IMG/VR virus record: IMGVR_UViG_3300035070_003385
Coordinates: 64,001-128,000 of that record
Source of the DNA: a virus
Length of the DNA: 64,000 nt
Direction: 5' to 3' (one strand)
Part shown: in pieces, positions 1-64,000 of the stretch
Numbering within the stretch: position 1 is the stretch's first letter
Layout of the letters: each line of letters starts with the position of its first letter
Translations under genes and position numbers: made by a program
The notes under the pieces: model-generated
What the model saw: the letters and a program-made list of their open reading frames with translations, nothing else
Told to the model about the DNA's origin: nothing
The model's database searches: none

Positions 1-90
1 AATAGTGTAACAGCTATGTTAAAGTTCTGTAACAGGACTGTAAAAAAGAGAGTTAAACTTTTTTTCTGTTTCCTATAATAAACATTTTTG

Positions 91-501
91 TTACATTGCG
101 CAATCAAGATCCCCATGATTATCAAGATGGTCTGGTGCGCGCCACGACGCGGGTTTGACCAAGTCTGGCATTCCAAACGGATTTGGGCGACCTTCTTTAA
201 TGCCAACTTCTTTTGCCATGTTAGCGTCGTATACACGATCCCATGCTACATTTGCGTCCACGCCAAATACATCAAGAGTGCCGATTGCAAACACACACAT
301 ATCAATAAGGCCGTCCACAATCTCTTCAGGGTCACGTGCTTCAATAGCATCCAATGTTTCATCTAATTCTTCCTTACACATAGAGAGTCGAAACTTTAGG
401 TATTTGTCCATAAGTTCTTGGTTATCTTTGTTGTTTTCAAACCATTCACGTACACCAAACTTGTGATGCATCATCATAATATCATTTGCCCAATCAGACA
501 T
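91..501 (-). CDS. MazG-like / all-alpha NTP pyrophosphohydrolase
   Basis: KEELDETLDA...EEIVDGLIDM acidic ExxE/ExxD metal motifs; upstream TTGACA promoter on minus strand (528-556). Confidence 0.7.
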   Translation of the reverse strand: MSDWANDIMMMHHKFGVREWFENNKDNQELMDKYLKFRLSMCKEELDETLDAIEARDPEEIVDGLIDMCVFAIGTLDVFGVDANVAWDRVYDANMAKEVGIKEGRPNPFGMPDLVKPASWRAPDHLDNHGDLDCAM

Positions 502-559
502 AGTTAATCTCCTTCATTATATAATTTATATTACCACACTTTTGTAATATTGTCAACCT

Positions 560-748
560 TTATTTAGACATCCTTAGATATTCTTCAAGAGCATTTATTT
601 CGTCTTTTATTTTTAATTTTTCGATCTTTGCTTTTTTAATATATACTTCGGGTGATTTTTCAGATTCAAATACTTTTATTGTATTGTCTAAGTGTTTGTG
701 GCGTTTTTTAAGCAAATTAATGCGATGAATTCTGTCTTCGTTGTTCAT
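560..748 (-). CDS. DUF465/YdcH-like small coiled-coil protein
   Basis: LKKRHKHLDNTI...KIEKLKIKDEI pattern. Confidence 0.6.
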   Translation of the reverse strand: MNNEDRIHRINLLKKRHKHLDNTIKVFESEKSPEVYIKKAKIEKLKIKDEINALEEYLRMSK

Positions 749-759
749 TTTGGTTTCTC

Positions 760-3288
760 CTACACAAAAAAGCTTTCAAGAGTATCCTTTTTCTCGGCAT
801 GCCATCCTATTGCTTCAAGAATACTTTCAACTGGACTCAAGAATACTTTGTTAAATTGAGTTTCGTAATCTACATATTCATCCAATCCTAACTGTTTTGG
901 CAATACATTTGGAAAAGAAATAATATTTTCATGAAGCGGGTTTGGAAGTTTCAGATATACGAATTTGATCTTATCACCGCTTTTTACAGCTTCATACGTT
1001 TTGTTTAGTTTTTTTTCTTTAAGAAATTTATTGTACAAGATTGCACCGCGAACATGCATAGGACAACCTTTTTTATACGTACCACTTGACATATACTTTT
1101 CAATATTGTCTGTGCCTGAATTACGACCAACTGACTCAGGAGGGAGGTTATAAAATTCTGTTCTAAAGTTTGCAATAAAGTTCTGAACGTCAGACTCGGT
1201 ACCTTGCATAATAACTTCAAAAGCTTTTTTCATTTTTTCACGGCATACTTCGGGAGTAGAAGATCGAACAGATTCCAAACCTGTTACTGAAATCTTTGGC
1301 TTTTCGTAGTGAACACCTTCAGAGTTAAGAGTATTCATAATGTAACGTTTTTTCGCGATGAATACTGACTTGTCAGTAATCTTTTCACGTTTCATTGACA
1401 TTGCTTGACGGTATGTGCCCATCTTTTTGGCAAGCTCTTTATAACCAGCCTCAATAATTGGTTCGATTTTCATTTGGCATACTTTATCAAGAAACTCTTC
1501 ACCTTTCTTACGATCAATGTCAATAGTGCCAAACGCAGACTCTACGATAGGAGCCATGTCAACGTAAATAGAGTCAGTATCAATATAAACGATATAATCA
1601 TTATCAGTTTTAAGGATTTTATTCATGTAATCGTTAACGGACTTCTGCGCGTACCGAATAGACAATTGGCCAGATGTAGTGATGGCCTCAGCCATATCGT
1701 TAATATAGTATAGAAAGTAAATGTTTGCCATTGCGCCGTAGAGTGAGTTCATACTAATTTTAATAGCCATTTGTGCATTGTGCAATTGGTTTGATTGCCG
1801 TTTTAGTCGATCCTTTTCTTTAGGGTCCGTTGCATTTTCGAGCTGTTGTTCAACCTCCAACATTTCTTTCTTGATGATCTTACGATTGCCATAGTATTCG
1901 TCAATGATTTCAGGAATGATACCAATATGTTTATTTGTAAAACACGCACCGTTTGCTGCAACAGAGACATCAGATTTTTGATTTTGGTAATTACCATCCA
2001 ATACCATGTCCTGTGAAACATAGTCACGTTCATCCTTCATATACGTTTCAGGAGACATATTGTACTGAAGCATTAGGTGTGGATACAGAGAGTTTAGATC
2101 GAAAGATACAATCCAAGGATGCATACCAACTTTTGGATCCTTTACATAACCACCAACGAGATCACCGGCACGTTGACCAGGTCCGCCTTTAATGTGTGGT
2201 ACTCTATTTTCTTGAATCAGTTTACGGTAGAGAGTGGTTTCCCAAATGCCAACCGTACCAAACGCGTCACCATAATTTACTCCGCCACCATAAGCAACCG
2301 TCATAACCAATTGGAGCAATGACGTTTCATCTTCCATTCTCTGAATGAGATGCGTATCCTTAAGGTTATAGTCAAGATACAATTGAGGGTTCTTTTCATA
2401 TAGAGTTGTAAGATCACCATATTCTGAGTAATCGAGTTTCTTTTCTCCAAGGATTACATATGCGATATGATCGAGTTTATACGACTCTTGTGGCCCGTAC
2501 TTATAACCAAACTTTTTGAACGCGTCCATATAATCAATTACTGTCATACCGGTAATTTGATAAGTGGAAGCAGGTTTTCCAAAGATTTCACGCGTTTTCA
2601 TGCGTATGTTTTTCCAAGGAGATAGCTGCTTTGCCTTTTCTTCACCAAATAATCGAATGATGCGAGTAACAACATACATAATATCAAAGTATTCAACGTT
2701 CCAACCTGTAATGACTTCAGGATAATCGTTCATCCAAATTTGAATAAACCGTTGAAGCATGGCCTCTTCAGTATCAAACTTCATAAACTGAATATCATCC
2801 GGGTCAATGCCAGTAATAGTTTTGCTCTTGTCATAATCTTTTTGGGCCAATAGATGATATGTACTTGACTTTGAAGATTTCATTGATATCGAAGTAATTA
2901 CTTTATCAGCTTCATCGATATTTGCATATCCATCGCTAATGTCAACCTCAATATCAAAAGACATAATATTAATTTTTTTCATATTAAATTTAACATTATT
3001 AGGATATTTTTGTTGAATGAATTGTGCTACGTAGTTTGTATTTCCATATAATTCAAAACCATGCACGTCCTTATGTTGTTCAATAAATTCCTTTGCTTCT
3101 GCCATAGAGAGACAGTGCCGAGGAGACAAAGGACGATTACTGATTAGAGAACGGTAATCGCCGTCTTTATCTGGTAAAAACAGAGTAGGTTTAAACTTTT
3201 CCTTGCGAGCAAACGGCTTTCCGTTTTCATATCCACGCCATAGGATATTGTTACCAAAACGTTCAACATTTGTATAAAAATTAGACAT
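760..3288 (-). CDS. 43: Family B DNA polymerase (T4 gp43)
   Basis: Exonuclease SFDIEV; polymerase SFDLNSLYP, KISMNSLYG, YIDTDS, KKRY. Confidence 0.98.
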   Translation of the reverse strand: MSNFYTNVERFGNNILWRGYENGKPFARKEKFKPTLFLPDKDGDYRSLISNRPLSPRHCLSMAEAKEFIEQHKDVHGFELYGNTNYVAQFIQQKYPNNVKFNMKKINIMSFDIEVDISDGYANIDEADKVITSISMKSSKSSTYHLLAQKDYDKSKTITGIDPDDIQFMKFDTEEAMLQRFIQIWMNDYPEVITGWNVEYFDIMYVVTRIIRLFGEEKAKQLSPWKNIRMKTREIFGKPASTYQITGMTVIDYMDAFKKFGYKYGPQESYKLDHIAYVILGEKKLDYSEYGDLTTLYEKNPQLYLDYNLKDTHLIQRMEDETSLLQLVMTVAYGGGVNYGDAFGTVGIWETTLYRKLIQENRVPHIKGGPGQRAGDLVGGYVKDPKVGMHPWIVSFDLNSLYPHLMLQYNMSPETYMKDERDYVSQDMVLDGNYQNQKSDVSVAANGACFTNKHIGIIPEIIDEYYGNRKIIKKEMLEVEQQLENATDPKEKDRLKRQSNQLHNAQMAIKISMNSLYGAMANIYFLYYINDMAEAITTSGQLSIRYAQKSVNDYMNKILKTDNDYIVYIDTDSIYVDMAPIVESAFGTIDIDRKKGEEFLDKVCQMKIEPIIEAGYKELAKKMGTYRQAMSMKREKITDKSVFIAKKRYIMNTLNSEGVHYEKPKISVTGLESVRSSTPEVCREKMKKAFEVIMQGTESDVQNFIANFRTEFYNLPPESVGRNSGTDNIEKYMSSGTYKKGCPMHVRGAILYNKFLKEKKLNKTYEAVKSGDKIKFVYLKLPNPLHENIISFPNVLPKQLGLDEYVDYETQFNKVFLSPVESILEAIGWHAEKKDTLESFFV

Positions 3289-3315
3289 GCGTATCCTTTA
3301 ATAATATATAAAACC

Positions 3316-3344
3316 ATAATACCACTGAATGGTACATATGTCAA
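3316..3344 (-). promoter_or_regulatory. sigma70-type promoter upstream of gene 43
   Basis: TTGACA-N17-TATTAT on minus strand. Confidence 0.6.
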
Positions 3345-3349
3345 CTAAT

Positions 3350-5062
3350 TTAAGTAGCAATTTGACTAAAGTTTTTAATTTTTTCAAATCTAACGTGTGA
3401 TTCAAACTTTTCGCTAAATTGATCACCACGATGGGAAATGACAAAAATATTATCGTTACTATTTAAATTATGCAAAGTATCAATTAAGTTTTCAACTCCA
3501 GTTGCATCCATTGCGCCATCAAGAGTTTCGTCAAGAATGAGTAAGTTTGTTGAAACAGAATTGCGTAGCTTAGCGACAGCACGCCAAGACATCATAATTG
3601 AAAGAGTAATCCGAAGCTTTTCACCTTCTGAAAACGAAGAATACGAAAAGGCATCACGAAAACGAGATTTAATTATTTCATTAAAATTTTCGTCGAGATG
3701 GAAGTCAACAAACAGTTCAAACGCGGACAGGTATTTGTTAATGAGTTTATTCATAACTGGAATGTATTGTTTAATGATTCGCGTTTTAATGCCACCATCT
3801 TTTAGCATTGTGTTTACTACATTTAATGTTTCTTTTTTATCAAATAATTCATTTTGCTCGGACTGTAATAGTTTAAGGTTTGTATTATAATCATCAAGTT
3901 TACTTGTGTCAACCTCTTCAACTTCTTTTTCTGCATCGTCAAGTTCTTTTTTATACGACTTGAGAGCATTTATTGACATTTTAATCTGTGCGCGATGTTC
4001 GCCAATCGTAAGATTGTTTTCCTGGATTTGGTCCTCGACCAAAGAAATATCTTCTATTCTTGTTTCATATTCTTTTATCTTTTCCGATAATTTTACTATA
4101 CCATCCTTGATTTCCTTTACCTTTTTACTCTTTTCGGTAACAACGTTTTCTTTGAAATCGTGGTCGATGCCTTGCTTACATGTAGGACAATTATCGTTAT
4201 CATGGTAAAAGCTTAAATCTTTTTGATACGTTTTTATGTCATTTTCTAATTCACGCTGTAAACCTTTTGCATTTTCAAGACGTTTTTTAATTGTTTGTTT
4301 GTCAGATATAGTTTCAATAAGATTTTTAATTACTACTTCGACTTCTTCAATTTCTTCTTTTTCTATTTCTATTTTTTCAAGATGTTGTTGAATTTTTTCT
4401 TTAATCTTAACAACTTCTGTTTTTTTAATTTTTAAAATAGAATCATTATGTTCTTTTGCACTTTCAATCTTTGAATTAATAATATCTATATGATAATTAT
4501 TTTCAGTTATAGATTCTTTATTTGTTGAAACTTTATCTTTCAACAAATTATTCATTGTACTAAAAACTTGAATGTCAAGCAGATCTTCAATTATTTCACG
4601 ACGAGAGTGCGCTGGAAGCTCCATAAAAGGCACATATGTAGCACTACCTAATACCACAATTTGATTAAACGACTTATAGTTTAGGCCGAGAATGTTTTGT
4701 TCCAAATACGATTGGTAATCTCTTGATGCGGCATCTTGGTCGACTAATTCTCCGTCACGATAAATTTCAAAGATATTTGGCTTAATCCCACGGCGAATTA
4801 AATATTCGTTTCCTGAAACTAAAAATTCAATTTCAACAACAGCATCCTTTTGGTTAATAGAGTTTATTAGCTGCGGCTTATTTACTTTACGAAAAGGTTT
4901 TCCATATAAAGCAAAGGTAATGGCATCAAGCATTGTACTCTTGCCACTTCCATTAGATCCACTTACTAAAGTAGTTTTGCTTTTATTTAAATTAATTTCA
5001 GTAAATACATTACCAGTCGATAGCACATTTTTATAGCGCACTTTTTTAAATTGTATTTGCAT
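3350..5062 (-). CDS. 46: Recombination endonuclease subunit, Rad50/SbcC-like (gp46)
   Basis: Walker A GSNGSGKS, coiled coil with CPTC zinc hook, FSEGE signature, LILDE Walker B. Confidence 0.96.
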   Translation of the reverse strand: MQIQFKKVRYKNVLSTGNVFTEINLNKSKTTLVSGSNGSGKSTMLDAITFALYGKPFRKVNKPQLINSINQKDAVVEIEFLVSGNEYLIRRGIKPNIFEIYRDGELVDQDAASRDYQSYLEQNILGLNYKSFNQIVVLGSATYVPFMELPAHSRREIIEDLLDIQVFSTMNNLLKDKVSTNKESITENNYHIDIINSKIESAKEHNDSILKIKKTEVVKIKEKIQQHLEKIEIEKEEIEEVEVVIKNLIETISDKQTIKKRLENAKGLQRELENDIKTYQKDLSFYHDNDNCPTCKQGIDHDFKENVVTEKSKKVKEIKDGIVKLSEKIKEYETRIEDISLVEDQIQENNLTIGEHRAQIKMSINALKSYKKELDDAEKEVEEVDTSKLDDYNTNLKLLQSEQNELFDKKETLNVVNTMLKDGGIKTRIIKQYIPVMNKLINKYLSAFELFVDFHLDENFNEIIKSRFRDAFSYSSFSEGEKLRITLSIMMSWRAVAKLRNSVSTNLLILDETLDGAMDATGVENLIDTLHNLNSNDNIFVISHRGDQFSEKFESHVRFEKIKNFSQIAT

Positions 5063-6123
5063 TATAAATTCATTGCCTCTACATAAAGTTCATCAATAAC
5101 TTTTTTGATTTTTTTCTTTTCTACTGTCGTTTCGATAGAATCAATATATGCGTGTAGAATATCTTTTGTTTCCTGAGTTTCATCAAGAATTTCATCTACA
5201 CCAGAAGACTCCAAGTTGAGAGTATCATCGATAGATTTTACATCGGCCGCGCCGCTGTCTGCTATTTTATTTAAAAATGTATCATACAAATATCCATTTG
5301 TTCTATTTTTTACAATTACCTTTACATATGTATTTTTTAATACATCAGTATTAATATTTGCGATATCCTCAATAGTCATATTTTCATCATCATATTCAAT
5401 TTTATGGAATATACGATTAGGGTTTTTTATAAATTCAATATCTCGAGTTTCCGTGTCAAACACATGAAAACCACGTCGGCCGTTATAATCAGTCCACGTC
5501 ATTTCATATTGAGCTCCAAGGTATTTAATATTGCTATATTCTGAAGGGTGGTGGAAATGGCCAGAATATACAGCTTCAAATCCAGAAAATATATCTTTCT
5601 TTAAACCATGATCACAAAGCATACCTTTCATCATTTCAAAACCTTCAATTTCAAAATGGCCTAAAAGAATATTTGCGTCTGAAGAACTAATGGCGGCATG
5701 ACATTCTTCGCGATTATCTTTAGTAATCCATGGTACCATCATAAATTTAGTAGAACCAAATGATAATTCCACAGGTTCACGGTCGTATATGTGAAAATTA
5801 TCATATTCCTGTAATAACAAAGACATAGAATTTACTTCGTTTGTATTTGTAAAATAAACACTATGATTACCAACAACTGCGTGATATTCGATATTGCGAG
5901 ACGCTAACTGGCTAAAGAAAAACTCTTTTGCTCTTTTTAATGTAACATAATTAATATACTTACGTCTATCAAACGTATCACCAAGATCCATTACAATTGT
6001 AATTTTATTATCATCTAAGTAAGGAAAAAACACTTCCGCAAAAAACTTTTCTTGATGATCCAAAAATATTTTGCTATCACCTCTACAACCAAAGTGATTA
6101 TCATTAATAAAAGCAATCTTCAT
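5062..6123 (-). CDS. 47: Recombination endonuclease subunit, Mre11/SbcD-like (gp47)
   Basis: Metallophosphoesterase motifs NDNHFG, LGDTFD, GNH, SGHFH; adjacent to 46. Confidence 0.95.
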   Translation of the reverse strand: MKIAFINDNHFGCRGDSKIFLDHQEKFFAEVFFPYLDDNKITIVMDLGDTFDRRKYINYVTLKRAKEFFFSQLASRNIEYHAVVGNHSVYFTNTNEVNSMSLLLQEYDNFHIYDREPVELSFGSTKFMMVPWITKDNREECHAAISSSDANILLGHFEIEGFEMMKGMLCDHGLKKDIFSGFEAVYSGHFHHPSEYSNIKYLGAQYEMTWTDYNGRRGFHVFDTETRDIEFIKNPNRIFHKIEYDDENMTIEDIANINTDVLKNTYVKVIVKNRTNGYLYDTFLNKIADSGAADVKSIDDTLNLESSGVDEILDETQETKDILHAYIDSIETTVEKKKIKKVIDELYVEAMNL

Positions 6124-6680
6124 TTATCGTCGTCTTCCTTCTTAACTTCAACTTCGATTGTTTCTACGACTTCTTTCGGTTGCTTTGGAATTTTACTCTT
6201 CGCTAGCTTTTCCTCATAGTCACTAACAAAGTGATTTATATAATCTGCGTTTGTATTTAAATGCAATTGAACTTCGTTTGATTCATATGTAGCGCCTTGT
6301 GCAACCATATTATGAGATGATTTAAAACGAATATACATTTGCTTTTTTTCTTTTTGAATACGGCGCAAAAATGCGTACCAAATAATCTGTGTAAAATACG
6401 CAAACGGGTTTGATGATTTGTTATGATCAAAATTACCAATGTATAAAAGACAGTTTTCAATACCATCCATAATCATATCTTCTTTATAGGTGTATCCTGA
6501 AAAGTTTGGTTTTGTTGCTAAACGATTTGCAATTTTAAAAATACATTCACCGATATAATTTGGTACAGTAGGCAAATCATCACCTTGGTCTTCTGCCTCT
6601 TGACATTTTTTCTTATACTCAATAAGAGCATCTAGCAAATCTTTATTATTTACATAATTTCTTTTTACCCGGCGAGCCAT
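6120..6680 (-). CDS. 55: Late sigma factor (gp55)
   Basis: YVNNKDL, NFSGYTYKEDMIMDGIENC, NPFAYFTQIIWYAFLRRI. Confidence 0.95.
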   Translation of the reverse strand: MARRVKRNYVNNKDLLDALIEYKKKCQEAEDQGDDLPTVPNYIGECIFKIANRLATKPNFSGYTYKEDMIMDGIENCLLYIGNFDHNKSSNPFAYFTQIIWYAFLRRIQKEKKQMYIRFKSSHNMVAQGATYESNEVQLHLNTNADYINHFVSDYEEKLAKSKIPKQPKEVVETIEVEVKKEDDDK

Positions 6681-6711
6681 GATACTACTCCTTTATATCT
6701 TTGTTATATAC

Positions 6712-6740
6712 ATTTTATATTAGAATTTGAAAAATGTCAA
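6712..6740 (-). promoter_or_regulatory. sigma70-type promoter upstream of gene 55
   Basis: TTGACA-N17-TAAAAT on minus strand. Confidence 0.6.
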
Positions 6741-6783
6741 CTGTTAATTTGAAAAATATTTTCATCAACTGTGCATTTTTCTA

Positions 6784-6811
6784 TTGACATTTTCAAAATA
6801 ATGAGTATAAT
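6784..6811 (+). promoter_or_regulatory. Consensus sigma70 promoter facing the 3' end of uvsW (antisense)
   Basis: TTGACA-N16-TATAAT; no plus-strand ORF downstream. Confidence 0.45.
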
Positions 6812-6841
6812 AGAATTATTAATTCTGGGAGTTGTGGTATA

Positions 6842-8338
6842 CTATTCTAATGGTATGGTGTATATTTTAAATGGAAAATGTTCTTCTGAGTATATTTCTA
6901 TACGTCTCTTAAAGTGATTAAGAGTATAGTTTGTAAATGCTCCTACAGAAAGGTCATCTGCAATATCATACAGAGTAGCTTTATTTGAGTCATCAGCTTT
7001 ACGTAATGTTCTACCAATTGATTGGAGTACTTTAATTTCAGATTTAGATCCAGATGCAAATATAACATTATCTAATCTTTTAATATTTACACCTGTTGAA
7101 AACACTCCGTATGATGCCAATATGTCATGTTGTTTGATAGGGTCATTTTCGACAAGGTGGCGAATGTTTTCGCGTTCATTACCTTTTACGCCACCATATA
7201 CAAAATGTAATTGACGATCGTCTCTCCGAAGGAGTGGCTCTAATACCTTACCGTGTTTTTCAACAAGATCGAACAAAATAAGATTATTTTGTCCTTTTAA
7301 AGACCATACAAGATTGCGAATAAAAATATTTCTTTTTTCGTGGTTAATAAGATATTCTCTTTCAGCAGGATATCTTTTTTGTTTAACTTGAATAGAATTA
7401 AAAGCTTTACGGAAATCTTTTCGTTTATTTTCAGGATGAGAAAGTACTATAGCTTTTACTTGAAAGTTTGCTACGGTACCTTCTTCAATAAGATCCTTTG
7501 TTTTTACAAATCTTTTAACTTGACCAAAACAACCTTCGAGAATAAGCTGATGAGTCTTTGACTCTCCTGACTTTAGAGTACCAGTAAATCCGTGGCGATA
7601 TTCGCATTCAGTTAACTTTTCCATAATCGTAGTCAAAGACTTTGCTTGGAACAAGTGAGCTTCATCACCTAGTGCTACTCTAAATTGGTCAAACCATTCC
7701 TTTGGTTGTTTAATTAAAGACTGCCACGTACTGATTACGATTGGCGCAGATGTATTCTTATCTATCCCACCCTGGATCTTATATATCATAGAAGGATCGC
7801 AACCATAGTCCGCAAAGTCACCTGCCATCTGATGGACGAGCGAAATTGTTGGGACAATGATAAGAGTCCTATGGCCAAACGCTTGATAATAGTGCTGCTG
7901 AATTAGGTAAATAATAAGTGACTTGCCAGAAGAAGTTGGAGACAGAGAAAGTGAACGGTTATTTTTAATTGCACTTACAACATATTCGTTTTGATAATCG
8001 CGAGGAGTAAACTTACAGTTTATTTCTTTTGCAATTTCGTAACCATAGTCTTCAGGTACTTTATTATCTACGATTAATTCATCTGATATTGAAAGATCAT
8101 ACTCACGCTCTTCGCAGAATTTTTTTAAGTATGGAAGGAGACCGACGTATAGAACAGGTCTCATTGGCTGGTAAATACGAATATAACCATCCCAGACTCT
8201 TGCTTTGAATTTGGGACTGAACTGATATCCATCCGGCCGAAAGGAAAAATAATTCATTATTTCCTGACGTGTACCAGGGTCAGCAGTTACTTTCATGTGA
8301 ACGGCGTTAATATATTCTACTGTTACCACGTCTGTCAT
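6842..8338 (-). CDS. uvsW: SF2 DNA helicase UvsW
   Basis: SPTSSGKS, DEAH, TGT, QSIGRTLR; start moved to MTDVV. Confidence 0.96.
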   Translation of the reverse strand: MTDVVTVEYINAVHMKVTADPGTRQEIMNYFSFRPDGYQFSPKFKARVWDGYIRIYQPMRPVLYVGLLPYLKKFCEEREYDLSISDELIVDNKVPEDYGYEIAKEINCKFTPRDYQNEYVVSAIKNNRSLSLSPTSSGKSLIIYLIQQHYYQAFGHRTLIIVPTISLVHQMAGDFADYGCDPSMIYKIQGGIDKNTSAPIVISTWQSLIKQPKEWFDQFRVALGDEAHLFQAKSLTTIMEKLTECEYRHGFTGTLKSGESKTHQLILEGCFGQVKRFVKTKDLIEEGTVANFQVKAIVLSHPENKRKDFRKAFNSIQVKQKRYPAEREYLINHEKRNIFIRNLVWSLKGQNNLILFDLVEKHGKVLEPLLRRDDRQLHFVYGGVKGNERENIRHLVENDPIKQHDILASYGVFSTGVNIKRLDNVIFASGSKSEIKVLQSIGRTLRKADDSNKATLYDIADDLSVGAFTNYTLNHFKRRIEIYSEEHFPFKIYTIPLE

Positions 8339-8355
8339 TATATACCTACTTATTA

Positions 8356-8805
8356 TTATCCGCCAGCCTGGAAGCGAGCCCAATCTATCATATTCTTAAC
8401 TATGAAGTTCCTATTATTTATCTGTCTAACAATACTTTCCAAATACTTTGCTCTTTCCTCGTGTAATGCTATTTTTAAGCTAAGTTGTATTATTTCACTA
8501 TCGCTCTGAACATAACGGTCTAAATCACCACGAAGAACTTTAAGCTGAAAGGGTTTCCATCCCCTATCTTTAAGATCCAACTCGTCCATTGTTCCATTAT
8601 AATAGTCTGACTTTATTTTTTCAAATTCAAGCAAGTCAGCTTTTAGCTTTTTTACCTTTAGAGCTTCGCGGTAAAAAAGGTTATAGTACTTATTATGAAG
8701 CTCAGGAATGCGTGAAGATTCACGAGACAAGTTAGTTTCGTCAATCTTACAATCCTGAGCCCATAGATGATTTATTTCATCAATATCCATATCGCGCATC
8801 TCCAT
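8356..8805 (-). CDS. uvsY: Recombination mediator UvsY
   Basis: IPELHNKY, C-terminal IKNMIDW-like F..G ending (IVKNMIDWARFQAGG); next to uvsW. Confidence 0.9.
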   Translation of the reverse strand: MEMRDMDIDEINHLWAQDCKIDETNLSRESSRIPELHNKYYNLFYREALKVKKLKADLLEFEKIKSDYYNGTMDELDLKDRGWKPFQLKVLRGDLDRYVQSDSEIIQLSLKIALHEERAKYLESIVRQINNRNFIVKNMIDWARFQAGG

Positions 8806-8823
8806 TATGTAGTATATAGTACA

Positions 8824-8852
8824 AATATATCACAGAAGTGAGTAAATGTCAA
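8824..8852 (-). promoter_or_regulatory. sigma70-type promoter upstream of uvsY
   Basis: TTGACA-N17-TATATT on minus strand. Confidence 0.6.
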
Positions 8853-9325
8853 CCGTTCTGTTTAGCAACTTGCTTTTCATATTCGGCTCTATCGACGATT
8901 CCTTCATTAAGTAATTTTTGACGGTTAACTTCGTGAGCTGCCTGGGTTTCTTCTTTTGACCCGCCAAAATATGGAACAGCGTGTCCTTCTTCAATAAGTA
9001 TTTCAGTTAAACGCTTATCTGCTCCATTGTAATTTTCAATAATAAAATCGCCAAGTACTCGTCCAAACTTGCCTTTCATATCTTCGCCATTTTTACTTAC
9101 TTCAGTTTTAAGAATAACATCTCCAGAAAGAAGTTCTTTTACTCTTGCCTTTGCGGCTTCCCCAAACAAGTCTTCAACTTTATCTGAAGTTCTAGATTCT
9201 GGAGTATCAATACCCATAATGCGTACTCTTTCGTCCGCAAGTACTACTCCGAATCCTAATTCTATGTCAACATCTACGGTGTCCCCATCAATTACTTTAT
9301 TAACGGTGCATCTATATTCGTACAT
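8849..9325 (-). CDS. Thermonuclease (SNase-like) family nuclease
   Basis: VIDGDTV, RVRIMGIDTPE, GKFGRVLG. Confidence 0.88.
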   Translation of the reverse strand: MYEYRCTVNKVIDGDTVDVDIELGFGVVLADERVRIMGIDTPESRTSDKVEDLFGEAAKARVKELLSGDVILKTEVSKNGEDMKGKFGRVLGDFIIENYNGADKRLTEILIEEGHAVPYFGGSKEETQAAHEVNRQKLLNEGIVDRAEYEKQVAKQNG

Positions 9326-9336
9326 TTATTATTTCC

Positions 9337-9822
9337 TTATAGTTGTGTGATTTTAAAATCTCTAAACGTAAAACTTACCGTTGCTTGCGGGTACGTGACA
9401 TCGGTTTGAGTTGTATCAAGAGTTATATCAGATAGGTTTGTTGGAAAACAATCTCTAAATTCTATGTTTATGTTTGGGTTTTTGTGGCTGTTCATAATCA
9501 CAAGCGAAATATCTGTAAGAATTCCGTATTCACCATCTTTTATTCTGTCAAATTGTTCAAATTCTTCATTAAAGGTCATATCTTTTAACCAATTATAAAC
9601 TTCTATATAATTATTCATTGATTCATCAACTATAAATGATAAAGGCAATTCACCATAAGTTAAACGATCTCCAGGAACTGGTACAATTTTAAAAGGCGTA
9701 TTTTGATCTACCTGTGCAATCGAAACAGATGGGATTGTTACAGACTGAGTAAAAAATTCTACTTGCGGCAACCTTCTTACAGTTACTACAAATTCTAATG
9801 GCGATAAAAAATTAGTTATCAT
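9337..9822 (-). CDS. 3: Tail completion/sheath stabilizer (gp3-like)
   Basis: NFLSPLEF, PGDRLTYGEL.LSFIVDE.M.NY.EVYNWL; late promoter upstream. Confidence 0.8.
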   Translation of the reverse strand: MITNFLSPLEFVVTVRRLPQVEFFTQSVTIPSVSIAQVDQNTPFKIVPVPGDRLTYGELPLSFIVDESMNNYIEVYNWLKDMTFNEEFEQFDRIKDGEYGILTDISLVIMNSHKNPNINIEFRDCFPTNLSDITLDTTQTDVTYPQATVSFTFRDFKITQL

Positions 9823-9863
9823 CGTTTTTCCTATTTACATTTATATAAAAGTGTTATATAATC

Positions 9864-9871
9864 TATTTATA
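9864..9871 (-). promoter_or_regulatory. T4-type late promoter
   Basis: TATAAATA on minus strand upstream of gene 3. Confidence 0.75.
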
Positions 9872-9891
9872 TAAATGCAATACAGAATTAA

Positions 9892-9899
9892 TATAAATA
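9892..9899 (+). promoter_or_regulatory. T4-type late promoter
   Basis: TATAAATA upstream of the plus-strand unit. Confidence 0.6.
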
Positions 9900-9926
9900 A
9901 GATTACAAGTCGTGGTGTTTACTCGT

Positions 9927-10103
9927 ATGGTAAAAAGAAAAAATAAAAATCCTCCTATAATTCTCAATCCGTGTATAAGTGTATGTATTATTAAAAATAA
10001 TTCATGTATAGGATGTAAGAGGACCCAAAAGGAAATTTCTGAATGGTTTTGGATGGAAGACAGCACGAAGCAAAAAATAATGATGTCCTTGAAAAAAAGA
10101 TAA
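9927..10103 (+). CDS. DUF1289-like small Cys-rich protein
   Basis: NPCISVC...CIGCKRTQKEISEW. Confidence 0.75.
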   Translation: MVKRKNKNPPIILNPCISVCIIKNNSCIGCKRTQKEISEWFWMEDSTKQKIMMSLKKR

Positions 10104-10162
10104 TGTTATTGGGTATGCAAGATCCGTGTGATGATTGTACTCATTGGGTAGGAAAAATATAG
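10103..10162 (+). CDS. Putative 19-aa microprotein MLLGMQDPCDDCTHWVGKI
   Basis: ATG overlaps previous stop (TAATG); fills the gap to the next gene; CxxC. Confidence 0.4.
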   Translation: MLLGMQDPCDDCTHWVGKI

Positions 10163-10164
10163 AT

Positions 10165-10866
10165 ATGAAAAAATATATATTTGATGTTGATGGCACTTTA
10201 ACTCCAAGCCGAGAAAAAATGAACAAAAATTTTGCGATTTGGTTTAGTGTTTTTTGTCAATCACATCATGTTTATTTAGTTACAGGAAGTGATCGCGCTA
10301 AAACTATTGAACAGATTGGTGAATTTATTTTTTTTAATTGTAAACGAGTTTATAATTGTTCCGGCAATGATGTTTACCAAGGCGACCGCAACATAAGAAC
10401 TTCCGAGTGGAAATTACCCAACGATCTTAAATCAAATTTAAATTTATGGCTTAATAAAAGCAAATTTCCTATACGAGCTGGACAACACATAGAAGAAAGA
10501 CCTGGTTCAATTAATTTTAGTATTGTTGGCCGCGGTGCTTCCCAGGAAGAAAGATCGCAGTATGTAAAATGGGATCTAAAAACAAATGAACGTATAAAAA
10601 TATCAAAAAAAATTAATATTCTTTTTCCAAATATAACTGCAAGTGTTGGCGGAGAAACAGGTCTAGATATTTACCCAAAGGGAAATGACAAATCCCAAAT
10701 ACTCAAAGATTTTTCAAGTAAAGATGTTATATATTTCTTCGGTGATAAAATGGATAAAGATGGAAACGATTACCCATTAGCTAAAGAATTGAAACACCCA
10801 AGTAAATCTTTTTGTGTAGATAATTGGGAACATACATTTAAAATTTTAAAGGAGCTTAAAGATTGA
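10165..10866 (+). CDS. HAD-IIB hydrolase, phosphomannomutase-like
   Basis: FDVDGTL, VTGSD, IEERPGSINFS, GGETGLDI, FFGDK...GND. Confidence 0.8.
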   Translation: MKKYIFDVDGTLTPSREKMNKNFAIWFSVFCQSHHVYLVTGSDRAKTIEQIGEFIFFNCKRVYNCSGNDVYQGDRNIRTSEWKLPNDLKSNLNLWLNKSKFPIRAGQHIEERPGSINFSIVGRGASQEERSQYVKWDLKTNERIKISKKINILFPNITASVGGETGLDIYPKGNDKSQILKDFSSKDVIYFFGDKMDKDGNDYPLAKELKHPSKSFCVDNWEHTFKILKELKD

Positions 10867-11279
10867 AAACTGGTATTGTAGCATCATCATTTGATTTACT
10901 ACATTCAGGACATATTATGATGTTAAGAGAAGCAAAGACAAAATGTGATCATTTAATTTGTGCTCTTCAAATAGATCCTAGTGTGGACCGAGATGAAAAA
11001 AATTCACCAATACAAACTATTGTTGAAAGATATACACAACTGAGTGCAGTAAAATATGTTGACGAAATTTTAGTATATCAAACAGAAAAAGATCTTGAAG
11101 ATATATTAGAATTGTATCCAATAGATGTTCGTATATTAGGTGAAGAATATAAAGATAAAGATTTTACAGGGCGTGAAATTTGTAAACGTTTAGGCATTTA
11201 CATTTATTTTAACAAACGAAATCATAGATTTAGCTCCAGCGGTTTAAGAAAAAGAGTTGCGATAAGAGAAACTGTTTGA
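10863..11279 (+). CDS. Cytidylyltransferase (TagD/RfaE-like)
   Basis: SSFDLLHSGH (HxGH), RFSSS. Confidence 0.85.
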   Translation: MKTGIVASSFDLLHSGHIMMLREAKTKCDHLICALQIDPSVDRDEKNSPIQTIVERYTQLSAVKYVDEILVYQTEKDLEDILELYPIDVRILGEEYKDKDFTGREICKRLGIYIYFNKRNHRFSSSGLRKRVAIRETV

Positions 11280-11304
11280 CATTATAATAGAATTAATATA
11301 GAAT
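11276..11304 (+). promoter_or_regulatory. sigma70-type promoter upstream of tilS
   Basis: TTGACA-N17-TAGAAT. Confidence 0.6.
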
Positions 11305-11335
11305 AAAATATCTAAATATTAAAAGGCGAGAAATT

Positions 11336-11968
11336 ATGATTCAATTACAGGGAAAACTCCCACGTAATATTAACGTAGCATGTTCAGGGGGTGTAGACTC
11401 GATGGCCGCTGTAGATTTTTTGAGAAGAAATCATAATGTAAATCTTATGTTTTTTGACCACGGCACTGAGACGTCGGCTGATGCTTTAGAATTTTTACGT
11501 GAATATGTTAATGAAAGGAATAGTGTTTTTAGTGAAACACCAACAGCAACATCTATGACATTAAGCATAGGGCAAATTTGTAATAAAAGAAAAAACAGAG
11601 AGTCAGAAGAAGAATATTGGAGAAACGAAAGATATAATTTCTTTTTTCAAGAATCCTCGCCAGTTATAACATGCCACCACCTAGATGATTGCTTAGAAAC
11701 ATGGATTTGGTCTAGTTTACACGGCGAAGGAAAAATCATTCCATATTCAAACAGAAATGTAATTCGACCGTTTCGATTAAATAAAAAGGCAGAATTGGTA
11801 AATTGGTGTAGGCGCAATAGTGTACCATGGATCGAGGATACGTCAAATGAAGATACAACATATATGAGAAACTTTATACGACACGAAATTATGCAAAAGG
11901 CGCTGATTGTAAATCCCGGGTTACATAAAGTAATTTCTAAAAAAATCAACAAAGATTATAATATTTAA
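11336..11968 (+). CDS. tilS: tRNA(Ile)-lysidine synthetase, catalytic domain only
   Basis: PP-loop SGGVDS, RNERY, HHLDD..ET, IRP, W.ED.SN...Y.RN.IR. Confidence 0.88.
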   Translation: MIQLQGKLPRNINVACSGGVDSMAAVDFLRRNHNVNLMFFDHGTETSADALEFLREYVNERNSVFSETPTATSMTLSIGQICNKRKNRESEEEYWRNERYNFFFQESSPVITCHHLDDCLETWIWSSLHGEGKIIPYSNRNVIRPFRLNKKAELVNWCRRNSVPWIEDTSNEDTTYMRNFIRHEIMQKALIVNPGLHKVISKKINKDYNI

Positions 11969-11990
11969 CCTTTTAAGATATCTTTATTAT

Positions 11991-11998
11991 TATAAATA
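11991..11998 (+). promoter_or_regulatory. T4-type late promoter
   Basis: TATAAATA. Confidence 0.65.
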
Positions 11999-12030
11999 AA
12001 ACTAAACAGAGTCCAAGATGGGTGCAAAAA

Positions 12031-12909
12031 ATGAATAAAAACGAATCAGTTTCAGGTACGTTAAATTATATTGACGACATGACGAATAAAAGAGCGCAGC
12101 GCAAATCTCCTAATATAGTACCACAAAAAAATTCTGTACAAGTTAAAAAAATACAAGCTCCTAGGAATGAATCGATTTCTGCTGCAGAGCCGCATTTAAA
12201 ACAATTTGCTGGTATGCTTAGCGAAGAATTGGCGAATGTAAAAAAATTAAGAGTAGAAGAATTGGAAAAGATTCGTCAAGAAGAATTGGAAAAGATTCGC
12301 TTTGAATATGCTGAAAAAATACGTTTAGAAGAAGAAGCAAAAATACACCAAGAAAAAGAGCGTGAAAGAATTCGTGCCCAGTTGGCTGAGCAAGCTTTTA
12401 TGGAAAAAGAGCGTGAAAGAATTCGTGCAGAATTGCTAGCTGAATTTAAACATACACCACAGCCAGTTTATGAAAACGCACAATATGACTCGTTAAATTT
12501 TGAAAATGTGGAAACAATTGATTTAACCGAAGAACCTATAATAGAAGAAGCAATAAAACAAAACAATATACATGAAGATTATTTAGCAAAACAAAATAAT
12601 TTAGACGAATCGCTATTGATGTTTTCCAATAAAAAACTTGCTAAAACTCAAGTCAATGAGCAAACCGATTTTGTAACATTTGAGGATTTGCAAAAACACT
12701 ATTCAGATTTTATTAACAAAATTAATACACAACTAAGTACTTTAGGTGGAGGCGGTGAAGTTGTTATGCGCGGCCTTGATGATTTGGACATGTCAACTTT
12801 CCAAGATGGTGATTTCGTATCATATGACGCAACTACTGGAAAATTTATCGGTGGTTCAATTACACCAGAAGGTGTAGAAGGCGGTGTTCTTGAAGGTGGC
12901 ACTTATTAA
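12031..12909 (+). CDS. Hypothetical coiled-coil protein, possibly virion-associated
   Basis: Charged repeats (EELEKIR x2, EKERERIRA x2); C-terminal STLGGGGEV...LDDL motif; late promoter. Confidence 0.55.
   Translation: MNKNESVSGTLNYIDDMTNKRAQRKSPNIVPQKNSVQVKKIQAPRNESISAAEPHLKQFAGMLSEELANVKKLRVEELEKIRQEELEKIRFEYAEKIRLEEEAKIHQEKERERIRAQLAEQAFMEKERERIRAELLAEFKHTPQPVYENAQYDSLNFENVETIDLTEEPIIEEAIKQNNIHEDYLAKQNNLDESLLMFSNKKLAKTQVNEQTDFVTFEDLQKHYSDFINKINTQLSTLGGGGEVVMRGLDDLDMSTFQDGDFVSYDATTGKFIGGSITPEGVEGGVLEGGTY
12255..12428. repeat. Intragenic direct repeats (21 bp x2; 26 bp x2)
   Basis: AGAAGAATTGGAAAAGATTCG at 12255 and 12279; GAAAAAGAGCGTGAAAGAATTCGTGC at 12352 and 12403. Confidence 0.85.
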
Positions 12910-12933
12910 AAAATAAAAAAATTATTAATTAAT

Positions 12934-12958
12934 AAAGCCTCGCCTTGCGAGGCTTTTT
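12934..12958 (+). terminator. Rho-independent terminator
   Basis: AAAGCCTCGC-CTT-GCGAGGCTTT followed by T run. Confidence 0.85.
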
Positions 12959-12959
12959 A

Positions 12960-12967
12960 TATAAATA
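12960..12967 (+). promoter_or_regulatory. T4-type late promoter
   Basis: TATAAATA. Confidence 0.65.
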
Positions 12968-13032
12968 TATCATGAACTGAAAAATACTTTTATAATGAAT
13001 ATACAATGTTATATAAATTATAGGAGGTAAAC

Positions 13033-13413
13033 ATGGCTAAAGATAAAGCTAAAACGCTATCTGCAGATTCAATATATGCTCATTTGGATACAGACGGAGA
13101 TGGTGTAATTACAGATGAAGAAATGGCCCGGGCGAAAGAAATCGCTGAATTTGAGCATAGAAAGAAACTTCAAGAAAACGAAGATGCTAAAGAAGATCAA
13201 ATTCGAGCAATGGCGTGGTTTGCACTTTGGGGAATGCTTCTTTATCCAGTTCTTATTTTAATTACGAGTGTAATTGGAATTGACGATGCTGCTTCAATTA
13301 TTGGTGATATTGCGCCAACATATTTTGTAGCAATTGCTGGACTTGTTGCTGCGTTCTTTGGAGCACAAGCATACTCAAAAGGTAAGTCTTCAAGTTCTGA
13401 TGACGACTATTAA
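13033..13413 (+). CDS. Small membrane protein with canonical EF-hand loop
   Basis: DTDGDGVITDEE 12-residue loop; two hydrophobic helices; RBS GGAGG. Confidence 0.7.
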   Translation: MAKDKAKTLSADSIYAHLDTDGDGVITDEEMARAKEIAEFEHRKKLQENEDAKEDQIRAMAWFALWGMLLYPVLILITSVIGIDDAASIIGDIAPTYFVAIAGLVAAFFGAQAYSKGKSSSSDDDY

Positions 13414-13460
13414 ATAAAAATACATTCTATATTGATTTTGTGCAAATGATTTTTTTTTTG

Positions 13461-13489
13461 TTGACATTTGCATAGAATCAGTATAGATT
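13461..13489 (+). promoter_or_regulatory. sigma70-type promoter with GANTC in spacer
   Basis: TTGACA-N17-TAGATT; TAGAATCAG in spacer. Confidence 0.7.
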
Positions 13490-13548
13490 TATATTAATAA
13501 AGTTTAAATCATGAGAATGCACAAGAGTATTCATATTGGGAGTATACG

Positions 13549-15384
13549 ATGGCAAACGAAGAATTTAAAATACTAACAGCAAGAGATCACGTACGTACCC
13601 GTATTGGTATGTACATGGGATCCGCTTCGAAAGAAGAAGTTGAACGGTTTGTACTTGGTGAATGGAAAAAATCTATTTATGTGCCAGCACTATCAAAAAT
13701 GATTGACGAAATATTGGATAACTCAATTGACGAGGCAATCCGAACAAATTTCAAATATGCAAATAAAATCAATGTTTGGGTAGATGGAAACAAAGTAACT
13801 GTTTCAGACAACGGCCGTGGGATCCCACAAGAAAACGTATATGACGAAACCTCGAAAACAAATATACCTCGCCCAGTAGCGGCCTGGACAAAGGTTAACG
13901 CAGGAACTAGCTTCGATGATAACCGTGTTACGATTGGCACAAACGGTGTAGGATCGGCGGCAACCAATTTCTTATCATCTGCATTCGTTGGTAAAACCTG
14001 GCAAAATGGAAACGCTGTTGAGGTTAAATGTAAAACCGGCGCGTTAGATATTAAAGTAAATTCTAATATGAAAGCAGGAAATGGTACTGAAGTATCCTTT
14101 GTTCCTGACTTTTCTTTGTTTGAAGTTGATTCTTTAGAAGAGCTTGATACAATAGCATTACTTGAAGATCGTCTAATCAGTCTCCAAATGGCATTTCCTG
14201 AAATTGCATTTTCCTTTAATAAGAAAAGAATTCGTGTTTCCAATATTAAAAAATATGCTGAAATGTTTACTACAGAAGAAAACGCATCTGTTATAACTGA
14301 TGTATCCAATGACCTTTCGTTTTTCTTTGCATCTTCCGAAGATGGTTTCCGTTCAAACAGTTTTGTGAATGGAGTAAACACTCGACAAGGTGGTGCATAT
14401 GTTGATTTTATTGTAAACAGTATTGTTGAAGAATTGGGAGTATTAATTAAACGCCGCCATAAAATCGAAGTTGCTAGGAACACCATTAAAGGTGGACTAA
14501 CTTTTATTATGTTTGCTCGAAATTTTACAAACCCAAAGTTTGACTCTCAAACTAAAGAACGCCTTACAAATACTGTTGGCAACGTAAAAGAGCATTATGA
14601 AAAATCAGAATCAAAAGAATTTATAAACATAGCAAGAAAAATATTTGCGGCTAACGATATCGTAGAACCAATTATTGAAGCGCAACTTGCTAAGAAATTG
14701 GCAGCAGACAAAAGAGCTGCAACTCTTGCTCAGAAAAAGCTACGTAAAGTAAAGGTAGCAAAACACATTGCTGCAAATTCCTATAATGCAACACTTAAGA
14801 TCGTAGAAGGAGACTCAGCTATGGGGTTCCTACTTAAAGTTAGAGATCCTAATAAAGTTGGAGCTTATCCACTTCGAGGTGTTATTATGAATACCTGGGA
14901 TATGAAACCTGCCGATGTTTTAAAAAATAAAGAACTTAGTGAGTTGGTTGCTGTATTGGGATTAGATATTAATAACCCTAATAGCGTTGACGATATGTCT
15001 TATTCAAATATCGCAACTTTAACTGATGCTGACCATGATGGTATTGGACATATTTCGCCATTACTTATTGCGTTCTTTTATAAATTTTGGCCTCGTCTTT
15101 TAACAGAAAAACGCGTAAACATTACTCGTACTCCTATTATGATTTCAACGAAAGATAAAGACGTGAAATGGTTTTACACATACGAGGATGCTAGTAAATT
15201 TAAAACAGAACATTCTGGTTGGAAGCATCGTTATATTAAAGGTCTAGGTAGTCTTGAAGAATCAGAATATGATAAGATTATTAATCAACCCGTTTATGAT
15301 ACCGTAACAGTCGACGATGCATCTGTATTTCAAATGATGTTTGGTCGCGAGTCTCAGCTTCGTAAAGAATATATGTTTGCATAA
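13549..15384 (+). CDS. 39: DNA topoisomerase II large subunit (gp39+gp60 fused)
   Basis: GHKL EILDNSIDE, DNGRGIP, GTNGVG; TOPRIM VEGDSA, PLRG, DADHDG; YIKGLGSL. Confidence 0.96.
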   Translation: MANEEFKILTARDHVRTRIGMYMGSASKEEVERFVLGEWKKSIYVPALSKMIDEILDNSIDEAIRTNFKYANKINVWVDGNKVTVSDNGRGIPQENVYDETSKTNIPRPVAAWTKVNAGTSFDDNRVTIGTNGVGSAATNFLSSAFVGKTWQNGNAVEVKCKTGALDIKVNSNMKAGNGTEVSFVPDFSLFEVDSLEELDTIALLEDRLISLQMAFPEIAFSFNKKRIRVSNIKKYAEMFTTEENASVITDVSNDLSFFFASSEDGFRSNSFVNGVNTRQGGAYVDFIVNSIVEELGVLIKRRHKIEVARNTIKGGLTFIMFARNFTNPKFDSQTKERLTNTVGNVKEHYEKSESKEFINIARKIFAANDIVEPIIEAQLAKKLAADKRAATLAQKKLRKVKVAKHIAANSYNATLKIVEGDSAMGFLLKVRDPNKVGAYPLRGVIMNTWDMKPADVLKNKELSELVAVLGLDINNPNSVDDMSYSNIATLTDADHDGIGHISPLLIAFFYKFWPRLLTEKRVNITRTPIMISTKDKDVKWFYTYEDASKFKTEHSGWKHRYIKGLGSLEESEYDKIINQPVYDTVTVDDASVFQMMFGRESQLRKEYMFA

Positions 15385-15395
15385 TAATATTGTGA

Positions 15396-15424
15396 TTGAC
15401 ATTTGTATTGTAATGTGTTAGAAT
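15396..15424 (+). promoter_or_regulatory. sigma70-type promoter upstream of gene 52
   Basis: TTGACA-N17-TAGAAT. Confidence 0.6.
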
Positions 15425-15448
15425 AATATAGAATCAGATGAGGATAAT

Positions 15449-16801
15449 ATGAGTATATTAGAATTTACTAAAGACGATGACGCAATGAACAATTATCCAA
15501 TTTCGAAAGTAGCTGCTAACGAATGGTTGAGTTTCGCTATGTATACTGTCGAGTCACGTGCCATTCCTAATATGATAGACGGTCTAAAACCAGTTCAAAG
15601 GTTTTACCTATACAGTTCGTTACTTAATTCAAAAAAGGATTTTAAAAAGGTGTCAGCTGTTGCTGGTATCATATCAGATTACGGATATAATCACGGAGAA
15701 GCTTCAGCTGCCGGCGCAGGTCAATTAATGGCTGCAACATGGAACAATAATGTTTGTCTTATTGAAGGCCGAGGGTCCTTTGGTACACGACTTATTCAAG
15801 AAGCTGGCGCGGCCCGGTATGTATATACTCGAGTCCATGCGAATTTTAGTAAGTACATTAAAGATTTAGAGTTAGCGCCAGTTCATTCTGATCCTGAACA
15901 TGAACCTCCTGCGTTTTATTTGCCAGTTATTCCATTGGTTTTATCAAATGGTACAAAAGGTATTGCTACTGGTTTTGCAACAAACATTTTACCTCGAAGT
16001 GTTGTCTCTCTTTCTCGTGCCTGCGATGAATTCCTTACGAATGGTAATATAGCCAAAAGACTTCCAGTGTCATTTCCAGACTTCAATGGTAGTGTAGAAT
16101 ATGATAAAACTGAGGATAAATACACTGTATTTGGTTGCTTTAAAAAGAAGAGCAAAACGGTATTAGAAATTACTGAAGTACCGTATGGCTTTGACAGAGA
16201 AGGCTATATTAAAGTTTTAGATAAGCTTGAAGATGATGGAGATATCGTATCTTATGAGGATCTTTGCGATAAAACTGGTTTTAAATTCGAAGTTAAATTA
16301 AAACAGACTTCGTCAGCAAACTGGGCAAACTCGAAAATTATTCAAAAGTTTAAGTTAAGTAAGCCACTTACAGAAAACCTAACTGTTATTGATTATGACG
16401 GCAAGCTGCGTGAATATAAAGATGAACGTGAGCTAATTAAAGATTTTTGTAATTATCGACTTATGATCATGAAGAGCAGAATCGAGCTAAGGAAAAAAGA
16501 AGCATCTGAACTTGCTCGTTGGCTAAAAGTAAAAATGCAATTCATTCAAGCTGTCATTGATAATAAAATTGAATTTAAAAATAAAAATAAAAAGCAGGTA
16601 GGAGAACAAATATTGTCTCATACTGATGCAAATAGTAATAGTGATATTGATCGCCTTCTTCGTGTTAACATCATGAGTCTTACTCAAGAAATGGTAGCTG
16701 AATTGAAAAAAGAAATTAAACAGGCCCAGCAAGAGTTTAAATATTGGAAAGAAACTACAGCTGAAGTTCAATTTAAAAATGACTTAGCTGAGATTTCATA
16801 A
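15449..16801 (+). CDS. 52: DNA topoisomerase II medium subunit (gp52)
   Basis: RAIPNMIDGLKPVQR, YNHGE, catalytic AARY. Confidence 0.96.
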   Translation: MSILEFTKDDDAMNNYPISKVAANEWLSFAMYTVESRAIPNMIDGLKPVQRFYLYSSLLNSKKDFKKVSAVAGIISDYGYNHGEASAAGAGQLMAATWNNNVCLIEGRGSFGTRLIQEAGAARYVYTRVHANFSKYIKDLELAPVHSDPEHEPPAFYLPVIPLVLSNGTKGIATGFATNILPRSVVSLSRACDEFLTNGNIAKRLPVSFPDFNGSVEYDKTEDKYTVFGCFKKKSKTVLEITEVPYGFDREGYIKVLDKLEDDGDIVSYEDLCDKTGFKFEVKLKQTSSANWANSKIIQKFKLSKPLTENLTVIDYDGKLREYKDERELIKDFCNYRLMIMKSRIELRKKEASELARWLKVKMQFIQAVIDNKIEFKNKNKKQVGEQILSHTDANSNSDIDRLLRVNIMSLTQEMVAELKKEIKQAQQEFKYWKETTAEVQFKNDLAEIS

Positions 16802-17238
16802 TGTTTTATGTATCATATGATAAACCAAAATCTATTTCAAATAAACTATTAGATAATGCTGTTTCTTTTGCAGCTAACTTTTTAGAAATAGACGGCGAAA
16901 TTGAATTATATTTTGATGGTGAATTTAACGACGGTTGTTACGGTTATTGCGAATATGATCCAGAGGATGAGGAGCTGTCAGTCTATATTGATCCGAAACA
17001 CGATAGGCACGATATCATCACTACGTTTTTTCATGAAATGGTTCATGTTAAACAATACTTAAAAGGAGAATTAGAATCGGGAATTGGAAACAAGCCTTCT
17101 AAATGGAAAGGTAAAGAATATAACGTATCGTACTCTGAAGCTCCTTGGGAGCAGGAAGCGCACGAACTTGAAAAAATAATGTATGACATTTTTAATATCA
17201 TGAAAGGATATACATATGCCCTGGCCTGCGAAAAATAG
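16801..17238 (+). CDS. HExxH zinc metallopeptidase-like protein
   Basis: FHEMVHVKQY...PWEQEA. Confidence 0.7.
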   Translation: MFYVSYDKPKSISNKLLDNAVSFAANFLEIDGEIELYFDGEFNDGCYGYCEYDPEDEELSVYIDPKHDRHDIITTFFHEMVHVKQYLKGELESGIGNKPSKWKGKEYNVSYSEAPWEQEAHELEKIMYDIFNIMKGYTYALACEK

Positions 17239-17307
17239 ACCACGAAAAGGAAGACGTAAAATTGGATCTTCGAAAAGAAAATCAAGAAATCAGCGTAAGA
17301 AAAAATA

Positions 17308-17682
17308 ATGAATATTGTTATAGAATTGAATAAAGAATATATTCAATTGGCTGAAAAGTTTGTGAAGTTCCTGTGTAAGGAGCTTTGCATTATCCCACGT
17401 AATATATTAATAGCAAATTGCGATATTGATGGCAATAATGGAATGTGTATAGATAAAAGCGAAGGGAGCTATATGATTCTTGTGAAGCAAACTGATCGTA
17501 ATATCGGACAAATATTTACTACGATAGCTCATGAAATGATCCATGTAAAACAGTATATGACCCAGGATTTGGGTACTCTTTTAGATGAATACAAAACTGT
17601 TCCATACTTGGACAGATGGTGGGAACAAGAAGCTTTCGACAACTCGGTTTCTTTTGTTGAAAAATTTTCAAAACAAGTGTAA
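17308..17682 (+). CDS. HExxH zinc metallopeptidase-like protein (paralog)
   Basis: AHEMIHVKQY...WWEQEA. Confidence 0.7.
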   Translation: MNIVIELNKEYIQLAEKFVKFLCKELCIIPRNILIANCDIDGNNGMCIDKSEGSYMILVKQTDRNIGQIFTTIAHEMIHVKQYMTQDLGTLLDEYKTVPYLDRWWEQEAFDNSVSFVEKFSKQV

Positions 17683-17704
17683 TTAACTATTGACATTCTC
17701 TTTA
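17669..17704. repeat. 36-bp direct repeat copy 1
   Basis: CAAAACAAGTGTAATTAACTATTGACATTCTCTTTA, identical at 18327-18362. Confidence 0.95.
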
Positions 17705-17746
17705 AAATTAGTTATATTGATATTAACAAATGAAAAGGAATAGATT

Positions 17747-18340
17747 ATGATAGAACAGTGGTTTAGCATACCTATTTTTTATAAAGATTTAGGCACTGCC
17801 AACATTACCGAAGAAGTAAATTTAGCACTAGAAGAAACTGAGATAAACTCTGCACTCGATATGTGGAATGATTCTGTACAAACAAGTTTTACTTATTCCG
17901 ATAATAATCGATTTTTAGAAAAATGCCCAACGTTAACATCGTTAATATACAATAGTGTTTTAGAATATATTGATACGTTTAACTTCGAACACGACAGTAA
18001 AATATGTATTAAAGAATCGTGGGTTAATATTACTGAACGCGGTCAATATCAAAATTACCATATTCATCCATTAAATGATATTTCTGGAGTATTTTATCAT
18101 GAAACAACCGGTGACCCAGACGAAGGGAATATTGTGTTTCAGACTCCGTCGCCAGTAGCAATGAATTCAAGATTGTTTCATAATGAGCATAATCGAATTT
18201 ATTACGCTCCTATAAAAGGTCGATTAATTTTATTCCCAAGTTTCTTAGAACATGCAGTATTACCAAATAAAACTGATAATAAAAGAGTTAGTATTTCTTT
18301 CAACGCAAACTTAGGAGACATTTGGCCAAAACAAGTGTAA
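17747..18340 (+). CDS. 2OG-Fe(II) oxygenase (TIGR02466-like)
   Basis: SWVN, HIH..N.ISGVFY, LILFPSFLEHAV, RVSISFN. Confidence 0.85.
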   Translation: MIEQWFSIPIFYKDLGTANITEEVNLALEETEINSALDMWNDSVQTSFTYSDNNRFLEKCPTLTSLIYNSVLEYIDTFNFEHDSKICIKESWVNITERGQYQNYHIHPLNDISGVFYHETTGDPDEGNIVFQTPSPVAMNSRLFHNEHNRIYYAPIKGRLILFPSFLEHAVLPNKTDNKRVSISFNANLGDIWPKQV

Positions 18341-18362
18341 TTAACTATTGACATTCTCTTTA
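18327..18362. repeat. 36-bp direct repeat copy 2
   Basis: Identical to 17669-17704. Confidence 0.95.
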
Positions 18363-18376
18363 GAATCAGATAGATT
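18348..18376 (+). promoter_or_regulatory. sigma70-type promoter with GANTC in spacer
   Basis: TTGACA-N17-TAGATT. Confidence 0.7.
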
Positions 18377-18387
18377 GTATATATCAA

Positions 18388-18606
18388 ATGGAAAAGGAAC
18401 ATGCCATGAATATGATTAACGGAACAGACAACGCAAAAATTGCATACGGTATGCGCGAAATGGCTCGTACACATAAGAACGATCTTATCTCTGTTAACTT
18501 GGCAAGAGTTGCAGGAAAAGTAGCAGGAAAAGGCGCAGCCTGGGCTGGTTCTCCTATGACTGAAATTGACAATGCAATTGTTAAATATTACTTGGATAAT
18601 AAATAA
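18388..18606 (+). CDS. Hypothetical protein
   Basis: Directly downstream of a promoter and in operon orientation. Confidence 0.6.
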   Translation: MEKEHAMNMINGTDNAKIAYGMREMARTHKNDLISVNLARVAGKVAGKGAAWAGSPMTEIDNAIVKYYLDNK

Positions 18607-18610
18607 TATT

Positions 18611-18874
18611 ATGGAAAACATGGAAAACTTTTTAGGCCTAATTGTTGTATTAGCTTTAATAGGTACTGTTCTTGGAATTGTATTTGGTGTAATTGCGTCA
18701 TTTGTAAAAATAGGAATGCAGCTAGCTCCAATTATCGTGGGAGCTGTCTTAATTCTTTTGTATTACGAATCAAGCACAACAGATTTTAACATTGATAGTC
18801 ACATCAATACAACTACCAAGGTTATCACGGACATTATGAAAAATCAAAATATAACTATTCCAGGATCCGAATAA
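18611..18874 (+). CDS. Small membrane protein
   Basis: Two hydrophobic segments. Confidence 0.55.
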   Translation: MENMENFLGLIVVLALIGTVLGIVFGVIASFVKIGMQLAPIIVGAVLILLYYESSTTDFNIDSHINTTTKVITDIMKNQNITIPGSE

Positions 18875-18875
18875 T

Positions 18876-19031
18876 ATGAAAACGAATACAACGCCGCCAA
18901 AACACCCTGCGGAATATTTAACATATGAGGAATATGTTAATAGTCGGGTTCAGCCAACTGGTTTGCAACTTCAAGTAATACCTAAAACATTATATAATGC
19001 TCTAAGAGATAAAAAACAAAAAGAAGAATAA
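18876..19031 (+). CDS. Hypothetical 51-aa protein
   Basis: MKTNTTPPKHPAEY...KKQKEE; fills the gap between gene and next promoter. Confidence 0.5.
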   Translation: MKTNTTPPKHPAEYLTYEEYVNSRVQPTGLQLQVIPKTLYNALRDKKQKEE

Positions 19032-19038
19032 TTGACTA

Positions 19039-19067
19039 TTGACATTCGTTATGAAATAGTATAGAGT
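19039..19067 (+). promoter_or_regulatory. sigma70-type promoter
   Basis: TTGACA-N17-TAGAGT preceded by ACTA as in the other cassette promoters. Confidence 0.65.
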
Positions 19068-19093
19068 AATTTTATAACAAAAGGAATCACTCT

Positions 19094-19288
19094 ATGACAC
19101 TATACACTAAAAAATCTGAAATTCTTTTTAACTATCTTGTACTTCCTCACTGGGAAAACCGTGGGGATTTCGGTCTTGTGCATCTTGACACTAATGAAAC
19201 AATCTATGAAGGTACCTGTTTTGAGTGCTGGACTTATCTTGCTAAAATCCAACCAAAGTGTCGTTGGTTACAAAAATATGTGAAATAA
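19094..19288 (+). CDS. Hypothetical protein
   Basis: RBS AAGGA; own promoter. Confidence 0.6.
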   Translation: MTLYTKKSEILFNYLVLPHWENRGDFGLVHLDTNETIYEGTCFECWTYLAKIQPKCRWLQKYVK

Positions 19289-19345
19289 CTATTGACATTC
19301 TGTTTAGAATCAGTTATATTAATAGTATAAAGAGAATCAATGGAG
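19286..19345. repeat. 60-bp direct repeat copy 1 (promoter + RBS)
   Basis: TAACTATTGACATTCTGTTTAGAATCAGTTATATTAATAGTATAAAGAGAATCAATGGAG, identical at 19504-19563. Confidence 0.95.
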
Positions 19346-19351
19346 AATAAA

Positions 19352-19513
19352 ATGGAAAATACTGCAACAATGTTTTCAGAAATGTTTCAAGACGTTTCAA
19401 AAGATATCATAGATAACGAATTTCCTATTGAGCAAGAATTTGATGGTATGTTTTGTGCTGAATTTTCAGATCCAATTGTAGATTTAGATTTCGAAACTGA
19501 AATTAACTATTGA
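19352..19513 (+). CDS. Highly acidic 53-aa protein
   Basis: MENTATMFSE...DFETEINY; RBS GGAG; stop lies inside repeat copy 2. Confidence 0.6.
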   Translation: MENTATMFSEMFQDVSKDIIDNEFPIEQEFDGMFCAEFSDPIVDLDFETEINY

Positions 19514-19563
19514 CATTCTGTTTAGAATCAGTTATATTAATAGTATAAAGAGAATCAATGGAG
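19504..19563. repeat. 60-bp direct repeat copy 2 (promoter + RBS)
   Basis: Identical to 19286-19345. Confidence 0.95.
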
Positions 19564-19569
19564 CCTATC

Positions 19570-19650
19570 ATGGCTAAGAGTAAAGAAGATCTTAAAAAAG
19601 AAGCAGCTTCTCGTCTTGCAGGCGAACTGATGTCAAAGCTGTTTAAGTAA
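19570..19650 (+). CDS. 26-aa microprotein MAKSKEDLKKEAASRLAGELMSKLFK
   Basis: GGAG RBS supplied by the repeat; own promoter. Confidence 0.5.
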   Translation: MAKSKEDLKKEAASRLAGELMSKLFK

Positions 19651-19659
19651 TAAAGGAGA

Positions 19660-19809
19660 CTATTTCATACATACGTCTGTGTAGAGGCGTTGATCAGCTA
19701 AAAGCACTATCTCGAAAGGGATGTTAGTTTCAATTGAACTAGAGCGGCAATGTCAATAAGGCCGTGCGGGGAGATTGGAAATACTAGCTCGGGCGTATGT
19801 ATAAAATAG
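19660..19809 (+). ncRNA. Unassigned ~150-nt structured RNA
   Basis: 20-nt terminal stem (19 of 20 paired, two G.U) enclosing three hairpins, one with a GAAA tetraloop; 5 nt before tRNA-Trp. Confidence 0.6.
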
Positions 19810-19814
19810 TTTAT

Positions 19815-19888
19815 TAGGGTGTAGTATAATGGTAGTACAACGGATTCCAAACCCGTTGGCGTGGGTTCGATTCCTACCACCCTAGCCA
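19815..19888 (+). tRNA. tRNA-Trp (CCA)
   Basis: Cloverleaf, loop TTCCAAA, T-loop TTCGATT, encoded CCA. Confidence 0.92.
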
Positions 19889-19907
19889 ATATAAAGGATT
19901 AGTATGA

Positions 19908-20096
19908 ATGTTTAAATTGTTTAGTTCTACTAAGTTTAAAGCTGATGATATTGACTGGGAGTTAGATGTGCATCCAGTTCAATCTGTGATTAACGAAGGT
20001 CCTAAGGAATTAACTTTAAGTGAATCTTATGAAGTAATTCTAGATCGTCTTAATAAAATTGAAGAAAAAATTGACAAGATCTTAAAGGACAAATAG
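19908..20096 (+). CDS. Hypothetical protein within tRNA cluster
   Basis: RBS AAGGA; C-terminal short coiled coil. Confidence 0.55.
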   Translation: MFKLFSSTKFKADDIDWELDVHPVQSVINEGPKELTLSESYEVILDRLNKIEEKIDKILKDK

Positions 20097-20103
20097 TAAT
20101 AAG

Positions 20104-20181
20104 CTCTCGGTGGGAAAGTCTGGTTAATCCGCTTGGTTTGGGACCAAGAAACCGCTGGTTCGAATCCAGCTCGAGAGACCA
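20104..20181 (+). tRNA. tRNA-Pro (TGG)
   Basis: Anticodon stem CTTGG/CCAAG, loop TTTGGGA, CCA end. Confidence 0.92.
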
Positions 20182-20189
20182 AATATAGA

Positions 20190-20218
20190 TTGACATATTA
20201 GAATATATATGTTATAAT
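20190..20218 (+). promoter_or_regulatory. Consensus sigma70 promoter for the downstream tRNAs
   Basis: TTGACA-N17-TATAAT. Confidence 0.75.
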
Positions 20219-20263
20219 AGTAATATAAACGGATAAAAACAACTAAAGAATATAACAGTTAAT

Positions 20264-20341
20264 GGTCTCTTAGCTCAGCAGGATTAGAGCAAGTGCCTTC
20301 TAAGCACTAGGTCGTAGGTTCGAGTCCTACAGAGATCACCA
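20264..20341 (+). tRNA. tRNA-Arg (TCT)
   Basis: Anticodon stem AGTGC/GCACT, loop CTTCTAA, CCA end. Confidence 0.95.
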
Positions 20342-20370
20342 AACTTTTAAAGAATAGAAATAATATTCGT

Positions 20371-20447
20371 GGGCCTTTAGCATAATTGGTTAATGCACAG
20401 TGCTCATAACACTGCCGATTGGGGTTCAAGTCCCTAAGGGCCTACCA
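20371..20447 (+). tRNA. tRNA with CAT anticodon, probably tRNA-Ile2 (lysidine acceptor)
   Basis: Loop CTCATAA; acceptor C4:G69 and C5:G68 as in Ile2; lacks initiator features. Confidence 0.85.
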
Positions 20448-20457
20448 ATATTATTTC

Positions 20458-20532
20458 GCGGGTATCGTATAGTGGTTATTACGGTAGGTTTCCAACCTTT
20501 AGACAGGAGTTCGATTCTCCTTACCCGCTCCA
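20458..20532 (+). tRNA. tRNA-Gly (TCC)
   Basis: Acceptor GCGGGTA/TACCCGC, U73, loop TTTCCAA, CCA end. Confidence 0.92.
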
Positions 20533-20540
20533 AAGATCTA

Positions 20541-20658
20541 CTTTAGACAGACTGTTTAAAGAACCAAACATCGAAAAGGGGTTTGTAGTAGAGAGTGGCA
20601 AACCAGAAACCCTGAAACACCCAAAGCCGAAAGGTGAGTACGCTGTTAGGTCACTCGC
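20541..20658 (+). ncRNA. Possible structured RNA between tRNA-Gly and tRNA-Leu
   Basis: Serial stems: 20541-20561, GGGGTTT/AAACCCT, GCC-GAAA-GGT, GAGT/ACTC. Confidence 0.35.
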
Positions 20659-20680
20659 ATTAATACAGAATAAAGTTACG

Positions 20681-20766
20681 GCCCTCATGGTGGAATAGGT
20701 AGACACAAGAGACTTAAAATCTCTCGCTCAGAGAGCGTCCCGGTTCGAGTCCGGGTGAGGGCACCA
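20681..20766 (+). tRNA. tRNA-Leu (TAA)
   Basis: Loop CTTAAAA, long variable arm, CCA end. Confidence 0.95.
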
Positions 20767-20813
20767 TTTAAACAAGGTAAAATAAGCGAGTAAAGATAAA
20801 AAATAAATAAGTA

Positions 20814-20898
20814 TATCACTGCAGGTTTGCTAATTAATCAGAGTTATTTCAGGCGTCATAACAGATTTCTTCGAGGTTCAATTCCTCGAGTGATACCG
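20814..20898 (+). pseudogene. tRNA-like element with a 10-nt anticodon loop
   Basis: 7-bp acceptor TATCACT/AGTGATA, perfect T-arm CGAGG-TTCAATT-CCTCG, stem GTTAT/ATAAC, no CCA. Confidence 0.6.
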
Positions 20899-21069
20899 TT
20901 TTAAATAAGCTGCATTAGGAAACTGTAGTGAGAATTTATCAATATAAAAATAAACATATTCTGGTAGATGAAAATAATAAAATAATTTTATCTTCTACTG
21001 ATAAATCAATTGTGACAAAAACATTAAACAATATACTCAACAAACAAAAAAAATTATAATGCTTTTTCT

Positions 21070-21077
21070 TATAAATA
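21070..21077 (+). promoter_or_regulatory. T4-type late promoter upstream of dps
   Basis: TATAAATA. Confidence 0.65.
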
Positions 21078-21106
21078 ATAATGTAATTGCATAGAGGAGA
21101 AATATC

Positions 21107-21550
21107 ATGGAATTAGAAAACTTAGTTGAAAAAATGAAGGTTGTATTAGCATCAGCCTTTTCCTTATATTTAAAATCACACAATTATCATTGGAATGTAA
21201 CAGGCGAAAACTTTAAAGCTTATCACGATTTCTTTGGAGAATATTATGAAAATGTTTTTGGTTCTATCGACGAATATGCTGAACGGATTCGTACTTTAAA
21301 ATCTTTTGCTCCAGGATCTTTAAAAAGGTTTTCTGAGCTTAGTGTAATTTCAGACGAATTGTCAATTCCTTCCCCTAAGTTTATGTTTGTCCGCCTCGCA
21401 CAGGATAATCAAAGATTTGTTGCAGAACTTAAAGAAGCACACGGCATTGCAAACCAGCTCAGTCAGCAAGGAATTGCTAGCTTATTAGAAGATCGCATTG
21501 ACTTCCATGAAAAAATGCAATGGATGTTAGATTCGCACGCTGACATTTAA
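21107..21550 (+). CDS. dps: Dps/ferritin-like protein
   Basis: LKSHNYHWNVTG..F...H.FF, D..AERIR, HEK..WML. Confidence 0.92.
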   Translation: MELENLVEKMKVVLASAFSLYLKSHNYHWNVTGENFKAYHDFFGEYYENVFGSIDEYAERIRTLKSFAPGSLKRFSELSVISDELSIPSPKFMFVRLAQDNQRFVAELKEAHGIANQLSQQGIASLLEDRIDFHEKMQWMLDSHADI

Positions 21551-21562
21551 ATAAGATTTGCT

Positions 21563-21790
21563 ATGTCAGAAGAAGAATGGAAACTCATTTTAGAAGTAAT
21601 TAAAGAGCTTGAAGATAAAGATGGCTTTGTAACATTTCCGATTTCTGCTGAATCGGGTGATGAAAGCGAAGATTACAAATTTTATACTGATGACATAATG
21701 AAAATGATAGCTGAAGAATTAGATAATATACTTGTTGACGATACTACAATGGCAAAACACATGTTAAACACAATAGGAATCAAAACTTAA
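21563..21790 (+). CDS. Hypothetical acidic protein
   Basis: Operon position. Confidence 0.55.
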   Translation: MSEEEWKLILEVIKELEDKDGFVTFPISAESGDESEDYKFYTDDIMKMIAEELDNILVDDTTMAKHMLNTIGIKT

Positions 21791-21807
21791 CTTTAAAGAG
21801 GTACGAT

Positions 21808-21990
21808 ATGCTACATGCAAAAATTAAACCCGATGAAGATAAAATAGTTGAAAAGCCAAAACCAAAGGCTGTTCGTATTAAAAAATCTATAGCAGCCCGT
21901 ATTAGACGTAAAGAAATAAAACAAATTAAGCAAATGCAATTAATAAAAGAAGAAAAAGAAGCTAAAAACAAACTAAAAAATAATAACTGA
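21808..21990 (+). CDS. Hypothetical basic protein
   Basis: RBS GAGG; Lys/Arg-rich. Confidence 0.5.
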   Translation: MLHAKIKPDEDKIVEKPKPKAVRIKKSIAARIRRKEIKQIKQMQLIKEEKEAKNKLKNNN

Positions 21991-22232
21991 TGTTTACTAA
22001 TGAAATTGAATTTGACGAATCGATCATAACAGTCCTTGATGATTGCGGTCTATACGAAGATATAAAAGTTTTTTTAGATGACCAAGAAGTTTACATTCAA
22101 CAATACAATAATAAAAAAGACAAAATGGAATTTGTTGTAATGTCAGCAAAAATGTTTTACGAATTAATGGAAGCAATGAAAAAGCCAGCTGGCGCATACA
22201 TTTCTAATAGGAAAATTAATAATGTTAAATAA
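21990..22232 (+). CDS. Hypothetical protein
   Basis: Overlapping stop/start coupling. Confidence 0.6.
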   Translation: MFTNEIEFDESIITVLDDCGLYEDIKVFLDDQEVYIQQYNNKKDKMEFVVMSAKMFYELMEAMKKPAGAYISNRKINNVK

Positions 22233-22701
22233 AAACCAAATTGAAGATTTGGTCAATTTATTGTATTCTTTAGATCAAAATACTAAAATATACATTGGAA
22301 CTGATTCCGTTCGTTTTAATAAAAATGGAGTTTGGCACGCAAAATACGCATCCGTTTGTGTAGTACATATGAATGGGCGGAGCGGATGCAAAGTATTTAA
22401 GCACAGGTCTATTGAAAGAGATTATGATGTAAGAAAAAACAGACCATCTTTGAGATTAATGAATGAAGTAATGAAATCTTGCGAATTATATACTCAATTA
22501 ATTCCGTTCATTGATGAGTTTGATGTGGAAATACATCTTGATGTTAATACAAATCCGCTTTACGGTTCTAATTGCGTTGCACATCAAGCCGCAGGATATG
22601 TATTAGGAGTTACTGGCCTTTCAGAAAATAGAGTTAAATTAAAACCAAATGTTTTGGCTGCAATTTCCGGCGCAGATCATTTTGCTAATAGTTTCTATTG
22701 A
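22222..22701 (+). CDS. RNase H-like YkuK/DUF458 family protein
   Basis: IYIGTDS, RLMNEV, EIHLDVN. Confidence 0.8.
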   Translation: MLNKNQIEDLVNLLYSLDQNTKIYIGTDSVRFNKNGVWHAKYASVCVVHMNGRSGCKVFKHRSIERDYDVRKNRPSLRLMNEVMKSCELYTQLIPFIDEFDVEIHLDVNTNPLYGSNCVAHQAAGYVLGVTGLSENRVKLKPNVLAAISGADHFANSFY

Positions 22702-22746
22702 CATTTTGTTCATTATAGATTAATATTAATTATAAGGAGAATCAAT

Positions 22747-23253
22747 ATGAAAATCGTAATCACAGCTTGTGCAATATCAATCTTGCCTGTACTTTCTTTT
22801 GCAGGTAATTCAAATAATTATGCTACTATCACATCAGTAGATCCAGTTTATAAAAATAATTATGTAACACGCTATGACAATAACTGCTATGATGTTGATG
22901 TTCCTATTTACCAAGAACGCGTGATACCTGGCGGCGGTTCTGATGGCGATGTTTTTGCCGGAGCAATTATAGGCGGAGTTATTGGAAATCAGTTTGGTAA
23001 TGGTAGCGGAAAAGACGCCGCGACGGTTTTAGGAGCTATTCTAGGCGCTAATAGAGCATCTAATAAACGTGTACAGGAAATAGTTGGATACCGCGTTGAG
23101 CAAAAATGTGAGTCAATACAAAAAACTGTAAATGAACCAACAATCTATAAATACAATATCAGTTACGAGTATAACGGTTATACTTATACTCAAGAAACTA
23201 CTAAGCGTTATACTTTAGGTCAAACTGTTTTAATCCAGCCATCTTTGGATTAA
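22747..23253 (+). CDS. Exported glycine-zipper 2TM protein (YcfJ-like)
   Basis: Signal peptide; GAIIGGVIGNQFGNGSGKDAATVLGAILG. Confidence 0.85.
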   Translation: MKIVITACAISILPVLSFAGNSNNYATITSVDPVYKNNYVTRYDNNCYDVDVPIYQERVIPGGGSDGDVFAGAIIGGVIGNQFGNGSGKDAATVLGAILGANRASNKRVQEIVGYRVEQKCESIQKTVNEPTIYKYNISYEYNGYTYTQETTKRYTLGQTVLIQPSLD

Positions 23254-23285
23254 TTAAATTCGGGTGGTTGCGTAATAAACCCGCG

Positions 23286-23309
23286 AAGGCCAACGGTTAG
23301 CCTTTTTTT
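23286..23309 (+). terminator. Probable intrinsic terminator
   Basis: AAGGCCAACGGTTAGCCTT hairpin followed by T run. Confidence 0.6.
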
Positions 23310-23338
23310 ATTTGCGAATTTGTTATTAGGAGAAATAC

Positions 23339-23707
23339 ATGGGCATCAAAGCTGGAAAAATTTGGGGAAATACAGAACTCATTCACGCAAATGGCGTATT
23401 GGAATTTCATAGAATTGAATTTAACAAAGGTTATAAGTGTTCAGAGCATGAACATAAATTTAAATGGAACGGGTTTTACGTAGAATCTGGTCAAATGATT
23501 GTAAGGGTATGGCAAGATGAAGATCAAGCTGGCTTGGTTGATGAAACAATTCTTGGTCCTGGTGATTTCACTCAAGTTAAACCTGGGAAGATCCACCAGT
23601 TTGAAGGGGTTGAGGACGGAGTGGCCTTTGAATTATACTGGGCAGAATTTAATCACGATGATATTGTTCGAAGAACTATCGGAACATCAATACAAGGTAA
23701 AAAATAA
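23339..23707 (+). CDS. Cupin-fold protein (sugar isomerase-like)
   Basis: CSEHEH..KWNGFYVESG; PG.IHQF. Confidence 0.75.
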   Translation: MGIKAGKIWGNTELIHANGVLEFHRIEFNKGYKCSEHEHKFKWNGFYVESGQMIVRVWQDEDQAGLVDETILGPGDFTQVKPGKIHQFEGVEDGVAFELYWAEFNHDDIVRRTIGTSIQGKK

Positions 23708-24009
23708 TGAAAAAATATTTTGATTTTAATGGTGTAGCAAAGCGCCAAGAATTTTGGGCAGTACACATCGTAGGCATAATAGCAATCGTAATTGCTATGA
23801 CAATGCTAGAAGGTTCCGGAGCACTAGGGGCGCTTGTCGCATTGGTTGCATTAATTGCAACACTTTGGGCAATTATTGCTGTAACTGTAAAACGTTTGCG
23901 TGATGCAGGTCTTAACACTTTGTGGGTTTTAGCAATACTTATACCTTATGTTGGTACGGTTGCTAGTATTGTGTTTGGTTGTATTGGCAGCATTGAAATT
24001 AAAGAGTAA
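23707..24009 (+). CDS. DUF805 family membrane protein
   Basis: FNGVAKRQEFW...VTVKRLRDAG. Confidence 0.85.
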   Translation: MKKYFDFNGVAKRQEFWAVHIVGIIAIVIAMTMLEGSGALGALVALVALIATLWAIIAVTVKRLRDAGLNTLWVLAILIPYVGTVASIVFGCIGSIEIKE

Positions 24010-24012
24010 TAA

Positions 24013-24792
24013 ATGAGAATTATTGCAGGTCCATGCCAGCACGAAACACTTGCACAAAGTGCAGAAATTGCTAAAGAGTGTAAACGCGTATGCGACAAAT
24101 ACGGTATAGAATATTACTTTAAAGCTAGTTATGATAAAGCAAATCGGAGTAGTGCTAACGGTCAGCGCGGCCAAGGTATGGATGCGACATTAACAGACTT
24201 TCTTGCACTAAAGGTAACACTGGGTGTAAAAACACTTACTGATGTGCATGATGTCGTACAGATTGCCAGGATTGAAAAGGAATTTAAAGATGCAGTTGAT
24301 GTTTATCAAATTCCAGCGTTCTTGTGTCGACAAACTGATTTAATCAAAGCAGCCTGTGCTACAGATAAAATTGTAAATATCAAAAAAGGGCAATTTATGG
24401 CTCCTTGGGATGTAAAGGGAGTATTAAGCAAGTGTGATGGTGCAAAAGAAGTTTGGATAACTGAAAGAGGTACTAGTTTTGGATATAACAATCTCGTTGT
24501 TGATTACACTGGTCTTATTTACATGCTCAACACTTATGATAATGATATTGTGTTTGATGTTACGCACTCTGTACAAAAACCCGGGGGATTGGGGGATAGT
24601 AGCGGTGGGAATCGTGATTACGTGCCTAGCCTTTCTTATGCAGGGGCTGCTCTTGGGATCAAATCATTTTTCCTCGAAGTCCACGCTATGCCTGATGACG
24701 CGCCAAGCGATGGTCCAAATATGCTTAAATTAGAAAATTTTGAAGCTGTAGTAAAACAAATAAAAAAAATAAATATCGCTATTAGTAAATAA
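24013..24792 (+). CDS. kdsA: Kdo 8-phosphate synthase
   Basis: IIAGPC, FKASYDKANRSS, QIPAFLCRQTDL, NIKKGQF, ERGTSFGY, DGP. Confidence 0.96.
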   Translation: MRIIAGPCQHETLAQSAEIAKECKRVCDKYGIEYYFKASYDKANRSSANGQRGQGMDATLTDFLALKVTLGVKTLTDVHDVVQIARIEKEFKDAVDVYQIPAFLCRQTDLIKAACATDKIVNIKKGQFMAPWDVKGVLSKCDGAKEVWITERGTSFGYNNLVVDYTGLIYMLNTYDNDIVFDVTHSVQKPGGLGDSSGGNRDYVPSLSYAGAALGIKSFFLEVHAMPDDAPSDGPNMLKLENFEAVVKQIKKINIAISK

Positions 24793-24804
24793 GGAGATAA
24801 TATA

Positions 24805-24921
24805 TTGGCTGACATAATTTTATGGAATTGTATATTTTGGAGTGTTTGGTTAACAATTTCTTACATTCCTTATTTACTTGTGCAAATTGCAATAGATAAT
24901 AGTAAAGACACAAGTAATTAG
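24805..24921 (+). CDS. Putative 38-aa membrane peptide (TTG start)
   Basis: AAGGAG RBS; hydrophobic IILWNCIFWSVWLTISYIPYLLV. Confidence 0.45.
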   Translation: MADIILWNCIFWSVWLTISYIPYLLVQIAIDNSKDTSN

Positions 24922-24930
24922 GATCAATAA

Positions 24931-25611
24931 ATGACTAAAACGGCAATATTAATACCAGCTAGATTTGCAAGCACACGATTTCCAGGTAAACCTTTGACTC
25001 TACTTGGCGGTGTTCCCATGATACAGCGTGTATATAATGAGTGCAAGAAGTCAGGTTTAGATACATATGTGCTTACAGATGATCTGAGAGTGTTTAATTT
25101 ATTTGGATCGAGCAAGTGCTGGATTGAAGAAGGTGAATATGAAAATGGCACAGCGCGATGCGCAGGTGCTATTAAGAATTCTTTCTTTGATGATTATGAT
25201 AAGTTTATCAATGTCCAAGGTGATATGCCTGATGTAACTCAACATATGATTGAAAAAACTGAGTGGCATTTGGAAAACTACACTGTTACAACTATGTGTG
25301 CATTAATGCCTTCTGAGTTGCAGAATGATCCTAACACTGTTAAGCTAGTAAGAGTAGGTGATAAATGTCTATGGTTTGGAAGAGGTATCACTGGTTATGG
25401 CGATCACCACCTAGGTATATATGGATATAAACGATGGGCATTGGAAATGTATCCTAATATGGAGATTACAAAAGAAGAACGTATCGAAGCTTTAGAGCAA
25501 ATACGCTGGCTTAAAAATGGATTTGACATTGGAGTATTGCAAACTGACTTTAATGGAATAGAAATAAACACGCCAGAAGATGCTAAAAAATGGAAAGAAG
25601 CTAACAAATGA
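24931..25611 (+). CDS. kdsB: CMP-Kdo synthetase
   Basis: IPARFASTRFPGKPL, NVQGD, HLGIYGY, LEQIRWL. Confidence 0.95.
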   Translation: MTKTAILIPARFASTRFPGKPLTLLGGVPMIQRVYNECKKSGLDTYVLTDDLRVFNLFGSSKCWIEEGEYENGTARCAGAIKNSFFDDYDKFINVQGDMPDVTQHMIEKTEWHLENYTVTTMCALMPSELQNDPNTVKLVRVGDKCLWFGRGITGYGDHHLGIYGYKRWALEMYPNMEITKEERIEALEQIRWLKNGFDIGVLQTDFNGIEINTPEDAKKWKEANK

Positions 25612-25762
25612 ATGATGAATATCTATATGAAGATACCGAAGAAGACGATTTTAAAGAAATGGATGATGGCGCTTAGGTAACATAATAGTAACATAATAGT
25701 AACACATTAAGTTATTTAAATAAATAGTTGACATTTGGACTACAATGGATTATATATAATTA

Positions 25763-26073
25763 GTAAGCGTTGAAGCAACGTGGACACATACTGGACCCCG
25801 GTTCGATACCGGGCAGCTCCACCATAGATACACTGTTTAAACAGGAACATTGTTCTGGGCATAGCCAACGAAATCGCCTGCTGCGGTTGGCAGTGTATCT
25901 TTGATGGGGCTGAAATGGGATCGACAGGTGTGGAAGTGGAAGTGGAGTTTACCGGATGACTGCGTTATTGGTCAAACTTTCTAAATGCAAACGCAAATAG
26001 AGCGCCAAAAATGGCATTAGCAGCCTAAAGGTATGTGAGGGTTGGCAACGCACCTAGTAACAGAAGCGTTGCA
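25763..26073 (+). ncRNA. ssrA: Circularly permuted two-piece tmRNA (alphaproteobacterial type)
   Basis: Acceptor piece ending T-arm-CAGCTCC-ACCA (25824) precedes coding piece starting GGGGCTG (25906); G3.U70; tag ORF 25987-26028 ANANRAPKMALAA; outer ends approximate. Confidence 0.92.
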
Positions 26074-26103
26074 ATTATTTTAAATAACAGAGGAAAAAAT
26101 GTA

Positions 26104-26904
26104 ATGAATAAGTTTTTAACAACAGCTGCAATTGTGTTTGCAGGTTCTGCAGCTTTTGCAGAAGAAACCAGCGAAACGCCATATGTACCATATATTGGTA
26201 TTAGCGGTGAAATTAAAACGGTAATTGCAGAAACACCTGAAAATAATTATGGCGCTACAACATCTTTAGATTTAGATGTTTCTGCTGTAAACGGATTGGC
26301 TTTTGGGTCTATGGAATTTGGTATTGACACTGGATCCAATGCAATTACTCTCGACGAATATTCAGTTGGTACAACCGTTGGTGCTGCATCAATAAGCTTT
26401 GGTAGACAAGGTAATGTTTTTGTTGAAGGCGAAACTGGCGCGACTCTACTTGATCCTGCGTTAGGTACAAGCATTATAGCTAATGCTTATGGCGCAACAG
26501 TTGGTCTTGGCTTTACTGACGTAACTGCTGATGTAATTGATATCGAAAACATACAAGGTGCGTACTCTGTCGGTGCAAATGCTATTGGTTTAGAAGCATC
26601 TGTAGATTATAACTTCAATTCAGAAGATTGGGTCCTTGGCGGACGTGCAACTACAGACCTAAGTATTGCATCAATTGGCCTAACAGGAACATACGGTTCA
26701 GCAGCAGAAAAAGCAGCCTTTGAAGCTGATGCAACTGTATTTGGTGTTACTGCATATCTTGCTGGTGATGCTGATGATATGGCCCAAAATATTGGTGGTT
26801 CATATGAATATGTTTTTGGTGGCATGTCATTAGAATCTGGCGTGGATTATAACTTAAATTCTGAAGAAATTGTCCCAACAATTTCGGCATCCTTTGCGTT
26901 TTAA
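26104..26904 (+). CDS. Outer-membrane porin-like protein (Rhodobacter type)
   Basis: Signal peptide MNKFLTTAAIVFAGSAAFA; amphipathic strands; C-terminal Phe (ISASFAF). Confidence 0.8.
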   Translation: MNKFLTTAAIVFAGSAAFAEETSETPYVPYIGISGEIKTVIAETPENNYGATTSLDLDVSAVNGLAFGSMEFGIDTGSNAITLDEYSVGTTVGAASISFGRQGNVFVEGETGATLLDPALGTSIIANAYGATVGLGFTDVTADVIDIENIQGAYSVGANAIGLEASVDYNFNSEDWVLGGRATTDLSIASIGLTGTYGSAAEKAAFEADATVFGVTAYLAGDADDMAQNIGGSYEYVFGGMSLESGVDYNLNSEEIVPTISASFAF

Positions 26905-26928
26905 ACACTAAAAATTATTTTTATAGAC

Positions 26929-26958
26929 AAAAAGAGGAGCTAAGGCTCCTCTTTTTTT
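26929..26958 (+). terminator. Rho-independent terminator
   Basis: AAAAGAGGAGC-TAAG-GCTCCTCTTTT. Confidence 0.9.
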
Positions 26959-26965
26959 ATAAATA
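26958..26965 (+). promoter_or_regulatory. T4-type late promoter for the exported-protein module
   Basis: TATAAATA immediately after the terminator. Confidence 0.7.
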
Positions 26966-26997
26966 TAAGGCAATTGTTATGAATATAGGATTAATAC

Positions 26998-27576
26998 ATG
27001 TTTAAAAACCTTTTTACTATAATAATGCTATTGGCGGCAACGTCCGTGCTAGCACAGGATGTAGGTGATGATGTAATTTATACTGATAACACAAATACAA
27101 GTGATGTAAACAGTACAAGTACTTCTAGCACTACTGTAAAATCTCCACCACCTTCAGCAATTTCACCTTCTATAAATTCTTCAAATTCTGATTTGTGTAC
27201 TGTTGGTGTATCTGGTGCTGTCCAAACCCAAATTCTTGGTATTAGCGCAGGTAAAACCGTTCGTGATATGAATTGCGAAAAGCTAAAAAATGCTAAAGTG
27301 TTATATGACATGGGTATGAAAGTAGCTGCTGTGTCTGTGATGTGTCAAGATGAAAGAGTTTTTGATGCTATGATGAACGCAGGAACTCCTTGCCCATATC
27401 AAGGAATGATTGGACCGGAAGCTCGAGCTGCTTGGGAGGCAAACAAAGATAAGCAACCTGGCAACAAGTCAAAAAACAAGTCAATGAACCCATTTAAGGA
27501 TTTGGAAAATGATGAAAAGTCAACTTTATTTGGCGGCGGCGCTGTTGGTATCCTCCTCCTCCTATTGTTACTCTGA
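26998..27576 (+). CDS. Exported Cys-containing protein with C-terminal membrane anchor
   Basis: Signal peptide, Ser/Thr linker, four Cys, C-terminal GILLLLLL. Confidence 0.7.
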   Translation: MFKNLFTIIMLLAATSVLAQDVGDDVIYTDNTNTSDVNSTSTSSTTVKSPPPSAISPSINSSNSDLCTVGVSGAVQTQILGISAGKTVRDMNCEKLKNAKVLYDMGMKVAAVSVMCQDERVFDAMMNAGTPCPYQGMIGPEARAAWEANKDKQPGNKSKNKSMNPFKDLENDEKSTLFGGGAVGILLLLLLL

Positions 27577-28414
27577 CACAAGCTACGGTGTTACTAATAA
27601 CGCGGCTATAGCCGGATTATCCTGGGGCATGGAAGAAATACTCCCTAATCATGCCGCTCCATATGTTACAGTTCAAGTTCATGGATTAACATATAGATAC
27701 ACGATGGTAAAAAATCCAGAAACGGATGCTTTAGTTTACGTTAGAAACAAAAATGCTGTTGATGGTGGTTATATATTTGAAGAAACTGATGATTGGTCTG
27801 GTAATCCTGGTGGAACCATTCAAAAATATGTTAGGTTTCCTTATGTTGATGCTACTAAATGGGGCGATGGATCCATGAATGTTGAAGGCGAAGGCCGCAT
27901 AGAAAATCCTTCAGTAATATATAATTATAAATTAGATGTAGACGAACAAGCAATGATGTGTTATGGAAATCCTTTGTACGATCCGTCGTGCCCTGGCTTT
28001 CAACAAGCTTTATTAGATTATTTAAATAATATGGAAACATTAAGTGCAGGCGACCCATTTTATGATGAATGGGTGCAAGCAAATCTTTCTATGAATGACA
28101 AAAAAGAAAACGAAGAAGCGAAAGAAATAAAAGAACCCGAAGAAAAATTATCTAGGTTTGAAAAAAAATTAGGCGGTAAAAATACGATAGGCAATTTAGT
28201 TAATGAGGCAGAGCAGACAAGAGTACTAGCTTCATTGGCACAAAATCAAAAAATTGAAAATTATTATACAGTAACAATCCAAGGCGGGGAATATGTTGAT
28301 GCTGTAATACTTGAAGACACAATAATACAAGATAACAGAAGGGCAATGAAAAGTTTAGCGTCTGATGCTAAACACAATACGATGGTTCGCTCACAATACG
28401 AAAACGAACAATAG
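27509..28414 (+). CDS. Exported hypothetical protein
   Basis: Signal peptide; beta-rich N-domain; CYGNPLYDPSCPG. Confidence 0.7.
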   Translation: MMKSQLYLAAALLVSSSSYCYSDTSYGVTNNAAIAGLSWGMEEILPNHAAPYVTVQVHGLTYRYTMVKNPETDALVYVRNKNAVDGGYIFEETDDWSGNPGGTIQKYVRFPYVDATKWGDGSMNVEGEGRIENPSVIYNYKLDVDEQAMMCYGNPLYDPSCPGFQQALLDYLNNMETLSAGDPFYDEWVQANLSMNDKKENEEAKEIKEPEEKLSRFEKKLGGKNTIGNLVNEAEQTRVLASLAQNQKIENYYTVTIQGGEYVDAVILEDTIIQDNRRAMKSLASDAKHNTMVRSQYENEQ

Positions 28415-28423
28415 GAGATTCAT

Positions 28424-28927
28424 ATGTTCAAACAATTATTAACTTTAAGTACACTTAGCATCTTTGTAGCATCAGCTGCTTTTGCTAATGAAACACCAAT
28501 TGTAGGTAATGTTTCATCTAAATGCTCAATATATACAGATAAAGCCGGTGTTTATGGTAACCCTACACCAGATGAATTAAGTACATTACCAGCAGATGGC
28601 GGTGTACTTCCAGTCGTTAGATACGACGTGTCCATTGCAGATTATTACACCGCTAAAATCTCTTGGCCGAATTCATTTTCCAGTAGCCCATCATTAACAG
28701 ATGCGGTTGCGTGGGATGGTGAAATAGAAGTGTCAAATACATCTGATGCTGGCATGGCCGGTTACGAAACCGCAAAGATTGAATATGAAAATCATACAGA
28801 ATACGATCTTACAGTTGCAGGCTCAACTTGGTTTAAGGTAACTTCAGAGGCATTATATGGTGTTGGTAAAGCATTACCTGGAGGAGAATATAAGGCTAAT
28901 GTTGTGGCGGAATGTATAGCAAAATAA
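28424..28927 (+). CDS. Exported pilin/fimbrial-subunit-like protein
   Basis: Signal peptide; N-terminal IVGNVSSKCSI and C-terminal PGGEYKANVVAEC resemble chaperone-usher subunit termini. Confidence 0.5.
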   Translation: MFKQLLTLSTLSIFVASAAFANETPIVGNVSSKCSIYTDKAGVYGNPTPDELSTLPADGGVLPVVRYDVSIADYYTAKISWPNSFSSSPSLTDAVAWDGEIEVSNTSDAGMAGYETAKIEYENHTEYDLTVAGSTWFKVTSEALYGVGKALPGGEYKANVVAECIAK

Positions 28928-29301
28928 TGAAAATTTTAAATATAATTGCAATAGCGCTTTTTGCTAATAGCGCTATTGCGCATGAATTAACACCAACATA
29001 TCCAAAAATATTACCGTCTTATATTACAGGAATATCGGTAATAAAAATGAAATTGTGGAATAGGCGAAACGATGCTAATTTTTATGAGATAGACGTATTT
29101 GACTCTGAATGGAATAAAATTTCGTTTGCGTCAACTGATAAAATTTTTCAATTAGATTATTTAGAGCAAAAGAATTTTGATATTTACATCAAAGACAGTG
29201 ATAGAAATAAAATATCTTTTATCTGTACTTCATCTAAACAATTAAAAAAAGATGTGTTGTCAACAGGAATAAAGACTAGAATTTGTTCAAAGATAAAATA
29301 A
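28927..29301 (+). CDS. Exported Ig-like protein, fimbrial-chaperone-like
   Basis: Signal peptide; HELTPT...KLWN...YEIDV pattern; two Cys. Confidence 0.4.
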   Translation: MKILNIIAIALFANSAIAHELTPTYPKILPSYITGISVIKMKLWNRRNDANFYEIDVFDSEWNKISFASTDKIFQLDYLEQKNFDIYIKDSDRNKISFICTSSKQLKKDVLSTGIKTRICSKIK

Positions 29302-29319
29302 TACTAAGTGAGATAAAAA

Positions 29320-29724
29320 ATGAAATATATAATACTATTGTTTATTGTTATTGGTTCAGCTTCATATGCAGATTCATCTTCATTAAACTTACAACTCCCT
29401 GGTATACCAGGTAATTACCAATCTGATAGGTTTCGTGCTGGTGATCTTGATTGTTCCAATGCTATTGGGTCAGCAACCAATTTGGAGTTTGGTGTCACTG
29501 GTATAATTGATAAAGACTACGATGATCCTATAAGTGGTTTTAACCAAGACACCAAAACCGACGTTGGTGTATATGCAAGAATAACAATTCCTTTAGGTAA
29601 AAAGCCAAAATCTCGTGTTGATTGCAACAGATTATTTGAATTAGAATTAAGAAAAAAACAATTAGAAGTAAGAAAGCTAGAACAAGAATTGGAACAACTC
29701 AGAAAATTGCAGTTTGAAAATTAA
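29320..29724 (+). CDS. Exported protein with C-terminal coiled coil
   Basis: Signal peptide; two Cys; ELELRKKQLE heptads. Confidence 0.65.
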   Translation: MKYIILLFIVIGSASYADSSSLNLQLPGIPGNYQSDRFRAGDLDCSNAIGSATNLEFGVTGIIDKDYDDPISGFNQDTKTDVGVYARITIPLGKKPKSRVDCNRLFELELRKKQLEVRKLEQELEQLRKLQFEN

Positions 29725-29736
29725 AGGAAATTAATT

Positions 29737-30075
29737 TTGTTTTGTAACTATTTAATAGGATTGGCACTATCTGTACATATAAATTCTGCCAAGAATTTTA
29801 ATGAAATACATCCGCAGGGAAGAATGGAATGTGGAAATTATGTTTCTGGCATATATTTAAATAGCCTTGAAAAACCTAGCATATATGCAGGATTTAAGAA
29901 TAAATTTTATAACGATTTACACATAGAATATGGTATTGTGGATGGGTATTATGGATTAGGGAAAAAGGATATAGTTCCTTTTTTAAAATTAAATTACAAA
30001 AACTATTTTCTTACACCAACATTTGATGATGATATTGCGATTGTAATTGGAGTAGAATATTTTTTAGGAGACTAA
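29737..30075 (+). CDS. Small outer-membrane beta-barrel-like protein
   Basis: FNEIHP...SGIYLNS..KPSIYAG; alternating strands; aromatic C-terminus. Confidence 0.45.
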   Translation: MFCNYLIGLALSVHINSAKNFNEIHPQGRMECGNYVSGIYLNSLEKPSIYAGFKNKFYNDLHIEYGIVDGYYGLGKKDIVPFLKLNYKNYFLTPTFDDDIAIVIGVEYFLGD

Positions 30076-30076
30076 C

Positions 30077-30772
30077 ATGGCTGAAGTAGAATTTGGCGGA
30101 TTAAAATTTTCTGGTGGTAAAATGTTTGCTGTGCTTACTGCTTTATCTACGCTAGGCGGCGCAGCCTGGGGAGGATTTGAAATATACGCAGACTATATGG
30201 ACATGAAAGAAATTATTCAAAATATAGACATTCAAGAGATCCAAGCTGCGAATGAATTACAGTTACAAAAACTTGATGATGCAATAAATTACACAGTAGA
30301 AATTAGACAGGACTTGGCAAATGATGTCGAGCGAGTCGAAGGAACTGTACGTCAATTAGAAAATCAAGTACAGAAAGCTGAAGAAACGGTAAGAACATTA
30401 CGTAGCGACATATATGTAAAACTTGATCAATTTGAAGAGCGCCAAAGATTGACATTAAAAGATAACCAAGATACTATGGCTAATTTACGAGATACAATTA
30501 GCACAAATTTAGAAACCTCTGAAGGGCGAATTAAAAGTACTCAGTCCTCAATAGAAAATATTCTTGCTAATATTCGTGAAGATTTAAACAACCAAACCAA
30601 AGATGTTACCACGTCAATACGAGAAGTTGAAGCAACTGTAAGATTATCAGAAAAAGATGTACGCGATGTTATGAAAGAAACAATTAAAAATCTTGAAGAA
30701 AAAATGACAAAACTTAACAATGATATAAATAAAATAATACAAGAAGCTTTGGATAATCCATTATCAGACTAA
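30077..30772 (+). CDS. Membrane-anchored long coiled-coil protein
   Basis: N-terminal TM helix followed by ~180 aa of heptads. Confidence 0.7.
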   Translation: MAEVEFGGLKFSGGKMFAVLTALSTLGGAAWGGFEIYADYMDMKEIIQNIDIQEIQAANELQLQKLDDAINYTVEIRQDLANDVERVEGTVRQLENQVQKAEETVRTLRSDIYVKLDQFEERQRLTLKDNQDTMANLRDTISTNLETSEGRIKSTQSSIENILANIREDLNNQTKDVTTSIREVEATVRLSEKDVRDVMKETIKNLEEKMTKLNNDINKIIQEALDNPLSD

Positions 30773-30798
30773 TACAAAAATCTTTAGGAGAAACGGCA

Positions 30799-31527
30799 AT
30801 GATAGAACAGTGTTCTAAAATGGCAAAACTAGCTGGGATTGCATATCTTGATGAAAAACCAGCAAAACCAAAATATAAAAAGCTTGGGTATGCAGGTCAT
30901 AATTTTATAGAAAATGATGGAGCACAGTGTCATGCTATTTGGAACGATGAAGAAATTGTATTATGTTTTAGAGGAACTGAGCCAAACGAATTTTCAGATA
31001 TATTAGCAGATCTTAATGCTTGGCCTGATAAAGCGCAAGTAGGCGGAAGAGTTCATAATGGTTTCCAAAACGAATTAGAAAAAATTTGGGAAGATATAAT
31101 TGAAATTCTTGAAGTAAATAAAGACAAAGAATTGTATATCACAGGTCATTCTTTAGGTGGCGCAATGGCAACAATTGCTGCTAGCCGTTTAAAAGACGAA
31201 ATAGAAGCTCTATACACGTATGGATCACCAAGAGTTGGTACTAGAAAATTTGTAAAATCTTTTTCTAACGTTGAACATTATCGTCACGTTAATAATAACG
31301 ATGTGGTTACTTCAATTCCATTAGCATTGATGGGATACGTACATCACTGCCCTCCTCGTTACATTAATTATCATGGGCACATTAGACCTTTTACTCCTTG
31401 GCAAAGATTAAAAGATAAGTGGCGTGGTAGGTTAGCGTCAATTAAGCAATGGAAACCATTCGATGGCGCATCAGATCACGGAATGGATTATTACATAGAA
31501 TATACGGAGAAAAATAAAAATGTCTAG
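30799..31527 (+). CDS. Class 3 lipase (alpha/beta hydrolase)
   Basis: FRGTE, VHNGF, TGHSLGGA, YGSPRVG, D.V..IP, DH.M..Y. Confidence 0.92.
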   Translation: MIEQCSKMAKLAGIAYLDEKPAKPKYKKLGYAGHNFIENDGAQCHAIWNDEEIVLCFRGTEPNEFSDILADLNAWPDKAQVGGRVHNGFQNELEKIWEDIIEILEVNKDKELYITGHSLGGAMATIAASRLKDEIEALYTYGSPRVGTRKFVKSFSNVEHYRHVNNNDVVTSIPLALMGYVHHCPPRYINYHGHIRPFTPWQRLKDKWRGRLASIKQWKPFDGASDHGMDYYIEYTEKNKNV

Positions 31528-31729
31528 CGAAATACTAAAAGATGAAGATACTCCTGAAGGAACCTTTGATTTAAGTTTTAGGGTTATGAATAACGAAATA
31601 CTAGGATTTACAATGCGTGTTGATGATTTTAAAGCTAAGTGGCTATTATTAGGTCTTATATCTATTGCCGTTTTGGGATATATAGTTTCAATCTTTGGCC
31701 CTGCTATAATGTCTACGTTTGGAAGCTAA
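31520..31729 (+). CDS. Small membrane protein
   Basis: One TM helix. Confidence 0.6.
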   Translation: MSSEILKDEDTPEGTFDLSFRVMNNEILGFTMRVDDFKAKWLLLGLISIAVLGYIVSIFGPAIMSTFGS

Positions 31730-31730
31730 C

Positions 31731-32006
31731 ATGGATACATTAGTAAGAATGTTTGGTGATACACTGTGGATTTATACAGCGATCGGCGGGTCAATAATTG
31801 GTGCTGCGTTTTTGGCATGGTTTAGAAATACACACGCAGCACTTTATCTAATGTCAAAATTTGACGCGTTTTTAGATTATTTAGTAGATAAGTTTGGGTG
31901 GAATTGGCTACAAGATGATCCCGAGGCTTGGCGGAAACGGTATCCACGTGTTACTAAAAAAATTGACGACTTAGAACAACGTATTAAAGAATTAGAAAAT
32001 AAATAA
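31731..32006 (+). CDS. Small membrane protein
   Basis: TM helix plus C-terminal coiled coil. Confidence 0.6.
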   Translation: MDTLVRMFGDTLWIYTAIGGSIIGAAFLAWFRNTHAALYLMSKFDAFLDYLVDKFGWNWLQDDPEAWRKRYPRVTKKIDDLEQRIKELENK

Positions 32007-32239
32007 TGCATGGCGATCAAAATCTAGATAATATAATATTAGATATTAGAAAAAGAATTTCCGATTTGAGAGCTCATTTGGAAACAAATGAGCCAAGTAA
32101 AGATATTGTTAATGTCGACCATGAAAACCCGCCAATTCAAGTAATAGACGAAGCTGAAGAAAAAAAGAAAGAGCAGGCTAAAAAGAAGTTAGCTGAACTC
32201 AGTGCAATGAAAGCTAAACTGTTAGGAAAGAAAAAATGA
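32006..32239 (+). CDS. Hypothetical protein
   Basis: Coupled stop/start. Confidence 0.55.
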   Translation: MHGDQNLDNIILDIRKRISDLRAHLETNEPSKDIVNVDHENPPIQVIDEAEEKKKEQAKKKLAELSAMKAKLLGKKK

Positions 32240-32388
32240 ACTGGATTAAAAAAAGATTAACAGAAAGAACTACTCTTGACGGGGCTGTTCTTATTGCAAC
32301 TGGTGTAGCAATGATTTTAATTCCAATAGATTTAATTGCGTATGCAGTTATTTTTTATGGTGCATGGACTATTTGGAAAAAAGAATAA
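32236..32388 (+). CDS. 50-aa membrane protein (holin-like topology)
   Basis: MNWIKKRLTERTTLDG followed by two hydrophobic segments; not in ORF track. Confidence 0.55.
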   Translation: MNWIKKRLTERTTLDGAVLIATGVAMILIPIDLIAYAVIFYGAWTIWKKE

Positions 32389-32397
32389 ATTAATCTA

Positions 32398-32426
32398 TTG
32401 ACAAATACAAATATATGTAATATAAT
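32398..32426 (+). promoter_or_regulatory. Consensus sigma70 promoter for hemO-pcyX
   Basis: TTGACA-N17-TATAAT. Confidence 0.75.
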
Positions 32427-32462
32427 AAAACAATAAGACTAGTAAAAAGCGAATTGAGATTA

Positions 32463-33056
32463 ATGGATAATTTAAAAAACCTAACAAAATCAGAACATCG
32501 GAATGCTGAAAGAACTACGTTTATGCGTAGGCTAATAAAAAAGAATATTACGCCAGAACAATATTACGTCTATTTAAAAAACCAGCTGGCTGTATATACT
32601 ACGTTAGAATTTTATGCTGGCCGTAAAAATATATTTGAAGGTGAAATGTCAAAATTAGAAAGATCTCCTGCGCTGCTTGCAGATCTTTTGGAAATGGAAT
32701 CGGCTGAAAATTTTAATTCGCTAGGTGACAATTTAATCCTTTCAACTGCTATAAATTACATAAAATATATTGAAGAAATACAAAACAATAAAGATAGACT
32801 TTTTGCTCATATTTATGTAAGGCATATGGGTGATTTGTCTGGCGGCCAAATGATTAAAAAACTAGTACCAGGTCCTACATCCTTTTATGAATTTGATAGT
32901 GATACTGAATATCTTAAAAGCAAAATAAGAGAAAAATTGCACGATGGGCTAGTTGATGAAGCTAAAGTTTGTTTCGGCATGGTTCAAGATTTTTTAGAAG
33001 AATTGGAACAATATTTCAATGGAACAGACTCCGAAGTTATGGCAAAGATTAAATAA
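32463..33056 (+). CDS. hemO: Heme oxygenase
   Basis: Proximal His TKSEHRNAE; HIYVRHMGDLSGGQ; FYEF. Confidence 0.92.
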   Translation: MDNLKNLTKSEHRNAERTTFMRRLIKKNITPEQYYVYLKNQLAVYTTLEFYAGRKNIFEGEMSKLERSPALLADLLEMESAENFNSLGDNLILSTAINYIKYIEEIQNNKDRLFAHIYVRHMGDLSGGQMIKKLVPGPTSFYEFDSDTEYLKSKIREKLHDGLVDEAKVCFGMVQDFLEELEQYFNGTDSEVMAKIK

Positions 33057-33708
33057 ATATGCTGAGTATTTAGAAACAAGGTTCGATAGCTCGTTTGAGA
33101 GATATGAAGAACCAAAAATGAATAACCTAAATTTTAAAAATTGGAACGACACGTTTTGGTGCTCCAATGTTATTCGCAAATGCCATTTAAAAACAATTTC
33201 GCCAAAAGATGGCAAAGGCCTTTGGTTAATGCATGTAAATGTGTTTCCAAGAGTGAATATAGAGTTGCCAATTCTTGGATTTGATATCGTAGCCGGGCCC
33301 AAAAAAATTACTGGCTCGTTTATGGATTATAGCCCATTATATGGCTTTCCACACCCATATCACGAATATATGGAAATGTGTGTTGCCGGTTTGGAATGGA
33401 ACAAGCCACGCGAATTGCCACCCTGGGCCAGTGAAATTTTTTCAAGTGATATGATTGCAGTAAGCAATATTAATACTGATAAAGAACTTGACCAATTTAT
33501 TCAAGTTACAACTGATTTAGTAGATTATTATTTAGATAATTTAAATATGTTTGCGCTCGAGTCTCGGCGTGACATAAGACCGTTGTTAAACAAATATTGC
33601 CAAAACCAAAAACTAAATCCGCATTTGCATCGTTCTATTTTGGCTATGGGAATATCAGAAAAAGATAAAAACGATTACATAAATAACATATTATTTGAAG
33701 AAATTTAA
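33019..33708 (+). CDS. pcyX: Ferredoxin-dependent bilin reductase, PcyX/PcyA-like
   Basis: LWLMHVNVFP...PILGFDIVAG, RELPPWA.EIFS, Q..N; follows heme oxygenase. Confidence 0.8.
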   Translation: MEQTPKLWQRLNKYAEYLETRFDSSFERYEEPKMNNLNFKNWNDTFWCSNVIRKCHLKTISPKDGKGLWLMHVNVFPRVNIELPILGFDIVAGPKKITGSFMDYSPLYGFPHPYHEYMEMCVAGLEWNKPRELPPWASEIFSSDMIAVSNINTDKELDQFIQVTTDLVDYYLDNLNMFALESRRDIRPLLNKYCQNQKLNPHLHRSILAMGISEKDKNDYINNILFEEI

Positions 33709-33738
33709 ATAAGAATATTCAAAGTTGTGCGTGCATAT

Positions 33739-33924
33739 ATGGAAAATAACAATTCACCAAAAAAGCAGTTGACATACATGCACTGTTGTGATAATATTAA
33801 TATTATTAGAAATCAAACAGCCCTTACCTTTTCAGGACACAAATATTTAATAGCTGTGGTTTGCTGTAGCAATTGCGGTAGTAAAAAAGCGACCTCTTAC
33901 ATTAAACACATAAAGGAGATATAA
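33739..33924 (+). CDS. Small Cys-rich (zinc-ribbon-like) protein
   Basis: HCCD...CCSNCG. Confidence 0.5.
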   Translation: MENNNSPKKQLTYMHCCDNINIIRNQTALTFSGHKYLIAVVCCSNCGSKKATSYIKHIKEI

Positions 33925-34125
33925 ATGATTGTAAATAAATTCCTAAAAGAAAAGTCAGGACAAAATTTACGTGCTGAAATTCATTCTGACACGGATGGAT
34001 ATAATATTAAATATTTTATAAATGAAACCATGCAAACTCAAAAAACATTTGCTGGTCAAACTATCCAGCAAGTTGAAAATGAGGCAAAGGCATGGATTGA
34101 TTCGGTAGGGGTTATAAACGGTTAA
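33925..34125 (+). CDS. Hypothetical protein
   Basis: RBS AAGGAG. Confidence 0.6.
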   Translation: MIVNKFLKEKSGQNLRAEIHSDTDGYNIKYFINETMQTQKTFAGQTIQQVENEAKAWIDSVGVING

Positions 34126-34358
34126 TGATAGAAACTAAAACCCCTGAAAAAATTCATATGGCTATTCAAGATAAATTAACAAAAGGAGCAACTTATATTG
34201 ATGCTCTTGTTACCTATGCTAAAGAAAACAACCTTGAAATTGAAACAGTAGCAAATATAGTTAAAAAGTCCACAATTATAAAGCAAAAAATAAAAACCGA
34301 AGCTTTAGAATTAAGACTAGTAAAAAAGGAAGAAAATGACGTCACTAAACTATGCTAA
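34125..34358 (+). CDS. 33: Late transcription coactivator (gp33)
   Basis: YIDALVTYAKENNLEIE; position before 59-32. Confidence 0.8.
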   Translation: MIETKTPEKIHMAIQDKLTKGATYIDALVTYAKENNLEIETVANIVKKSTIIKQKIKTEALELRLVKKEENDVTKLC

Positions 34359-34932
34359 TGAAGCATCGTTTCGAGTCTATGTGAACTACTTAGCACTCAA
34401 AAAGCATTTTGATACAGACGGTTACGATTATCACAAATATAACGGTAAGATCCGTGCTTCCTTTGATAAATTCCAAACTCGAAACGATGCATTTTTTTTC
34501 TATAAGCTATCAAAGAAAAAAGATCCACTCAAGATTCTTATTGCTAACCTTGTTCGAAATCCTAAAGCATGGATTCGTGAAATAGTTGAAGAACGCGGAG
34601 AAGAAATCTATAACGAATGGGAAAAAAAGATGGACTCTTTGTCATATTTGTATAAAATGGATCTGCATAAACTCAAGGACAATTATCATGACAATCTATC
34701 CGTCATTGACGGTCAGCATCCATATGTTATGACTATGTATTTTCAAAAGGAAATATCTATTGAAACTTTTACTATACTTTCAAAGATTTCTAATGTTTAT
34801 GACTACTGGGAAGAAAAAGTAGTTGACAAATTCGTTGCACGTGATATAATAAGATTATCCAAGAAATATTATCCATTCTTGGAAATAGACCAAAAAAAGT
34901 TTTCTGCAATCACTAAAGAGTACTTTTTTTAA
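34336..34932 (+). CDS. 59: Helicase loader (gp59)
   Basis: YLALKKHF...YDYHKYNGK, RND..FF.KL, ISIETF. Confidence 0.9.
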   Translation: MTSLNYANEASFRVYVNYLALKKHFDTDGYDYHKYNGKIRASFDKFQTRNDAFFFYKLSKKKDPLKILIANLVRNPKAWIREIVEERGEEIYNEWEKKMDSLSYLYKMDLHKLKDNYHDNLSVIDGQHPYVMTMYFQKEISIETFTILSKISNVYDYWEEKVVDKFVARDIIRLSKKYYPFLEIDQKKFSAITKEYFF

Positions 34933-34940
34933 TATAAATA
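34933..34940 (+). promoter_or_regulatory. T4-type late promoter upstream of gene 32
   Basis: TATAAATA, followed by hairpin GATGGTGGA-ATAAA-TCCAC...CATC (possible gp32 autoregulatory leader). Confidence 0.6.
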
Positions 34941-35015
34941 GATGGTGGAATAAATCCACAATATACATCGCAATATAAACCAATGCTATATAACGCAAAA
35001 CTAGGAGACACAAAT

Positions 35016-35954
35016 ATGACAATGTCATTTGATGCACTTAAAAAGAACCGTTCATCTTCACTCGATAAGTTGAACTCACAGCTCTCACAAATCGCAACAA
35101 AGAGCTATTCAGATCCCAACGAAGGTAAATTTTGGAAACCAACCCGTGATAAGGCAGGTAACGGCTTCGCCATCATTCGCTTTCTTCCTCCTACATCAGG
35201 AGAAGAAATGCCATTCGTCAGACTCTGGGACCATGGATTTCAAGGTCCAACCGGTTTGTGGTATATCGAGAACTCACTCACAACTATCGGAAAAGATGAT
35301 CCAGTTTCAGAATTTAACTCCAAACTCTGGAACAGTGGTGTTGACGCAGATAAAGAACAAGCTCGTAAACAGAAACGCCGCCTTAAATACGTATCGAACA
35401 TTTATGTAGTTAAGGATAGCGGTAACCCTGAGAACGAAGGCAAGGTCTTTATGTATCAGTTTGGTAAGAAAATCTTTGACAAGCTCAACGATTTGATGAA
35501 CCCATCCTTTGAAGACGAAAACCCAATCAATCCGTTTGACTTTTGGGAAGGCGCAAACTTTCGTTTGAAAATTCGTCAGTTTGAAGGTTACCCAAATTAC
35601 GACAAGTCAGAGTTCGACGGTCCGTCTCCACTCTTCGAGGATGATGATAAACTCGAAGGAGTTTGGAAACAGCAACACGCACTCCAAGAACTCGTTGACG
35701 AAAAGAACTTCAAATCCTATGGAGATCTTAAAGCAAAACTATATCGTGTTTTAAATTTAACAGGAGACTCTCCGCTGTCAACGAGCACAGCAGAAGATGA
35801 AACGGATAACGAGCTCGATATGAGCAAGTTTGGAAAAAGCGACGACGCCCCTACGATGAAAGAAGAAACATCTTCCCCGCAGACATCACAGTCTGACGAT
35901 ATCAGCGATGACGATGAAGATCTTGCAATGTTTAGAGACCTCGTTAAAGGTTAA
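35016..35954 (+). CDS. 32: ssDNA-binding protein (gp32)
   Basis: AIIRFLPP, WYIENSLTT, FGKKIFDK, FDFWEGANFRLK; acidic tail. Confidence 0.96.
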   Translation: MTMSFDALKKNRSSSLDKLNSQLSQIATKSYSDPNEGKFWKPTRDKAGNGFAIIRFLPPTSGEEMPFVRLWDHGFQGPTGLWYIENSLTTIGKDDPVSEFNSKLWNSGVDADKEQARKQKRRLKYVSNIYVVKDSGNPENEGKVFMYQFGKKIFDKLNDLMNPSFEDENPINPFDFWEGANFRLKIRQFEGYPNYDKSEFDGPSPLFEDDDKLEGVWKQQHALQELVDEKNFKSYGDLKAKLYRVLNLTGDSPLSTSTAEDETDNELDMSKFGKSDDAPTMKEETSSPQTSQSDDISDDDEDLAMFRDLVKG

Positions 35955-35959
35955 CAAAG

Positions 35960-35982
35960 AGAAGGGGCTTCGGCCCCTTCTT
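35960..35982 (+). terminator. Hairpin/terminator with C(UUCG)G tetraloop
   Basis: AGAAGGGGC-TTCG-GCCCCTTCT. Confidence 0.85.
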
Positions 35983-35999
35983 ACATCCAGGAGGTAAAC

Positions 36000-36326
36000 A
36001 TGGCTAACAAAATATACGAAGAAGTTTTGGATTTTGACTTCGGATTTACTTTTATAGACGAAGAGCTGCAAGAAAAGGAACTTGCCGCCGAAGAAACTAT
36101 TCAGCAAGTAAGTTCTGAAAAACAAACACTTGAGGATCAATTAGTTGATGCTAAATTGGCAGCAGATGATTTAGAATATAGATTAGAACTTTTATATAAA
36201 TCTATTGTACCATTTCTTAATAATCTTTGCAAAAATCCAGACAAATCAACAATCTATTGGCCTGACCGAGTTTCTAAAATTGAATCTTATCAGGGTAAAC
36301 TACTTTCAATCGTAGAAGGAAAATAA
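36000..36326 (+). CDS. Conserved hypothetical protein
   Basis: RBS GGAGG; FDFGFTF; IYWPDR. Confidence 0.7.
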   Translation: MANKIYEEVLDFDFGFTFIDEELQEKELAAEETIQQVSSEKQTLEDQLVDAKLAADDLEYRLELLYKSIVPFLNNLCKNPDKSTIYWPDRVSKIESYQGKLLSIVEGK

Positions 36327-36327
36327 T

Positions 36328-37434
36328 ATGAGTCTACTCGACAAACTTGTGAAAAACTCTACTATTAAACTTACAGCTCAATTAACAGAGTCAAAAGTTT
36401 TTGGTAAAAAAGAAATGGCACCAACGCCTGTTCCTATGGTAAATGTGGCCCTTTCTGGTGACATCGATGGAGGATTATCCCCAGGCCTTTTGGTTTTGGC
36501 TGGTCCGTCTAAACACTTTAAGTCTGCGTTTGCACTATTAACAGCAGCTGCATATATGAACAAATATGAAGATGCAATTTTACTGTTTTATGATTCAGAA
36601 TTTGGTACACCACAAGCATATTTTGAGTCGTTTGGTATTGACATGGATCGAGTAGTCCATACACCAATTACTAATGTTGAAGAACTTAAATTTGACATTG
36701 CAAGCCAACTCGATGCAATTGATAAAAAAGATCATGTATGTATTATCATTGACTCCGTTGGTAACCTTGCTTCAAAGAAAGAAGTTGAGGACGCAATGAA
36801 CGAAAAATCAGTTGCCGATATGTCTCGCGCAAAGGCTCTGAAATCTTTGTTCCGTATTGTAACACCACATCTTAATCTTAAAGATATTCCATTGATTGCT
36901 GTCAACCACACGTATCAAGAGATCGGTCTGTTCCCAAAGGCAATCGTATCAGGTGGTACAGGCATCTATTATTCAGCTGATGCCATTTGGATTGTTGGTC
37001 GCCAACAAGATAAAGTTGGCACTGAAATCCAAGGTTATCACTTTGTTATTAATATTGAAAAATCTCGACACGTTAAGGAAAAATCCAAAATTCCAATTTC
37101 CGTATCTTGGGAAGGCGGTATTGTTAAATGGTCAGGTTTGATGGACGTTGCTGAAAAAGGTGGATATCTACGTAAACCAAAGGTTGGTTGGTATGAAGCA
37201 GTAGATCCAGCAACTGGTGAAATACTTTCGGCAAAACTAATGCGAGCTAAGGAAGTAAATGATAATGGTGATTTTTGGAATATGATGTTTGAAAAAACTG
37301 ATTTCAAAGCCTACGTTCACGATCGCTTTACAATCGGTGCATCTGGTAGTATTATGCGTGAAGATGATGGTAATAGCAGATCAAAGGCATTGGACGATTT
37401 GGCAGAAGCTGATAGCGAAGATGATCTAATTTAA
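36328..37434 (+). CDS. uvsX: RecA-like recombinase UvsX
   Basis: AGPSKHFKS, FYDSEFG, IIDSVGNLAS, VSGGTG. Confidence 0.96.
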   Translation: MSLLDKLVKNSTIKLTAQLTESKVFGKKEMAPTPVPMVNVALSGDIDGGLSPGLLVLAGPSKHFKSAFALLTAAAYMNKYEDAILLFYDSEFGTPQAYFESFGIDMDRVVHTPITNVEELKFDIASQLDAIDKKDHVCIIIDSVGNLASKKEVEDAMNEKSVADMSRAKALKSLFRIVTPHLNLKDIPLIAVNHTYQEIGLFPKAIVSGGTGIYYSADAIWIVGRQQDKVGTEIQGYHFVINIEKSRHVKEKSKIPISVSWEGGIVKWSGLMDVAEKGGYLRKPKVGWYEAVDPATGEILSAKLMRAKEVNDNGDFWNMMFEKTDFKAYVHDRFTIGASGSIMREDDGNSRSKALDDLAEADSEDDLI

Positions 37435-37437
37435 TTG

Positions 37438-37466
37438 TTGACAATTCTATGATATAGTGATATATT
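37438..37466 (+). promoter_or_regulatory. sigma70-type promoter upstream of gene 41
   Basis: TTGACA-N17-TATATT. Confidence 0.65.
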
Positions 37467-37540
37467 AAAATTAATTACAAAGGTGATGGCATTGATCTGT
37501 GATTGGTGCCATTACTCATCTTAACAATGGAAAAATTTGT

Positions 37541-38971
37541 ATGATTGAAAAAACAATATTATCTAATTTGATTTACAACGAAGAATATTGCAGAAGAGTA
37601 TTTCCTTACATTAAGGAAGAATATTTCGATGATAATAGTCTTCGTAAAATCTTTTCAACATATTCGGACTATATGAACGAATATAAAGAGCCGCCATCAA
37701 TCGAAGCTCTTAAAATTTCAATAGATAAACGTAAAGATCTAAATGAAAGCGCATATAAAGAAGTCACGAATTTAATTGATGAATTAAAGACAGACGATAA
37801 TACAAATGAAACGTTTCTTGTAGATGAAACTGAAAAGTTTTGCCAGAATAAAGATCTTTATAATTCAATTCGTAAGGCTATTCTTATTCTCGACGGTCAA
37901 GATAAAGAAAACGATAAAGGAGCAATTCCAGGAATTCTTTCTGATTCGCTTGGCATTAGTTTCGATACACATATTGGCCACGACTTTCTTGAAGATTTTG
38001 AGTCTAGGCACGAGTATTACCATCGTAAAGAAGAACGCATTCCGTTTGATATCGACATCCTAAATACTATTACAAAAGGTGGATTACCTCGTAAATCTAT
38101 GTCAGTTCTTTTGGCAACAACTGGTGGTGGTAAGTCCCTCGTTAAATGTCACATGGCCGCATCGAGTCTAATGCACGGCAAGAATGTTCTATACGTTACA
38201 ATGGAATTGGCGGAAGAAGAAGTTGCTCGGCGTATTGATGCAAACATTATGAATATTACTCTTGACGAAGTTAAGGAAGTTCCTCTTAACGTATTTGAAA
38301 AAAGAATGGATCGTTATAAAAGTAAGACTCCTGGAAAATTGGTTATTAAAGAGTACCCAACAGGTTCTGCGCACTCCGGCCACTTCCGCCATCTCCTCAA
38401 CGAAATGCGTATGAAAAAGAACTTTATTCCAGATATTGTGTTTATTGACTATCTTAACATTTGTGCATCAGCGAGAGTAAAAGGCGCGGCCGCGGCAAAC
38501 TCTTATACACTTGTTAAATCAATCGCTGAAGAAATTCGCGGTCTTGCCATGGAATTTGACATGGCTATTGTTACCTCCTCTCAGTTTAATCGAGATGGTT
38601 ATGGAAACTCTGATGTTGATCTTACGAACACCTCTGAGTCTATGGGTATTACTCACACCGCGGACCTTATCCTCGGTCTTATCACATCAGAAGAATTAGA
38701 TCAACGCGGACAGCTTATGATTAAACAACTTAAAAATCGCTATGGAGATTTAGGCTATTATCGTAGATTTGTTGTAGGGATTGAAAGAGCAAAAATGAAA
38801 TTGTTCAATCTTGAAGAGCGTGCTCAAGATACTATTCAATCCGAGTCTTCAAATGGTAAAGGCGGTAATGATCCTCGCCCGACATTTGATAAGTCTTCGT
38901 TTGGAGAACAGTGGGACATGGGTTCCAAAAATAAAAAGAAAAGTTTGTTTGAAGTAGGAGAATTACAATGA
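37541..38971 (+). CDS. 41: Replicative helicase (gp41)
   Basis: TTGGGKS, TMELAEE, IDYLNI, SESMG, KQLKNRY. Confidence 0.96.
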   Translation: MIEKTILSNLIYNEEYCRRVFPYIKEEYFDDNSLRKIFSTYSDYMNEYKEPPSIEALKISIDKRKDLNESAYKEVTNLIDELKTDDNTNETFLVDETEKFCQNKDLYNSIRKAILILDGQDKENDKGAIPGILSDSLGISFDTHIGHDFLEDFESRHEYYHRKEERIPFDIDILNTITKGGLPRKSMSVLLATTGGGKSLVKCHMAASSLMHGKNVLYVTMELAEEEVARRIDANIMNITLDEVKEVPLNVFEKRMDRYKSKTPGKLVIKEYPTGSAHSGHFRHLLNEMRMKKNFIPDIVFIDYLNICASARVKGAAAANSYTLVKSIAEEIRGLAMEFDMAIVTSSQFNRDGYGNSDVDLTNTSESMGITHTADLILGLITSEELDQRGQLMIKQLKNRYGDLGYYRRFVVGIERAKMKLFNLEERAQDTIQSESSNGKGGNDPRPTFDKSSFGEQWDMGSKNKKKSLFEVGELQ

Positions 38972-39159
38972 GTTATTCATTAAAGAAAAACGAAAACCAA
39001 TACAGCATTTTGGAAATAGATAGTGGTACTTTAATTCAAGTTGGAACAGACTATAAAAATGCAAGAGTTACTTGCAGAAAATTAAATTTAGGATTTGGGT
39101 TTCAAGGATGGACTCCATTGTTTTTTTCGAAAAAAAATATTTCTACCAATTTACAATAA
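38968..39159 (+). CDS. Hypothetical protein
   Basis: LNLGFGFQGWTPLFF; coupled to gene 41. Confidence 0.6.
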   Translation: MSYSLKKNENQYSILEIDSGTLIQVGTDYKNARVTCRKLNLGFGFQGWTPLFFSKKNISTNLQ

Positions 39160-39179
39160 GCGCCTAAAGCATGTTATTT

Positions 39180-39187
39180 TATAAATA
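39180..39187 (+). promoter_or_regulatory. T4-type late promoter
   Basis: TATAAATA. Confidence 0.7.
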
Positions 39188-39218
39188 GTTTAAATTAATC
39201 CTATACAAGAGAATATGT

Positions 39219-40514
39219 ATGATTTCGTTTAAAAAATATTTAAGAGAGAACAGTGAAATGCTTTTTGTGTCTCAGCAAGACAAGGCTAGATTTGATGCAG
39301 CCATTCAGCCATATACTTACACCGTAAAGAGTACAACAAATAACAAAACAGTATTGGTCGTTCGTTCTCAGAAAAATGATCGTGACTCTGTCAAGAAAAA
39401 TATAGAACAAAAATTAGATAAAGCAAACATAGATTACGAACTAAGCACATCCGGCGGGTCCGTCGGTTCTACTATCGTAAAGCTTGGATCTAAAAAGGTT
39501 CAAATTACATTTAAGCCAACGTCAGGGGGCATGTCAGAGACTACTCTTAATTCAACGATTACGGAGTTGGTTCCTTCTCTAGCATTTATGTCAAAGAAAA
39601 AGTTTTCAAACATAAACGACCTATATGATTTTATATCTGAAGCCGATGGAAACAAATATGGCGTATATGTAAATAGTAGAGACGCAGAAGCCGGTAAACA
39701 ATTTATCGAACAAATGCCAACGTCTTCAAAATATTCTGAAAAAATGGAAAACGCTTTAGCTATTTTAGACTATCTTAATGATTTAAACAAACAATCTCCT
39801 ATTCAACAAGTGTTTTGGGGTTATCGAGCGAAGCCAACCGGCATACCTGCGTCTCATAAAGGTGATTTATTCATCAAGTTTAAAAATAAAAATATGCTTG
39901 GCGTATCGCTTAAAGCTGGTGGTGAAAAAACCGCTGAACCTCAATTAAATACTTACGTGAATAAATTCTTTGATGATTTTTCGTATGCACGTGAAAAATC
40001 AGATCTACAGAAACTAATATTTAACAAAGTACATTCAAAACTTGGGTTACCTTTTGATTGGGACTCGAGAGGAAAGAAACGAAATTCAATTAAAATTATT
40101 ACAGAATTTAAGAAAAAGAATTCTAGAGAATACGAAAGTATGTACGACCAAATGCTTGATCTTATACGCGATGGTATTATAAGTGCAGTAAATAAGAATA
40201 AATCTAAAGCTATTGATTATATACAAAAACAAGTACTTAAAAAAGACAAAAACGTACCTTTAGTTGTCGTTAAAGCATTTGGTAATAAGTATAAAATGGT
40301 TACAGACGAAGATGATCTAGGAGCATTTTTGCCGAGGGTAAAAACTGTTAAAGCATATAAGTCTACCTCATCTAAACAAAATTGGTTTATTGAATTAAAC
40401 GCTGGTGGTAGCGAAAAGCTAACGATGAATATGTCAGTTCGTTCGAACAAATCTCCACCTGAAAATAAAATTGCTCAAGGTTTTAATCTTGCTATCAAAT
40501 TTAATGGAATTTAA
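39219..40514 (+). CDS. Putative PD-(D/E)xK-fold nuclease with CTS-like N-terminus
   Basis: MISFKKYLRE; HKGDLFI...GVSLKAG. Confidence 0.5.
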   Translation: MISFKKYLRENSEMLFVSQQDKARFDAAIQPYTYTVKSTTNNKTVLVVRSQKNDRDSVKKNIEQKLDKANIDYELSTSGGSVGSTIVKLGSKKVQITFKPTSGGMSETTLNSTITELVPSLAFMSKKKFSNINDLYDFISEADGNKYGVYVNSRDAEAGKQFIEQMPTSSKYSEKMENALAILDYLNDLNKQSPIQQVFWGYRAKPTGIPASHKGDLFIKFKNKNMLGVSLKAGGEKTAEPQLNTYVNKFFDDFSYAREKSDLQKLIFNKVHSKLGLPFDWDSRGKKRNSIKIITEFKKKNSREYESMYDQMLDLIRDGIISAVNKNKSKAIDYIQKQVLKKDKNVPLVVVKAFGNKYKMVTDEDDLGAFLPRVKTVKAYKSTSSKQNWFIELNAGGSEKLTMNMSVRSNKSPPENKIAQGFNLAIKFNGI

Positions 40515-40517
40515 TAA

Positions 40518-41759
40518 ATGATTCGTTTTAAAAAGTTTTTGTCCGAAGAAAAGAACCTGCACATGACACATGCAGAAGATGCTGTTATTGATGGCGGCAT
40601 TGTTGGTACACGAAACGTAATAAACTATCTTCGTGATATTAGAGATATGCTAGCAGGTAATACTAAAGCACCCGTCAATATTAGCGTCAAGTGGGATGGC
40701 GCACCAGCAGTATTTGCTGGCATCGATCCAAGTGATGGAAAATTCTTTGTAGCTAAAAAAGGTATTTTTAATAAGAACCCAAAGCTATATAAAACACACG
40801 CCGATATTGATGCTGATACCGTGGGTAAGGCAGAGCTAAATGCAAAACTAAAAATTGCGTTAGATGAATTTTCAAAACTAGGAATTAAAGGTGTAGTACA
40901 AGGCGATTTTTTATATGAAAAAAGTGATATTAAAGAAGATACGATTGACGGTGAACCGCATATTACTTTCCATCCTAATACGATTGTTTATGCGATACCT
41001 AAATCATCAAAGCTTGCTAAAACAATACTCAGATCCAAGGTCGGAGTGGTCTGGCATACTGTATACCGAGGATCAAGCCTTGAAAAAATGTCTGCAAATT
41101 TTGGAAAGGAGATTGCAAGCGGCCTTAAAACAGTCCCGTCGGTCTGGTCAGTAGACGCAGTATTCAAAGATCAATCTGGCAATGCAACATTTACCGCAAA
41201 AGAGACTGCTGATATTACAAAAATAATATCTCAAATTGGTTCACTGCTTAAGACAATTCCAAAAAACACATTTGATGCTCTCAAGCCAGGATCTCAGTAT
41301 GATATTAATATGCGCCTCAATACTTACATCAATACAAAAGTTCGCGCCGGCGAAAGAATTGGTAATCCAAAAACTTTTGTTAAAGGCTTTCAGAAATACT
41401 TAAGTGATTATTACGATAAAGAAATTGATAGTAAAAAATCGCCAAAAGGTAAAGCAACCTGGCAAGCTAAAAAAGATAATGCCATGATGTTTTTCAAAAA
41501 AGTCAAACCGCGCGATCTTGAAAATTTATTTACTATGTATAACCTAATCGTTGACGCAAAGCATACAATTATTCGTAAACTTGAAAACGTTGATGGCTTA
41601 AAAACACTACTTAAAACCAATAAAGGCTATGAAGTTACAGGGCAAGAAGGTTTTGTTGCAATTGATCGTTATGGTAAGAATGCGTTAAAACTTGTTGACC
41701 GCTTACAATTTTCAGCTGCAAACTTTTCAGATAAATATATTAAGGGATGGCAAAAGTAA
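40518..41759 (+). CDS. Ligase-superfamily nucleotidyltransferase-like protein (DUF6267-like) with CTS-like N-terminus
   Basis: MIRFKKFLSEE; KWDG (motif I), VQGDF (III), EGFV (IV), ALKL (V). Confidence 0.6.
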   Translation: MIRFKKFLSEEKNLHMTHAEDAVIDGGIVGTRNVINYLRDIRDMLAGNTKAPVNISVKWDGAPAVFAGIDPSDGKFFVAKKGIFNKNPKLYKTHADIDADTVGKAELNAKLKIALDEFSKLGIKGVVQGDFLYEKSDIKEDTIDGEPHITFHPNTIVYAIPKSSKLAKTILRSKVGVVWHTVYRGSSLEKMSANFGKEIASGLKTVPSVWSVDAVFKDQSGNATFTAKETADITKIISQIGSLLKTIPKNTFDALKPGSQYDINMRLNTYINTKVRAGERIGNPKTFVKGFQKYLSDYYDKEIDSKKSPKGKATWQAKKDNAMMFFKKVKPRDLENLFTMYNLIVDAKHTIIRKLENVDGLKTLLKTNKGYEVTGQEGFVAIDRYGKNALKLVDRLQFSAANFSDKYIKGWQK

Positions 41760-42544
41760 TGGCTATTTGGAACAAATTAACTCAAGCGTATTTACAAAAT
41801 AATAAAACTTTATTTGAAGCATTTATTCTAGCAGATAAAGACGGCAATATTATCAACTCATTTGGAGTTGCATCTAATATTCCAATTGCTGCGGGCGACG
41901 TTGACGGTTATGACCATATTAACAAATTTGGCGCAACTGATGGAGACGTTACAGCTGGAACTATCTGGGACGGTAATTCAGCAGCAGTAACATATCCGTA
42001 CCCAGCTGCCGGTGTTGTAGCTGTAACTTCTACTCAAAACAGTGGCGCATCAGTTGAAATCCAAGGTCTTGACGCAGACTACGCACCACAAACAGTAACG
42101 ACTACTATTGGTGGAACAACCACTGAAACATTTTCACGAGTATTTAGAGCTCGTATGGTAGATACTAATAACGATGCAGATGTTACTATCAATCAAGGTG
42201 GCGCTTTAGCTGCAAAAATTCTTGAAGATAAAGGCCAAACTCTTATGGCTGTTTATACTGTGCCGGCAGGTAAAACGGCGTATCTAATCAAAACTCAAAT
42301 GGGTTCTGACAAAGCATCAACCAATGCCTCGTTACAATATACATTGTTTGCAAGACCTTTCGGTGGTACATTTAATGTTAAAGGTATTTCGTACGCTGCC
42401 GGCGGTCAAAATGTTATTGTAGAATATCCAGTACCATTAAAGTTTGAAGAAAAGACAGATATTAAAATTGATGTTGTTGCTGCATCGGGTGGTCAAACTT
42501 GTTCAGCAATGTTTGACCTTATATTGGTAGACAACCCGACATAA
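41759..42544 (+). CDS. Hypothetical beta-rich protein, possibly virion-associated
   Basis: Thr/Gly/Ala-rich; INKFG, VFRARM, YTVPAGKTAY. Confidence 0.6.
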   Translation: MAIWNKLTQAYLQNNKTLFEAFILADKDGNIINSFGVASNIPIAAGDVDGYDHINKFGATDGDVTAGTIWDGNSAAVTYPYPAAGVVAVTSTQNSGASVEIQGLDADYAPQTVTTTIGGTTTETFSRVFRARMVDTNNDADVTINQGGALAAKILEDKGQTLMAVYTVPAGKTAYLIKTQMGSDKASTNASLQYTLFARPFGGTFNVKGISYAAGGQNVIVEYPVPLKFEEKTDIKIDVVAASGGQTCSAMFDLILVDNPT

Positions 42545-42675
42545 TGTCACGGTTGACACTAGTGAATACCGTCTATACCAAATTGGCAACCCAAATTAAG
42601 CCTTATTTTTACATTTCCTTAATAAATATAATTGTAATTCAATAAAAACAATCATATGCGTTAAGGAGATGCAAC

Positions 42676-42963
42676 ATGTCACACACACTTCAATCACAAT
42701 CTTTATATAAATTTATTACGTTATCAATAGTAATTGAAAAAATCAAAGCCTTGTTTGTAGCTTTAGACAAATTTATGTATAAGCGTGCATTAAGACGCCA
42801 ATCATATAGAGAATTATCCTCCCTTTCAAATAGAGAATTAAAAGACATTGGCTTGTGCCGTGGCGACATCATGGCTGTTGTTAACGACCAGTTTTACGGT
42901 GACTCTATCCGCGAAAAAGAAACAACTGCAGAAATAAACAAAAATCTTAAAGGGTGGGCATAA
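42676..42963 (+). CDS. DUF1127 family small protein
   Basis: RELSSLSNRELKDIGLCRGDI. Confidence 0.88.
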   Translation: MSHTLQSQSLYKFITLSIVIEKIKALFVALDKFMYKRALRRQSYRELSSLSNRELKDIGLCRGDIMAVVNDQFYGDSIREKETTAEINKNLKGWA

Positions 42964-42964
42964 T

Positions 42965-43162
42965 ATGTTAGAACGTATATACGCAAGATTAGAAATCATT
43001 GGTTATAGCAGAGCTATTGGTGCAATGATTGGATCACCAGGAATTACCGCAGCGCATATGAAAGGCATGTATGAAGCCCGCGAAGACGCAGTTCAAAGAT
43101 TAGCAAAGTTAAAAGCAATAACTAAAGAAGAAAGCTTTGGAAGAACACTATATAATGCTTAA
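42965..43162 (+). CDS. Small hypothetical protein
   Basis: Follows DUF1127 gene by 1 nt. Confidence 0.55.
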   Translation: MLERIYARLEIIGYSRAIGAMIGSPGITAAHMKGMYEAREDAVQRLAKLKAITKEESFGRTLYNA

Positions 43163-43265
43163 TTTTATATTAAATAGTATTAGCGCATTTAATAACGCAG
43201 TTCTTGCCTCAAAATTGTGTGAACAAGGCTACATAGAAGAAGCAAGAAAAGTAATGCTAAGATAA
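43155..43265 (+). CDS. 36-aa protein MLNFILNSISAFNNAVLASKLCEQGYIEEARKVMLR
   Basis: Overlaps previous stop; not in ORF track. Confidence 0.5.
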   Translation: MLNFILNSISAFNNAVLASKLCEQGYIEEARKVMLR

Positions 43266-43299
43266 CAGTAAATTTAGTATAATTAGGTTTGTAAGTAAA

Positions 43300-43307
43300 T
43301 ATAAATA
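43300..43307 (+). promoter_or_regulatory. T4-type late promoter upstream of the glycan cluster
   Basis: TATAAATA. Confidence 0.6.
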
Positions 43308-43310
43308 AAG

Positions 43311-43336
43311 GCAGGGACAAGTTCTCTGCTTTTTTT
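43311..43336 (+). terminator. Probable intrinsic terminator
   Basis: GCAGGGA-CAAGT-TCTCTGC followed by T run. Confidence 0.65.
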
Positions 43337-43356
43337 GTTAACAGGGATAATATACT

Positions 43357-43893
43357 ATGAAAGAATGGTTTGAAGGCAAGACCGTAGCGGTTGTAGGAAA
43401 TGCTGCATCTATCATACAACAGAAATATGGCGATGAAATAGATTCTGCGGATGTGGTTGTAAGAATCAATCGTGGTGGGTATCGGTTTCCTCAGTACAAA
43501 AAGCAGATGGGAACGCGTATTGATGTATGGTGTATGCAGAACATCCGACAGAACAAATCTCATTTTAACACTGCTCATAATAAAGGTGTTCTTAAAATGC
43601 AAATGGATACCGAAAGTGTATCTCCTAAATTTATAGAAATGGCCGATGTAGTGTTTTCTGAAGAGGATAGAATAGCTCTTGACAGCAACCTAACAAAGAA
43701 ATCCTCAACCGGGCTCAGAGTCCTCTATTACATTTCTAAACAGGATCCAAAGAGCGTACGCGTATATGGTTTTGATTGGAAAGAAACGTACTCTTGGCAC
43801 GAGAGAAGAAAGTGTGTTGCTCACGTTTTTAGCGAAGAAAAAGAATACTGCTTTAATAATTTTTTTAATAAACAATTCAAATTAAAGATTTAA
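43357..43893 (+). CDS. GT29 (sialyltransferase-like) glycosyltransferase 1
   Basis: Sialylmotif L VAVVGNA...GDEIDSADVVVRIN; motif S STGL...YGFD; HVFSEE. Confidence 0.8.
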   Translation: MKEWFEGKTVAVVGNAASIIQQKYGDEIDSADVVVRINRGGYRFPQYKKQMGTRIDVWCMQNIRQNKSHFNTAHNKGVLKMQMDTESVSPKFIEMADVVFSEEDRIALDSNLTKKSSTGLRVLYYISKQDPKSVRVYGFDWKETYSWHERRKCVAHVFSEEKEYCFNNFFNKQFKLKI

Positions 43894-44949
43894 ATGAAGT
43901 TTTTTGTAGCATCCTCTTCTAAGGCGACCGCTTCTTTTGCGAGTAGAGCACAGTGCCCAAGAATAAAGTATTTTTCTAGGAATAGAGTCATTCCAAGACG
44001 CGTTGTCCCTGAGAACTACATGCATAGCTTTAACAATGCTGATGTTTTAATTTTAAATGGAACTTGGGGTTCAGAAATTAGAAAGAACGCATATCTAGAA
44101 GGATACTTAAACGGAGATTATACAGACGGTTACATACCAGATATAGAATACGAATGTGATAGTATACCACGTTTAAATAGATCAGCAACATTAGATTATA
44201 TTAACGTTGAGCTCTTGAGGATGGCAAATGAACAAAATAAACCCGTAGTCGTATTTGAAAGCTCTACAGTGTCAAGAGCAGAAGCAAACTATGAAACGAC
44301 GTTTAACATTAAGGATTACGCGAGAGTAGGATTATATAGCTGGATGCACGGTGATGGAAAGTGGCTTCATCCTGATGATTTCGAATCTCTTCAGATAGTA
44401 AAAGCCCCTCGTTTGTATAATCATATTTGGAAACACGATAAAGATAACGGTGCAATATATATCTTTACCGGTTTTGAAATGGATCCAACGGGCACAAAAC
44501 ACCCAAAGGATTTTTTATTAGAAACAGTAGAAACAATAAGAAACAAAACGAACCGAAGAATATGCATAAAGGTTCATCCTATGTCTAAATTACAAAATTA
44601 CGTTAAAGAACTATTAATTGAGTATAAAAACATTCATATCATTGGTAAAAACATTACAATGCAAAACCTTTATCATGATATGTATTGTGCAGTGATTGAT
44701 AATTCAACGAGTATATTTGAATTGATAGACGCAGGAATACCGACCTTTTGTTCAAAAATGAACTTTGGTTCAGAACTATTGAATACGAACATAGAAAATA
44801 TATGTGATCCGTATCTTGCTCCAAAAAAAGAAGTCTTGGACTGGACTGTAAGAATGTCTTGCACAGAACTTCATAAAGACATCATACTGTCAGATGATAT
44901 AGTAACATACGTAGAAAAGTTAGTAAGGAGACACTGGGATGGATTTTAA
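43894..44949 (+). CDS. KpsS/KpsC-like (capsule synthesis, GT-B) protein
   Basis: IKVHP; NSTSIFELIDAGIPTF. Confidence 0.5.
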   Translation: MKFFVASSSKATASFASRAQCPRIKYFSRNRVIPRRVVPENYMHSFNNADVLILNGTWGSEIRKNAYLEGYLNGDYTDGYIPDIEYECDSIPRLNRSATLDYINVELLRMANEQNKPVVVFESSTVSRAEANYETTFNIKDYARVGLYSWMHGDGKWLHPDDFESLQIVKAPRLYNHIWKHDKDNGAIYIFTGFEMDPTGTKHPKDFLLETVETIRNKTNRRICIKVHPMSKLQNYVKELLIEYKNIHIIGKNITMQNLYHDMYCAVIDNSTSIFELIDAGIPTFCSKMNFGSELLNTNIENICDPYLAPKKEVLDWTVRMSCTELHKDIILSDDIVTYVEKLVRRHWDGF

Positions 44950-45502
44950 AGAGAATCAGCACGGAGGTGGAACAAACATTGACATAGAAGCGTTAAAATA
45001 TGCTATGAAAAAATGGAATGTAAATTCTATGATTGACATTGGTTGCGGCACGGGCGACCAAGTGTTCGAAGGAATAAAACTTGGTATAGATTCTTACGGT
45101 GTAGATGGTACACAATCAATACCAAATACCTCTAATTTTCAAAGAGTAGATTATCGTGTTGGAGCTTCAACGTTTGACAGAGAATTTGATTTAGGCTGGA
45201 GCGTGGAGTTTGTTGAACATATTGAAGAAGAATGCATACCTATTTTTATGAAAGATTTTCAGAAATGCAAGAGAGTTATATTAACAGCGGCTCCTCCTTT
45301 TTGGGGTGGTAAGAACCACGTAAACGAACAATCAGAAATATATTGGATTGATGTGTTCCAAAAATATGGTTTTAAAATAAATATTGAAGAGTCTTTGCTT
45401 TTAAGAAAGGCGTCTATAACGCTAATGAATAATAAAATAAGACCTCCACGACAACAATTTGTGTCAATAAGAGGTCTCGTATTTGAAATAAATAATAAAT
45501 GA
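44939..45502 (+). CDS. Class I SAM-dependent methyltransferase
   Basis: MIDIGCGTG, GVDG, EFVEHI, GKNHVNEQ. Confidence 0.85.
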   Translation: MDFKENQHGGGTNIDIEALKYAMKKWNVNSMIDIGCGTGDQVFEGIKLGIDSYGVDGTQSIPNTSNFQRVDYRVGASTFDREFDLGWSVEFVEHIEEECIPIFMKDFQKCKRVILTAAPPFWGGKNHVNEQSEIYWIDVFQKYGFKINIEESLLLRKASITLMNNKIRPPRQQFVSIRGLVFEINNK

Positions 45503-46404
45503 AAAGTACGATATTTTATAATACCTTAAAATCAAATAGAGTTGATAATAGGTTTAACGCGATTGCTAACGCATTTCCTAACTGTAACATTGTAAGAGGT
45601 TACGAAGGTGTTCAGGATTGCGATATTGCAATTATACAAGGGTGGTCAAAGAAAAAAGGTAAAGGCGCACACAATCTTTTACGAAAGCTAGTTATCGAAA
45701 CCCAGTTAGAAAAAAACAAAAACATTCTCACAATAGATGGAAATATATTTAATTATTTGTCAAAAGGCATATATTTTAGATATAGTTTAAATGGGATTTA
45801 TGCAAACACTGGATATTATTTTGATAATACAATAGATCCTAATAGGTGGAAAAAAATAAAAAGCACAATAGGATTTGATTTAAAAAGTTGGAGACAAGAA
45901 GGCGAACATATTCTTATATTATTACAAAAAGATTCTGGGTGGACAATGGAAGAAAAAAGTAACATATCATGGTGTTCTGAAACTATAAATAAAATAAGAA
46001 AATATACGGATAGGCCAATTGTAATAAGAATGCATCCGTCTGATGTAAAACACAAAGAAAATTATTTAATGATGGCGCGGAATAAAAAAGTAACTTTATC
46101 TGAAAATAAAAACATTATGCAAGATTTAAAAAATGCATGGTGTTCAATATCACACAACAGCTCTCCAGGCGCTGTGAGTGTATTAGAAGGTATACCAGTT
46201 TTTATAACTGATAAAGATTGGCAGAAAAGCCCTGCAGGACTTGTTGGTAATTATGACATGTCTAAAATAGAAAATCCCGTTTTACCAAATAGAGAATCTT
46301 GGGTACAAAAACTTGCTATGTCTCATTTTAGTATTGAAGATATTAAAAAAGGTCTATTATGGGAAAGCATAAACGAATATTTTTATAGGTGTAAACAAAA
46401 ATGA
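45499..46404 (+). CDS. KpsS/KpsC-like (capsule synthesis, GT-B) protein
   Basis: LILLQK, IRMHP, NSSPGAVSVLEGIPVF. Confidence 0.6.
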   Translation: MKSTIFYNTLKSNRVDNRFNAIANAFPNCNIVRGYEGVQDCDIAIIQGWSKKKGKGAHNLLRKLVIETQLEKNKNILTIDGNIFNYLSKGIYFRYSLNGIYANTGYYFDNTIDPNRWKKIKSTIGFDLKSWRQEGEHILILLQKDSGWTMEEKSNISWCSETINKIRKYTDRPIVIRMHPSDVKHKENYLMMARNKKVTLSENKNIMQDLKNAWCSISHNSSPGAVSVLEGIPVFITDKDWQKSPAGLVGNYDMSKIENPVLPNRESWVQKLAMSHFSIEDIKKGLLWESINEYFYRCKQK

Positions 46405-47192
46405 AAACAATTAGCGCAGTTACGTGTTTCAATCTTCAAGGATGGAGAGAAACTGGTGGTCTTTTAGTACAAGGGTTTATAAAAAATTGGCCTGATGACG
46501 TGTCACTAACTGTTTATGTTGACAATCCAATTCCAAAAAAAGATTTAATAAGAGATCCAAGAGTTTCGTATAAAATATTAAATTATAAAGATCTTATTTC
46601 CTTTAAGGATAGACATAAAAACAATCCTGAAGCAAATGGATTGGGAAAATATGCTTCGAAAGGAGCTTCAAATTATCGCTATAACGCTGTGCGATTTAGT
46701 CATAAAGTATTTGCTCTTTTTCAATTTTTACAAGAAAATAAAACTGATATTTTAATATGGTTAGATGGAGATAGCAGAACACATTCACCAGTTAAAAGAA
46801 GTGACATATCAAATTGGTGCCCAGAAGGAAAGTTTGCAGGATATCTTGCCCGCCCTTGGATGTATACTGAAACCGGATTTCACATCTTTAATATGAATCA
46901 TGACATTGCTAAAGACTTTTTAAATGCATGGAAACAATATTATTTAGATGACAGTATTTTTAAATTAGAGTTTTGGACTGATTGTCATACATATGACGCG
47001 GCAATGCAAAACTTTAATCAAATACATTGGCATAACCTAAGCCCGCAAATTAAAAACAACCATCCTTTCATCAACGGGCCTCTTGGAGAATTTATGGATC
47101 ATATGAAAGGTCCAAGAAAACAAAAAGGAACTAGTCATAAAAAAGATCTTGTTGTTCAAAGAAAAACTTCGTATTGGAATAACGTAAAATGA
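46401..47192 (+). CDS. GT-A fold glycosyltransferase
   Basis: AVRFSHKV, IWLDGD (DxD), ETGF, DHMKG. Confidence 0.7.
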   Translation: MKTISAVTCFNLQGWRETGGLLVQGFIKNWPDDVSLTVYVDNPIPKKDLIRDPRVSYKILNYKDLISFKDRHKNNPEANGLGKYASKGASNYRYNAVRFSHKVFALFQFLQENKTDILIWLDGDSRTHSPVKRSDISNWCPEGKFAGYLARPWMYTETGFHIFNMNHDIAKDFLNAWKQYYLDDSIFKLEFWTDCHTYDAAMQNFNQIHWHNLSPQIKNNHPFINGPLGEFMDHMKGPRKQKGTSHKKDLVVQRKTSYWNNVK

Positions 47193-48073
47193 TATATTCA
47201 TTTCTGACAGGCAAAAAAGAACAGGACATTTACGTAAAGTATTTTGGGGCTTCGGTTGGCGCAAAAACAATTTGGACAAAACATTTTTTAGCGAAGTCAA
47301 AAGGTAACAGTCAGGTACCGCCTAGTATTAGACCACGCCCTTTGCCAAAAGAAGTAAACGCAATTATATTTGCGGGCATGCTTCGTGGAAACGCACATTT
47401 ATTTCAATTGGCGAAGCAACATAATATTGATTTTTATTACATTGACCATGCATATTTCAATCGAGGATATAAAAATCCATATTGGATGCGAATTACAAAA
47501 AATGGCTTTGTACAAAATGCAATCCTTTCTGAAATAGATCACGACAGGTATAATTCTAACTTTAATGTTAATTTTGAAAACTACAATTTTAAAAATAAGC
47601 AAAATATTGTTATACTACCGCCCAGTGATGTTGTGTCACAGGTTTTTGATAAAGGAAAATGGGAAAAAAATGTAATTACAACATTAAAAAAATACACAGA
47701 TCGCCCTATTGTTATAAGGAGAAAGTCCTCTCCTTGGGTTCTTGATAAATTATCATATGACTCAGTTAGACCAAAACATCAAGTTAAAAATGATACATCT
47801 TTTGAAGAAGAATTAAAAAACGCATATTGTGTTATTGCGTTTAATAGTTCAGGAGCACTAGACGCATTAAGACTAGGAATTCCAGTTATATGCGATAAAA
47901 TGTGTCCAGCATATCCATTATCTCATTCTATTTCCCAAATTGAAAACTTACAAGAAAAAGATAGAAAACAATTATTCGGTAGTTTGGCTAATGGGCAATA
48001 TACACTGGCAGAAGCTAGAAATGTCAAAACATTTAATTTTATTAATAGAAATAGACAATGGATCGGAAATTAA
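47189..48073 (+). CDS. KpsS/KpsC-like (GT-B) protein
   Basis: YYIDHAYF, FNSSGALDALRLGIPV. Confidence 0.5.
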   Translation: MIYSFLTGKKEQDIYVKYFGASVGAKTIWTKHFLAKSKGNSQVPPSIRPRPLPKEVNAIIFAGMLRGNAHLFQLAKQHNIDFYYIDHAYFNRGYKNPYWMRITKNGFVQNAILSEIDHDRYNSNFNVNFENYNFKNKQNIVILPPSDVVSQVFDKGKWEKNVITTLKKYTDRPIVIRRKSSPWVLDKLSYDSVRPKHQVKNDTSFEEELKNAYCVIAFNSSGALDALRLGIPVICDKMCPAYPLSHSISQIENLQEKDRKQLFGSLANGQYTLAEARNVKTFNFINRNRQWIGN

Positions 48074-48075
48074 CA

Positions 48076-49236
48076 ATGAAATATAAATTAGCAAGTGATA
48101 CCTGGGGTGATGAAGAAGTTAACGCTATTCATCGAGTAATCTCAAGTGGTAAGTACACGATGGGTGAAGAAGTAAAGAAATACGAAAACCAATTTGCCGA
48201 ATTTTTTGGAAGCAAGCATGCTGTTATGACAAATAGCGGAAGTAGTGCTAATCTTATTACTATATCAGCTCTCGCATTAAATCCAAAATATAAAAATAAA
48301 GGGAATATTATTGTACCGGCCGTAAGCTGGAGCACAACTTATTTTCCAATACACCAATTAGGTTATACTATTCGATTTGTTGATGTTGACCCATATACGT
48401 TTAACATAGATCCTAGTAAAGTAGAGGCAGCTATTGATGAAAACACGGCGGCTGTTTTTGTTGTAAACCTTTTAGGTAATCCAGCAGAACTCAACAAAAT
48501 TAAAGAGATATGTGATAAGCGAAACATTACCTTATTAGAAGATAATTGCGAAAGCTTAGGTGCATTAGAATACAATAAGCACTGCGGATCTGTTGGAGAA
48601 ATGGGTACCTTTAGTTTTTTCTTTAGCCACCACATGCAAACTATGGAAGGCGGAATGGTTCTTACTAATGACGATACCACCTATGAATATTTAAAGAGCC
48701 TACGAGCTCACGGGTGGATAAGAGATAGCACTTCAGATGATCCTTTGTTTGCAAAATCCGGTGATCCATTTGAAGACAGTTTCAAGTTTATATTACCCGG
48801 GTATTGTGTAAGACCACTCGAAATGAGTGGTGCTATTGGCCAAGAGCAATTAAAAAAATGGCCGCAGATGATGATAGATCGAAGAAAGAATGCTGAAATC
48901 GCAAAAAAGGTTTTTGCAGATGTTCCTAATATAAGATTACAAGATGAACACGAAAAAAGCAGTTGGTTTGGTTTTGGACTAGTTCTTGAAGGTGATTTAG
49001 CCGGAAAAAGAAAAATGGTAATTGAAGAGCTCACGAAAAACGGTGTTGAAACACGCCCTATCGTAGCAGGAAACTTTATGCGCAATCCTGTAATAGACCG
49101 ATTAAATTGGGATAGTGTTGGAGATTTTACTGGAACTGATAAATTACATTTTGATGGTTTTTTTATTGGTAACGATTGTGTAGATCTTTCTGATAATATA
49201 CAAATGGCAGCAAATGTAATAAGGAATATAAAATGA
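48076..49236 (+). CDS. colD: GDP-4-keto-6-deoxymannose 3-dehydratase (PLP-dependent, DegT/DnrJ fold)
   Basis: NSGSSANL, EDNCES, FSHHMQTMEGG with His at the catalytic Lys position. Confidence 0.85.
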   Translation: MKYKLASDTWGDEEVNAIHRVISSGKYTMGEEVKKYENQFAEFFGSKHAVMTNSGSSANLITISALALNPKYKNKGNIIVPAVSWSTTYFPIHQLGYTIRFVDVDPYTFNIDPSKVEAAIDENTAAVFVVNLLGNPAELNKIKEICDKRNITLLEDNCESLGALEYNKHCGSVGEMGTFSFFFSHHMQTMEGGMVLTNDDTTYEYLKSLRAHGWIRDSTSDDPLFAKSGDPFEDSFKFILPGYCVRPLEMSGAIGQEQLKKWPQMMIDRRKNAEIAKKVFADVPNIRLQDEHEKSSWFGFGLVLEGDLAGKRKMVIEELTKNGVETRPIVAGNFMRNPVIDRLNWDSVGDFTGTDKLHFDGFFIGNDCVDLSDNIQMAANVIRNIK

Positions 49237-50234
49237 AAACTGCTTTAATTACTGGTTTCCCAGGACAAGACGCATGCTATCTTGCCGACCTTCTTTTAGG
49301 AAAAGGTTATAATGTATATGGATTAGTAAAAAGATATACAAGCCCAAATTGGTCAAACATCGAATATTTAAATTTATTTGAAAAAGGTCTTAAAACTGTT
49401 ATTGGGGATGTCACCGACCTGTGTAGTATCATGGATGTAATGGAAATAGCAAAACCTGATGAATTTTATAATCTTGCAGCTCAAAGCTTTGTTGGTGGTT
49501 CATGGAGATTACCTTATGTAACTACTCATGTTGATGCTATCGGACCACTTAATTGTCTTGAAGCTATACGACGAATCAAACCTAACACTAAATTTTATCA
49601 GGCTGGCACAAGTGAAATGTTTGGTAACAGCAACATAGACGGAAGACAAACAGAAAATACACCGTTTGAACCTGCGAGCCCGTATGGAATAGCAAAATTG
49701 TATGGTTACCATATAACAAAAAATTACCGTGAAAGTTATGACGCGTTTGCGTGTACTGGTATACTTTTTAATCATGAATCTTCGATACGCGGTATTGAAT
49801 TTGTTTCAAGAAAAATCACAGACGGCGTAGCAAAAATATCATTAGGTAAATCTGATAAAATTGTATTAGGAAATCTTGATGCCGAAAGAGACTGGGGCCA
49901 TGCTAAAGATTATGTAAAAGCCCAATGGCTTATGCTTCAAGAAGACAAACCTGAAGATTTTATTATTGCAACTGGTATTAAACACAGTGTGCGTGATCTA
50001 TGTAAAATAGCTTTTGAAACTGTAGGAATATCAAATTGGGAACAATATGTCAAATCCGATGAAGAATTTCAAAGGCCAAACGAATTACACAGTTTACACG
50101 CTGATTCAAATAAAGCAAAGAATACATTAAATTGGGAACCGGAATATACATTTGAAAAAATGATATCTGAAATGGTTGAAGATGATATATCTAGACATAA
50201 AATTTTAAATGTTGGCGGTACTTTTAAATTATGA
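49233..50234 (+). CDS. gmd: GDP-mannose 4,6-dehydratase
   Basis: ITG.PGQD..YL, YNLAAQSFV, YQAGTSEMFG, YGIAK, GILFNHES, RDWGHA. Confidence 0.95.
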   Translation: MKTALITGFPGQDACYLADLLLGKGYNVYGLVKRYTSPNWSNIEYLNLFEKGLKTVIGDVTDLCSIMDVMEIAKPDEFYNLAAQSFVGGSWRLPYVTTHVDAIGPLNCLEAIRRIKPNTKFYQAGTSEMFGNSNIDGRQTENTPFEPASPYGIAKLYGYHITKNYRESYDAFACTGILFNHESSIRGIEFVSRKITDGVAKISLGKSDKIVLGNLDAERDWGHAKDYVKAQWLMLQEDKPEDFIIATGIKHSVRDLCKIAFETVGISNWEQYVKSDEEFQRPNELHSLHADSNKAKNTLNWEPEYTFEKMISEMVEDDISRHKILNVGGTFKL

Positions 50235-50770
50235 AAATAGTAATCACTGGCCATACGAGTGGTCTTGGAAAAACATTGTATGAAACCTTTTCAAAAAATC
50301 ATGAAGTCGTAGGATTGAGTCGAGCAACTGGTAATGATTTAAATGATGGTGTTAATTCTTTTTTAATAAATGATTTTGATTTATATATTAATAATGCGCA
50401 TTGTAAATACTTTCAAACAGATCTTTTATATGAATTGTTTAAAAAAAATAAATATAGAGAGTGCACAATACTTAATATTGGAAGTGTAAGTGCTGACGGT
50501 AATAAAGACACAGTTAACGAATATGCCATTTATAAATCCTCTCTTGAAAAGGCATGTTCGCAGCTGCAGCTTATTGACACTGATTGCAAAATAATTCATA
50601 TGAAGCTAGGAAGAATGAATACTCCTATGACTGAGCACAGAAAAGAATATCCTAGGATGGGAACCGATTACATAACTAATATTATCGAATGGATTGTGAA
50701 TCAGCCAAAAGAAATAATAATAAAAAATTTGACATTAGATATAATGCACAGTAGAAGGAAACTTGTATAA
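50231..50770 (+). CDS. Short SDR-family oxidoreductase
   Basis: ITGHTSGLG, INNA, NIGS, YAIYK. Confidence 0.75.
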   Translation: MKIVITGHTSGLGKTLYETFSKNHEVVGLSRATGNDLNDGVNSFLINDFDLYINNAHCKYFQTDLLYELFKKNKYRECTILNIGSVSADGNKDTVNEYAIYKSSLEKACSQLQLIDTDCKIIHMKLGRMNTPMTEHRKEYPRMGTDYITNIIEWIVNQPKEIIIKNLTLDIMHSRRKLV

Positions 50771-51447
50771 TGATACCAATTTTTATGGGATACGATAAAA
50801 GAGAAGCAACTGCGTATCATGTTTGTGCTAACTCTATTATTCGTCATGCAACATCCCCAATAAGTTTAAATCCTTTATCACTTAATCTCTTAAATGGTTA
50901 CGAAGAAAAACATTCTGATGGCAGTAATCATTTTATATATAGTCGATTTCTTATTCCACATTTAATGGAATATAAAGGCTGGGCAATTTTTATTGACGGG
51001 GATATGATATTACGTGATGACATATCAAAGCTTTGGGAAATGCGAGACGAATCAAAAGCAGTCATGGTAGTAAAGCATGACTATAAAACTAAAACAGCTA
51101 AAAAATATTTAGGATCAAAAAACGAAGATTACCCTCGAAAAAATTGGTCAAGTGTAATTTTATGGAACTGTGAACATCCTGAAAATAGAATTGTTACTAC
51201 AGATTTTGTTTCAAATGCAACTGGCGCACAAGTTCACAGATTTACATGGTTAGAAGATAATTTAATTGGTGAATTGCCTATTGAATGGAATTGGCTGCCA
51301 GACGAATTTGGTCCAAATAAAAATGCTAAACTATTACATTACACTTTAGGTACTCCGTGTTTTCACGACTTTGCAACAACGTCTATGGCAGATGAATGGC
51401 ACCGCGAAAGAATATATATGGATTACAGTCAACAATACGGATTATGA
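50770..51447 (+). CDS. GT8-like glycosyltransferase
   Basis: SRFLIP, FIDGDM, PRKNWSSV, WNWL, LHYTLGTP. Confidence 0.8.
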   Translation: MIPIFMGYDKREATAYHVCANSIIRHATSPISLNPLSLNLLNGYEEKHSDGSNHFIYSRFLIPHLMEYKGWAIFIDGDMILRDDISKLWEMRDESKAVMVVKHDYKTKTAKKYLGSKNEDYPRKNWSSVILWNCEHPENRIVTTDFVSNATGAQVHRFTWLEDNLIGELPIEWNWLPDEFGPNKNAKLLHYTLGTPCFHDFATTSMADEWHRERIYMDYSQQYGL

Positions 51448-51453
51448 TATATT

Positions 51454-51963
51454 ATGAAAGAAGTATTTGAAGGTAAAACAGTTTCTGTTGTTGGCAATGC
51501 AAGAAGTTTGTTTAATAAAAAATACGGAAATGAAATAGATTCTGCAGATGTAGTTTGTAGGATTAAAAGAGGGTTTTTTCTACTCAAACCATCTGATATT
51601 ATTTCACATGGTGCAAAAACGAATGTTTGGTTTTTAAACTGGTTTAAAACAATGAATCCGAACAAAGTAACCAATAAAAAATGTGATAATATTATTGAAA
51701 TTTTACATCATCCTGAAATAAATAAAGAGTGGTTAGTAAAAGATTTAGGCCACCACCGCCCGTCAACTGGGTTAAGAATATTACATTTAATATCTTTATA
51801 TAACCCAAAGACTGTAAATGTTTACGGTTTTGATTGGAAAGAAACCCCATCGTTTCATGATAAAAAAATGATTGATGAAAGACATAATTTTGCCTTAGAA
51901 AAAGATTATTGTAATAGGCGGTTTTTTGAAAAACAAAAAGAGGTTTTTAAATTAAGAAAATGA
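51454..51963 (+). CDS. GT29-like glycosyltransferase 2
   Basis: VSVVGNA...GNEIDSADVVCRI; PSTGL; YGFD; HNFALE. Confidence 0.8.
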   Translation: MKEVFEGKTVSVVGNARSLFNKKYGNEIDSADVVCRIKRGFFLLKPSDIISHGAKTNVWFLNWFKTMNPNKVTNKKCDNIIEILHHPEINKEWLVKDLGHHRPSTGLRILHLISLYNPKTVNVYGFDWKETPSFHDKKMIDERHNFALEKDYCNRRFFEKQKEVFKLRK

Positions 51964-52520
51964 AAGAATGGTTTGAAGAAAAAACTGTTGCTGTAGTTGG
52001 AAACTCTATGGGACTGTTCAGTAAAAAATATGGAAACGAAATTGATTCGCACGACGTTGTAGTACGCTTAAATAAGGCGGCTATGTTATACACGAGAATG
52101 AATGTTCCGCTGAGTCATGGAAGTAAAAGTGACATTTGGGTGTTTTGGAATACTTCCGAATATAAGTTATTCTTTGAAAAAATACCAAAACATGTTAAAA
52201 AAATGCATGCGGGTCATCAGGCCAGGACTCCTAGTAATCTTAGCAAAGTAGATTTTGTGTACCCAGATTCTTTATATAAACACTTGAAGTTAAAATCAGG
52301 TAAACATAAAAATCCTACAACAGGTTTAATTACATTAGATTATATATCAACGTGCAATCCAAAAAGTGTTACCGTTTATGGGTTTGATTGGAAAGAAACC
52401 GCAACGTTTACAGATCCAGAAAGGAAAAGAGAACGTGGATGTCCGCATGATTATCCTGTAGAAAAGGAATATTGTATGACAACATTTTTTTCGAAGAATA
52501 ACTTTACTTTAAAAATCTAA
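51960..52520 (+). CDS. GT29-like glycosyltransferase 3
   Basis: VAVVGNS...GNEIDSHDVVVRLN; PTTGL; YGFD; HDYPVE. Confidence 0.8.
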   Translation: MKEWFEEKTVAVVGNSMGLFSKKYGNEIDSHDVVVRLNKAAMLYTRMNVPLSHGSKSDIWVFWNTSEYKLFFEKIPKHVKKMHAGHQARTPSNLSKVDFVYPDSLYKHLKLKSGKHKNPTTGLITLDYISTCNPKSVTVYGFDWKETATFTDPERKRERGCPHDYPVEKEYCMTTFFSKNNFTLKI

Positions 52521-52532
52521 TATCATCAATAT

Positions 52533-52540
52533 TATAAATA
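52533..52540 (+). promoter_or_regulatory. T4-type late promoter
   Basis: TATAAATA. Confidence 0.7.
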
Positions 52541-52571
52541 AAATATAATTCATATGACCTAGGGGTATTTC

Positions 52572-54860
52572 ATGGTTGAGAAGAAAAAAAATAAAAAAGA
52601 TCTTAAAAAAATAAAAGATCATAATCCTAGTGATTATATTGAAACAAAGCCAACTATGTCCGAGGCTTTGAAGAAAACTGTGGTTATAACTTTTGGTAGG
52701 TTTAACCCTATTACAGTTGGACACGAAAAATTAATAAACAAAGTAATAACAGAAGCTGTAAAGCGCAAGGCTGATGCTGCAGTTTATATGTCACATTCTC
52801 AAGATTCAAAAAAGAACCCTATGAGTTATAATCAAAAAATATCTCTTGGGCAAAAAGCTTTTGGCGGAATTGTAAAAAAATCACCAGCAAAAACAATCAT
52901 TGAAGTAGCTAAAGAATTATCTAAAAAATATAATAATTTTGTACTTGTTGTTGGGTCTGATAGAGTTAAAGAATTTGAAGTTCTTTTGAAAAAATATAAT
53001 GAATTAGATTATACTTTTGAAAATATCGAAATAGTTTCTGCTGGTGAAAGAGATCCTGATTCTGACGGCGTGTCCGGAATGTCAGCATCAAAGATGCGAC
53101 AGTCAGCTGCAAAAGGAAATATTGTTTCTTTTAAACAGGGGTTGCCTAAAAAGTTAAAAATATCCGCAGTGTCTATAATGAACATGGTTCGTAAAGGTAT
53201 GAATATTACAGAAGAACTTGAAGAGCAAAATCTTTCAGAAAGAGAACCGCTTTCAATTCAACAAAGACGTAAAAAAGCTTTGGTAATGAGAAAGTATAAA
53301 ACAAAAATAAAAATGGCTCGTGAAAGATCCAAAAGAAAAATGGCCCCAAAAGAAAAGTTATTAAAAAGATCTAGAAAAGCAGCTCTTAATTTTATGAAAG
53401 ATAGATTATCTAAAAATAAAAAGTATTCTCAAATGTCTACCGCAGAAAAAATTACTTTAGATAGAAGATTGCAAAAAATTCCTGGCAAAACAATAGATCG
53501 TATTGCGTCTCGTCTTTTACCTAAAGTTAGAGCCGCCGAAAAAGAACGTCTTGCTGGTGTTTTAAATCCAAAAAAGAATGAAGATGTTTATGATATAAAC
53601 AATATGTTTGAACTATTTTTAGAATCAAAATCAATAAAACCTCAAGATCCTGATGTAAAAGATATGCCTGGTTCACAGCCAAAGGGTTATTACAAAGGTG
53701 TTGAAAAAGATAAAAAAGATGATAGAGCTAGACATTTTGCCAAGTACGGTAAAATGGACGATGATAATCCTGATGCATATAAACCAGCACCTGGTGATAA
53801 AGAAGCTAAAACAAAACCGTCTGTTCATACAAAAAAATTTAAAGATATGTTTGGCGAAGCTATACACGCTGATATACCAATTCGCAAAAGACCGCATATG
53901 GCTTTAGAAAAAAACGGCTCTGTTAAATTTGACAAGCGGTTTAAAATATTCAAGCCAAAAGAAGACACTGTAAGTGAAACCTACGAGGACTTTGGCGAAG
54001 ATATATCAAAACTTATTTCTGGTATGAGTGATTTTATTATGTCTGAAGAATTTGATGTTTTAATGGAATCAAATCCAAAAGCAGCACTTAAGAAAAAAGC
54101 AGAAAAAACCGGAATATCATATGGTATATTAAAAACAGTTTTTGATAGGGGGGTCGCTGCCTGGAGAACAGGTCATCGCCCAGGAACAAACCCAACACAA
54201 TGGGGGTTTGCCAGAGTTAATTCGTTTGCTACCAAAGGTAAAGGAACCTGGGGAAAAGCAGACAAAGACTTAGCTGACAAAGTTAGAAAGGAACAGTTTG
54301 ATTTGGCAACAGGACAAGAGCAACTCTTAAACCTTGATGAACAAATTATGCTAAATAAAATTCTTGAAAAAATACATAATCATATTTTAAATGGCGAAAA
54401 ATTAAAAGACGTAATTGAAGAAATTGAAACTCTTGCGAATATTGGAATTCCAGGGCGCCGTCTAGAAACAGAATATTTTAAAAAATATAATAACGAGCAT
54501 GCAGATCTTACACAAAATGAAGACACTGAAAGTTTATTAAAAAGAAATCAACTTCTTAAAAAATATGGATATAAAGTTGAGGCAAAAGACGAAAAAGATT
54601 CTCCATCGAAAAGAGAATACGGTACTGATGCTTTAACAAAAAAATATAAAGAAGATACTCCAGGGCAAGAAATTGAAGAAGCAGCATTAAATGCAAATAT
54701 ATACCGTGGTGATGTAATAAAGTTTATGCATACTTATGTGACTGGCGAAAAAGATGAATTAGAAGGAACCCTTGTAGGAACCGATTCAGAAACAGGGCGC
54801 GCAAAAATAAGAACAGGGGACGGTAAATTGTATATCGTAAAACACGATGAAATCATTTAA
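52572..54860 (+). CDS. Multidomain protein: HxGH nucleotidyltransferase plus basic modules (DUF5824-like)
   Basis: TFGRFNPITVGHEKL, VVGSDRV, SASKMR; later RGVAAWRTGHRPG...WGFARVNSF. Confidence 0.8.
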   Translation: MVEKKKNKKDLKKIKDHNPSDYIETKPTMSEALKKTVVITFGRFNPITVGHEKLINKVITEAVKRKADAAVYMSHSQDSKKNPMSYNQKISLGQKAFGGIVKKSPAKTIIEVAKELSKKYNNFVLVVGSDRVKEFEVLLKKYNELDYTFENIEIVSAGERDPDSDGVSGMSASKMRQSAAKGNIVSFKQGLPKKLKISAVSIMNMVRKGMNITEELEEQNLSEREPLSIQQRRKKALVMRKYKTKIKMARERSKRKMAPKEKLLKRSRKAALNFMKDRLSKNKKYSQMSTAEKITLDRRLQKIPGKTIDRIASRLLPKVRAAEKERLAGVLNPKKNEDVYDINNMFELFLESKSIKPQDPDVKDMPGSQPKGYYKGVEKDKKDDRARHFAKYGKMDDDNPDAYKPAPGDKEAKTKPSVHTKKFKDMFGEAIHADIPIRKRPHMALEKNGSVKFDKRFKIFKPKEDTVSETYEDFGEDISKLISGMSDFIMSEEFDVLMESNPKAALKKKAEKTGISYGILKTVFDRGVAAWRTGHRPGTNPTQWGFARVNSFATKGKGTWGKADKDLADKVRKEQFDLATGQEQLLNLDEQIMLNKILEKIHNHILNGEKLKDVIEEIETLANIGIPGRRLETEYFKKYNNEHADLTQNEDTESLLKRNQLLKKYGYKVEAKDEKDSPSKREYGTDALTKKYKEDTPGQEIEEAALNANIYRGDVIKFMHTYVTGEKDELEGTLVGTDSETGRAKIRTGDGKLYIVKHDEII

Positions 54861-55152
54861 ACAACATATAAAAAATACTCCAAATTTAAAAGAGCAACAT
54901 TCAAACTGTGGTACTCAACAGTGTTGTGGTAAATGCAGCACTGCAGTTACAGAAGGCTCAGAAACTTGGGAAGCTGGTTATAAGCGTAGAGTAGTCAAAA
55001 CTACAAAACCAGAGCACAAAGAAAAAGGTATGAATTGGAGAATTAAAGGTAAAGACCGTCCTGAAATTTCCATTAAATTGTATAAAGAAAAACCTTCCCA
55101 GGAAGAATTCAACAAACAAATGAAACGTGTTGCAGGACACGAGTTCGGATGA
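54847..55152 (+). CDS. Small protein with CTS-like N-terminus and Cys cluster
   Basis: MKSFKQHI; CGTQQCCGKC. Confidence 0.7.
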   Translation: MKSFKQHIKNTPNLKEQHSNCGTQQCCGKCSTAVTEGSETWEAGYKRRVVKTTKPEHKEKGMNWRIKGKDRPEISIKLYKEKPSQEEFNKQMKRVAGHEFG

Positions 55153-55715
55153 AAAGATTTAAGCAATACATATCAGAAGAAACAGAAACACTTAATGAAA
55201 GCGCACTTAAAGCTTTACGGGTTGCTACTAAAGCCCATTCAGGACAGACACGTAAAAGCGGTGGTAAATATATTGAGCATCCAAAAGAAGTTGCTCGGTT
55301 CGTACAAAAGTTTAAAAAATCAAACAATCTTTCGGCGTTAGTACAGGCGGCTTATCTACACGATACTATTGAAGATACTGATACAACATATGATGATTTG
55401 GTTAAACAGTTTGGTGCTCTTATAGCTGATATGGTTCAGGAATTAACAACTGATAAAGCTGCATCTGATGCAATTGGTAAAGGTGAATATATTGCCAATA
55501 AGATGGCTAAAATGTCAAGTTGGTCATTAGTTATTAAACTCGCAGATAGATTAGCAAACGTACAAGACATTGATACACGGCCTGCAGATTTTCAAAAGAA
55601 ATATGCTGCACAGACTGCGCTTGCTATTAAACGTCTTCGTAGTGATAGATATTTAAGTAAAACACATAATAAAATCATATCAGCTATTGAGAAAAAAATT
55701 AAAGAATATGTATAG
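55149..55715 (+). CDS. HD-domain small alarmone hydrolase (SpoT/Mesh1-like) with CTS-like N-terminus
   Basis: MKRFKQYISE; KAHSGQTRKSG..YIEHP, AAYLHDTIEDT, IKLADRLAN. Confidence 0.88.
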   Translation: MKRFKQYISEETETLNESALKALRVATKAHSGQTRKSGGKYIEHPKEVARFVQKFKKSNNLSALVQAAYLHDTIEDTDTTYDDLVKQFGALIADMVQELTTDKAASDAIGKGEYIANKMAKMSSWSLVIKLADRLANVQDIDTRPADFQKKYAAQTALAIKRLRSDRYLSKTHNKIISAIEKKIKEYV

Positions 55716-56001
55716 TTTCAAACAATATATTTCCGAAGGTATCATGGTTAAACTGATTCGTGGTAAAGGCCAGGATACTTTAAAAATGAGAGACACTAAA
55801 GAAAAAAGTTGGGTTGAATTACGAGGTAAACCTAATTTTGAAACTAAATATGATAAAAGAGATCCATTACATAAAGCAATTACAGCATTAGGTAAATCGG
55901 CAAATATATCTGATTTTATGAACGGTGATGAAGTCAGTATTAATCCAAACCATCCTGACGGTAAAAAGGCATTGGCAGCAATGAAGAAGTTAATGAAATG
56001 A
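55708..56001 (+). CDS. Small protein with CTS-like N-terminus
   Basis: MYSFKQYISE; ATG overlaps previous gene end. Confidence 0.7.
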   Translation: MYSFKQYISEGIMVKLIRGKGQDTLKMRDTKEKSWVELRGKPNFETKYDKRDPLHKAITALGKSANISDFMNGDEVSINPNHPDGKKALAAMKKLMK

Positions 56002-56306
56002 AAAATTTTAAAAAATTCTTAGAAGAAAAAGATCCTCGATTGGCGAAGGCTGGAGTGGATGGTTATAATAAACCAAAAAGAACTCCTAGTCATCCTACTA
56101 AAAGTCATATTGTCGTTGCTAAAGACGGTAATAAAATTAAAACTATTAGATTTGGTGAGCAAGGCGCATCCACTGCCGGTGATCCAAAAAAAGGTGAATC
56201 TGATAGAATGAAGGCTAAGAGAAAATCGTTTAAAGCACGCCATGCTAAAAATATCGCTAAAGGTAAAATGTCTGGGGCATATTGGGCAGATAAAGAAAAG
56301 TGGTAA
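55998..56306 (+). CDS. Basic protein (DUF6321-like) with CTS-like N-terminus
   Basis: MKNFKKFLEE; GYNKPKRTP.HPTKSHIVVAK; RKSFKARH; AYWADKEKW. Confidence 0.75.
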   Translation: MKNFKKFLEEKDPRLAKAGVDGYNKPKRTPSHPTKSHIVVAKDGNKIKTIRFGEQGASTAGDPKKGESDRMKAKRKSFKARHAKNIAKGKMSGAYWADKEKW

Positions 56307-56356
56307 TTTAAATTTGATAAATATTAACAGTAATCAGGAACAAAGGTCTAAAACAA

Positions 56357-56575
56357 ATGAAAAGTTTTAAGCAATTTACACTTAATGAAAAAGTCAAGGT
56401 TGAATGCCCTAAATGTGATGGTGCTGGCTGTGATCATTGTGACGGTAAAGGTTATCACGCCGAACCTGAGCTTAACGAGTTATCCGCCGAAGAAAAAAAA
56501 CTTGTTAATCAAATGTACGATAAAAAGGGTAACTTAACACCACTTGGTAAAAAAGTTATGAACTATAATAAATAA
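56357..56575 (+). CDS. Small zinc-finger protein with CTS-like N-terminus
   Basis: MKSFKQFTLNE; CPKCDGAGCDHCDGKG. Confidence 0.7.
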   Translation: MKSFKQFTLNEKVKVECPKCDGAGCDHCDGKGYHAEPELNELSAEEKKLVNQMYDKKGNLTPLGKKVMNYNK

Positions 56576-56604
56576 ATTAAACCCAAATAAGGAGAATAAA
56601 AACA

Positions 56605-56919
56605 ATGGCACTTTGGGGAAAAACAGACGCATTAGCTTCAGTACCAACATGGTTGGAAGATGCTGCAGCTAACACAAACAAATCAAATGATCGTGATAAC
56701 GCGATATTTGTTGACACAGGAGAAGCTGGTGTCGCAGGAAACCGCGCAAAAGGTATTAAAACGCCAGGTTGGAATATTTATTATACTTACACAGATCAAA
56801 ACGGCGCTACACGCCATAAAAACGAAGCACTTATACCAATGAAAGTTTCAGCCGGTGATGCTGGTGATTTAGGTGTTGCTGGTACTGGTGATGACTCTGT
56901 TGTAGCTGACCCAGCTTAA
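56605..56919 (+). CDS. Conserved T4-like hypothetical protein (MALWG start), probably structural
   Basis: MALWG, PGWN.Y.TYTD.NG..RHK.E. Confidence 0.65.
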   Translation: MALWGKTDALASVPTWLEDAAANTNKSNDRDNAIFVDTGEAGVAGNRAKGIKTPGWNIYYTYTDQNGATRHKNEALIPMKVSAGDAGDLGVAGTGDDSVVADPA

Positions 56920-56936
56920 TTAAAGAAATATACATT

Positions 56937-57311
56937 ATGAAATTGACAGAATCAACCTTTCTATTATATGCTGCAAAATACTATGAAAATCCGCATTGCT
57001 CGGATATATCTGAGTTTGAAGAAGATCTAAAAAGATTGCAATACTTAAGAAAACTTTTTAGTAGATTTAAACAAACTGGAGAACTTAAAGAAAGGTTGAT
57101 TCTAAATCATTTGATTATTTTATATAATTGTTTTGGCACTGAAACAACAAATATATTGTTTATGAAGTTAGAGGAATACCACGAGTATTTGAAGCCTTTT
57201 GTGGCATACTTAAATTTTATGCCAGAATTTATTGAATATGAAGATGAAAAAATTCATAATCGTCATTTTAGATCAAATGAATTTATAGAAGAAATTTTAA
57301 GGAAAATATAA
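56937..57311 (+). CDS. Conserved T4-like hypothetical protein
   Basis: YYENPHC...FEEDLKR; ERLILNHLIILYN.FG. Confidence 0.75.
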   Translation: MKLTESTFLLYAAKYYENPHCSDISEFEEDLKRLQYLRKLFSRFKQTGELKERLILNHLIILYNCFGTETTNILFMKLEEYHEYLKPFVAYLNFMPEFIEYEDEKIHNRHFRSNEFIEEILRKI

Positions 57312-57312
57312 A

Positions 57313-58374
57313 GTGGTAGTAGATCTATTCTTAGTTTATCAATTTATCCGTAGATTAGCTACGCCATTTGAAAAGTGGCCTGCTTACGAAGCAGGGGTTA
57401 TAGATAAAAAAGGAAATATACTCAAAGGAAAAAACCAAAGAAATTTAAAATCTGAAAAAGATTCATTTGGTATTTTTGATTTGATGATATTAAAAATCAA
57501 AAAGCTTTTAGCTAAACTACCAGGCGGATCATCAAATTTTGCTTCCTATGCCGCAGCGCTGTTTCTCATAAAAGAATGGAAACATTTTACTAATGATAGC
57601 ATGCTTAATGAATCTATTTCTGAAGAGAATATTGACCAGTCACTGGATTTGTTTTTTAGTAGATATAATCATTATAACACACTTTCAGAAAATGTCAATA
57701 GTTTTTTAGATGAAAAACTTAAAAAATCAGATGATATGGGTACATGGATTAAAGATTTTTATGACTCAGATGCTCCTCAATTCAAAGGTAAATCAAAAGC
57801 AAAACGCCGGCAAATGGCCGTTGCTGCAAAACTTGACGCTATGGATGAAGCACGAAAACTACAACCTCCTAAATGGAAAAAGGCTGGACCCAATGGAGAA
57901 AAAGAAATTACTTTTCCGACTGGCCGTCGCTTTAAGATAGAAAAACAATATGATGAAAATATTCGTCATAAGGGTGAGTGGAAAGTAATGGAATGGGATC
58001 CTCGCTCTCGTGATTGGGAATGGCATGAAACATTTAGTCCACAATGGTATGCGAAAGAAAAAGTAATGGAACTAGGTAAATATGATTCCAAAGGTAAAAA
58101 AGTTACTGAGTCAGCAATTAATATGCGTACTTTAAAACTTATCAATAAAATTAAAAAGTCCGGTGTTGTAAAATCCGGTTCTATGTCAAAAAATGTAAAC
58201 ACAAAACCGACGATGAAAGAAGAACCAACAAATAGCGTTGGATCTGGCGCTGTTGCTGGTTTAGGCGTTGGTCCACAGGGAGAGCCAGGATTGACTCCTG
58301 CTCAAATGAAAAAGTATAAAAAGAAAAACAAAGGTCCAAAAAGACTAAGGGATATTATAGGAGCGAATACATGA
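57313..58374 (+). CDS. Conserved T4-like N-domain followed by mosaic modules
   Basis: DLFLVYQFIRRLATPFEKWPAY..GVID; modules separated by I/L-x-E sites. Confidence 0.7.
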   Translation: MVVDLFLVYQFIRRLATPFEKWPAYEAGVIDKKGNILKGKNQRNLKSEKDSFGIFDLMILKIKKLLAKLPGGSSNFASYAAALFLIKEWKHFTNDSMLNESISEENIDQSLDLFFSRYNHYNTLSENVNSFLDEKLKKSDDMGTWIKDFYDSDAPQFKGKSKAKRRQMAVAAKLDAMDEARKLQPPKWKKAGPNGEKEITFPTGRRFKIEKQYDENIRHKGEWKVMEWDPRSRDWEWHETFSPQWYAKEKVMELGKYDSKGKKVTESAINMRTLKLINKIKKSGVVKSGSMSKNVNTKPTMKEEPTNSVGSGAVAGLGVGPQGEPGLTPAQMKKYKKKNKGPKRLRDIIGANT

Positions 58375-59231
58375 TTACTCTTGAACAATTTAGCGCAATG
58401 ATACCAAGAAATAAAGAACCTGAAGCCTGGTATGAAAATGTTGTTGACATGTTTAAAAAATATGATATAATAACACCATTACGTATTGCTGGTTTTATGG
58501 CACAATGTGGTCATGAATCAGCTGACTTTACTGCACTCGAAGAAAATTTAAATTATAGCGAAAAAGCTTTGAATGGTGTATTTGGTAGGTATTTTGGAAA
58601 AGATAAAAGAAACGCAGCTGATTATGCTCGTAAACCTGAAAAGATTGCTAACTATGTGTACCAAGATGAATTCCGTTCTAAACGCGGGGCAATGGGTAAT
58701 ACAGAAGACGGTGATGGTTGGAGATTCCGCGGTAGAGGAATTAAACAGTTAACCGGGCGCAACAACTATACTGCATTTGGCAAATCTGTTGGAATGTCAG
58801 CAGAAGAAGCGGCTGAATACGTAGCAACGAAAAAGGGTGCTCTTGAGTCAGCTTGCTGGTTTTGGGCCACAAACAAAATTGATAGATATGCAGACAATGA
58901 CGATATTGTAGGAATGACAAAACGTATTAACGGCGGTACAATTGGTTTAGACGACCGTAAATCACGATATGCAAGGGCAAAAAGTATTTTAGGTGGTGAA
59001 AGTATTCCAACGCCAAAGAAAACTTCAAGCAGCTCCTCGTCTAATAAAAGAACACTGCGCAAAGGCATGAAAGGCGACGATGTTGCTAAAATGCAAAAAG
59101 CTCTCGGTGTTACTGCAGACGGCGATTTTGGGTTTGGTACTTTGGGTGTAGTAAAAAAATGGCAGCGATCAAACGGATTAACTCCAGACGGTATAGTTGG
59201 TCCAAAGACTCAAGCAAAAATGTTTAGATGA
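58371..59231 (+). CDS. GH19 endolysin with C-terminal peptidoglycan-binding domain
   Basis: FMAQCGHES, FRGRGIKQLTGR.NY, TKRINGG; LRKG..G.DV..MQ..LG...DG.FG..T. Confidence 0.92.
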   Translation: MITLEQFSAMIPRNKEPEAWYENVVDMFKKYDIITPLRIAGFMAQCGHESADFTALEENLNYSEKALNGVFGRYFGKDKRNAADYARKPEKIANYVYQDEFRSKRGAMGNTEDGDGWRFRGRGIKQLTGRNNYTAFGKSVGMSAEEAAEYVATKKGALESACWFWATNKIDRYADNDDIVGMTKRINGGTIGLDDRKSRYARAKSILGGESIPTPKKTSSSSSSNKRTLRKGMKGDDVAKMQKALGVTADGDFGFGTLGVVKKWQRSNGLTPDGIVGPKTQAKMFR

Positions 59232-59276
59232 TAAATAATAAATAAGTTAAACCACAAACGAATAAGGAGACAGTAA

Positions 59277-59621
59277 ATGTCAATTAGAGATATTATAGAG
59301 CACTCGGTTAATAAAAATCCTCTCGCTATGAAAGAAGCATTGGACGAAGAAATGCGTAATCGTATTGCTATAGCAATCCAAGAAAAAATGATGGCAGAAA
59401 AAAATGATGAAATGTTGGAAGCATCTGATGATGATGAAGACGACGAAGATGAAGATGATGCCGATGACAATGATGATGACGAAGACGAAATGGCGTCTGA
59501 AATGAAAAATCTCCATGCTTCTTCATGTGGCAAAACAGAAATGTATGCCAAAATGAAAGAAAAATATGGTTGTGATAAAGCAACATTTGAAGGTTTATAC
59601 GCTTCTTACTGCAATAGTTAA
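59277..59621 (+). CDS. Prohead core protein-like (gp67-like), acidic
   Basis: Helical N-terminus plus long D/E tract. Confidence 0.55.
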   Translation: MSIRDIIEHSVNKNPLAMKEALDEEMRNRIAIAIQEKMMAEKNDEMLEASDDDEDDEDEDDADDNDDDEDEMASEMKNLHASSCGKTEMYAKMKEKYGCDKATFEGLYASYCNS

Positions 59622-59630
59622 AAAGTTCAT

Positions 59631-60080
59631 ATGGCAAAATTATATCTTTTAATCATATTAGCTAGCATTATCGGTGGCTTAGGTTACGCTGCTAAAAGCT
59701 ACTATGAATGGTCAGAAGAAACCATTGGAACACTTCGTGAAAATAACGTTAAATTAGCATCTGCAGCCGAAACTCTACAAAATACAGTAGATCAAATGGT
59801 TGCAGATGCTGAACGCAACGAAGAGCTGAATCAAAATCTTACAATACAGTTAGCAGCATCACGTGAATATTTAAACACTTTACGAAATAAATTTGCGCGT
59901 ATTGATTTAACTATGGAAGCCTTACAGGATCCTACAAACTTAGAGGAAAGGGTACAGCGTGCAGTTGACAGACTTATCAGTGACATCGCTGAAGACACTA
60001 CCGCTCCTGGTGATATCACTGATGCTCCTGACGGGGTGTCTGGGGAGAACGCCGGAACCGACAGTAGTAGTTCAGACTGA
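59631..60080 (+). CDS. i-spanin (Rz-like)
   Basis: N-terminal TM plus periplasmic coiled coil; overlaps lipoprotein gene. Confidence 0.7.
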   Translation: MAKLYLLIILASIIGGLGYAAKSYYEWSEETIGTLRENNVKLASAAETLQNTVDQMVADAERNEELNQNLTIQLAASREYLNTLRNKFARIDLTMEALQDPTNLEERVQRAVDRLISDIAEDTTAPGDITDAPDGVSGENAGTDSSSSD

Positions 60081-60339
60081 ATATCAAAAACAAAATATTC
60101 CAATTCAAGCAAGACCTCCTAAGGTAGAGTTTCCACCAGTTGAGTGGAGTGTTATTACCGAAGATAACATTGACGTAAAAATGGAAGAGCTGAAAGGTTC
60201 AACTGGCAATTTCGTCGTGTTTGCTGTAGGACCTAAAGGTTACGAAAATCTTGCTATTGGTATTGGTGAATTACGTCGATATATTAATGAACAAAAAGCT
60301 ATAATTGTTTACTATGAAGATGCTTTAAAGAATAAATAA
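59959..60339 (+). CDS. o-spanin (Rz1-like lipoprotein); start uncertain
   Basis: Lipobox LLTGC; Pro-rich; overlapping frame. Confidence 0.7.
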   Translation: MQLTDLSVTSLKTLPLLVISLMLLTGCLGRTPEPTVVVQTEYQKQNIPIQARPPKVEFPPVEWSVITEDNIDVKMEELKGSTGNFVVFAVGPKGYENLAIGIGELRRYINEQKAIIVYYEDALKNK

Positions 60340-60368
60340 ATTTTATAAACTTCATTATGTTAAATATT

Positions 60369-60392
60369 GGGAGGTGTAATACCTCCTTTTTT
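60369..60392 (+). terminator. Rho-independent terminator
   Basis: GGAGGT-GTAAT-ACCTCC followed by T run. Confidence 0.8.
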
Positions 60393-60419
60393 AATTTAAA
60401 AACAAAGAAGTAAACACAA

Positions 60420-60887
60420 ATGGCCAATGAAGAATTAAATACACTAAAAACAGATGTTGCTGTTATAAAAAAAGATATAAAACAAATAGATCGTGTATTC
60501 AATAAAGTTGATGGCGCAATCGAAGACATGTCTGAACTTCATAAAATCGCGGCAGTGCAAGATACGATATTAGAAAATACCGAAAGAAGACTCGTAAGTC
60601 TAGAAAACAATTTCGTAAAACACGGTGATGATGAACTTGCGTTTAGGAAAGATCTAAATAAATCTTTAAATGAAATGAAAGAAGAGGCACAAATCCAAAG
60701 AGAGCGTCGACATAAAGAAGTTTTAGAAACGCTCAACTCAATGAACTCGTCAGTAAAAAAACGCCTTGAAATACAAGATGAAAGAGTACGAGCATTGGAA
60801 AATTGGAGATGGTGGATCCTAGGTGCGTCAGCAGGACTTGTTTTCGTTTTAACAAAATATAATATGTTAATGTCTTTTTTTAGTTGA
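60420..60887 (+). CDS. Coiled-coil protein with C-terminal TM (holin/XhlA-like?)
   Basis: RALENWRWWILGASAGLVFVL. Confidence 0.55.
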   Translation: MANEELNTLKTDVAVIKKDIKQIDRVFNKVDGAIEDMSELHKIAAVQDTILENTERRLVSLENNFVKHGDDELAFRKDLNKSLNEMKEEAQIQRERRHKEVLETLNSMNSSVKKRLEIQDERVRALENWRWWILGASAGLVFVLTKYNMLMSFFS

Positions 60888-60947
60888 CATTTTATAATAT
60901 TGGTGTTATATTGAATAGTAACCATATAAATCAACTTGTGAGGCGAA

Positions 60948-61961
60948 ATGGTAGATTTCGTAGACCTTCATTATGCAACTTTGTTATCAAACAGGCTCGA
61001 ACGCTTTCGAGTTAGATCTACAAACCCATATAAAATAAATTTTAGATGCCCAGCGTGTGGTGATTCGCAAACATCACGAACAAAGGCTAGAGGATGGTTG
61101 TTAGAAAAAGATAACACGTTTCATTTTTATTGTCATAATTGTGGAGCAAGCCAATCTTTTTCATATTTCCTAAAAAGCGTTGATAACCTAGTTTATAACG
61201 ATTACATATCTGAAAAGTTTGTAAAAAAAGTAAGTGAAAAACAACCAGAAAAAACGGCAATAGAAAAAACAAAATTTGAAAAACCAGTATTTAATACAAA
61301 TCCATTAAAAAAACTTAAAAAGATAAGTCAATTGGATGTTAACCATCCTTTAAAAAAATATATAATGAAGCGTGGCATTCCACCTGAGCATCATTATCGA
61401 ATGTTTTACGCACAAAAATTTAAAACATGGATCAATAGTGTCATTCCAAATAAATTTGAAAATGTTGGAAAAGATGAGCCTCGTTTAGTAATACCATTCG
61501 TGGATAAAAAAGGTAAAGTCTTTGGAGTTTCAGCAAGAGGTTTCGACCCAAAGGGAATGCGCTATATTACAATTATGTTTGACGATCGCCCAAAGATTTT
61601 TGGCCTTGATAAAGTTGATTTTAATAAAAAATATTTTGTAGTTGAAGGAGCACTTGACAGCATGTTTCTTTCAAACGCAGTAGCGATGGCCGGTGCAGAA
61701 GGTAGTACTGCCGCGCTACAAAATATAACTAATGCGACGTTTGTATTCGATGCCGAGCCAAGAAACAAAGAAATTCACAAACGAATGGAAAAAATAATTC
61801 GTAACGGTAATAAAATTTGTATTTGGCCGTCTGATGTTCCAGCAAAAGATATTAACGAAATGGTATTGGCTGGTGCAAATAACGTTGAAGAAATCATTTG
61901 TAATAATACATATACTAGCTTAGAAGCTAATTTAAAATTAATGGCATGGAGAAAAGCATGA
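60948..61961 (+). CDS. 61: DNA primase (gp61)
   Basis: FRCPACGDS...CHNC zinc finger; VVEGALDSMF; VFDAEPRN. Confidence 0.95.
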   Translation: MVDFVDLHYATLLSNRLERFRVRSTNPYKINFRCPACGDSQTSRTKARGWLLEKDNTFHFYCHNCGASQSFSYFLKSVDNLVYNDYISEKFVKKVSEKQPEKTAIEKTKFEKPVFNTNPLKKLKKISQLDVNHPLKKYIMKRGIPPEHHYRMFYAQKFKTWINSVIPNKFENVGKDEPRLVIPFVDKKGKVFGVSARGFDPKGMRYITIMFDDRPKIFGLDKVDFNKKYFVVEGALDSMFLSNAVAMAGAEGSTAALQNITNATFVFDAEPRNKEIHKRMEKIIRNGNKICIWPSDVPAKDINEMVLAGANNVEEIICNNTYTSLEANLKLMAWRKA

Positions 61962-62431
61962 TACGGGCAATATTAGCATGTGATGATGATTGGGGTATAG
62001 GTAAAGGTGGTCAACTTCCTTGGCCTAATAACAAAGCTGACTTAAAATGGTTTAAAGAAACGACACTAAACGGGACAGTTATTATGGGTCGAAAAACGTG
62101 GGATAGTTTACCATTCAAACCGTTGCCAAACAGAAAAAATATTGTAGTTTCTAATACTATGAAACACCAGGAAGGTATTGAAGTAATTCGTTCTGATATT
62201 TTTAATTCGAGAATGAGCATTCTTAGTAAAGAAAATAATGTGTGGATGATTGGCGGTTGCCATTTAATAGAAAATAACTTACCTATTATTGATGAATTTT
62301 GGTTGAGCCGCATCAATGGTGTATATGATTGTGAAATATTTTTGCCTAAAACGTTAATTGAATTAACGTACGAATTATATAGTAGTGAGCGTGAAGGTGA
62401 AGTATATGTAGACAAATGGAAAAAGATATAA
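61958..62431 (+). CDS. frd: Dihydrofolate reductase
   Basis: IG..GQLPW, DLKWFK, VIMGRKTW.SLP..PLP.R.N, IGG. Confidence 0.95.
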   Translation: MIRAILACDDDWGIGKGGQLPWPNNKADLKWFKETTLNGTVIMGRKTWDSLPFKPLPNRKNIVVSNTMKHQEGIEVIRSDIFNSRMSILSKENNVWMIGGCHLIENNLPIIDEFWLSRINGVYDCEIFLPKTLIELTYELYSSEREGEVYVDKWKKI

Positions 62432-63321
62432 TGCATCAATATAAAAAACTAATTAATGATATTATCGCAAATGGCGAAAACGTAAGTGATAGAACTGGTG
62501 TAGGAACACGCTCTATCTTTGGTTATCAAATGAAGTTTGATCTCGGTGAAGGCTTTCCTGCAGTCACCATAAAAAAGCTTGCGTGGAAAGCAGTTGTTGG
62601 GGAACTGCTGTGGTTTCTTGAAGGTGGTACTGATGAACGTCGTTTAGCCGAACTTACATTTGGTAAAGACCGTGAAGATTTGGTTAAAAAGAAAACCATT
62701 TGGACAGCAAATGCTGATAAGCAAGGCGTGGAGCTTGGGCATTATAATGACGAATACATCAAGGATCTTGGTCCAGTATATGGATCCCAGTGGAGAAAGT
62801 TTTCTTATTATCAGGATGATCCAAGAGGTGTAGACCAAGTACTAAGTGTAATTAAACAAATTAAACAAACGCCTGATTCTCGACGCATTATTATGTCGGC
62901 CTGGAACCCTATGGTATTGAATACAATGGCTTTACCTCCTTGTCACGTTATGGCACAATTCGTAGTACGCAATGGAAAACTACATTGTCAAATGTATCAA
63001 AGGTCTGCAGACGTAGGTCTCGGGGTTCCATTTAATATTGCATCATATGCACTACTTACTCATATTATTGCAAGAGAATGTAAGCTTGATGTTGGTACAT
63101 ATGTACATACGATTGGCGATGCTCATATCTATAACGACCATTCATATAGTTTGGTGGAAATATTAGAAAGAGAACCATATCCGCTTCCAACTCTTGAAAT
63201 AGACGAGTCTTTCGATTTAATTGAACGTCTTTCAGTTGGTTTTAAAAAGGAAGATTCTTCTTTATTTAAACTAATTAACTATAATCACCATTCAGAAATT
63301 AAAATGAATATGGCGGTGTAA
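62431..63321 (+). CDS. td: Thymidylate synthase ThyA
   Basis: DRTGVGT, GPVYG.QWR, ALPPCH, YQRSAD..LGVPFNIASY. Confidence 0.97.
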   Translation: MHQYKKLINDIIANGENVSDRTGVGTRSIFGYQMKFDLGEGFPAVTIKKLAWKAVVGELLWFLEGGTDERRLAELTFGKDREDLVKKKTIWTANADKQGVELGHYNDEYIKDLGPVYGSQWRKFSYYQDDPRGVDQVLSVIKQIKQTPDSRRIIMSAWNPMVLNTMALPPCHVMAQFVVRNGKLHCQMYQRSADVGLGVPFNIASYALLTHIIARECKLDVGTYVHTIGDAHIYNDHSYSLVEILEREPYPLPTLEIDESFDLIERLSVGFKKEDSSLFKLINYNHHSEIKMNMAV

Positions 63322-63486
63322 AAAATTAAAAATATGTGAAACAATTAAAGCATATTGCGTGTAATACTAATAAATATAACATGTTGTTGACATTACCTGT
63401 CTAAAAATTCAAAAAATAAAAAATAAAAATAAAAACCGTATTGCGGAATACGTTTTCTTTACTTAATCAACAAAAAAGGTACTTGT

Positions 63487-64000
63487 ATGTTACAAAATTC
63501 TTTGACTCCAGAATATTTCAAAAAAGTAAATTATGTTTTAAAGCGAGACGGCACTACTGAAGGATTTGACGCAAGCAAAATAGAAACCGCAGTTTCTAAG
63601 GCAATGAAATCTATTGGAATTAGGAGTAAGAATCTTTCTAACGAAGTTACTGATGAGGTGGAAACGCTTTTAAACAATGATCCAAAAGATGTTATAGTAG
63701 ATGTTGACTCAGTCCATAAAGCAGTAGAAAACGTAATTATGGATATGGGTTTACACGATTTGGCTCGTGAGTATATTCTTTTCCGTTTTAATAACAAACC
63801 GAATATTTTTCGTAAACGTGCAGCATTAAAACCATACGAGTATCCACAGCTAGTTGAATACACAGATGCAATTCGTCATTCATATTGGGTACATACAGAA
63901 TTTAATTATTCTTCAGATATTCAAGATATGAAAGTCAAAATGGATCCATCTGAAGTTGAAATCGTAAAGAAAGCTATGTTAGCTATTTCACAAATCGAAG
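63487..64000 (+). CDS. nrdB: Ribonucleotide reductase class Ia R2 with N-terminal ATP-cone (truncated by window end)
   Basis: VLKRDG..EGFDASKI..AV (ATP-cone), then LKPYEYP...AIRHSYW.HTEF...MLAISQIE (R2); not in ORF track. Confidence 0.88.
   Translation, partial: MLQNSLTPEYFKKVNYVLKRDGTTEGFDASKIETAVSKAMKSIGIRSKNLSNEVTDEVETLLNNDPKDVIVDVDSVHKAVENVIMDMGLHDLAREYILFRFNNKPNIFRKRAALKPYEYPQLVEYTDAIRHSYWVHTEFNYSSDIQDMKVKMDPSEVEIVKKAMLAISQIE

Follow-up and report, generated by a model that had tools for sequence, protein, structure and literature searches.

A peptide resembling the T4 capsid targeting sequence heads seven proteins with unrelated bodies in an uncultured marine T4-like phage

A shared start on seven proteins

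Seven ORFs in the genome of an uncultured marine T4-like phage begin with one ten-residue peptide, and the protein bodies behind it are unrelated. This tag is the same as the peptide that loads proteins into the T4 head, which makes it probable that ready-made enzymes reach the cell along with the phage DNA. By this analogy, the decapeptide would be a T4-type capsid targeting sequence (CTS), and the proteins bearing it would be loaded in the head, cut, and delivered with the DNA; the probability of this reading is put at about 0.65.

The window analyzed here is a 64,000-nt stretch of IMGVR_UViG_3300035070_003385, the whole contig of which has 87,134 bases and 139 called ORFs. Positions are those of the window, and all features located below are on the + strand. 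The DNA polymerase of this phage is 43% identical to that of cyanophage S-RIM2.

An earlier sequence-only reading had claimed the decapeptide on seven unrelated ORFs, and the ORF translations place it at all seven of the starts then named. The first group contains MISFKKYLRE (39219) and MIRFKKFLSE (40518); the second contains MKSFKQHIKN (54847), MKRFKQYISE (55149), MYSFKQYISE (55708), MKNFKKFLEE (55998), and MKSFKQFTLNE (56357). The consensus is M-[K/I/L]-[S/T/R]-F-[K/R/S]-x-[F/Y/H]-[I/L]-x-E. Two tags deviate from it. In the tag at 54847, correctly described earlier as the weakest, position 10 is N instead of Glu and the first [IL]-x-E is at residues 14-16; in that at 56357, the Glu is at position 11. 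The earliest possible start of the fifth tagged ORF is the TTG at 55687, and the ATG at 55708 yields the tag. In BLAST clustering at E 1e-4, with single linkage via about 160 relatives, the seven bodies fall into seven separate clusters. The tag codons vary synonymously among the seven genes, which places the conservation at the protein level and not in a DNA repeat.

Agreement with the T4 capsid targeting sequence

In the T4 record, IPII and IPIII begin with MKTYQEFIAE and IPI with MKTFKEFT, and the proposed identity of the tag with this internal-protein pattern agrees with all three starts. In T4 genetics, targeting depends on residues 4 and 7 and processing on residues 8 and 10, according to a review of the T4 CTS (Mullaney and Black 1996, via PMC9026906). 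The tag agrees with the T4 CTS at each of these critical residues. When the tag profile was weighted over 26 cargo families, F reached 1.00 at position 4, F/Y/H 1.00 at position 7, and I/L 0.88 at position 8, positions 1, 4, 7, and 8 being fixed by the search pattern. Glu was found at position 10 in 0.93, the pattern having allowed positions 10-12. Of the free positions, 2 favours K and 3 favours S/T, which is also the preference in T4.

The likeness thus concerns an N-terminal peptide of about ten residues and nearly identical sequence, with aromatics at 4 and 7 and I/L-x-E at 8-10. It extends to the unrelated bodies behind the peptide, the late-promoter context, the basic cargo, and the membership of the T4 superfamily, in which the relatives of this phage encode the gp21 protease. 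There are also differences. The phage represents a distant marine lineage, its cargo extends beyond small basic proteins to enzyme folds of 188-431 aa, and seven tagged genes are present in 87 kb, with at least 26 cargo families in relatives. Moreover, the T4 peptide is a proven capsid signal, and the tag of this phage is a predicted one.

Variable internal-protein loci of T-even phages, which are close T4 relatives in enterobacteria, are described in the same review as combining a conserved CTS-like start with changing bodies at a fixed locus, and are read as an arms-race cassette (Repoila et al. 1994, via PMC9026906). Similarly, the slot between gp41 and DUF6267, upstream of the latter, hosts many unrelated tagged families in the relatives of the present phage. 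Among the literature matches listed for "capsid targeting sequence", no title reported one for marine or cyanobacterial T4-like phages, and the addition of "cyanophage" gave the T4 review alone.

Specificity of the motif

Every ATG, GTG, and TTG in six frames was screened with the fixed pattern M-x-x-[FYW]-K-[KQERH]-[FYHWIL]-[ILVTM]. There were nine matches in the window, and the same nine in the 87,134-base contig; seven are the ORFs above, one falls on an ORF of 32 aa at 59407, and one is an internal start at 62431. A second, looser pattern matched 10 of 4,165 candidate starts in the contig, seven of them being the claimed gene starts among 139 ORFs. The off-target rate of 3/4,158 predicts 0.10 matches at 139 gene starts (Poisson P for seven or more, 1.9e-11). 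Thus, in the genome-wide scan that the sequence-only reading had proposed, the motif marks the seven starts and almost nothing else in the contig. Of the tag matches across 80 related loci (1.09 Mb), 161 lie on the coding strand and a single one on the opposite strand. On T4, the same patterns picked ipI, ipII, ipIII, and gp61.1 among the annotated genes. Genome-wide scans of C48C1, Melnitz, G001, S-CREM2, and T4 revealed no early-gene starts with an equal motif rate.

These counts bear directly on the notion that composition or translation-start preference produced the resemblance, without shared function, in an A+T-rich phage with Lys-rich, AAA-rich starts. The genome has a G+C content of 31-39%, MK is a frequent start among the genes of the contig, and the late-promoter motif TATAAATA is, as such, not enriched in the window (13 found vs 11.2 expected). 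The seven matches against 0.10 expected and the strand bias in relatives, however, bring this explanation close to refutation. In addition, F4, the aromatic residue at 7, I/L at 8, and E10 are retained despite codon variation, the looser pattern does not find the tag on the other 132 ORFs of the contig, other late ones included, and the N-termini of orthologues fall at the tag boundary. A compositional origin is therefore very improbable.

Genes of the two tagged groups

The first group lies just downstream of the gene for a gp41-type replicative helicase (37499..38971), which serves as a synteny anchor; the order of helicase and then tagged gene is common to Melnitz, HTVC008M, S-PM2, and S-SCSM1. 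In T4, an anti-toxin island with dmd, tifA, and adfA/61.2 is located between genes 41 and 61 (bioRxiv 10.1101/2022.04.14.488369), and the first tagged group is likewise directly behind gene 41. The T4 island also contains gp61.1, which starts with MKTFKEFIKE. Unlike the delivery considered here, its genes of known function are described as expressed after injection, packaging not being known for them, and the tie between the two regions is positional only.

Both groups had been placed downstream of promoters, and a T4-type late-promoter motif TATAAATA indeed lies 31 nt before an ATG in each case, at 39180..39187 before ATG 39219 and at 52533..52540 before ATG 52572; the latter ATG opens an operon containing the five small tagged ORFs. 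Among the 90 tagged ORFs that lead a cluster in relatives, the motif precedes 41 at a distance of 21-41 nt; for comparison, it is present in 39 of 1,800 random 100-nt windows. The presumed late status of the tagged genes is taken from this promoter motif only.

The first tagged ORF (39219..40514; 431 aa, phrog_2496) has a nucleotidyltransferase-like N-domain and a HinP1I-like PD-(D/E)xK nuclease domain. Its AF2 model has a pLDDT of 93.2, and Foldseek matched it to HinP1I (E 5.8e-4, prob 1.00) and MspI (3.4e-3). By VIA, residues 99-431 of the model resemble HinP1I (Z 8.5, 211 residues aligned), and residues 1-102, a small domain, resemble Cid1-type nucleotidyltransferases (Z 7-8). D216, S230, and K232 are invariant in 46 sequences. 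The second (40518..41759; 413 aa) belongs to DUF6267 (Pfam E 1.5e-104), the domain beginning at residue 13. In 26 sequences, M1, F4, E10, and K58-W59-D60-G61 are invariant. VIA gave T. brucei RNA editing ligase 1 (Z 7.1, residues 58-215) and a tRNA ligase (Z 5.8), which weakly suggests that this model represents a candidate ligase-like nucleotidyltransferase. Residues 1-14 of the model have a pLDDT below 50.

The operon of the second group starts with a 762-aa NMNAT-like cytidylyltransferase with DUF5824 (52572..54860; Pfam CTP_transf_like and DUF5824, phrog_3041), whose match to TIGR00482 is below the family cut-off. It does not have the canonical tag, whereas its orthologues in S-CREM2, S-SCSM1, and Melnitz are tagged. 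The tagged ORFs follow. The third (54847..55152; 101 aa) is Cys-rich, and its G001 orthologue begins with MKSFKEH. The fourth (55149..55715; 188 aa) is a small alarmone hydrolase of the RelA/SpoT/MESH1 HD type, with matches to Pfam HD_4 (E 2.4e-16, from residue 22), to MESH1/HDDC3 (E 1.4e-16), Rel/SpoT hydrolase domains, and small alarmone hydrolases in the PDB, and to the N-terminal part of TIGR00691. The fifth (55708..56001; 97 aa) belongs to a conserved viral family in which all seven members, the window's included, have 97 aa and the tag; its own viral cluster was the sole match in the Atlas. The sixth (55998..56306; 102 aa, phrog_7595) is very basic, with a predicted mature pI of 10.4, and its PHROG alignment begins at residue 10, directly past the tag. 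The seventh (56357..56575; 72 aa) is zinc-ribbon-like, with two CxxCxGxG-type Cys pairs and weak matches to DUF7895 and YnfU. The next gene in the operon (56605..56919) is untagged and belongs to phrog_613, a "head protein" family; a putative counterpart in S-SCSM1, ORF95, which has the same MALWG start, is flagged as a virion protein in the published data.

The nuclease-like, alarmone hydrolase, and basic-protein labels of the sequence-only reading were thereby borne out. The RNA-ligase-like label received weak support from the invariant KxDG and the RNA ligase match, and of the zinc-finger label there stands the Cys-rich character of the proteins at 54847 and 56357, with Cys pairs in the latter.

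Portability of the tag

In 80 viral contigs of relatives, proteins of at least 26 unrelated families begin with the tag. The phrog_7595 protein is untagged in four phages that are not T4-like and tagged in six from T4-like contigs, counting that of the window. Cyanophage DUF6267 proteins (3/3) begin with M[A/S]KNTHLEHLED or MATQNKHLEHLED, which is the start that the window protein would have if cut at E10. The Pfam and PHROG models of the cargo begin past the tag, and the tag stretches have low model confidence (pLDDT 28 and 59-64). The tag had been called modular, and a single cargo family indeed occurs with or without it according to the type of phage.

In the nuclease-like family, 54 of 80 loci lack the canonical tag, as do 48 of 49 cytidylyltransferase orthologues and the three cyanophage DUF6267 proteins. 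DLP_6 has it on DUF6267 only, HTVC008M has no convincing tag, and in the scaffold proteins of C48C1 and Melnitz no tag-like repeat was found. Between close relatives, the set of cargoes changes quickly.

The genes for DUF6267 and the cytidylyltransferase are the centres around which tagged genes gather in complete relatives. This arrangement may indicate a propeptide or recognition signal unrelated to head loading. It might act as a zymogen-type lock that a protease takes off late, activating dangerous enzymes in the cytoplasm, or as a handle for one of these two proteins; holding a nuclease inactive would be of benefit. DUF6267, however, is itself tagged, and the T4 ip genes, where the peptide is a proven capsid signal, adjoin neither gene. 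One tag of G001 is within the head module, and in S-CREM2 the tagged ORF6, ORF14, and ORF136 are far from the cytidylyltransferase, yet are reported in virions. Such a signal is accordingly improbable, though less so than a compositional origin.

Head proteins and virion proteomes of relatives

The gp20-gp23 genes, gp21 included, were not found in the contig, which is rated 43% complete, so the presence of a gp21 protease is deduced from relatives. PF03420 (gp21) is present in all five complete cultured relatives and in four of five long IMG/VR relatives, among them the two with 100% completeness. Of the complete relatives, G001 is the nearest, with 114 of the 139 ORFs in common at 74% mean identity.

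The published virion proteome of S-CREM2 contains the products of all four annotated starts with a tag match: ORF6 (SAM lyase), ORF14 (kinase-like), ORF136, and ORF154 (cytidylyltransferase). With n=4, a proteome of 52 proteins, and a record of 221 annotated features, the hypergeometric P is 0.0028; the S-CREM2 authors caution that virion proteomes can contain abundant contaminants. S-SCSM1 gives a mixed replicate. Its virion-detected NMNAT starts with MKSFLQFLKE, a tag recognized by eye since L at position 5 fails the fixed pattern, and proteins from adjacent genes of the syntenic operon are flagged as belonging to the virion. The one annotated start that matches the fixed pattern, ORF30 (MKTFKQFMSE, 106 aa), is not flagged in the virion data available, and ORF90, whose N-domain is homologous to that of the 431-aa protein of the window, is flagged and untagged. 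The tag is thus neither necessary nor sufficient for virion association in every relative. The reports on these virions consider NMNAT/cytidylyltransferase, SAM hydrolase, and kinase as possibly encapsidated (PMC10665884, PMC9602691). They concern the same gene neighbourhood and cytidylyltransferase family, and virion proteins in them start with the tag; the available text, by contrast, mentions no shared N-terminal signal. Virion association of tag-bearing proteins is observed only in relatives and is indirect evidence for the present phage.

Delivery with the DNA or a function in the head

In the proposed mechanism, tagged precursors would bind the prohead scaffolding core late in infection via the N-terminal part of the tag, chiefly through the aromatics at positions 4 and 7. 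A gp21-type prohead protease would then cut after the Glu of [I/L]-x-E, and the mature basic proteins would remain beside the DNA inside the head and accompany it into the next host. The cargo would comprise the HinP1I-like nuclease, the ligase-like DUF6267 protein, the alarmone hydrolase, three small proteins (two of them Cys-rich), and the very basic protein.

Alternatively, the tag may load proteins that work in the head, as core, scaffold-associated, DNA-condensing, or assembly proteins, and not as injected counter-defence effectors. With a pI of at least 9.5, six of the seven are strongly basic (only 14% of the other 132 ORFs reach 9.4, median 6.0), as expected for DNA-associated head fillers, and three of the seven gave no enzyme signature in Pfam, PHROG, Atlas, and TIGR searches. 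In G001, a 382-aa ORF starting with MKTFKTLVSE is in the head module between portal and gp21, and in C48C1 a 65-aa ORF starting with MRTFKELRE is between portal and protease. In contrast, an alarmone hydrolase, a HinP1I-like nuclease, and the SAM lyase of S-CREM2 have no obvious capsid role, and the quick turnover of cargo is more in keeping with accessory functions than with structural components. T4 internal proteins are, moreover, reported to be injected, and IPI* to block a restriction enzyme (PMC13326640, PMC9026906). A function confined to the head is therefore unlikely, although it is the stronger of the alternatives considered.

We infer packaging, cleavage, and injection in this phage by analogy with T4, and likewise that the cargo may act before phage transcription, in takeover or counter-defence. 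The sequence-only reading, which had proposed such a delivered set of enzymes, is in this way partly supported, namely in its T4 CTS match, modularity, promoters, and most of its cargo labels.

The ejection proteins of giant phages have a cleavage motif and propeptides unlike the tag, and to our knowledge no short common N-terminal decapeptide has been described for them. Propeptide-bearing ejection proteins of SPN3US and phiKZ are reported to be cleaved by the prohead protease (PMC5694885). The likeness to the system proposed here is that a gp21-related protease would process many head-internal proteins, which would then pass into the host by ejection.

The N-terminal tag and its specificity in the contig

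The peptide of about ten residues with which seven ORFs of this phage begin, here called the tag, is probably a head-loading propeptide; a probability of about 0.65 is assigned to this reading. The ORFs are named by their start in the window. The first group, 39219 (431 aa) and 40518 (DUF6267, 413 aa), follows the gp41 helicase gene, while 54847, 55149, 55708, 55998 and 56357 are small ORFs of a second operon that starts at 52572 with a cytidylyltransferase. All seven starts were confirmed in the sequence. When a fixed pattern of the tag was scanned at every start in six frames, the seven ORFs and two poor matches were recovered, and the result was identical for the window and for the whole contig. 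With a looser second pattern, 10 of 4,165 candidate starts matched, 7 of which are the gene starts in question among 139 ORFs. The off-target rate gives 0.10 matches expected at gene starts vs the 7 found (P = 1.9e-11).

Within the tag, position 4 is F and position 7 is F, Y or H in all seven proteins; position 8 is I or L, except for a T in one tag, and position 10 is E in five of the seven. As a sequence motif, [I/L]-x-E is located at positions 8-10 in 5/7 tags. In ORF 56357 the L-x-E is displaced by one, to 9-11, and in ORF 54847 the first L-x-E appears only at residues 14-16. The bodies behind the tags show no mutual relationship, in line with the sequence-only reading, which had called these ORFs unrelated. 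Tag codons vary among the seven genes and the upstream DNA is not in common, which places the selection on the peptide.

The same differences in codons and upstream DNA rule out a DNA repeat or recombination cassette as the source of the motif. A signal peptide is ruled out as well, because the hydrophobic stretch is missing in the sequence.

The phage and its relatives

The window was taken from the minus strand of a viral contig of 87,134 bases. It encodes replication and late-transcription proteins of the T4 type, among them UvsX, the gp41 helicase and a gp55-like late sigma factor, and its DNA polymerase is 43% identical to the counterpart in cyanophage S-RIM2. The nearest complete relative found is G001 (IMG/VR; 201,055 bases, terminal repeats), which has 114 of the 139 called ORFs of the contig in common with it at a mean amino-acid identity of 74%; its size points to a complete genome of about 200 kb for the present phage too. 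Within the T4 superfamily, this uncultured marine phage belongs near Melnitz, C48C1 and HTVC008M, which are Kyanoviridae-like.

The gp21 prohead protease (PF03420) is absent from the contig itself, a fragment that CheckV rates as 43% complete. PF03420 was found in all five complete cultured relatives (Melnitz, HTVC008M, C48C1, DLP_6 and S-CREM2), in T4 and S-SCSM1, and in four of five long IMG/VR relatives, including both complete ones, with G001 among the positives.

Comparison with the capsid targeting sequence of T4

In the T4 record, the internal proteins IPII and IPIII begin with MKTYQEFIAE and IPI begins with MKTFKEFTSTTTPVSTITE. The proposed match of the tags to this capsid targeting sequence (CTS) holds at positions 4, 7, 8 and 10 for most of the seven. 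According to passages of a T4 review (PMC9026906), targeting by the CTS proceeds mainly via residues 4 and 7 and processing via residues 8 and 10, the first ten residues of IPIII are enough for head incorporation, the propeptide is 10-19 residues long, and foreign proteins up to the size of beta-galactosidase can be loaded. The CTS is suggested there as a possibly general loading route for varied proteins in T4-like phages. Another article describes IPI* as an inhibitor of a restriction enzyme (PMC13326640). Our literature searches found no report of a CTS in marine or cyanobacterial T4-like phages, and no literature on DUF6267.

As a positive control, the same patterns were applied to the whole T4 genome, where the annotated genes matched were ipI, ipII, ipIII and that of gp61.1. 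The last is a hypothetical protein of 54 aa with the start MKTFKEFIKE, a near-perfect CTS (NC_000866, 18966-19130; 967-1131 on the minus strand of our locus L205). Its neighbours, which like it lie downstream of gene 41, are adfA (61.2), dmd and tifA of the 'anti-TA island'. The uncharacterised gene 61.1 is thereby flagged as a candidate: judged by its sequence, gp61.1 may be a fourth CTS-type protein that has escaped notice in T4. A preprint describes the stretch that follows T4 gene 41 as an anti-toxin island (bioRxiv 10.1101/2022.04.14.488369), and the first tagged group of the window, which follows gene 41, occupies the same position.

Portability of the tag across relatives

A DUF6267 search provided a sample of 80 related viral contigs (1.09 Mb). 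These contain 162 ATG starts that match the tag, 161 on the coding strand vs 1 on the other strand. With the tag removed, the bodies of these matches cluster into at least 26 unrelated families. The slot just upstream of DUF6267 is filled in the related contigs by many differing tagged families, with sizes of 201, 236-333, 258-265, 309-336, 351-412, 366-368, 429-435 and 443-448 aa. The modularity proposed for the system is thus borne out by the seven unrelated bodies here, by the number of families in relatives and by orthologues with and without the tag. The system is probably that of the T4 CTS, used here by a distant marine lineage whose cargo includes enzymes and spans many families.

A family-weighted profile of the tag was built from sequences preselected by patterns that fix positions 1, 4, 7 and 8 and demand a Glu at 10-12; the one minus-strand match and matches with more than 60 open codons upstream were left out. 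Free observations in this profile are limited to positions 2, 3, 6 and 9 and to where exactly the Glu falls; K is preferred at position 2 and S or T at position 3, and the Glu is at exactly position 10 in 93%, though 10-12 was permitted.

The closest 120 homologues of DUF6267, read by eye and uncounted, nearly all begin with the tag. Five of them start downstream of it, likely because the genes were called too short, and in a group of 4 it is preceded by three additional residues. In an alignment of 26 DUF6267 sequences, M1, F4 and E10 are invariant. DUF6267 proteins of cyanophages (S-PM2, P-HM2 and S-CAM9; 3/3) begin with M[A/S]KNTHLEHLED or MATQNKHLEHLED, an N-terminus equivalent to the start of the window protein if cut at E10 (MIRFKKFLSE removed from EKNLHMTHAED). 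Members of phrog_7595, the family of ORF 55998, are untagged in four non-T4-like phages (CRP-1, S-EIVl, P12053L and KBS-S-2A) and tagged in the window copy and in five homologues from T4-like contigs. The Pfam and PHROG models begin past the tag, and in the structure models of both 39219 and 40518 it appears as a low-confidence N-terminal extension.

Lineage differences and alternative N-termini

Genome-by-genome counts indicate that tag usage differs between lineages. In C48C1 (156 kb), six canonical tagged ORFs are all located at 57-72 kb around DUF6267 and the cytidylyltransferase, with two loose matches elsewhere, and Melnitz has four tagged ORFs at 12-21 kb; matches of under 40 aa, or preceded by over 40 open codons, were excluded from the scan of these two genomes. 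G001 contains orthologues of four of the seven window ORFs (13641, 14940, 28661 and 28977), plus a 382-aa ORF beginning with MKTFKTLVSE. The latter (86893-85745, minus strand; 5745-6893 of our locus L255) lies in the head module, flanked by the genes of the portal (557 aa) and of the gp21 protease (228 aa), and its PHROG matches are solely to families without known function. DLP_6 has the tag on DUF6267 only, and HTVC008M has no convincing tagged ORF. No copy of the tag-like unit F-x-x-[FYH]-[ILMV]-x-E was found among the head-module ORFs of C48C1 and Melnitz. [IL]-x-E is abundant in the scaffolds of these two phages (17 in 361 aa and 11 in 421 aa), which is weak evidence on protease specificity.

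Homologues of 39219, the nuclease-like family, carry the tag in 26 of 80 loci and other N-termini, such as MSIRKYYRQINPVKES or MATKIDPVVKILNQY, in the remaining 54. Among untagged members (loci L142-L188), many share other conserved N-termini, MSIRKYYRQINPVKES or M..K..P...ILNQY.YE, and several of these alternatives contain [IV]-x-E. The alternative N-termini of this family may, from their sequence, represent a second, divergent address peptide.

Only 1 of 49 cytidylyltransferase orthologues has the canonical tag. In about 13 of them a Lys-rich stretch is followed by GFKEFDP..YI..EPTL.EA (loci L013-L044 and others), 11 are nearly without extension (3 residues or fewer ahead of the domain), and the window copy (52572-54860) has a degenerate extension with the aromatic residues missing. 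The GFKEFDP..YI..EPTL.EA form combines an FKEF core with a distal L-x-E and recalls a long propeptide of the IPI type, but is off the very N-terminus. Untagged orthologues of these kinds imply that the tag is one among several N-terminal solutions. Virion association is possible for untagged proteins too.

Tagged proteins in virion proteomes

The tag was compared with the published virion proteomes of two cyanophage relatives, S-CREM2 and S-SCSM1. Table 3 of the S-CREM2 article lists 52 virion proteins with coordinates (PMC10665884). A scan of the whole S-CREM2 genome gave six pattern matches, of which two are off-target (one inside nrdA, one a 16-aa ORF). The other four are annotated starts: ORF6 (MKDFDSFLEE), ORF14 (KRFDAFLTE after a GTG start), ORF136 (MQTFSMFFSE) and ORF154 (MKNFSSFLTE). 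All four are entries of Table 3, for which the chance is 0.0028, given 52 proteins among 221 annotated features. In the same article, six 'non-structural' proteins are said to be ones that 'may be encapsulated' (PMC10665884), and three of the four tagged ORFs belong to these six.

ORF6 of S-CREM2 matches the Pfam S-AdoMet_lyase family (E 2.3e-19). Near-tags were found in other virion proteins of its gene cluster: ORF13 (MKDLHSFLTE), ORF15 (MNFSEFNE) and ORF12 (RFASFMAE at residues 18-25). ORFs 6 and 12-15 (OR473000, 3837-13331, minus strand; locus L207) form a cluster of virion-detected non-structural proteins, comprising a SAM lyase, a large protein named a Cas9-like nuclease by the authors, a kinase-like protein and two small ORFs. 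All members have a tag or near-tag, and the cluster gives a cyanophage in culture as the second case of a 'tagged kit'.

The NMNAT of S-SCSM1 begins with MKSFLQFLKE and, according to an excerpt of the published account, was detected in the virion (PMC9602691). It misses the fixed pattern because of the L at position 5, and its tag was recognised by eye. In the S-SCSM1 record, virion flags are attached to ORFs 89-93, 95 and 97 of the syntenic operon, and ORF90 has an N-domain with homology to the 431-aa protein of the window (hhalign probability 97.1%, E 6e-11). The sole annotated start of S-SCSM1 that fits the fixed pattern is that of ORF30 (MKTFKQFMSE, 106 aa), which is without a virion flag. 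Lists of virion proteins comprise 23 proteins for S-SCSM2R (PMC12801897) and 14 for S-CREM1.

Cargo of the tagged proteins

The sequence-only reading had assigned enzyme-like functions to the cargo, and these labels fared unequally. The nuclease-like label for 39219 is sustained by a HinP1I-like fold match on the predicted structure (pLDDT 93.2). Residues ~99-431 match HinP1I (Foldseek E 5.8e-4, probability 1.00) and MspI (3.4e-3), and VIA gives a Z of 8.5 with HinP1I over 211/247 residues with an rmsd of 4.3. Residues 1-102 resemble minimal nucleotidyltransferase folds (VIA, Z 7-8). D216, S230 and K232 are invariant in the family and are candidates for the acidic ... x-K catalytic motif of PD-(D/E)xK restriction endonucleases of the HinP1I/MspI type.

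The RNA-ligase-like label for 40518, a Pfam DUF6267 protein, stands in part. In its favour are the invariant K58-W59-D60-G61, which fits the KxDG motif I of ligases, the likewise invariant E377-G378 and K391, and weak fold matches on residues 58-215 (VIA: RNA editing ligase Z 7.1, tRNA ligase Z 5.8). The ligase reading depends on the Z of 7.1, which is middling on the scale of that tool. Foldseek found T4 Rnl1 at E 0.045 and no match at E <=0.001. Profile searches against PDB sequences gave 0 matches for DUF6267 and one for the 431-aa family, at E 0.66.

In PHROG 455, one profile of 764 positions spans both DUF6267 and the cytidylyltransferase (window 40518-41759 and 52572-54860). This indicates that the two are fused in some phages and probably work together.

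ORF 55149 is a predicted small alarmone hydrolase of the RelA/SpoT-homologue HD type, and its earlier label agrees with the RelA/SpoT/MESH1-type hydrolase seen by sequence. It matches Pfam HD_4 at E 2.4e-16, above the cut-off, and MESH1 at E 1.4e-16; small alarmone hydrolases were also matched. Its sequence contains LHDTIEDT, a type of motif (HD and ED, metal- and substrate-binding) that we take to be diagnostic of RelA/SpoT-homologue hydrolases. ORF 55998, labelled a basic protein, is indeed very basic and is widespread in marine phages, and the zinc-finger label holds as far as 56357 and 54847 are Cys-rich. No match to 54847 or 55708 was found in Pfam, PHROGs or NCBIfam, and an Atlas search with 55708 found only its own viral cluster.

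Proposed loading and possible role in infection

Few viruses on Earth are more abundant than the T4-like phages that infect cyanobacteria, SAR11, OM43 and other marine bacteria, and to our knowledge hardly any of the proteins that they inject with their DNA have been identified. With the tag as a head-loading propeptide, tagged proteins would bind the prohead core, cleavage in the prohead would follow the Glu of the tag, and the mature proteins would be retained in the head with the DNA. Injection into the host along with the DNA may follow, by analogy with T4, and the cargo might then act early against host defence or stress signalling. Such early action is suggested by T4 IPI*, which blocks a restriction enzyme, by the SAM lyase in the S-CREM2 virion, and by the location of the first tagged group after gene 41, the site of the T4 anti-toxin island. 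The SAM lyase family is anti-restriction in phage T3.

A wider proposal is advanced tentatively, with the odds somewhat against it: in marine T4-like phages, one universal ten-residue address would load a fast-changing enzyme arsenal, injected with the DNA and disarming host defences and stress signalling before phage genes are read. The arsenal would include the alarmone hydrolase, the restriction-like nuclease, the ligase-like enzyme, NMNAT, the SAM lyase and the kinase-like protein. If this were true, the T4 anti-toxin island would have its packaged counterpart in the variable tagged slot that follows gene 41, and the tag alone would suffice to predict injected effectors from sequence across ocean viromes.

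If the tag is a working capsid address, injected proteins would become predictable from sequence in thousands of uncultured genomes. It would account for the 'non-structural' enzymes in cyanophage virion proteomes, such as NMNAT, SAM hydrolase and kinase, and would make the T4 CTS an old signal, conserved throughout the T4 superfamily and far past the T-even phages. An alarmone hydrolase or nuclease that arrives pre-packaged would add a new kind of tool for early takeover or anti-defence.

Late promoters, charge and neighbouring genes

The T4-type late-promoter motif TATAAATA is located 31 nt ahead of the first gene in each of the two groups, in agreement with the promoters proposed for them. 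Over the whole window the motif is not enriched (13 found vs 11.2 expected); all but one of the 13 copies lie on the coding strand, where 8 of the 12 precede a start codon by 23-67 nt. In related contigs, exact TATAAATA was found 21-41 nt upstream of 41/90 tagged ORFs that lead a cluster, and in the control a copy was present in 39 of 1,800 random 100-nt windows. Judging from the promoter motif and the gp55-like sigma factor, the tagged groups are probably expressed late. A scan for sigma-70 promoters over 38500-58400 was uninformative (84 found vs 84.8 expected).

Six of the seven tagged proteins have a pI of at least 9.5. The median of the remaining 132 ORFs is 6.0, and 14% of them reach 9.4.

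A strong terminator-like hairpin (43300-43333; 11 pairs, then a T-run) starts at the final base of a TATAAATA motif and sits 49 nt before the ORF at 43357. This ORF (43357-43893) is one of three paralogues, with those at 51454-51963 and 51960-52520, that start with MKEWFEGKTVAVVGN or a close variant. The paralogues flank a block of ~9 kb between the two tagged groups, which contains sugar- and nucleotide-sugar-modifying genes that are aminotransferase-, epimerase- and glycosyltransferase-like by length and sequence.
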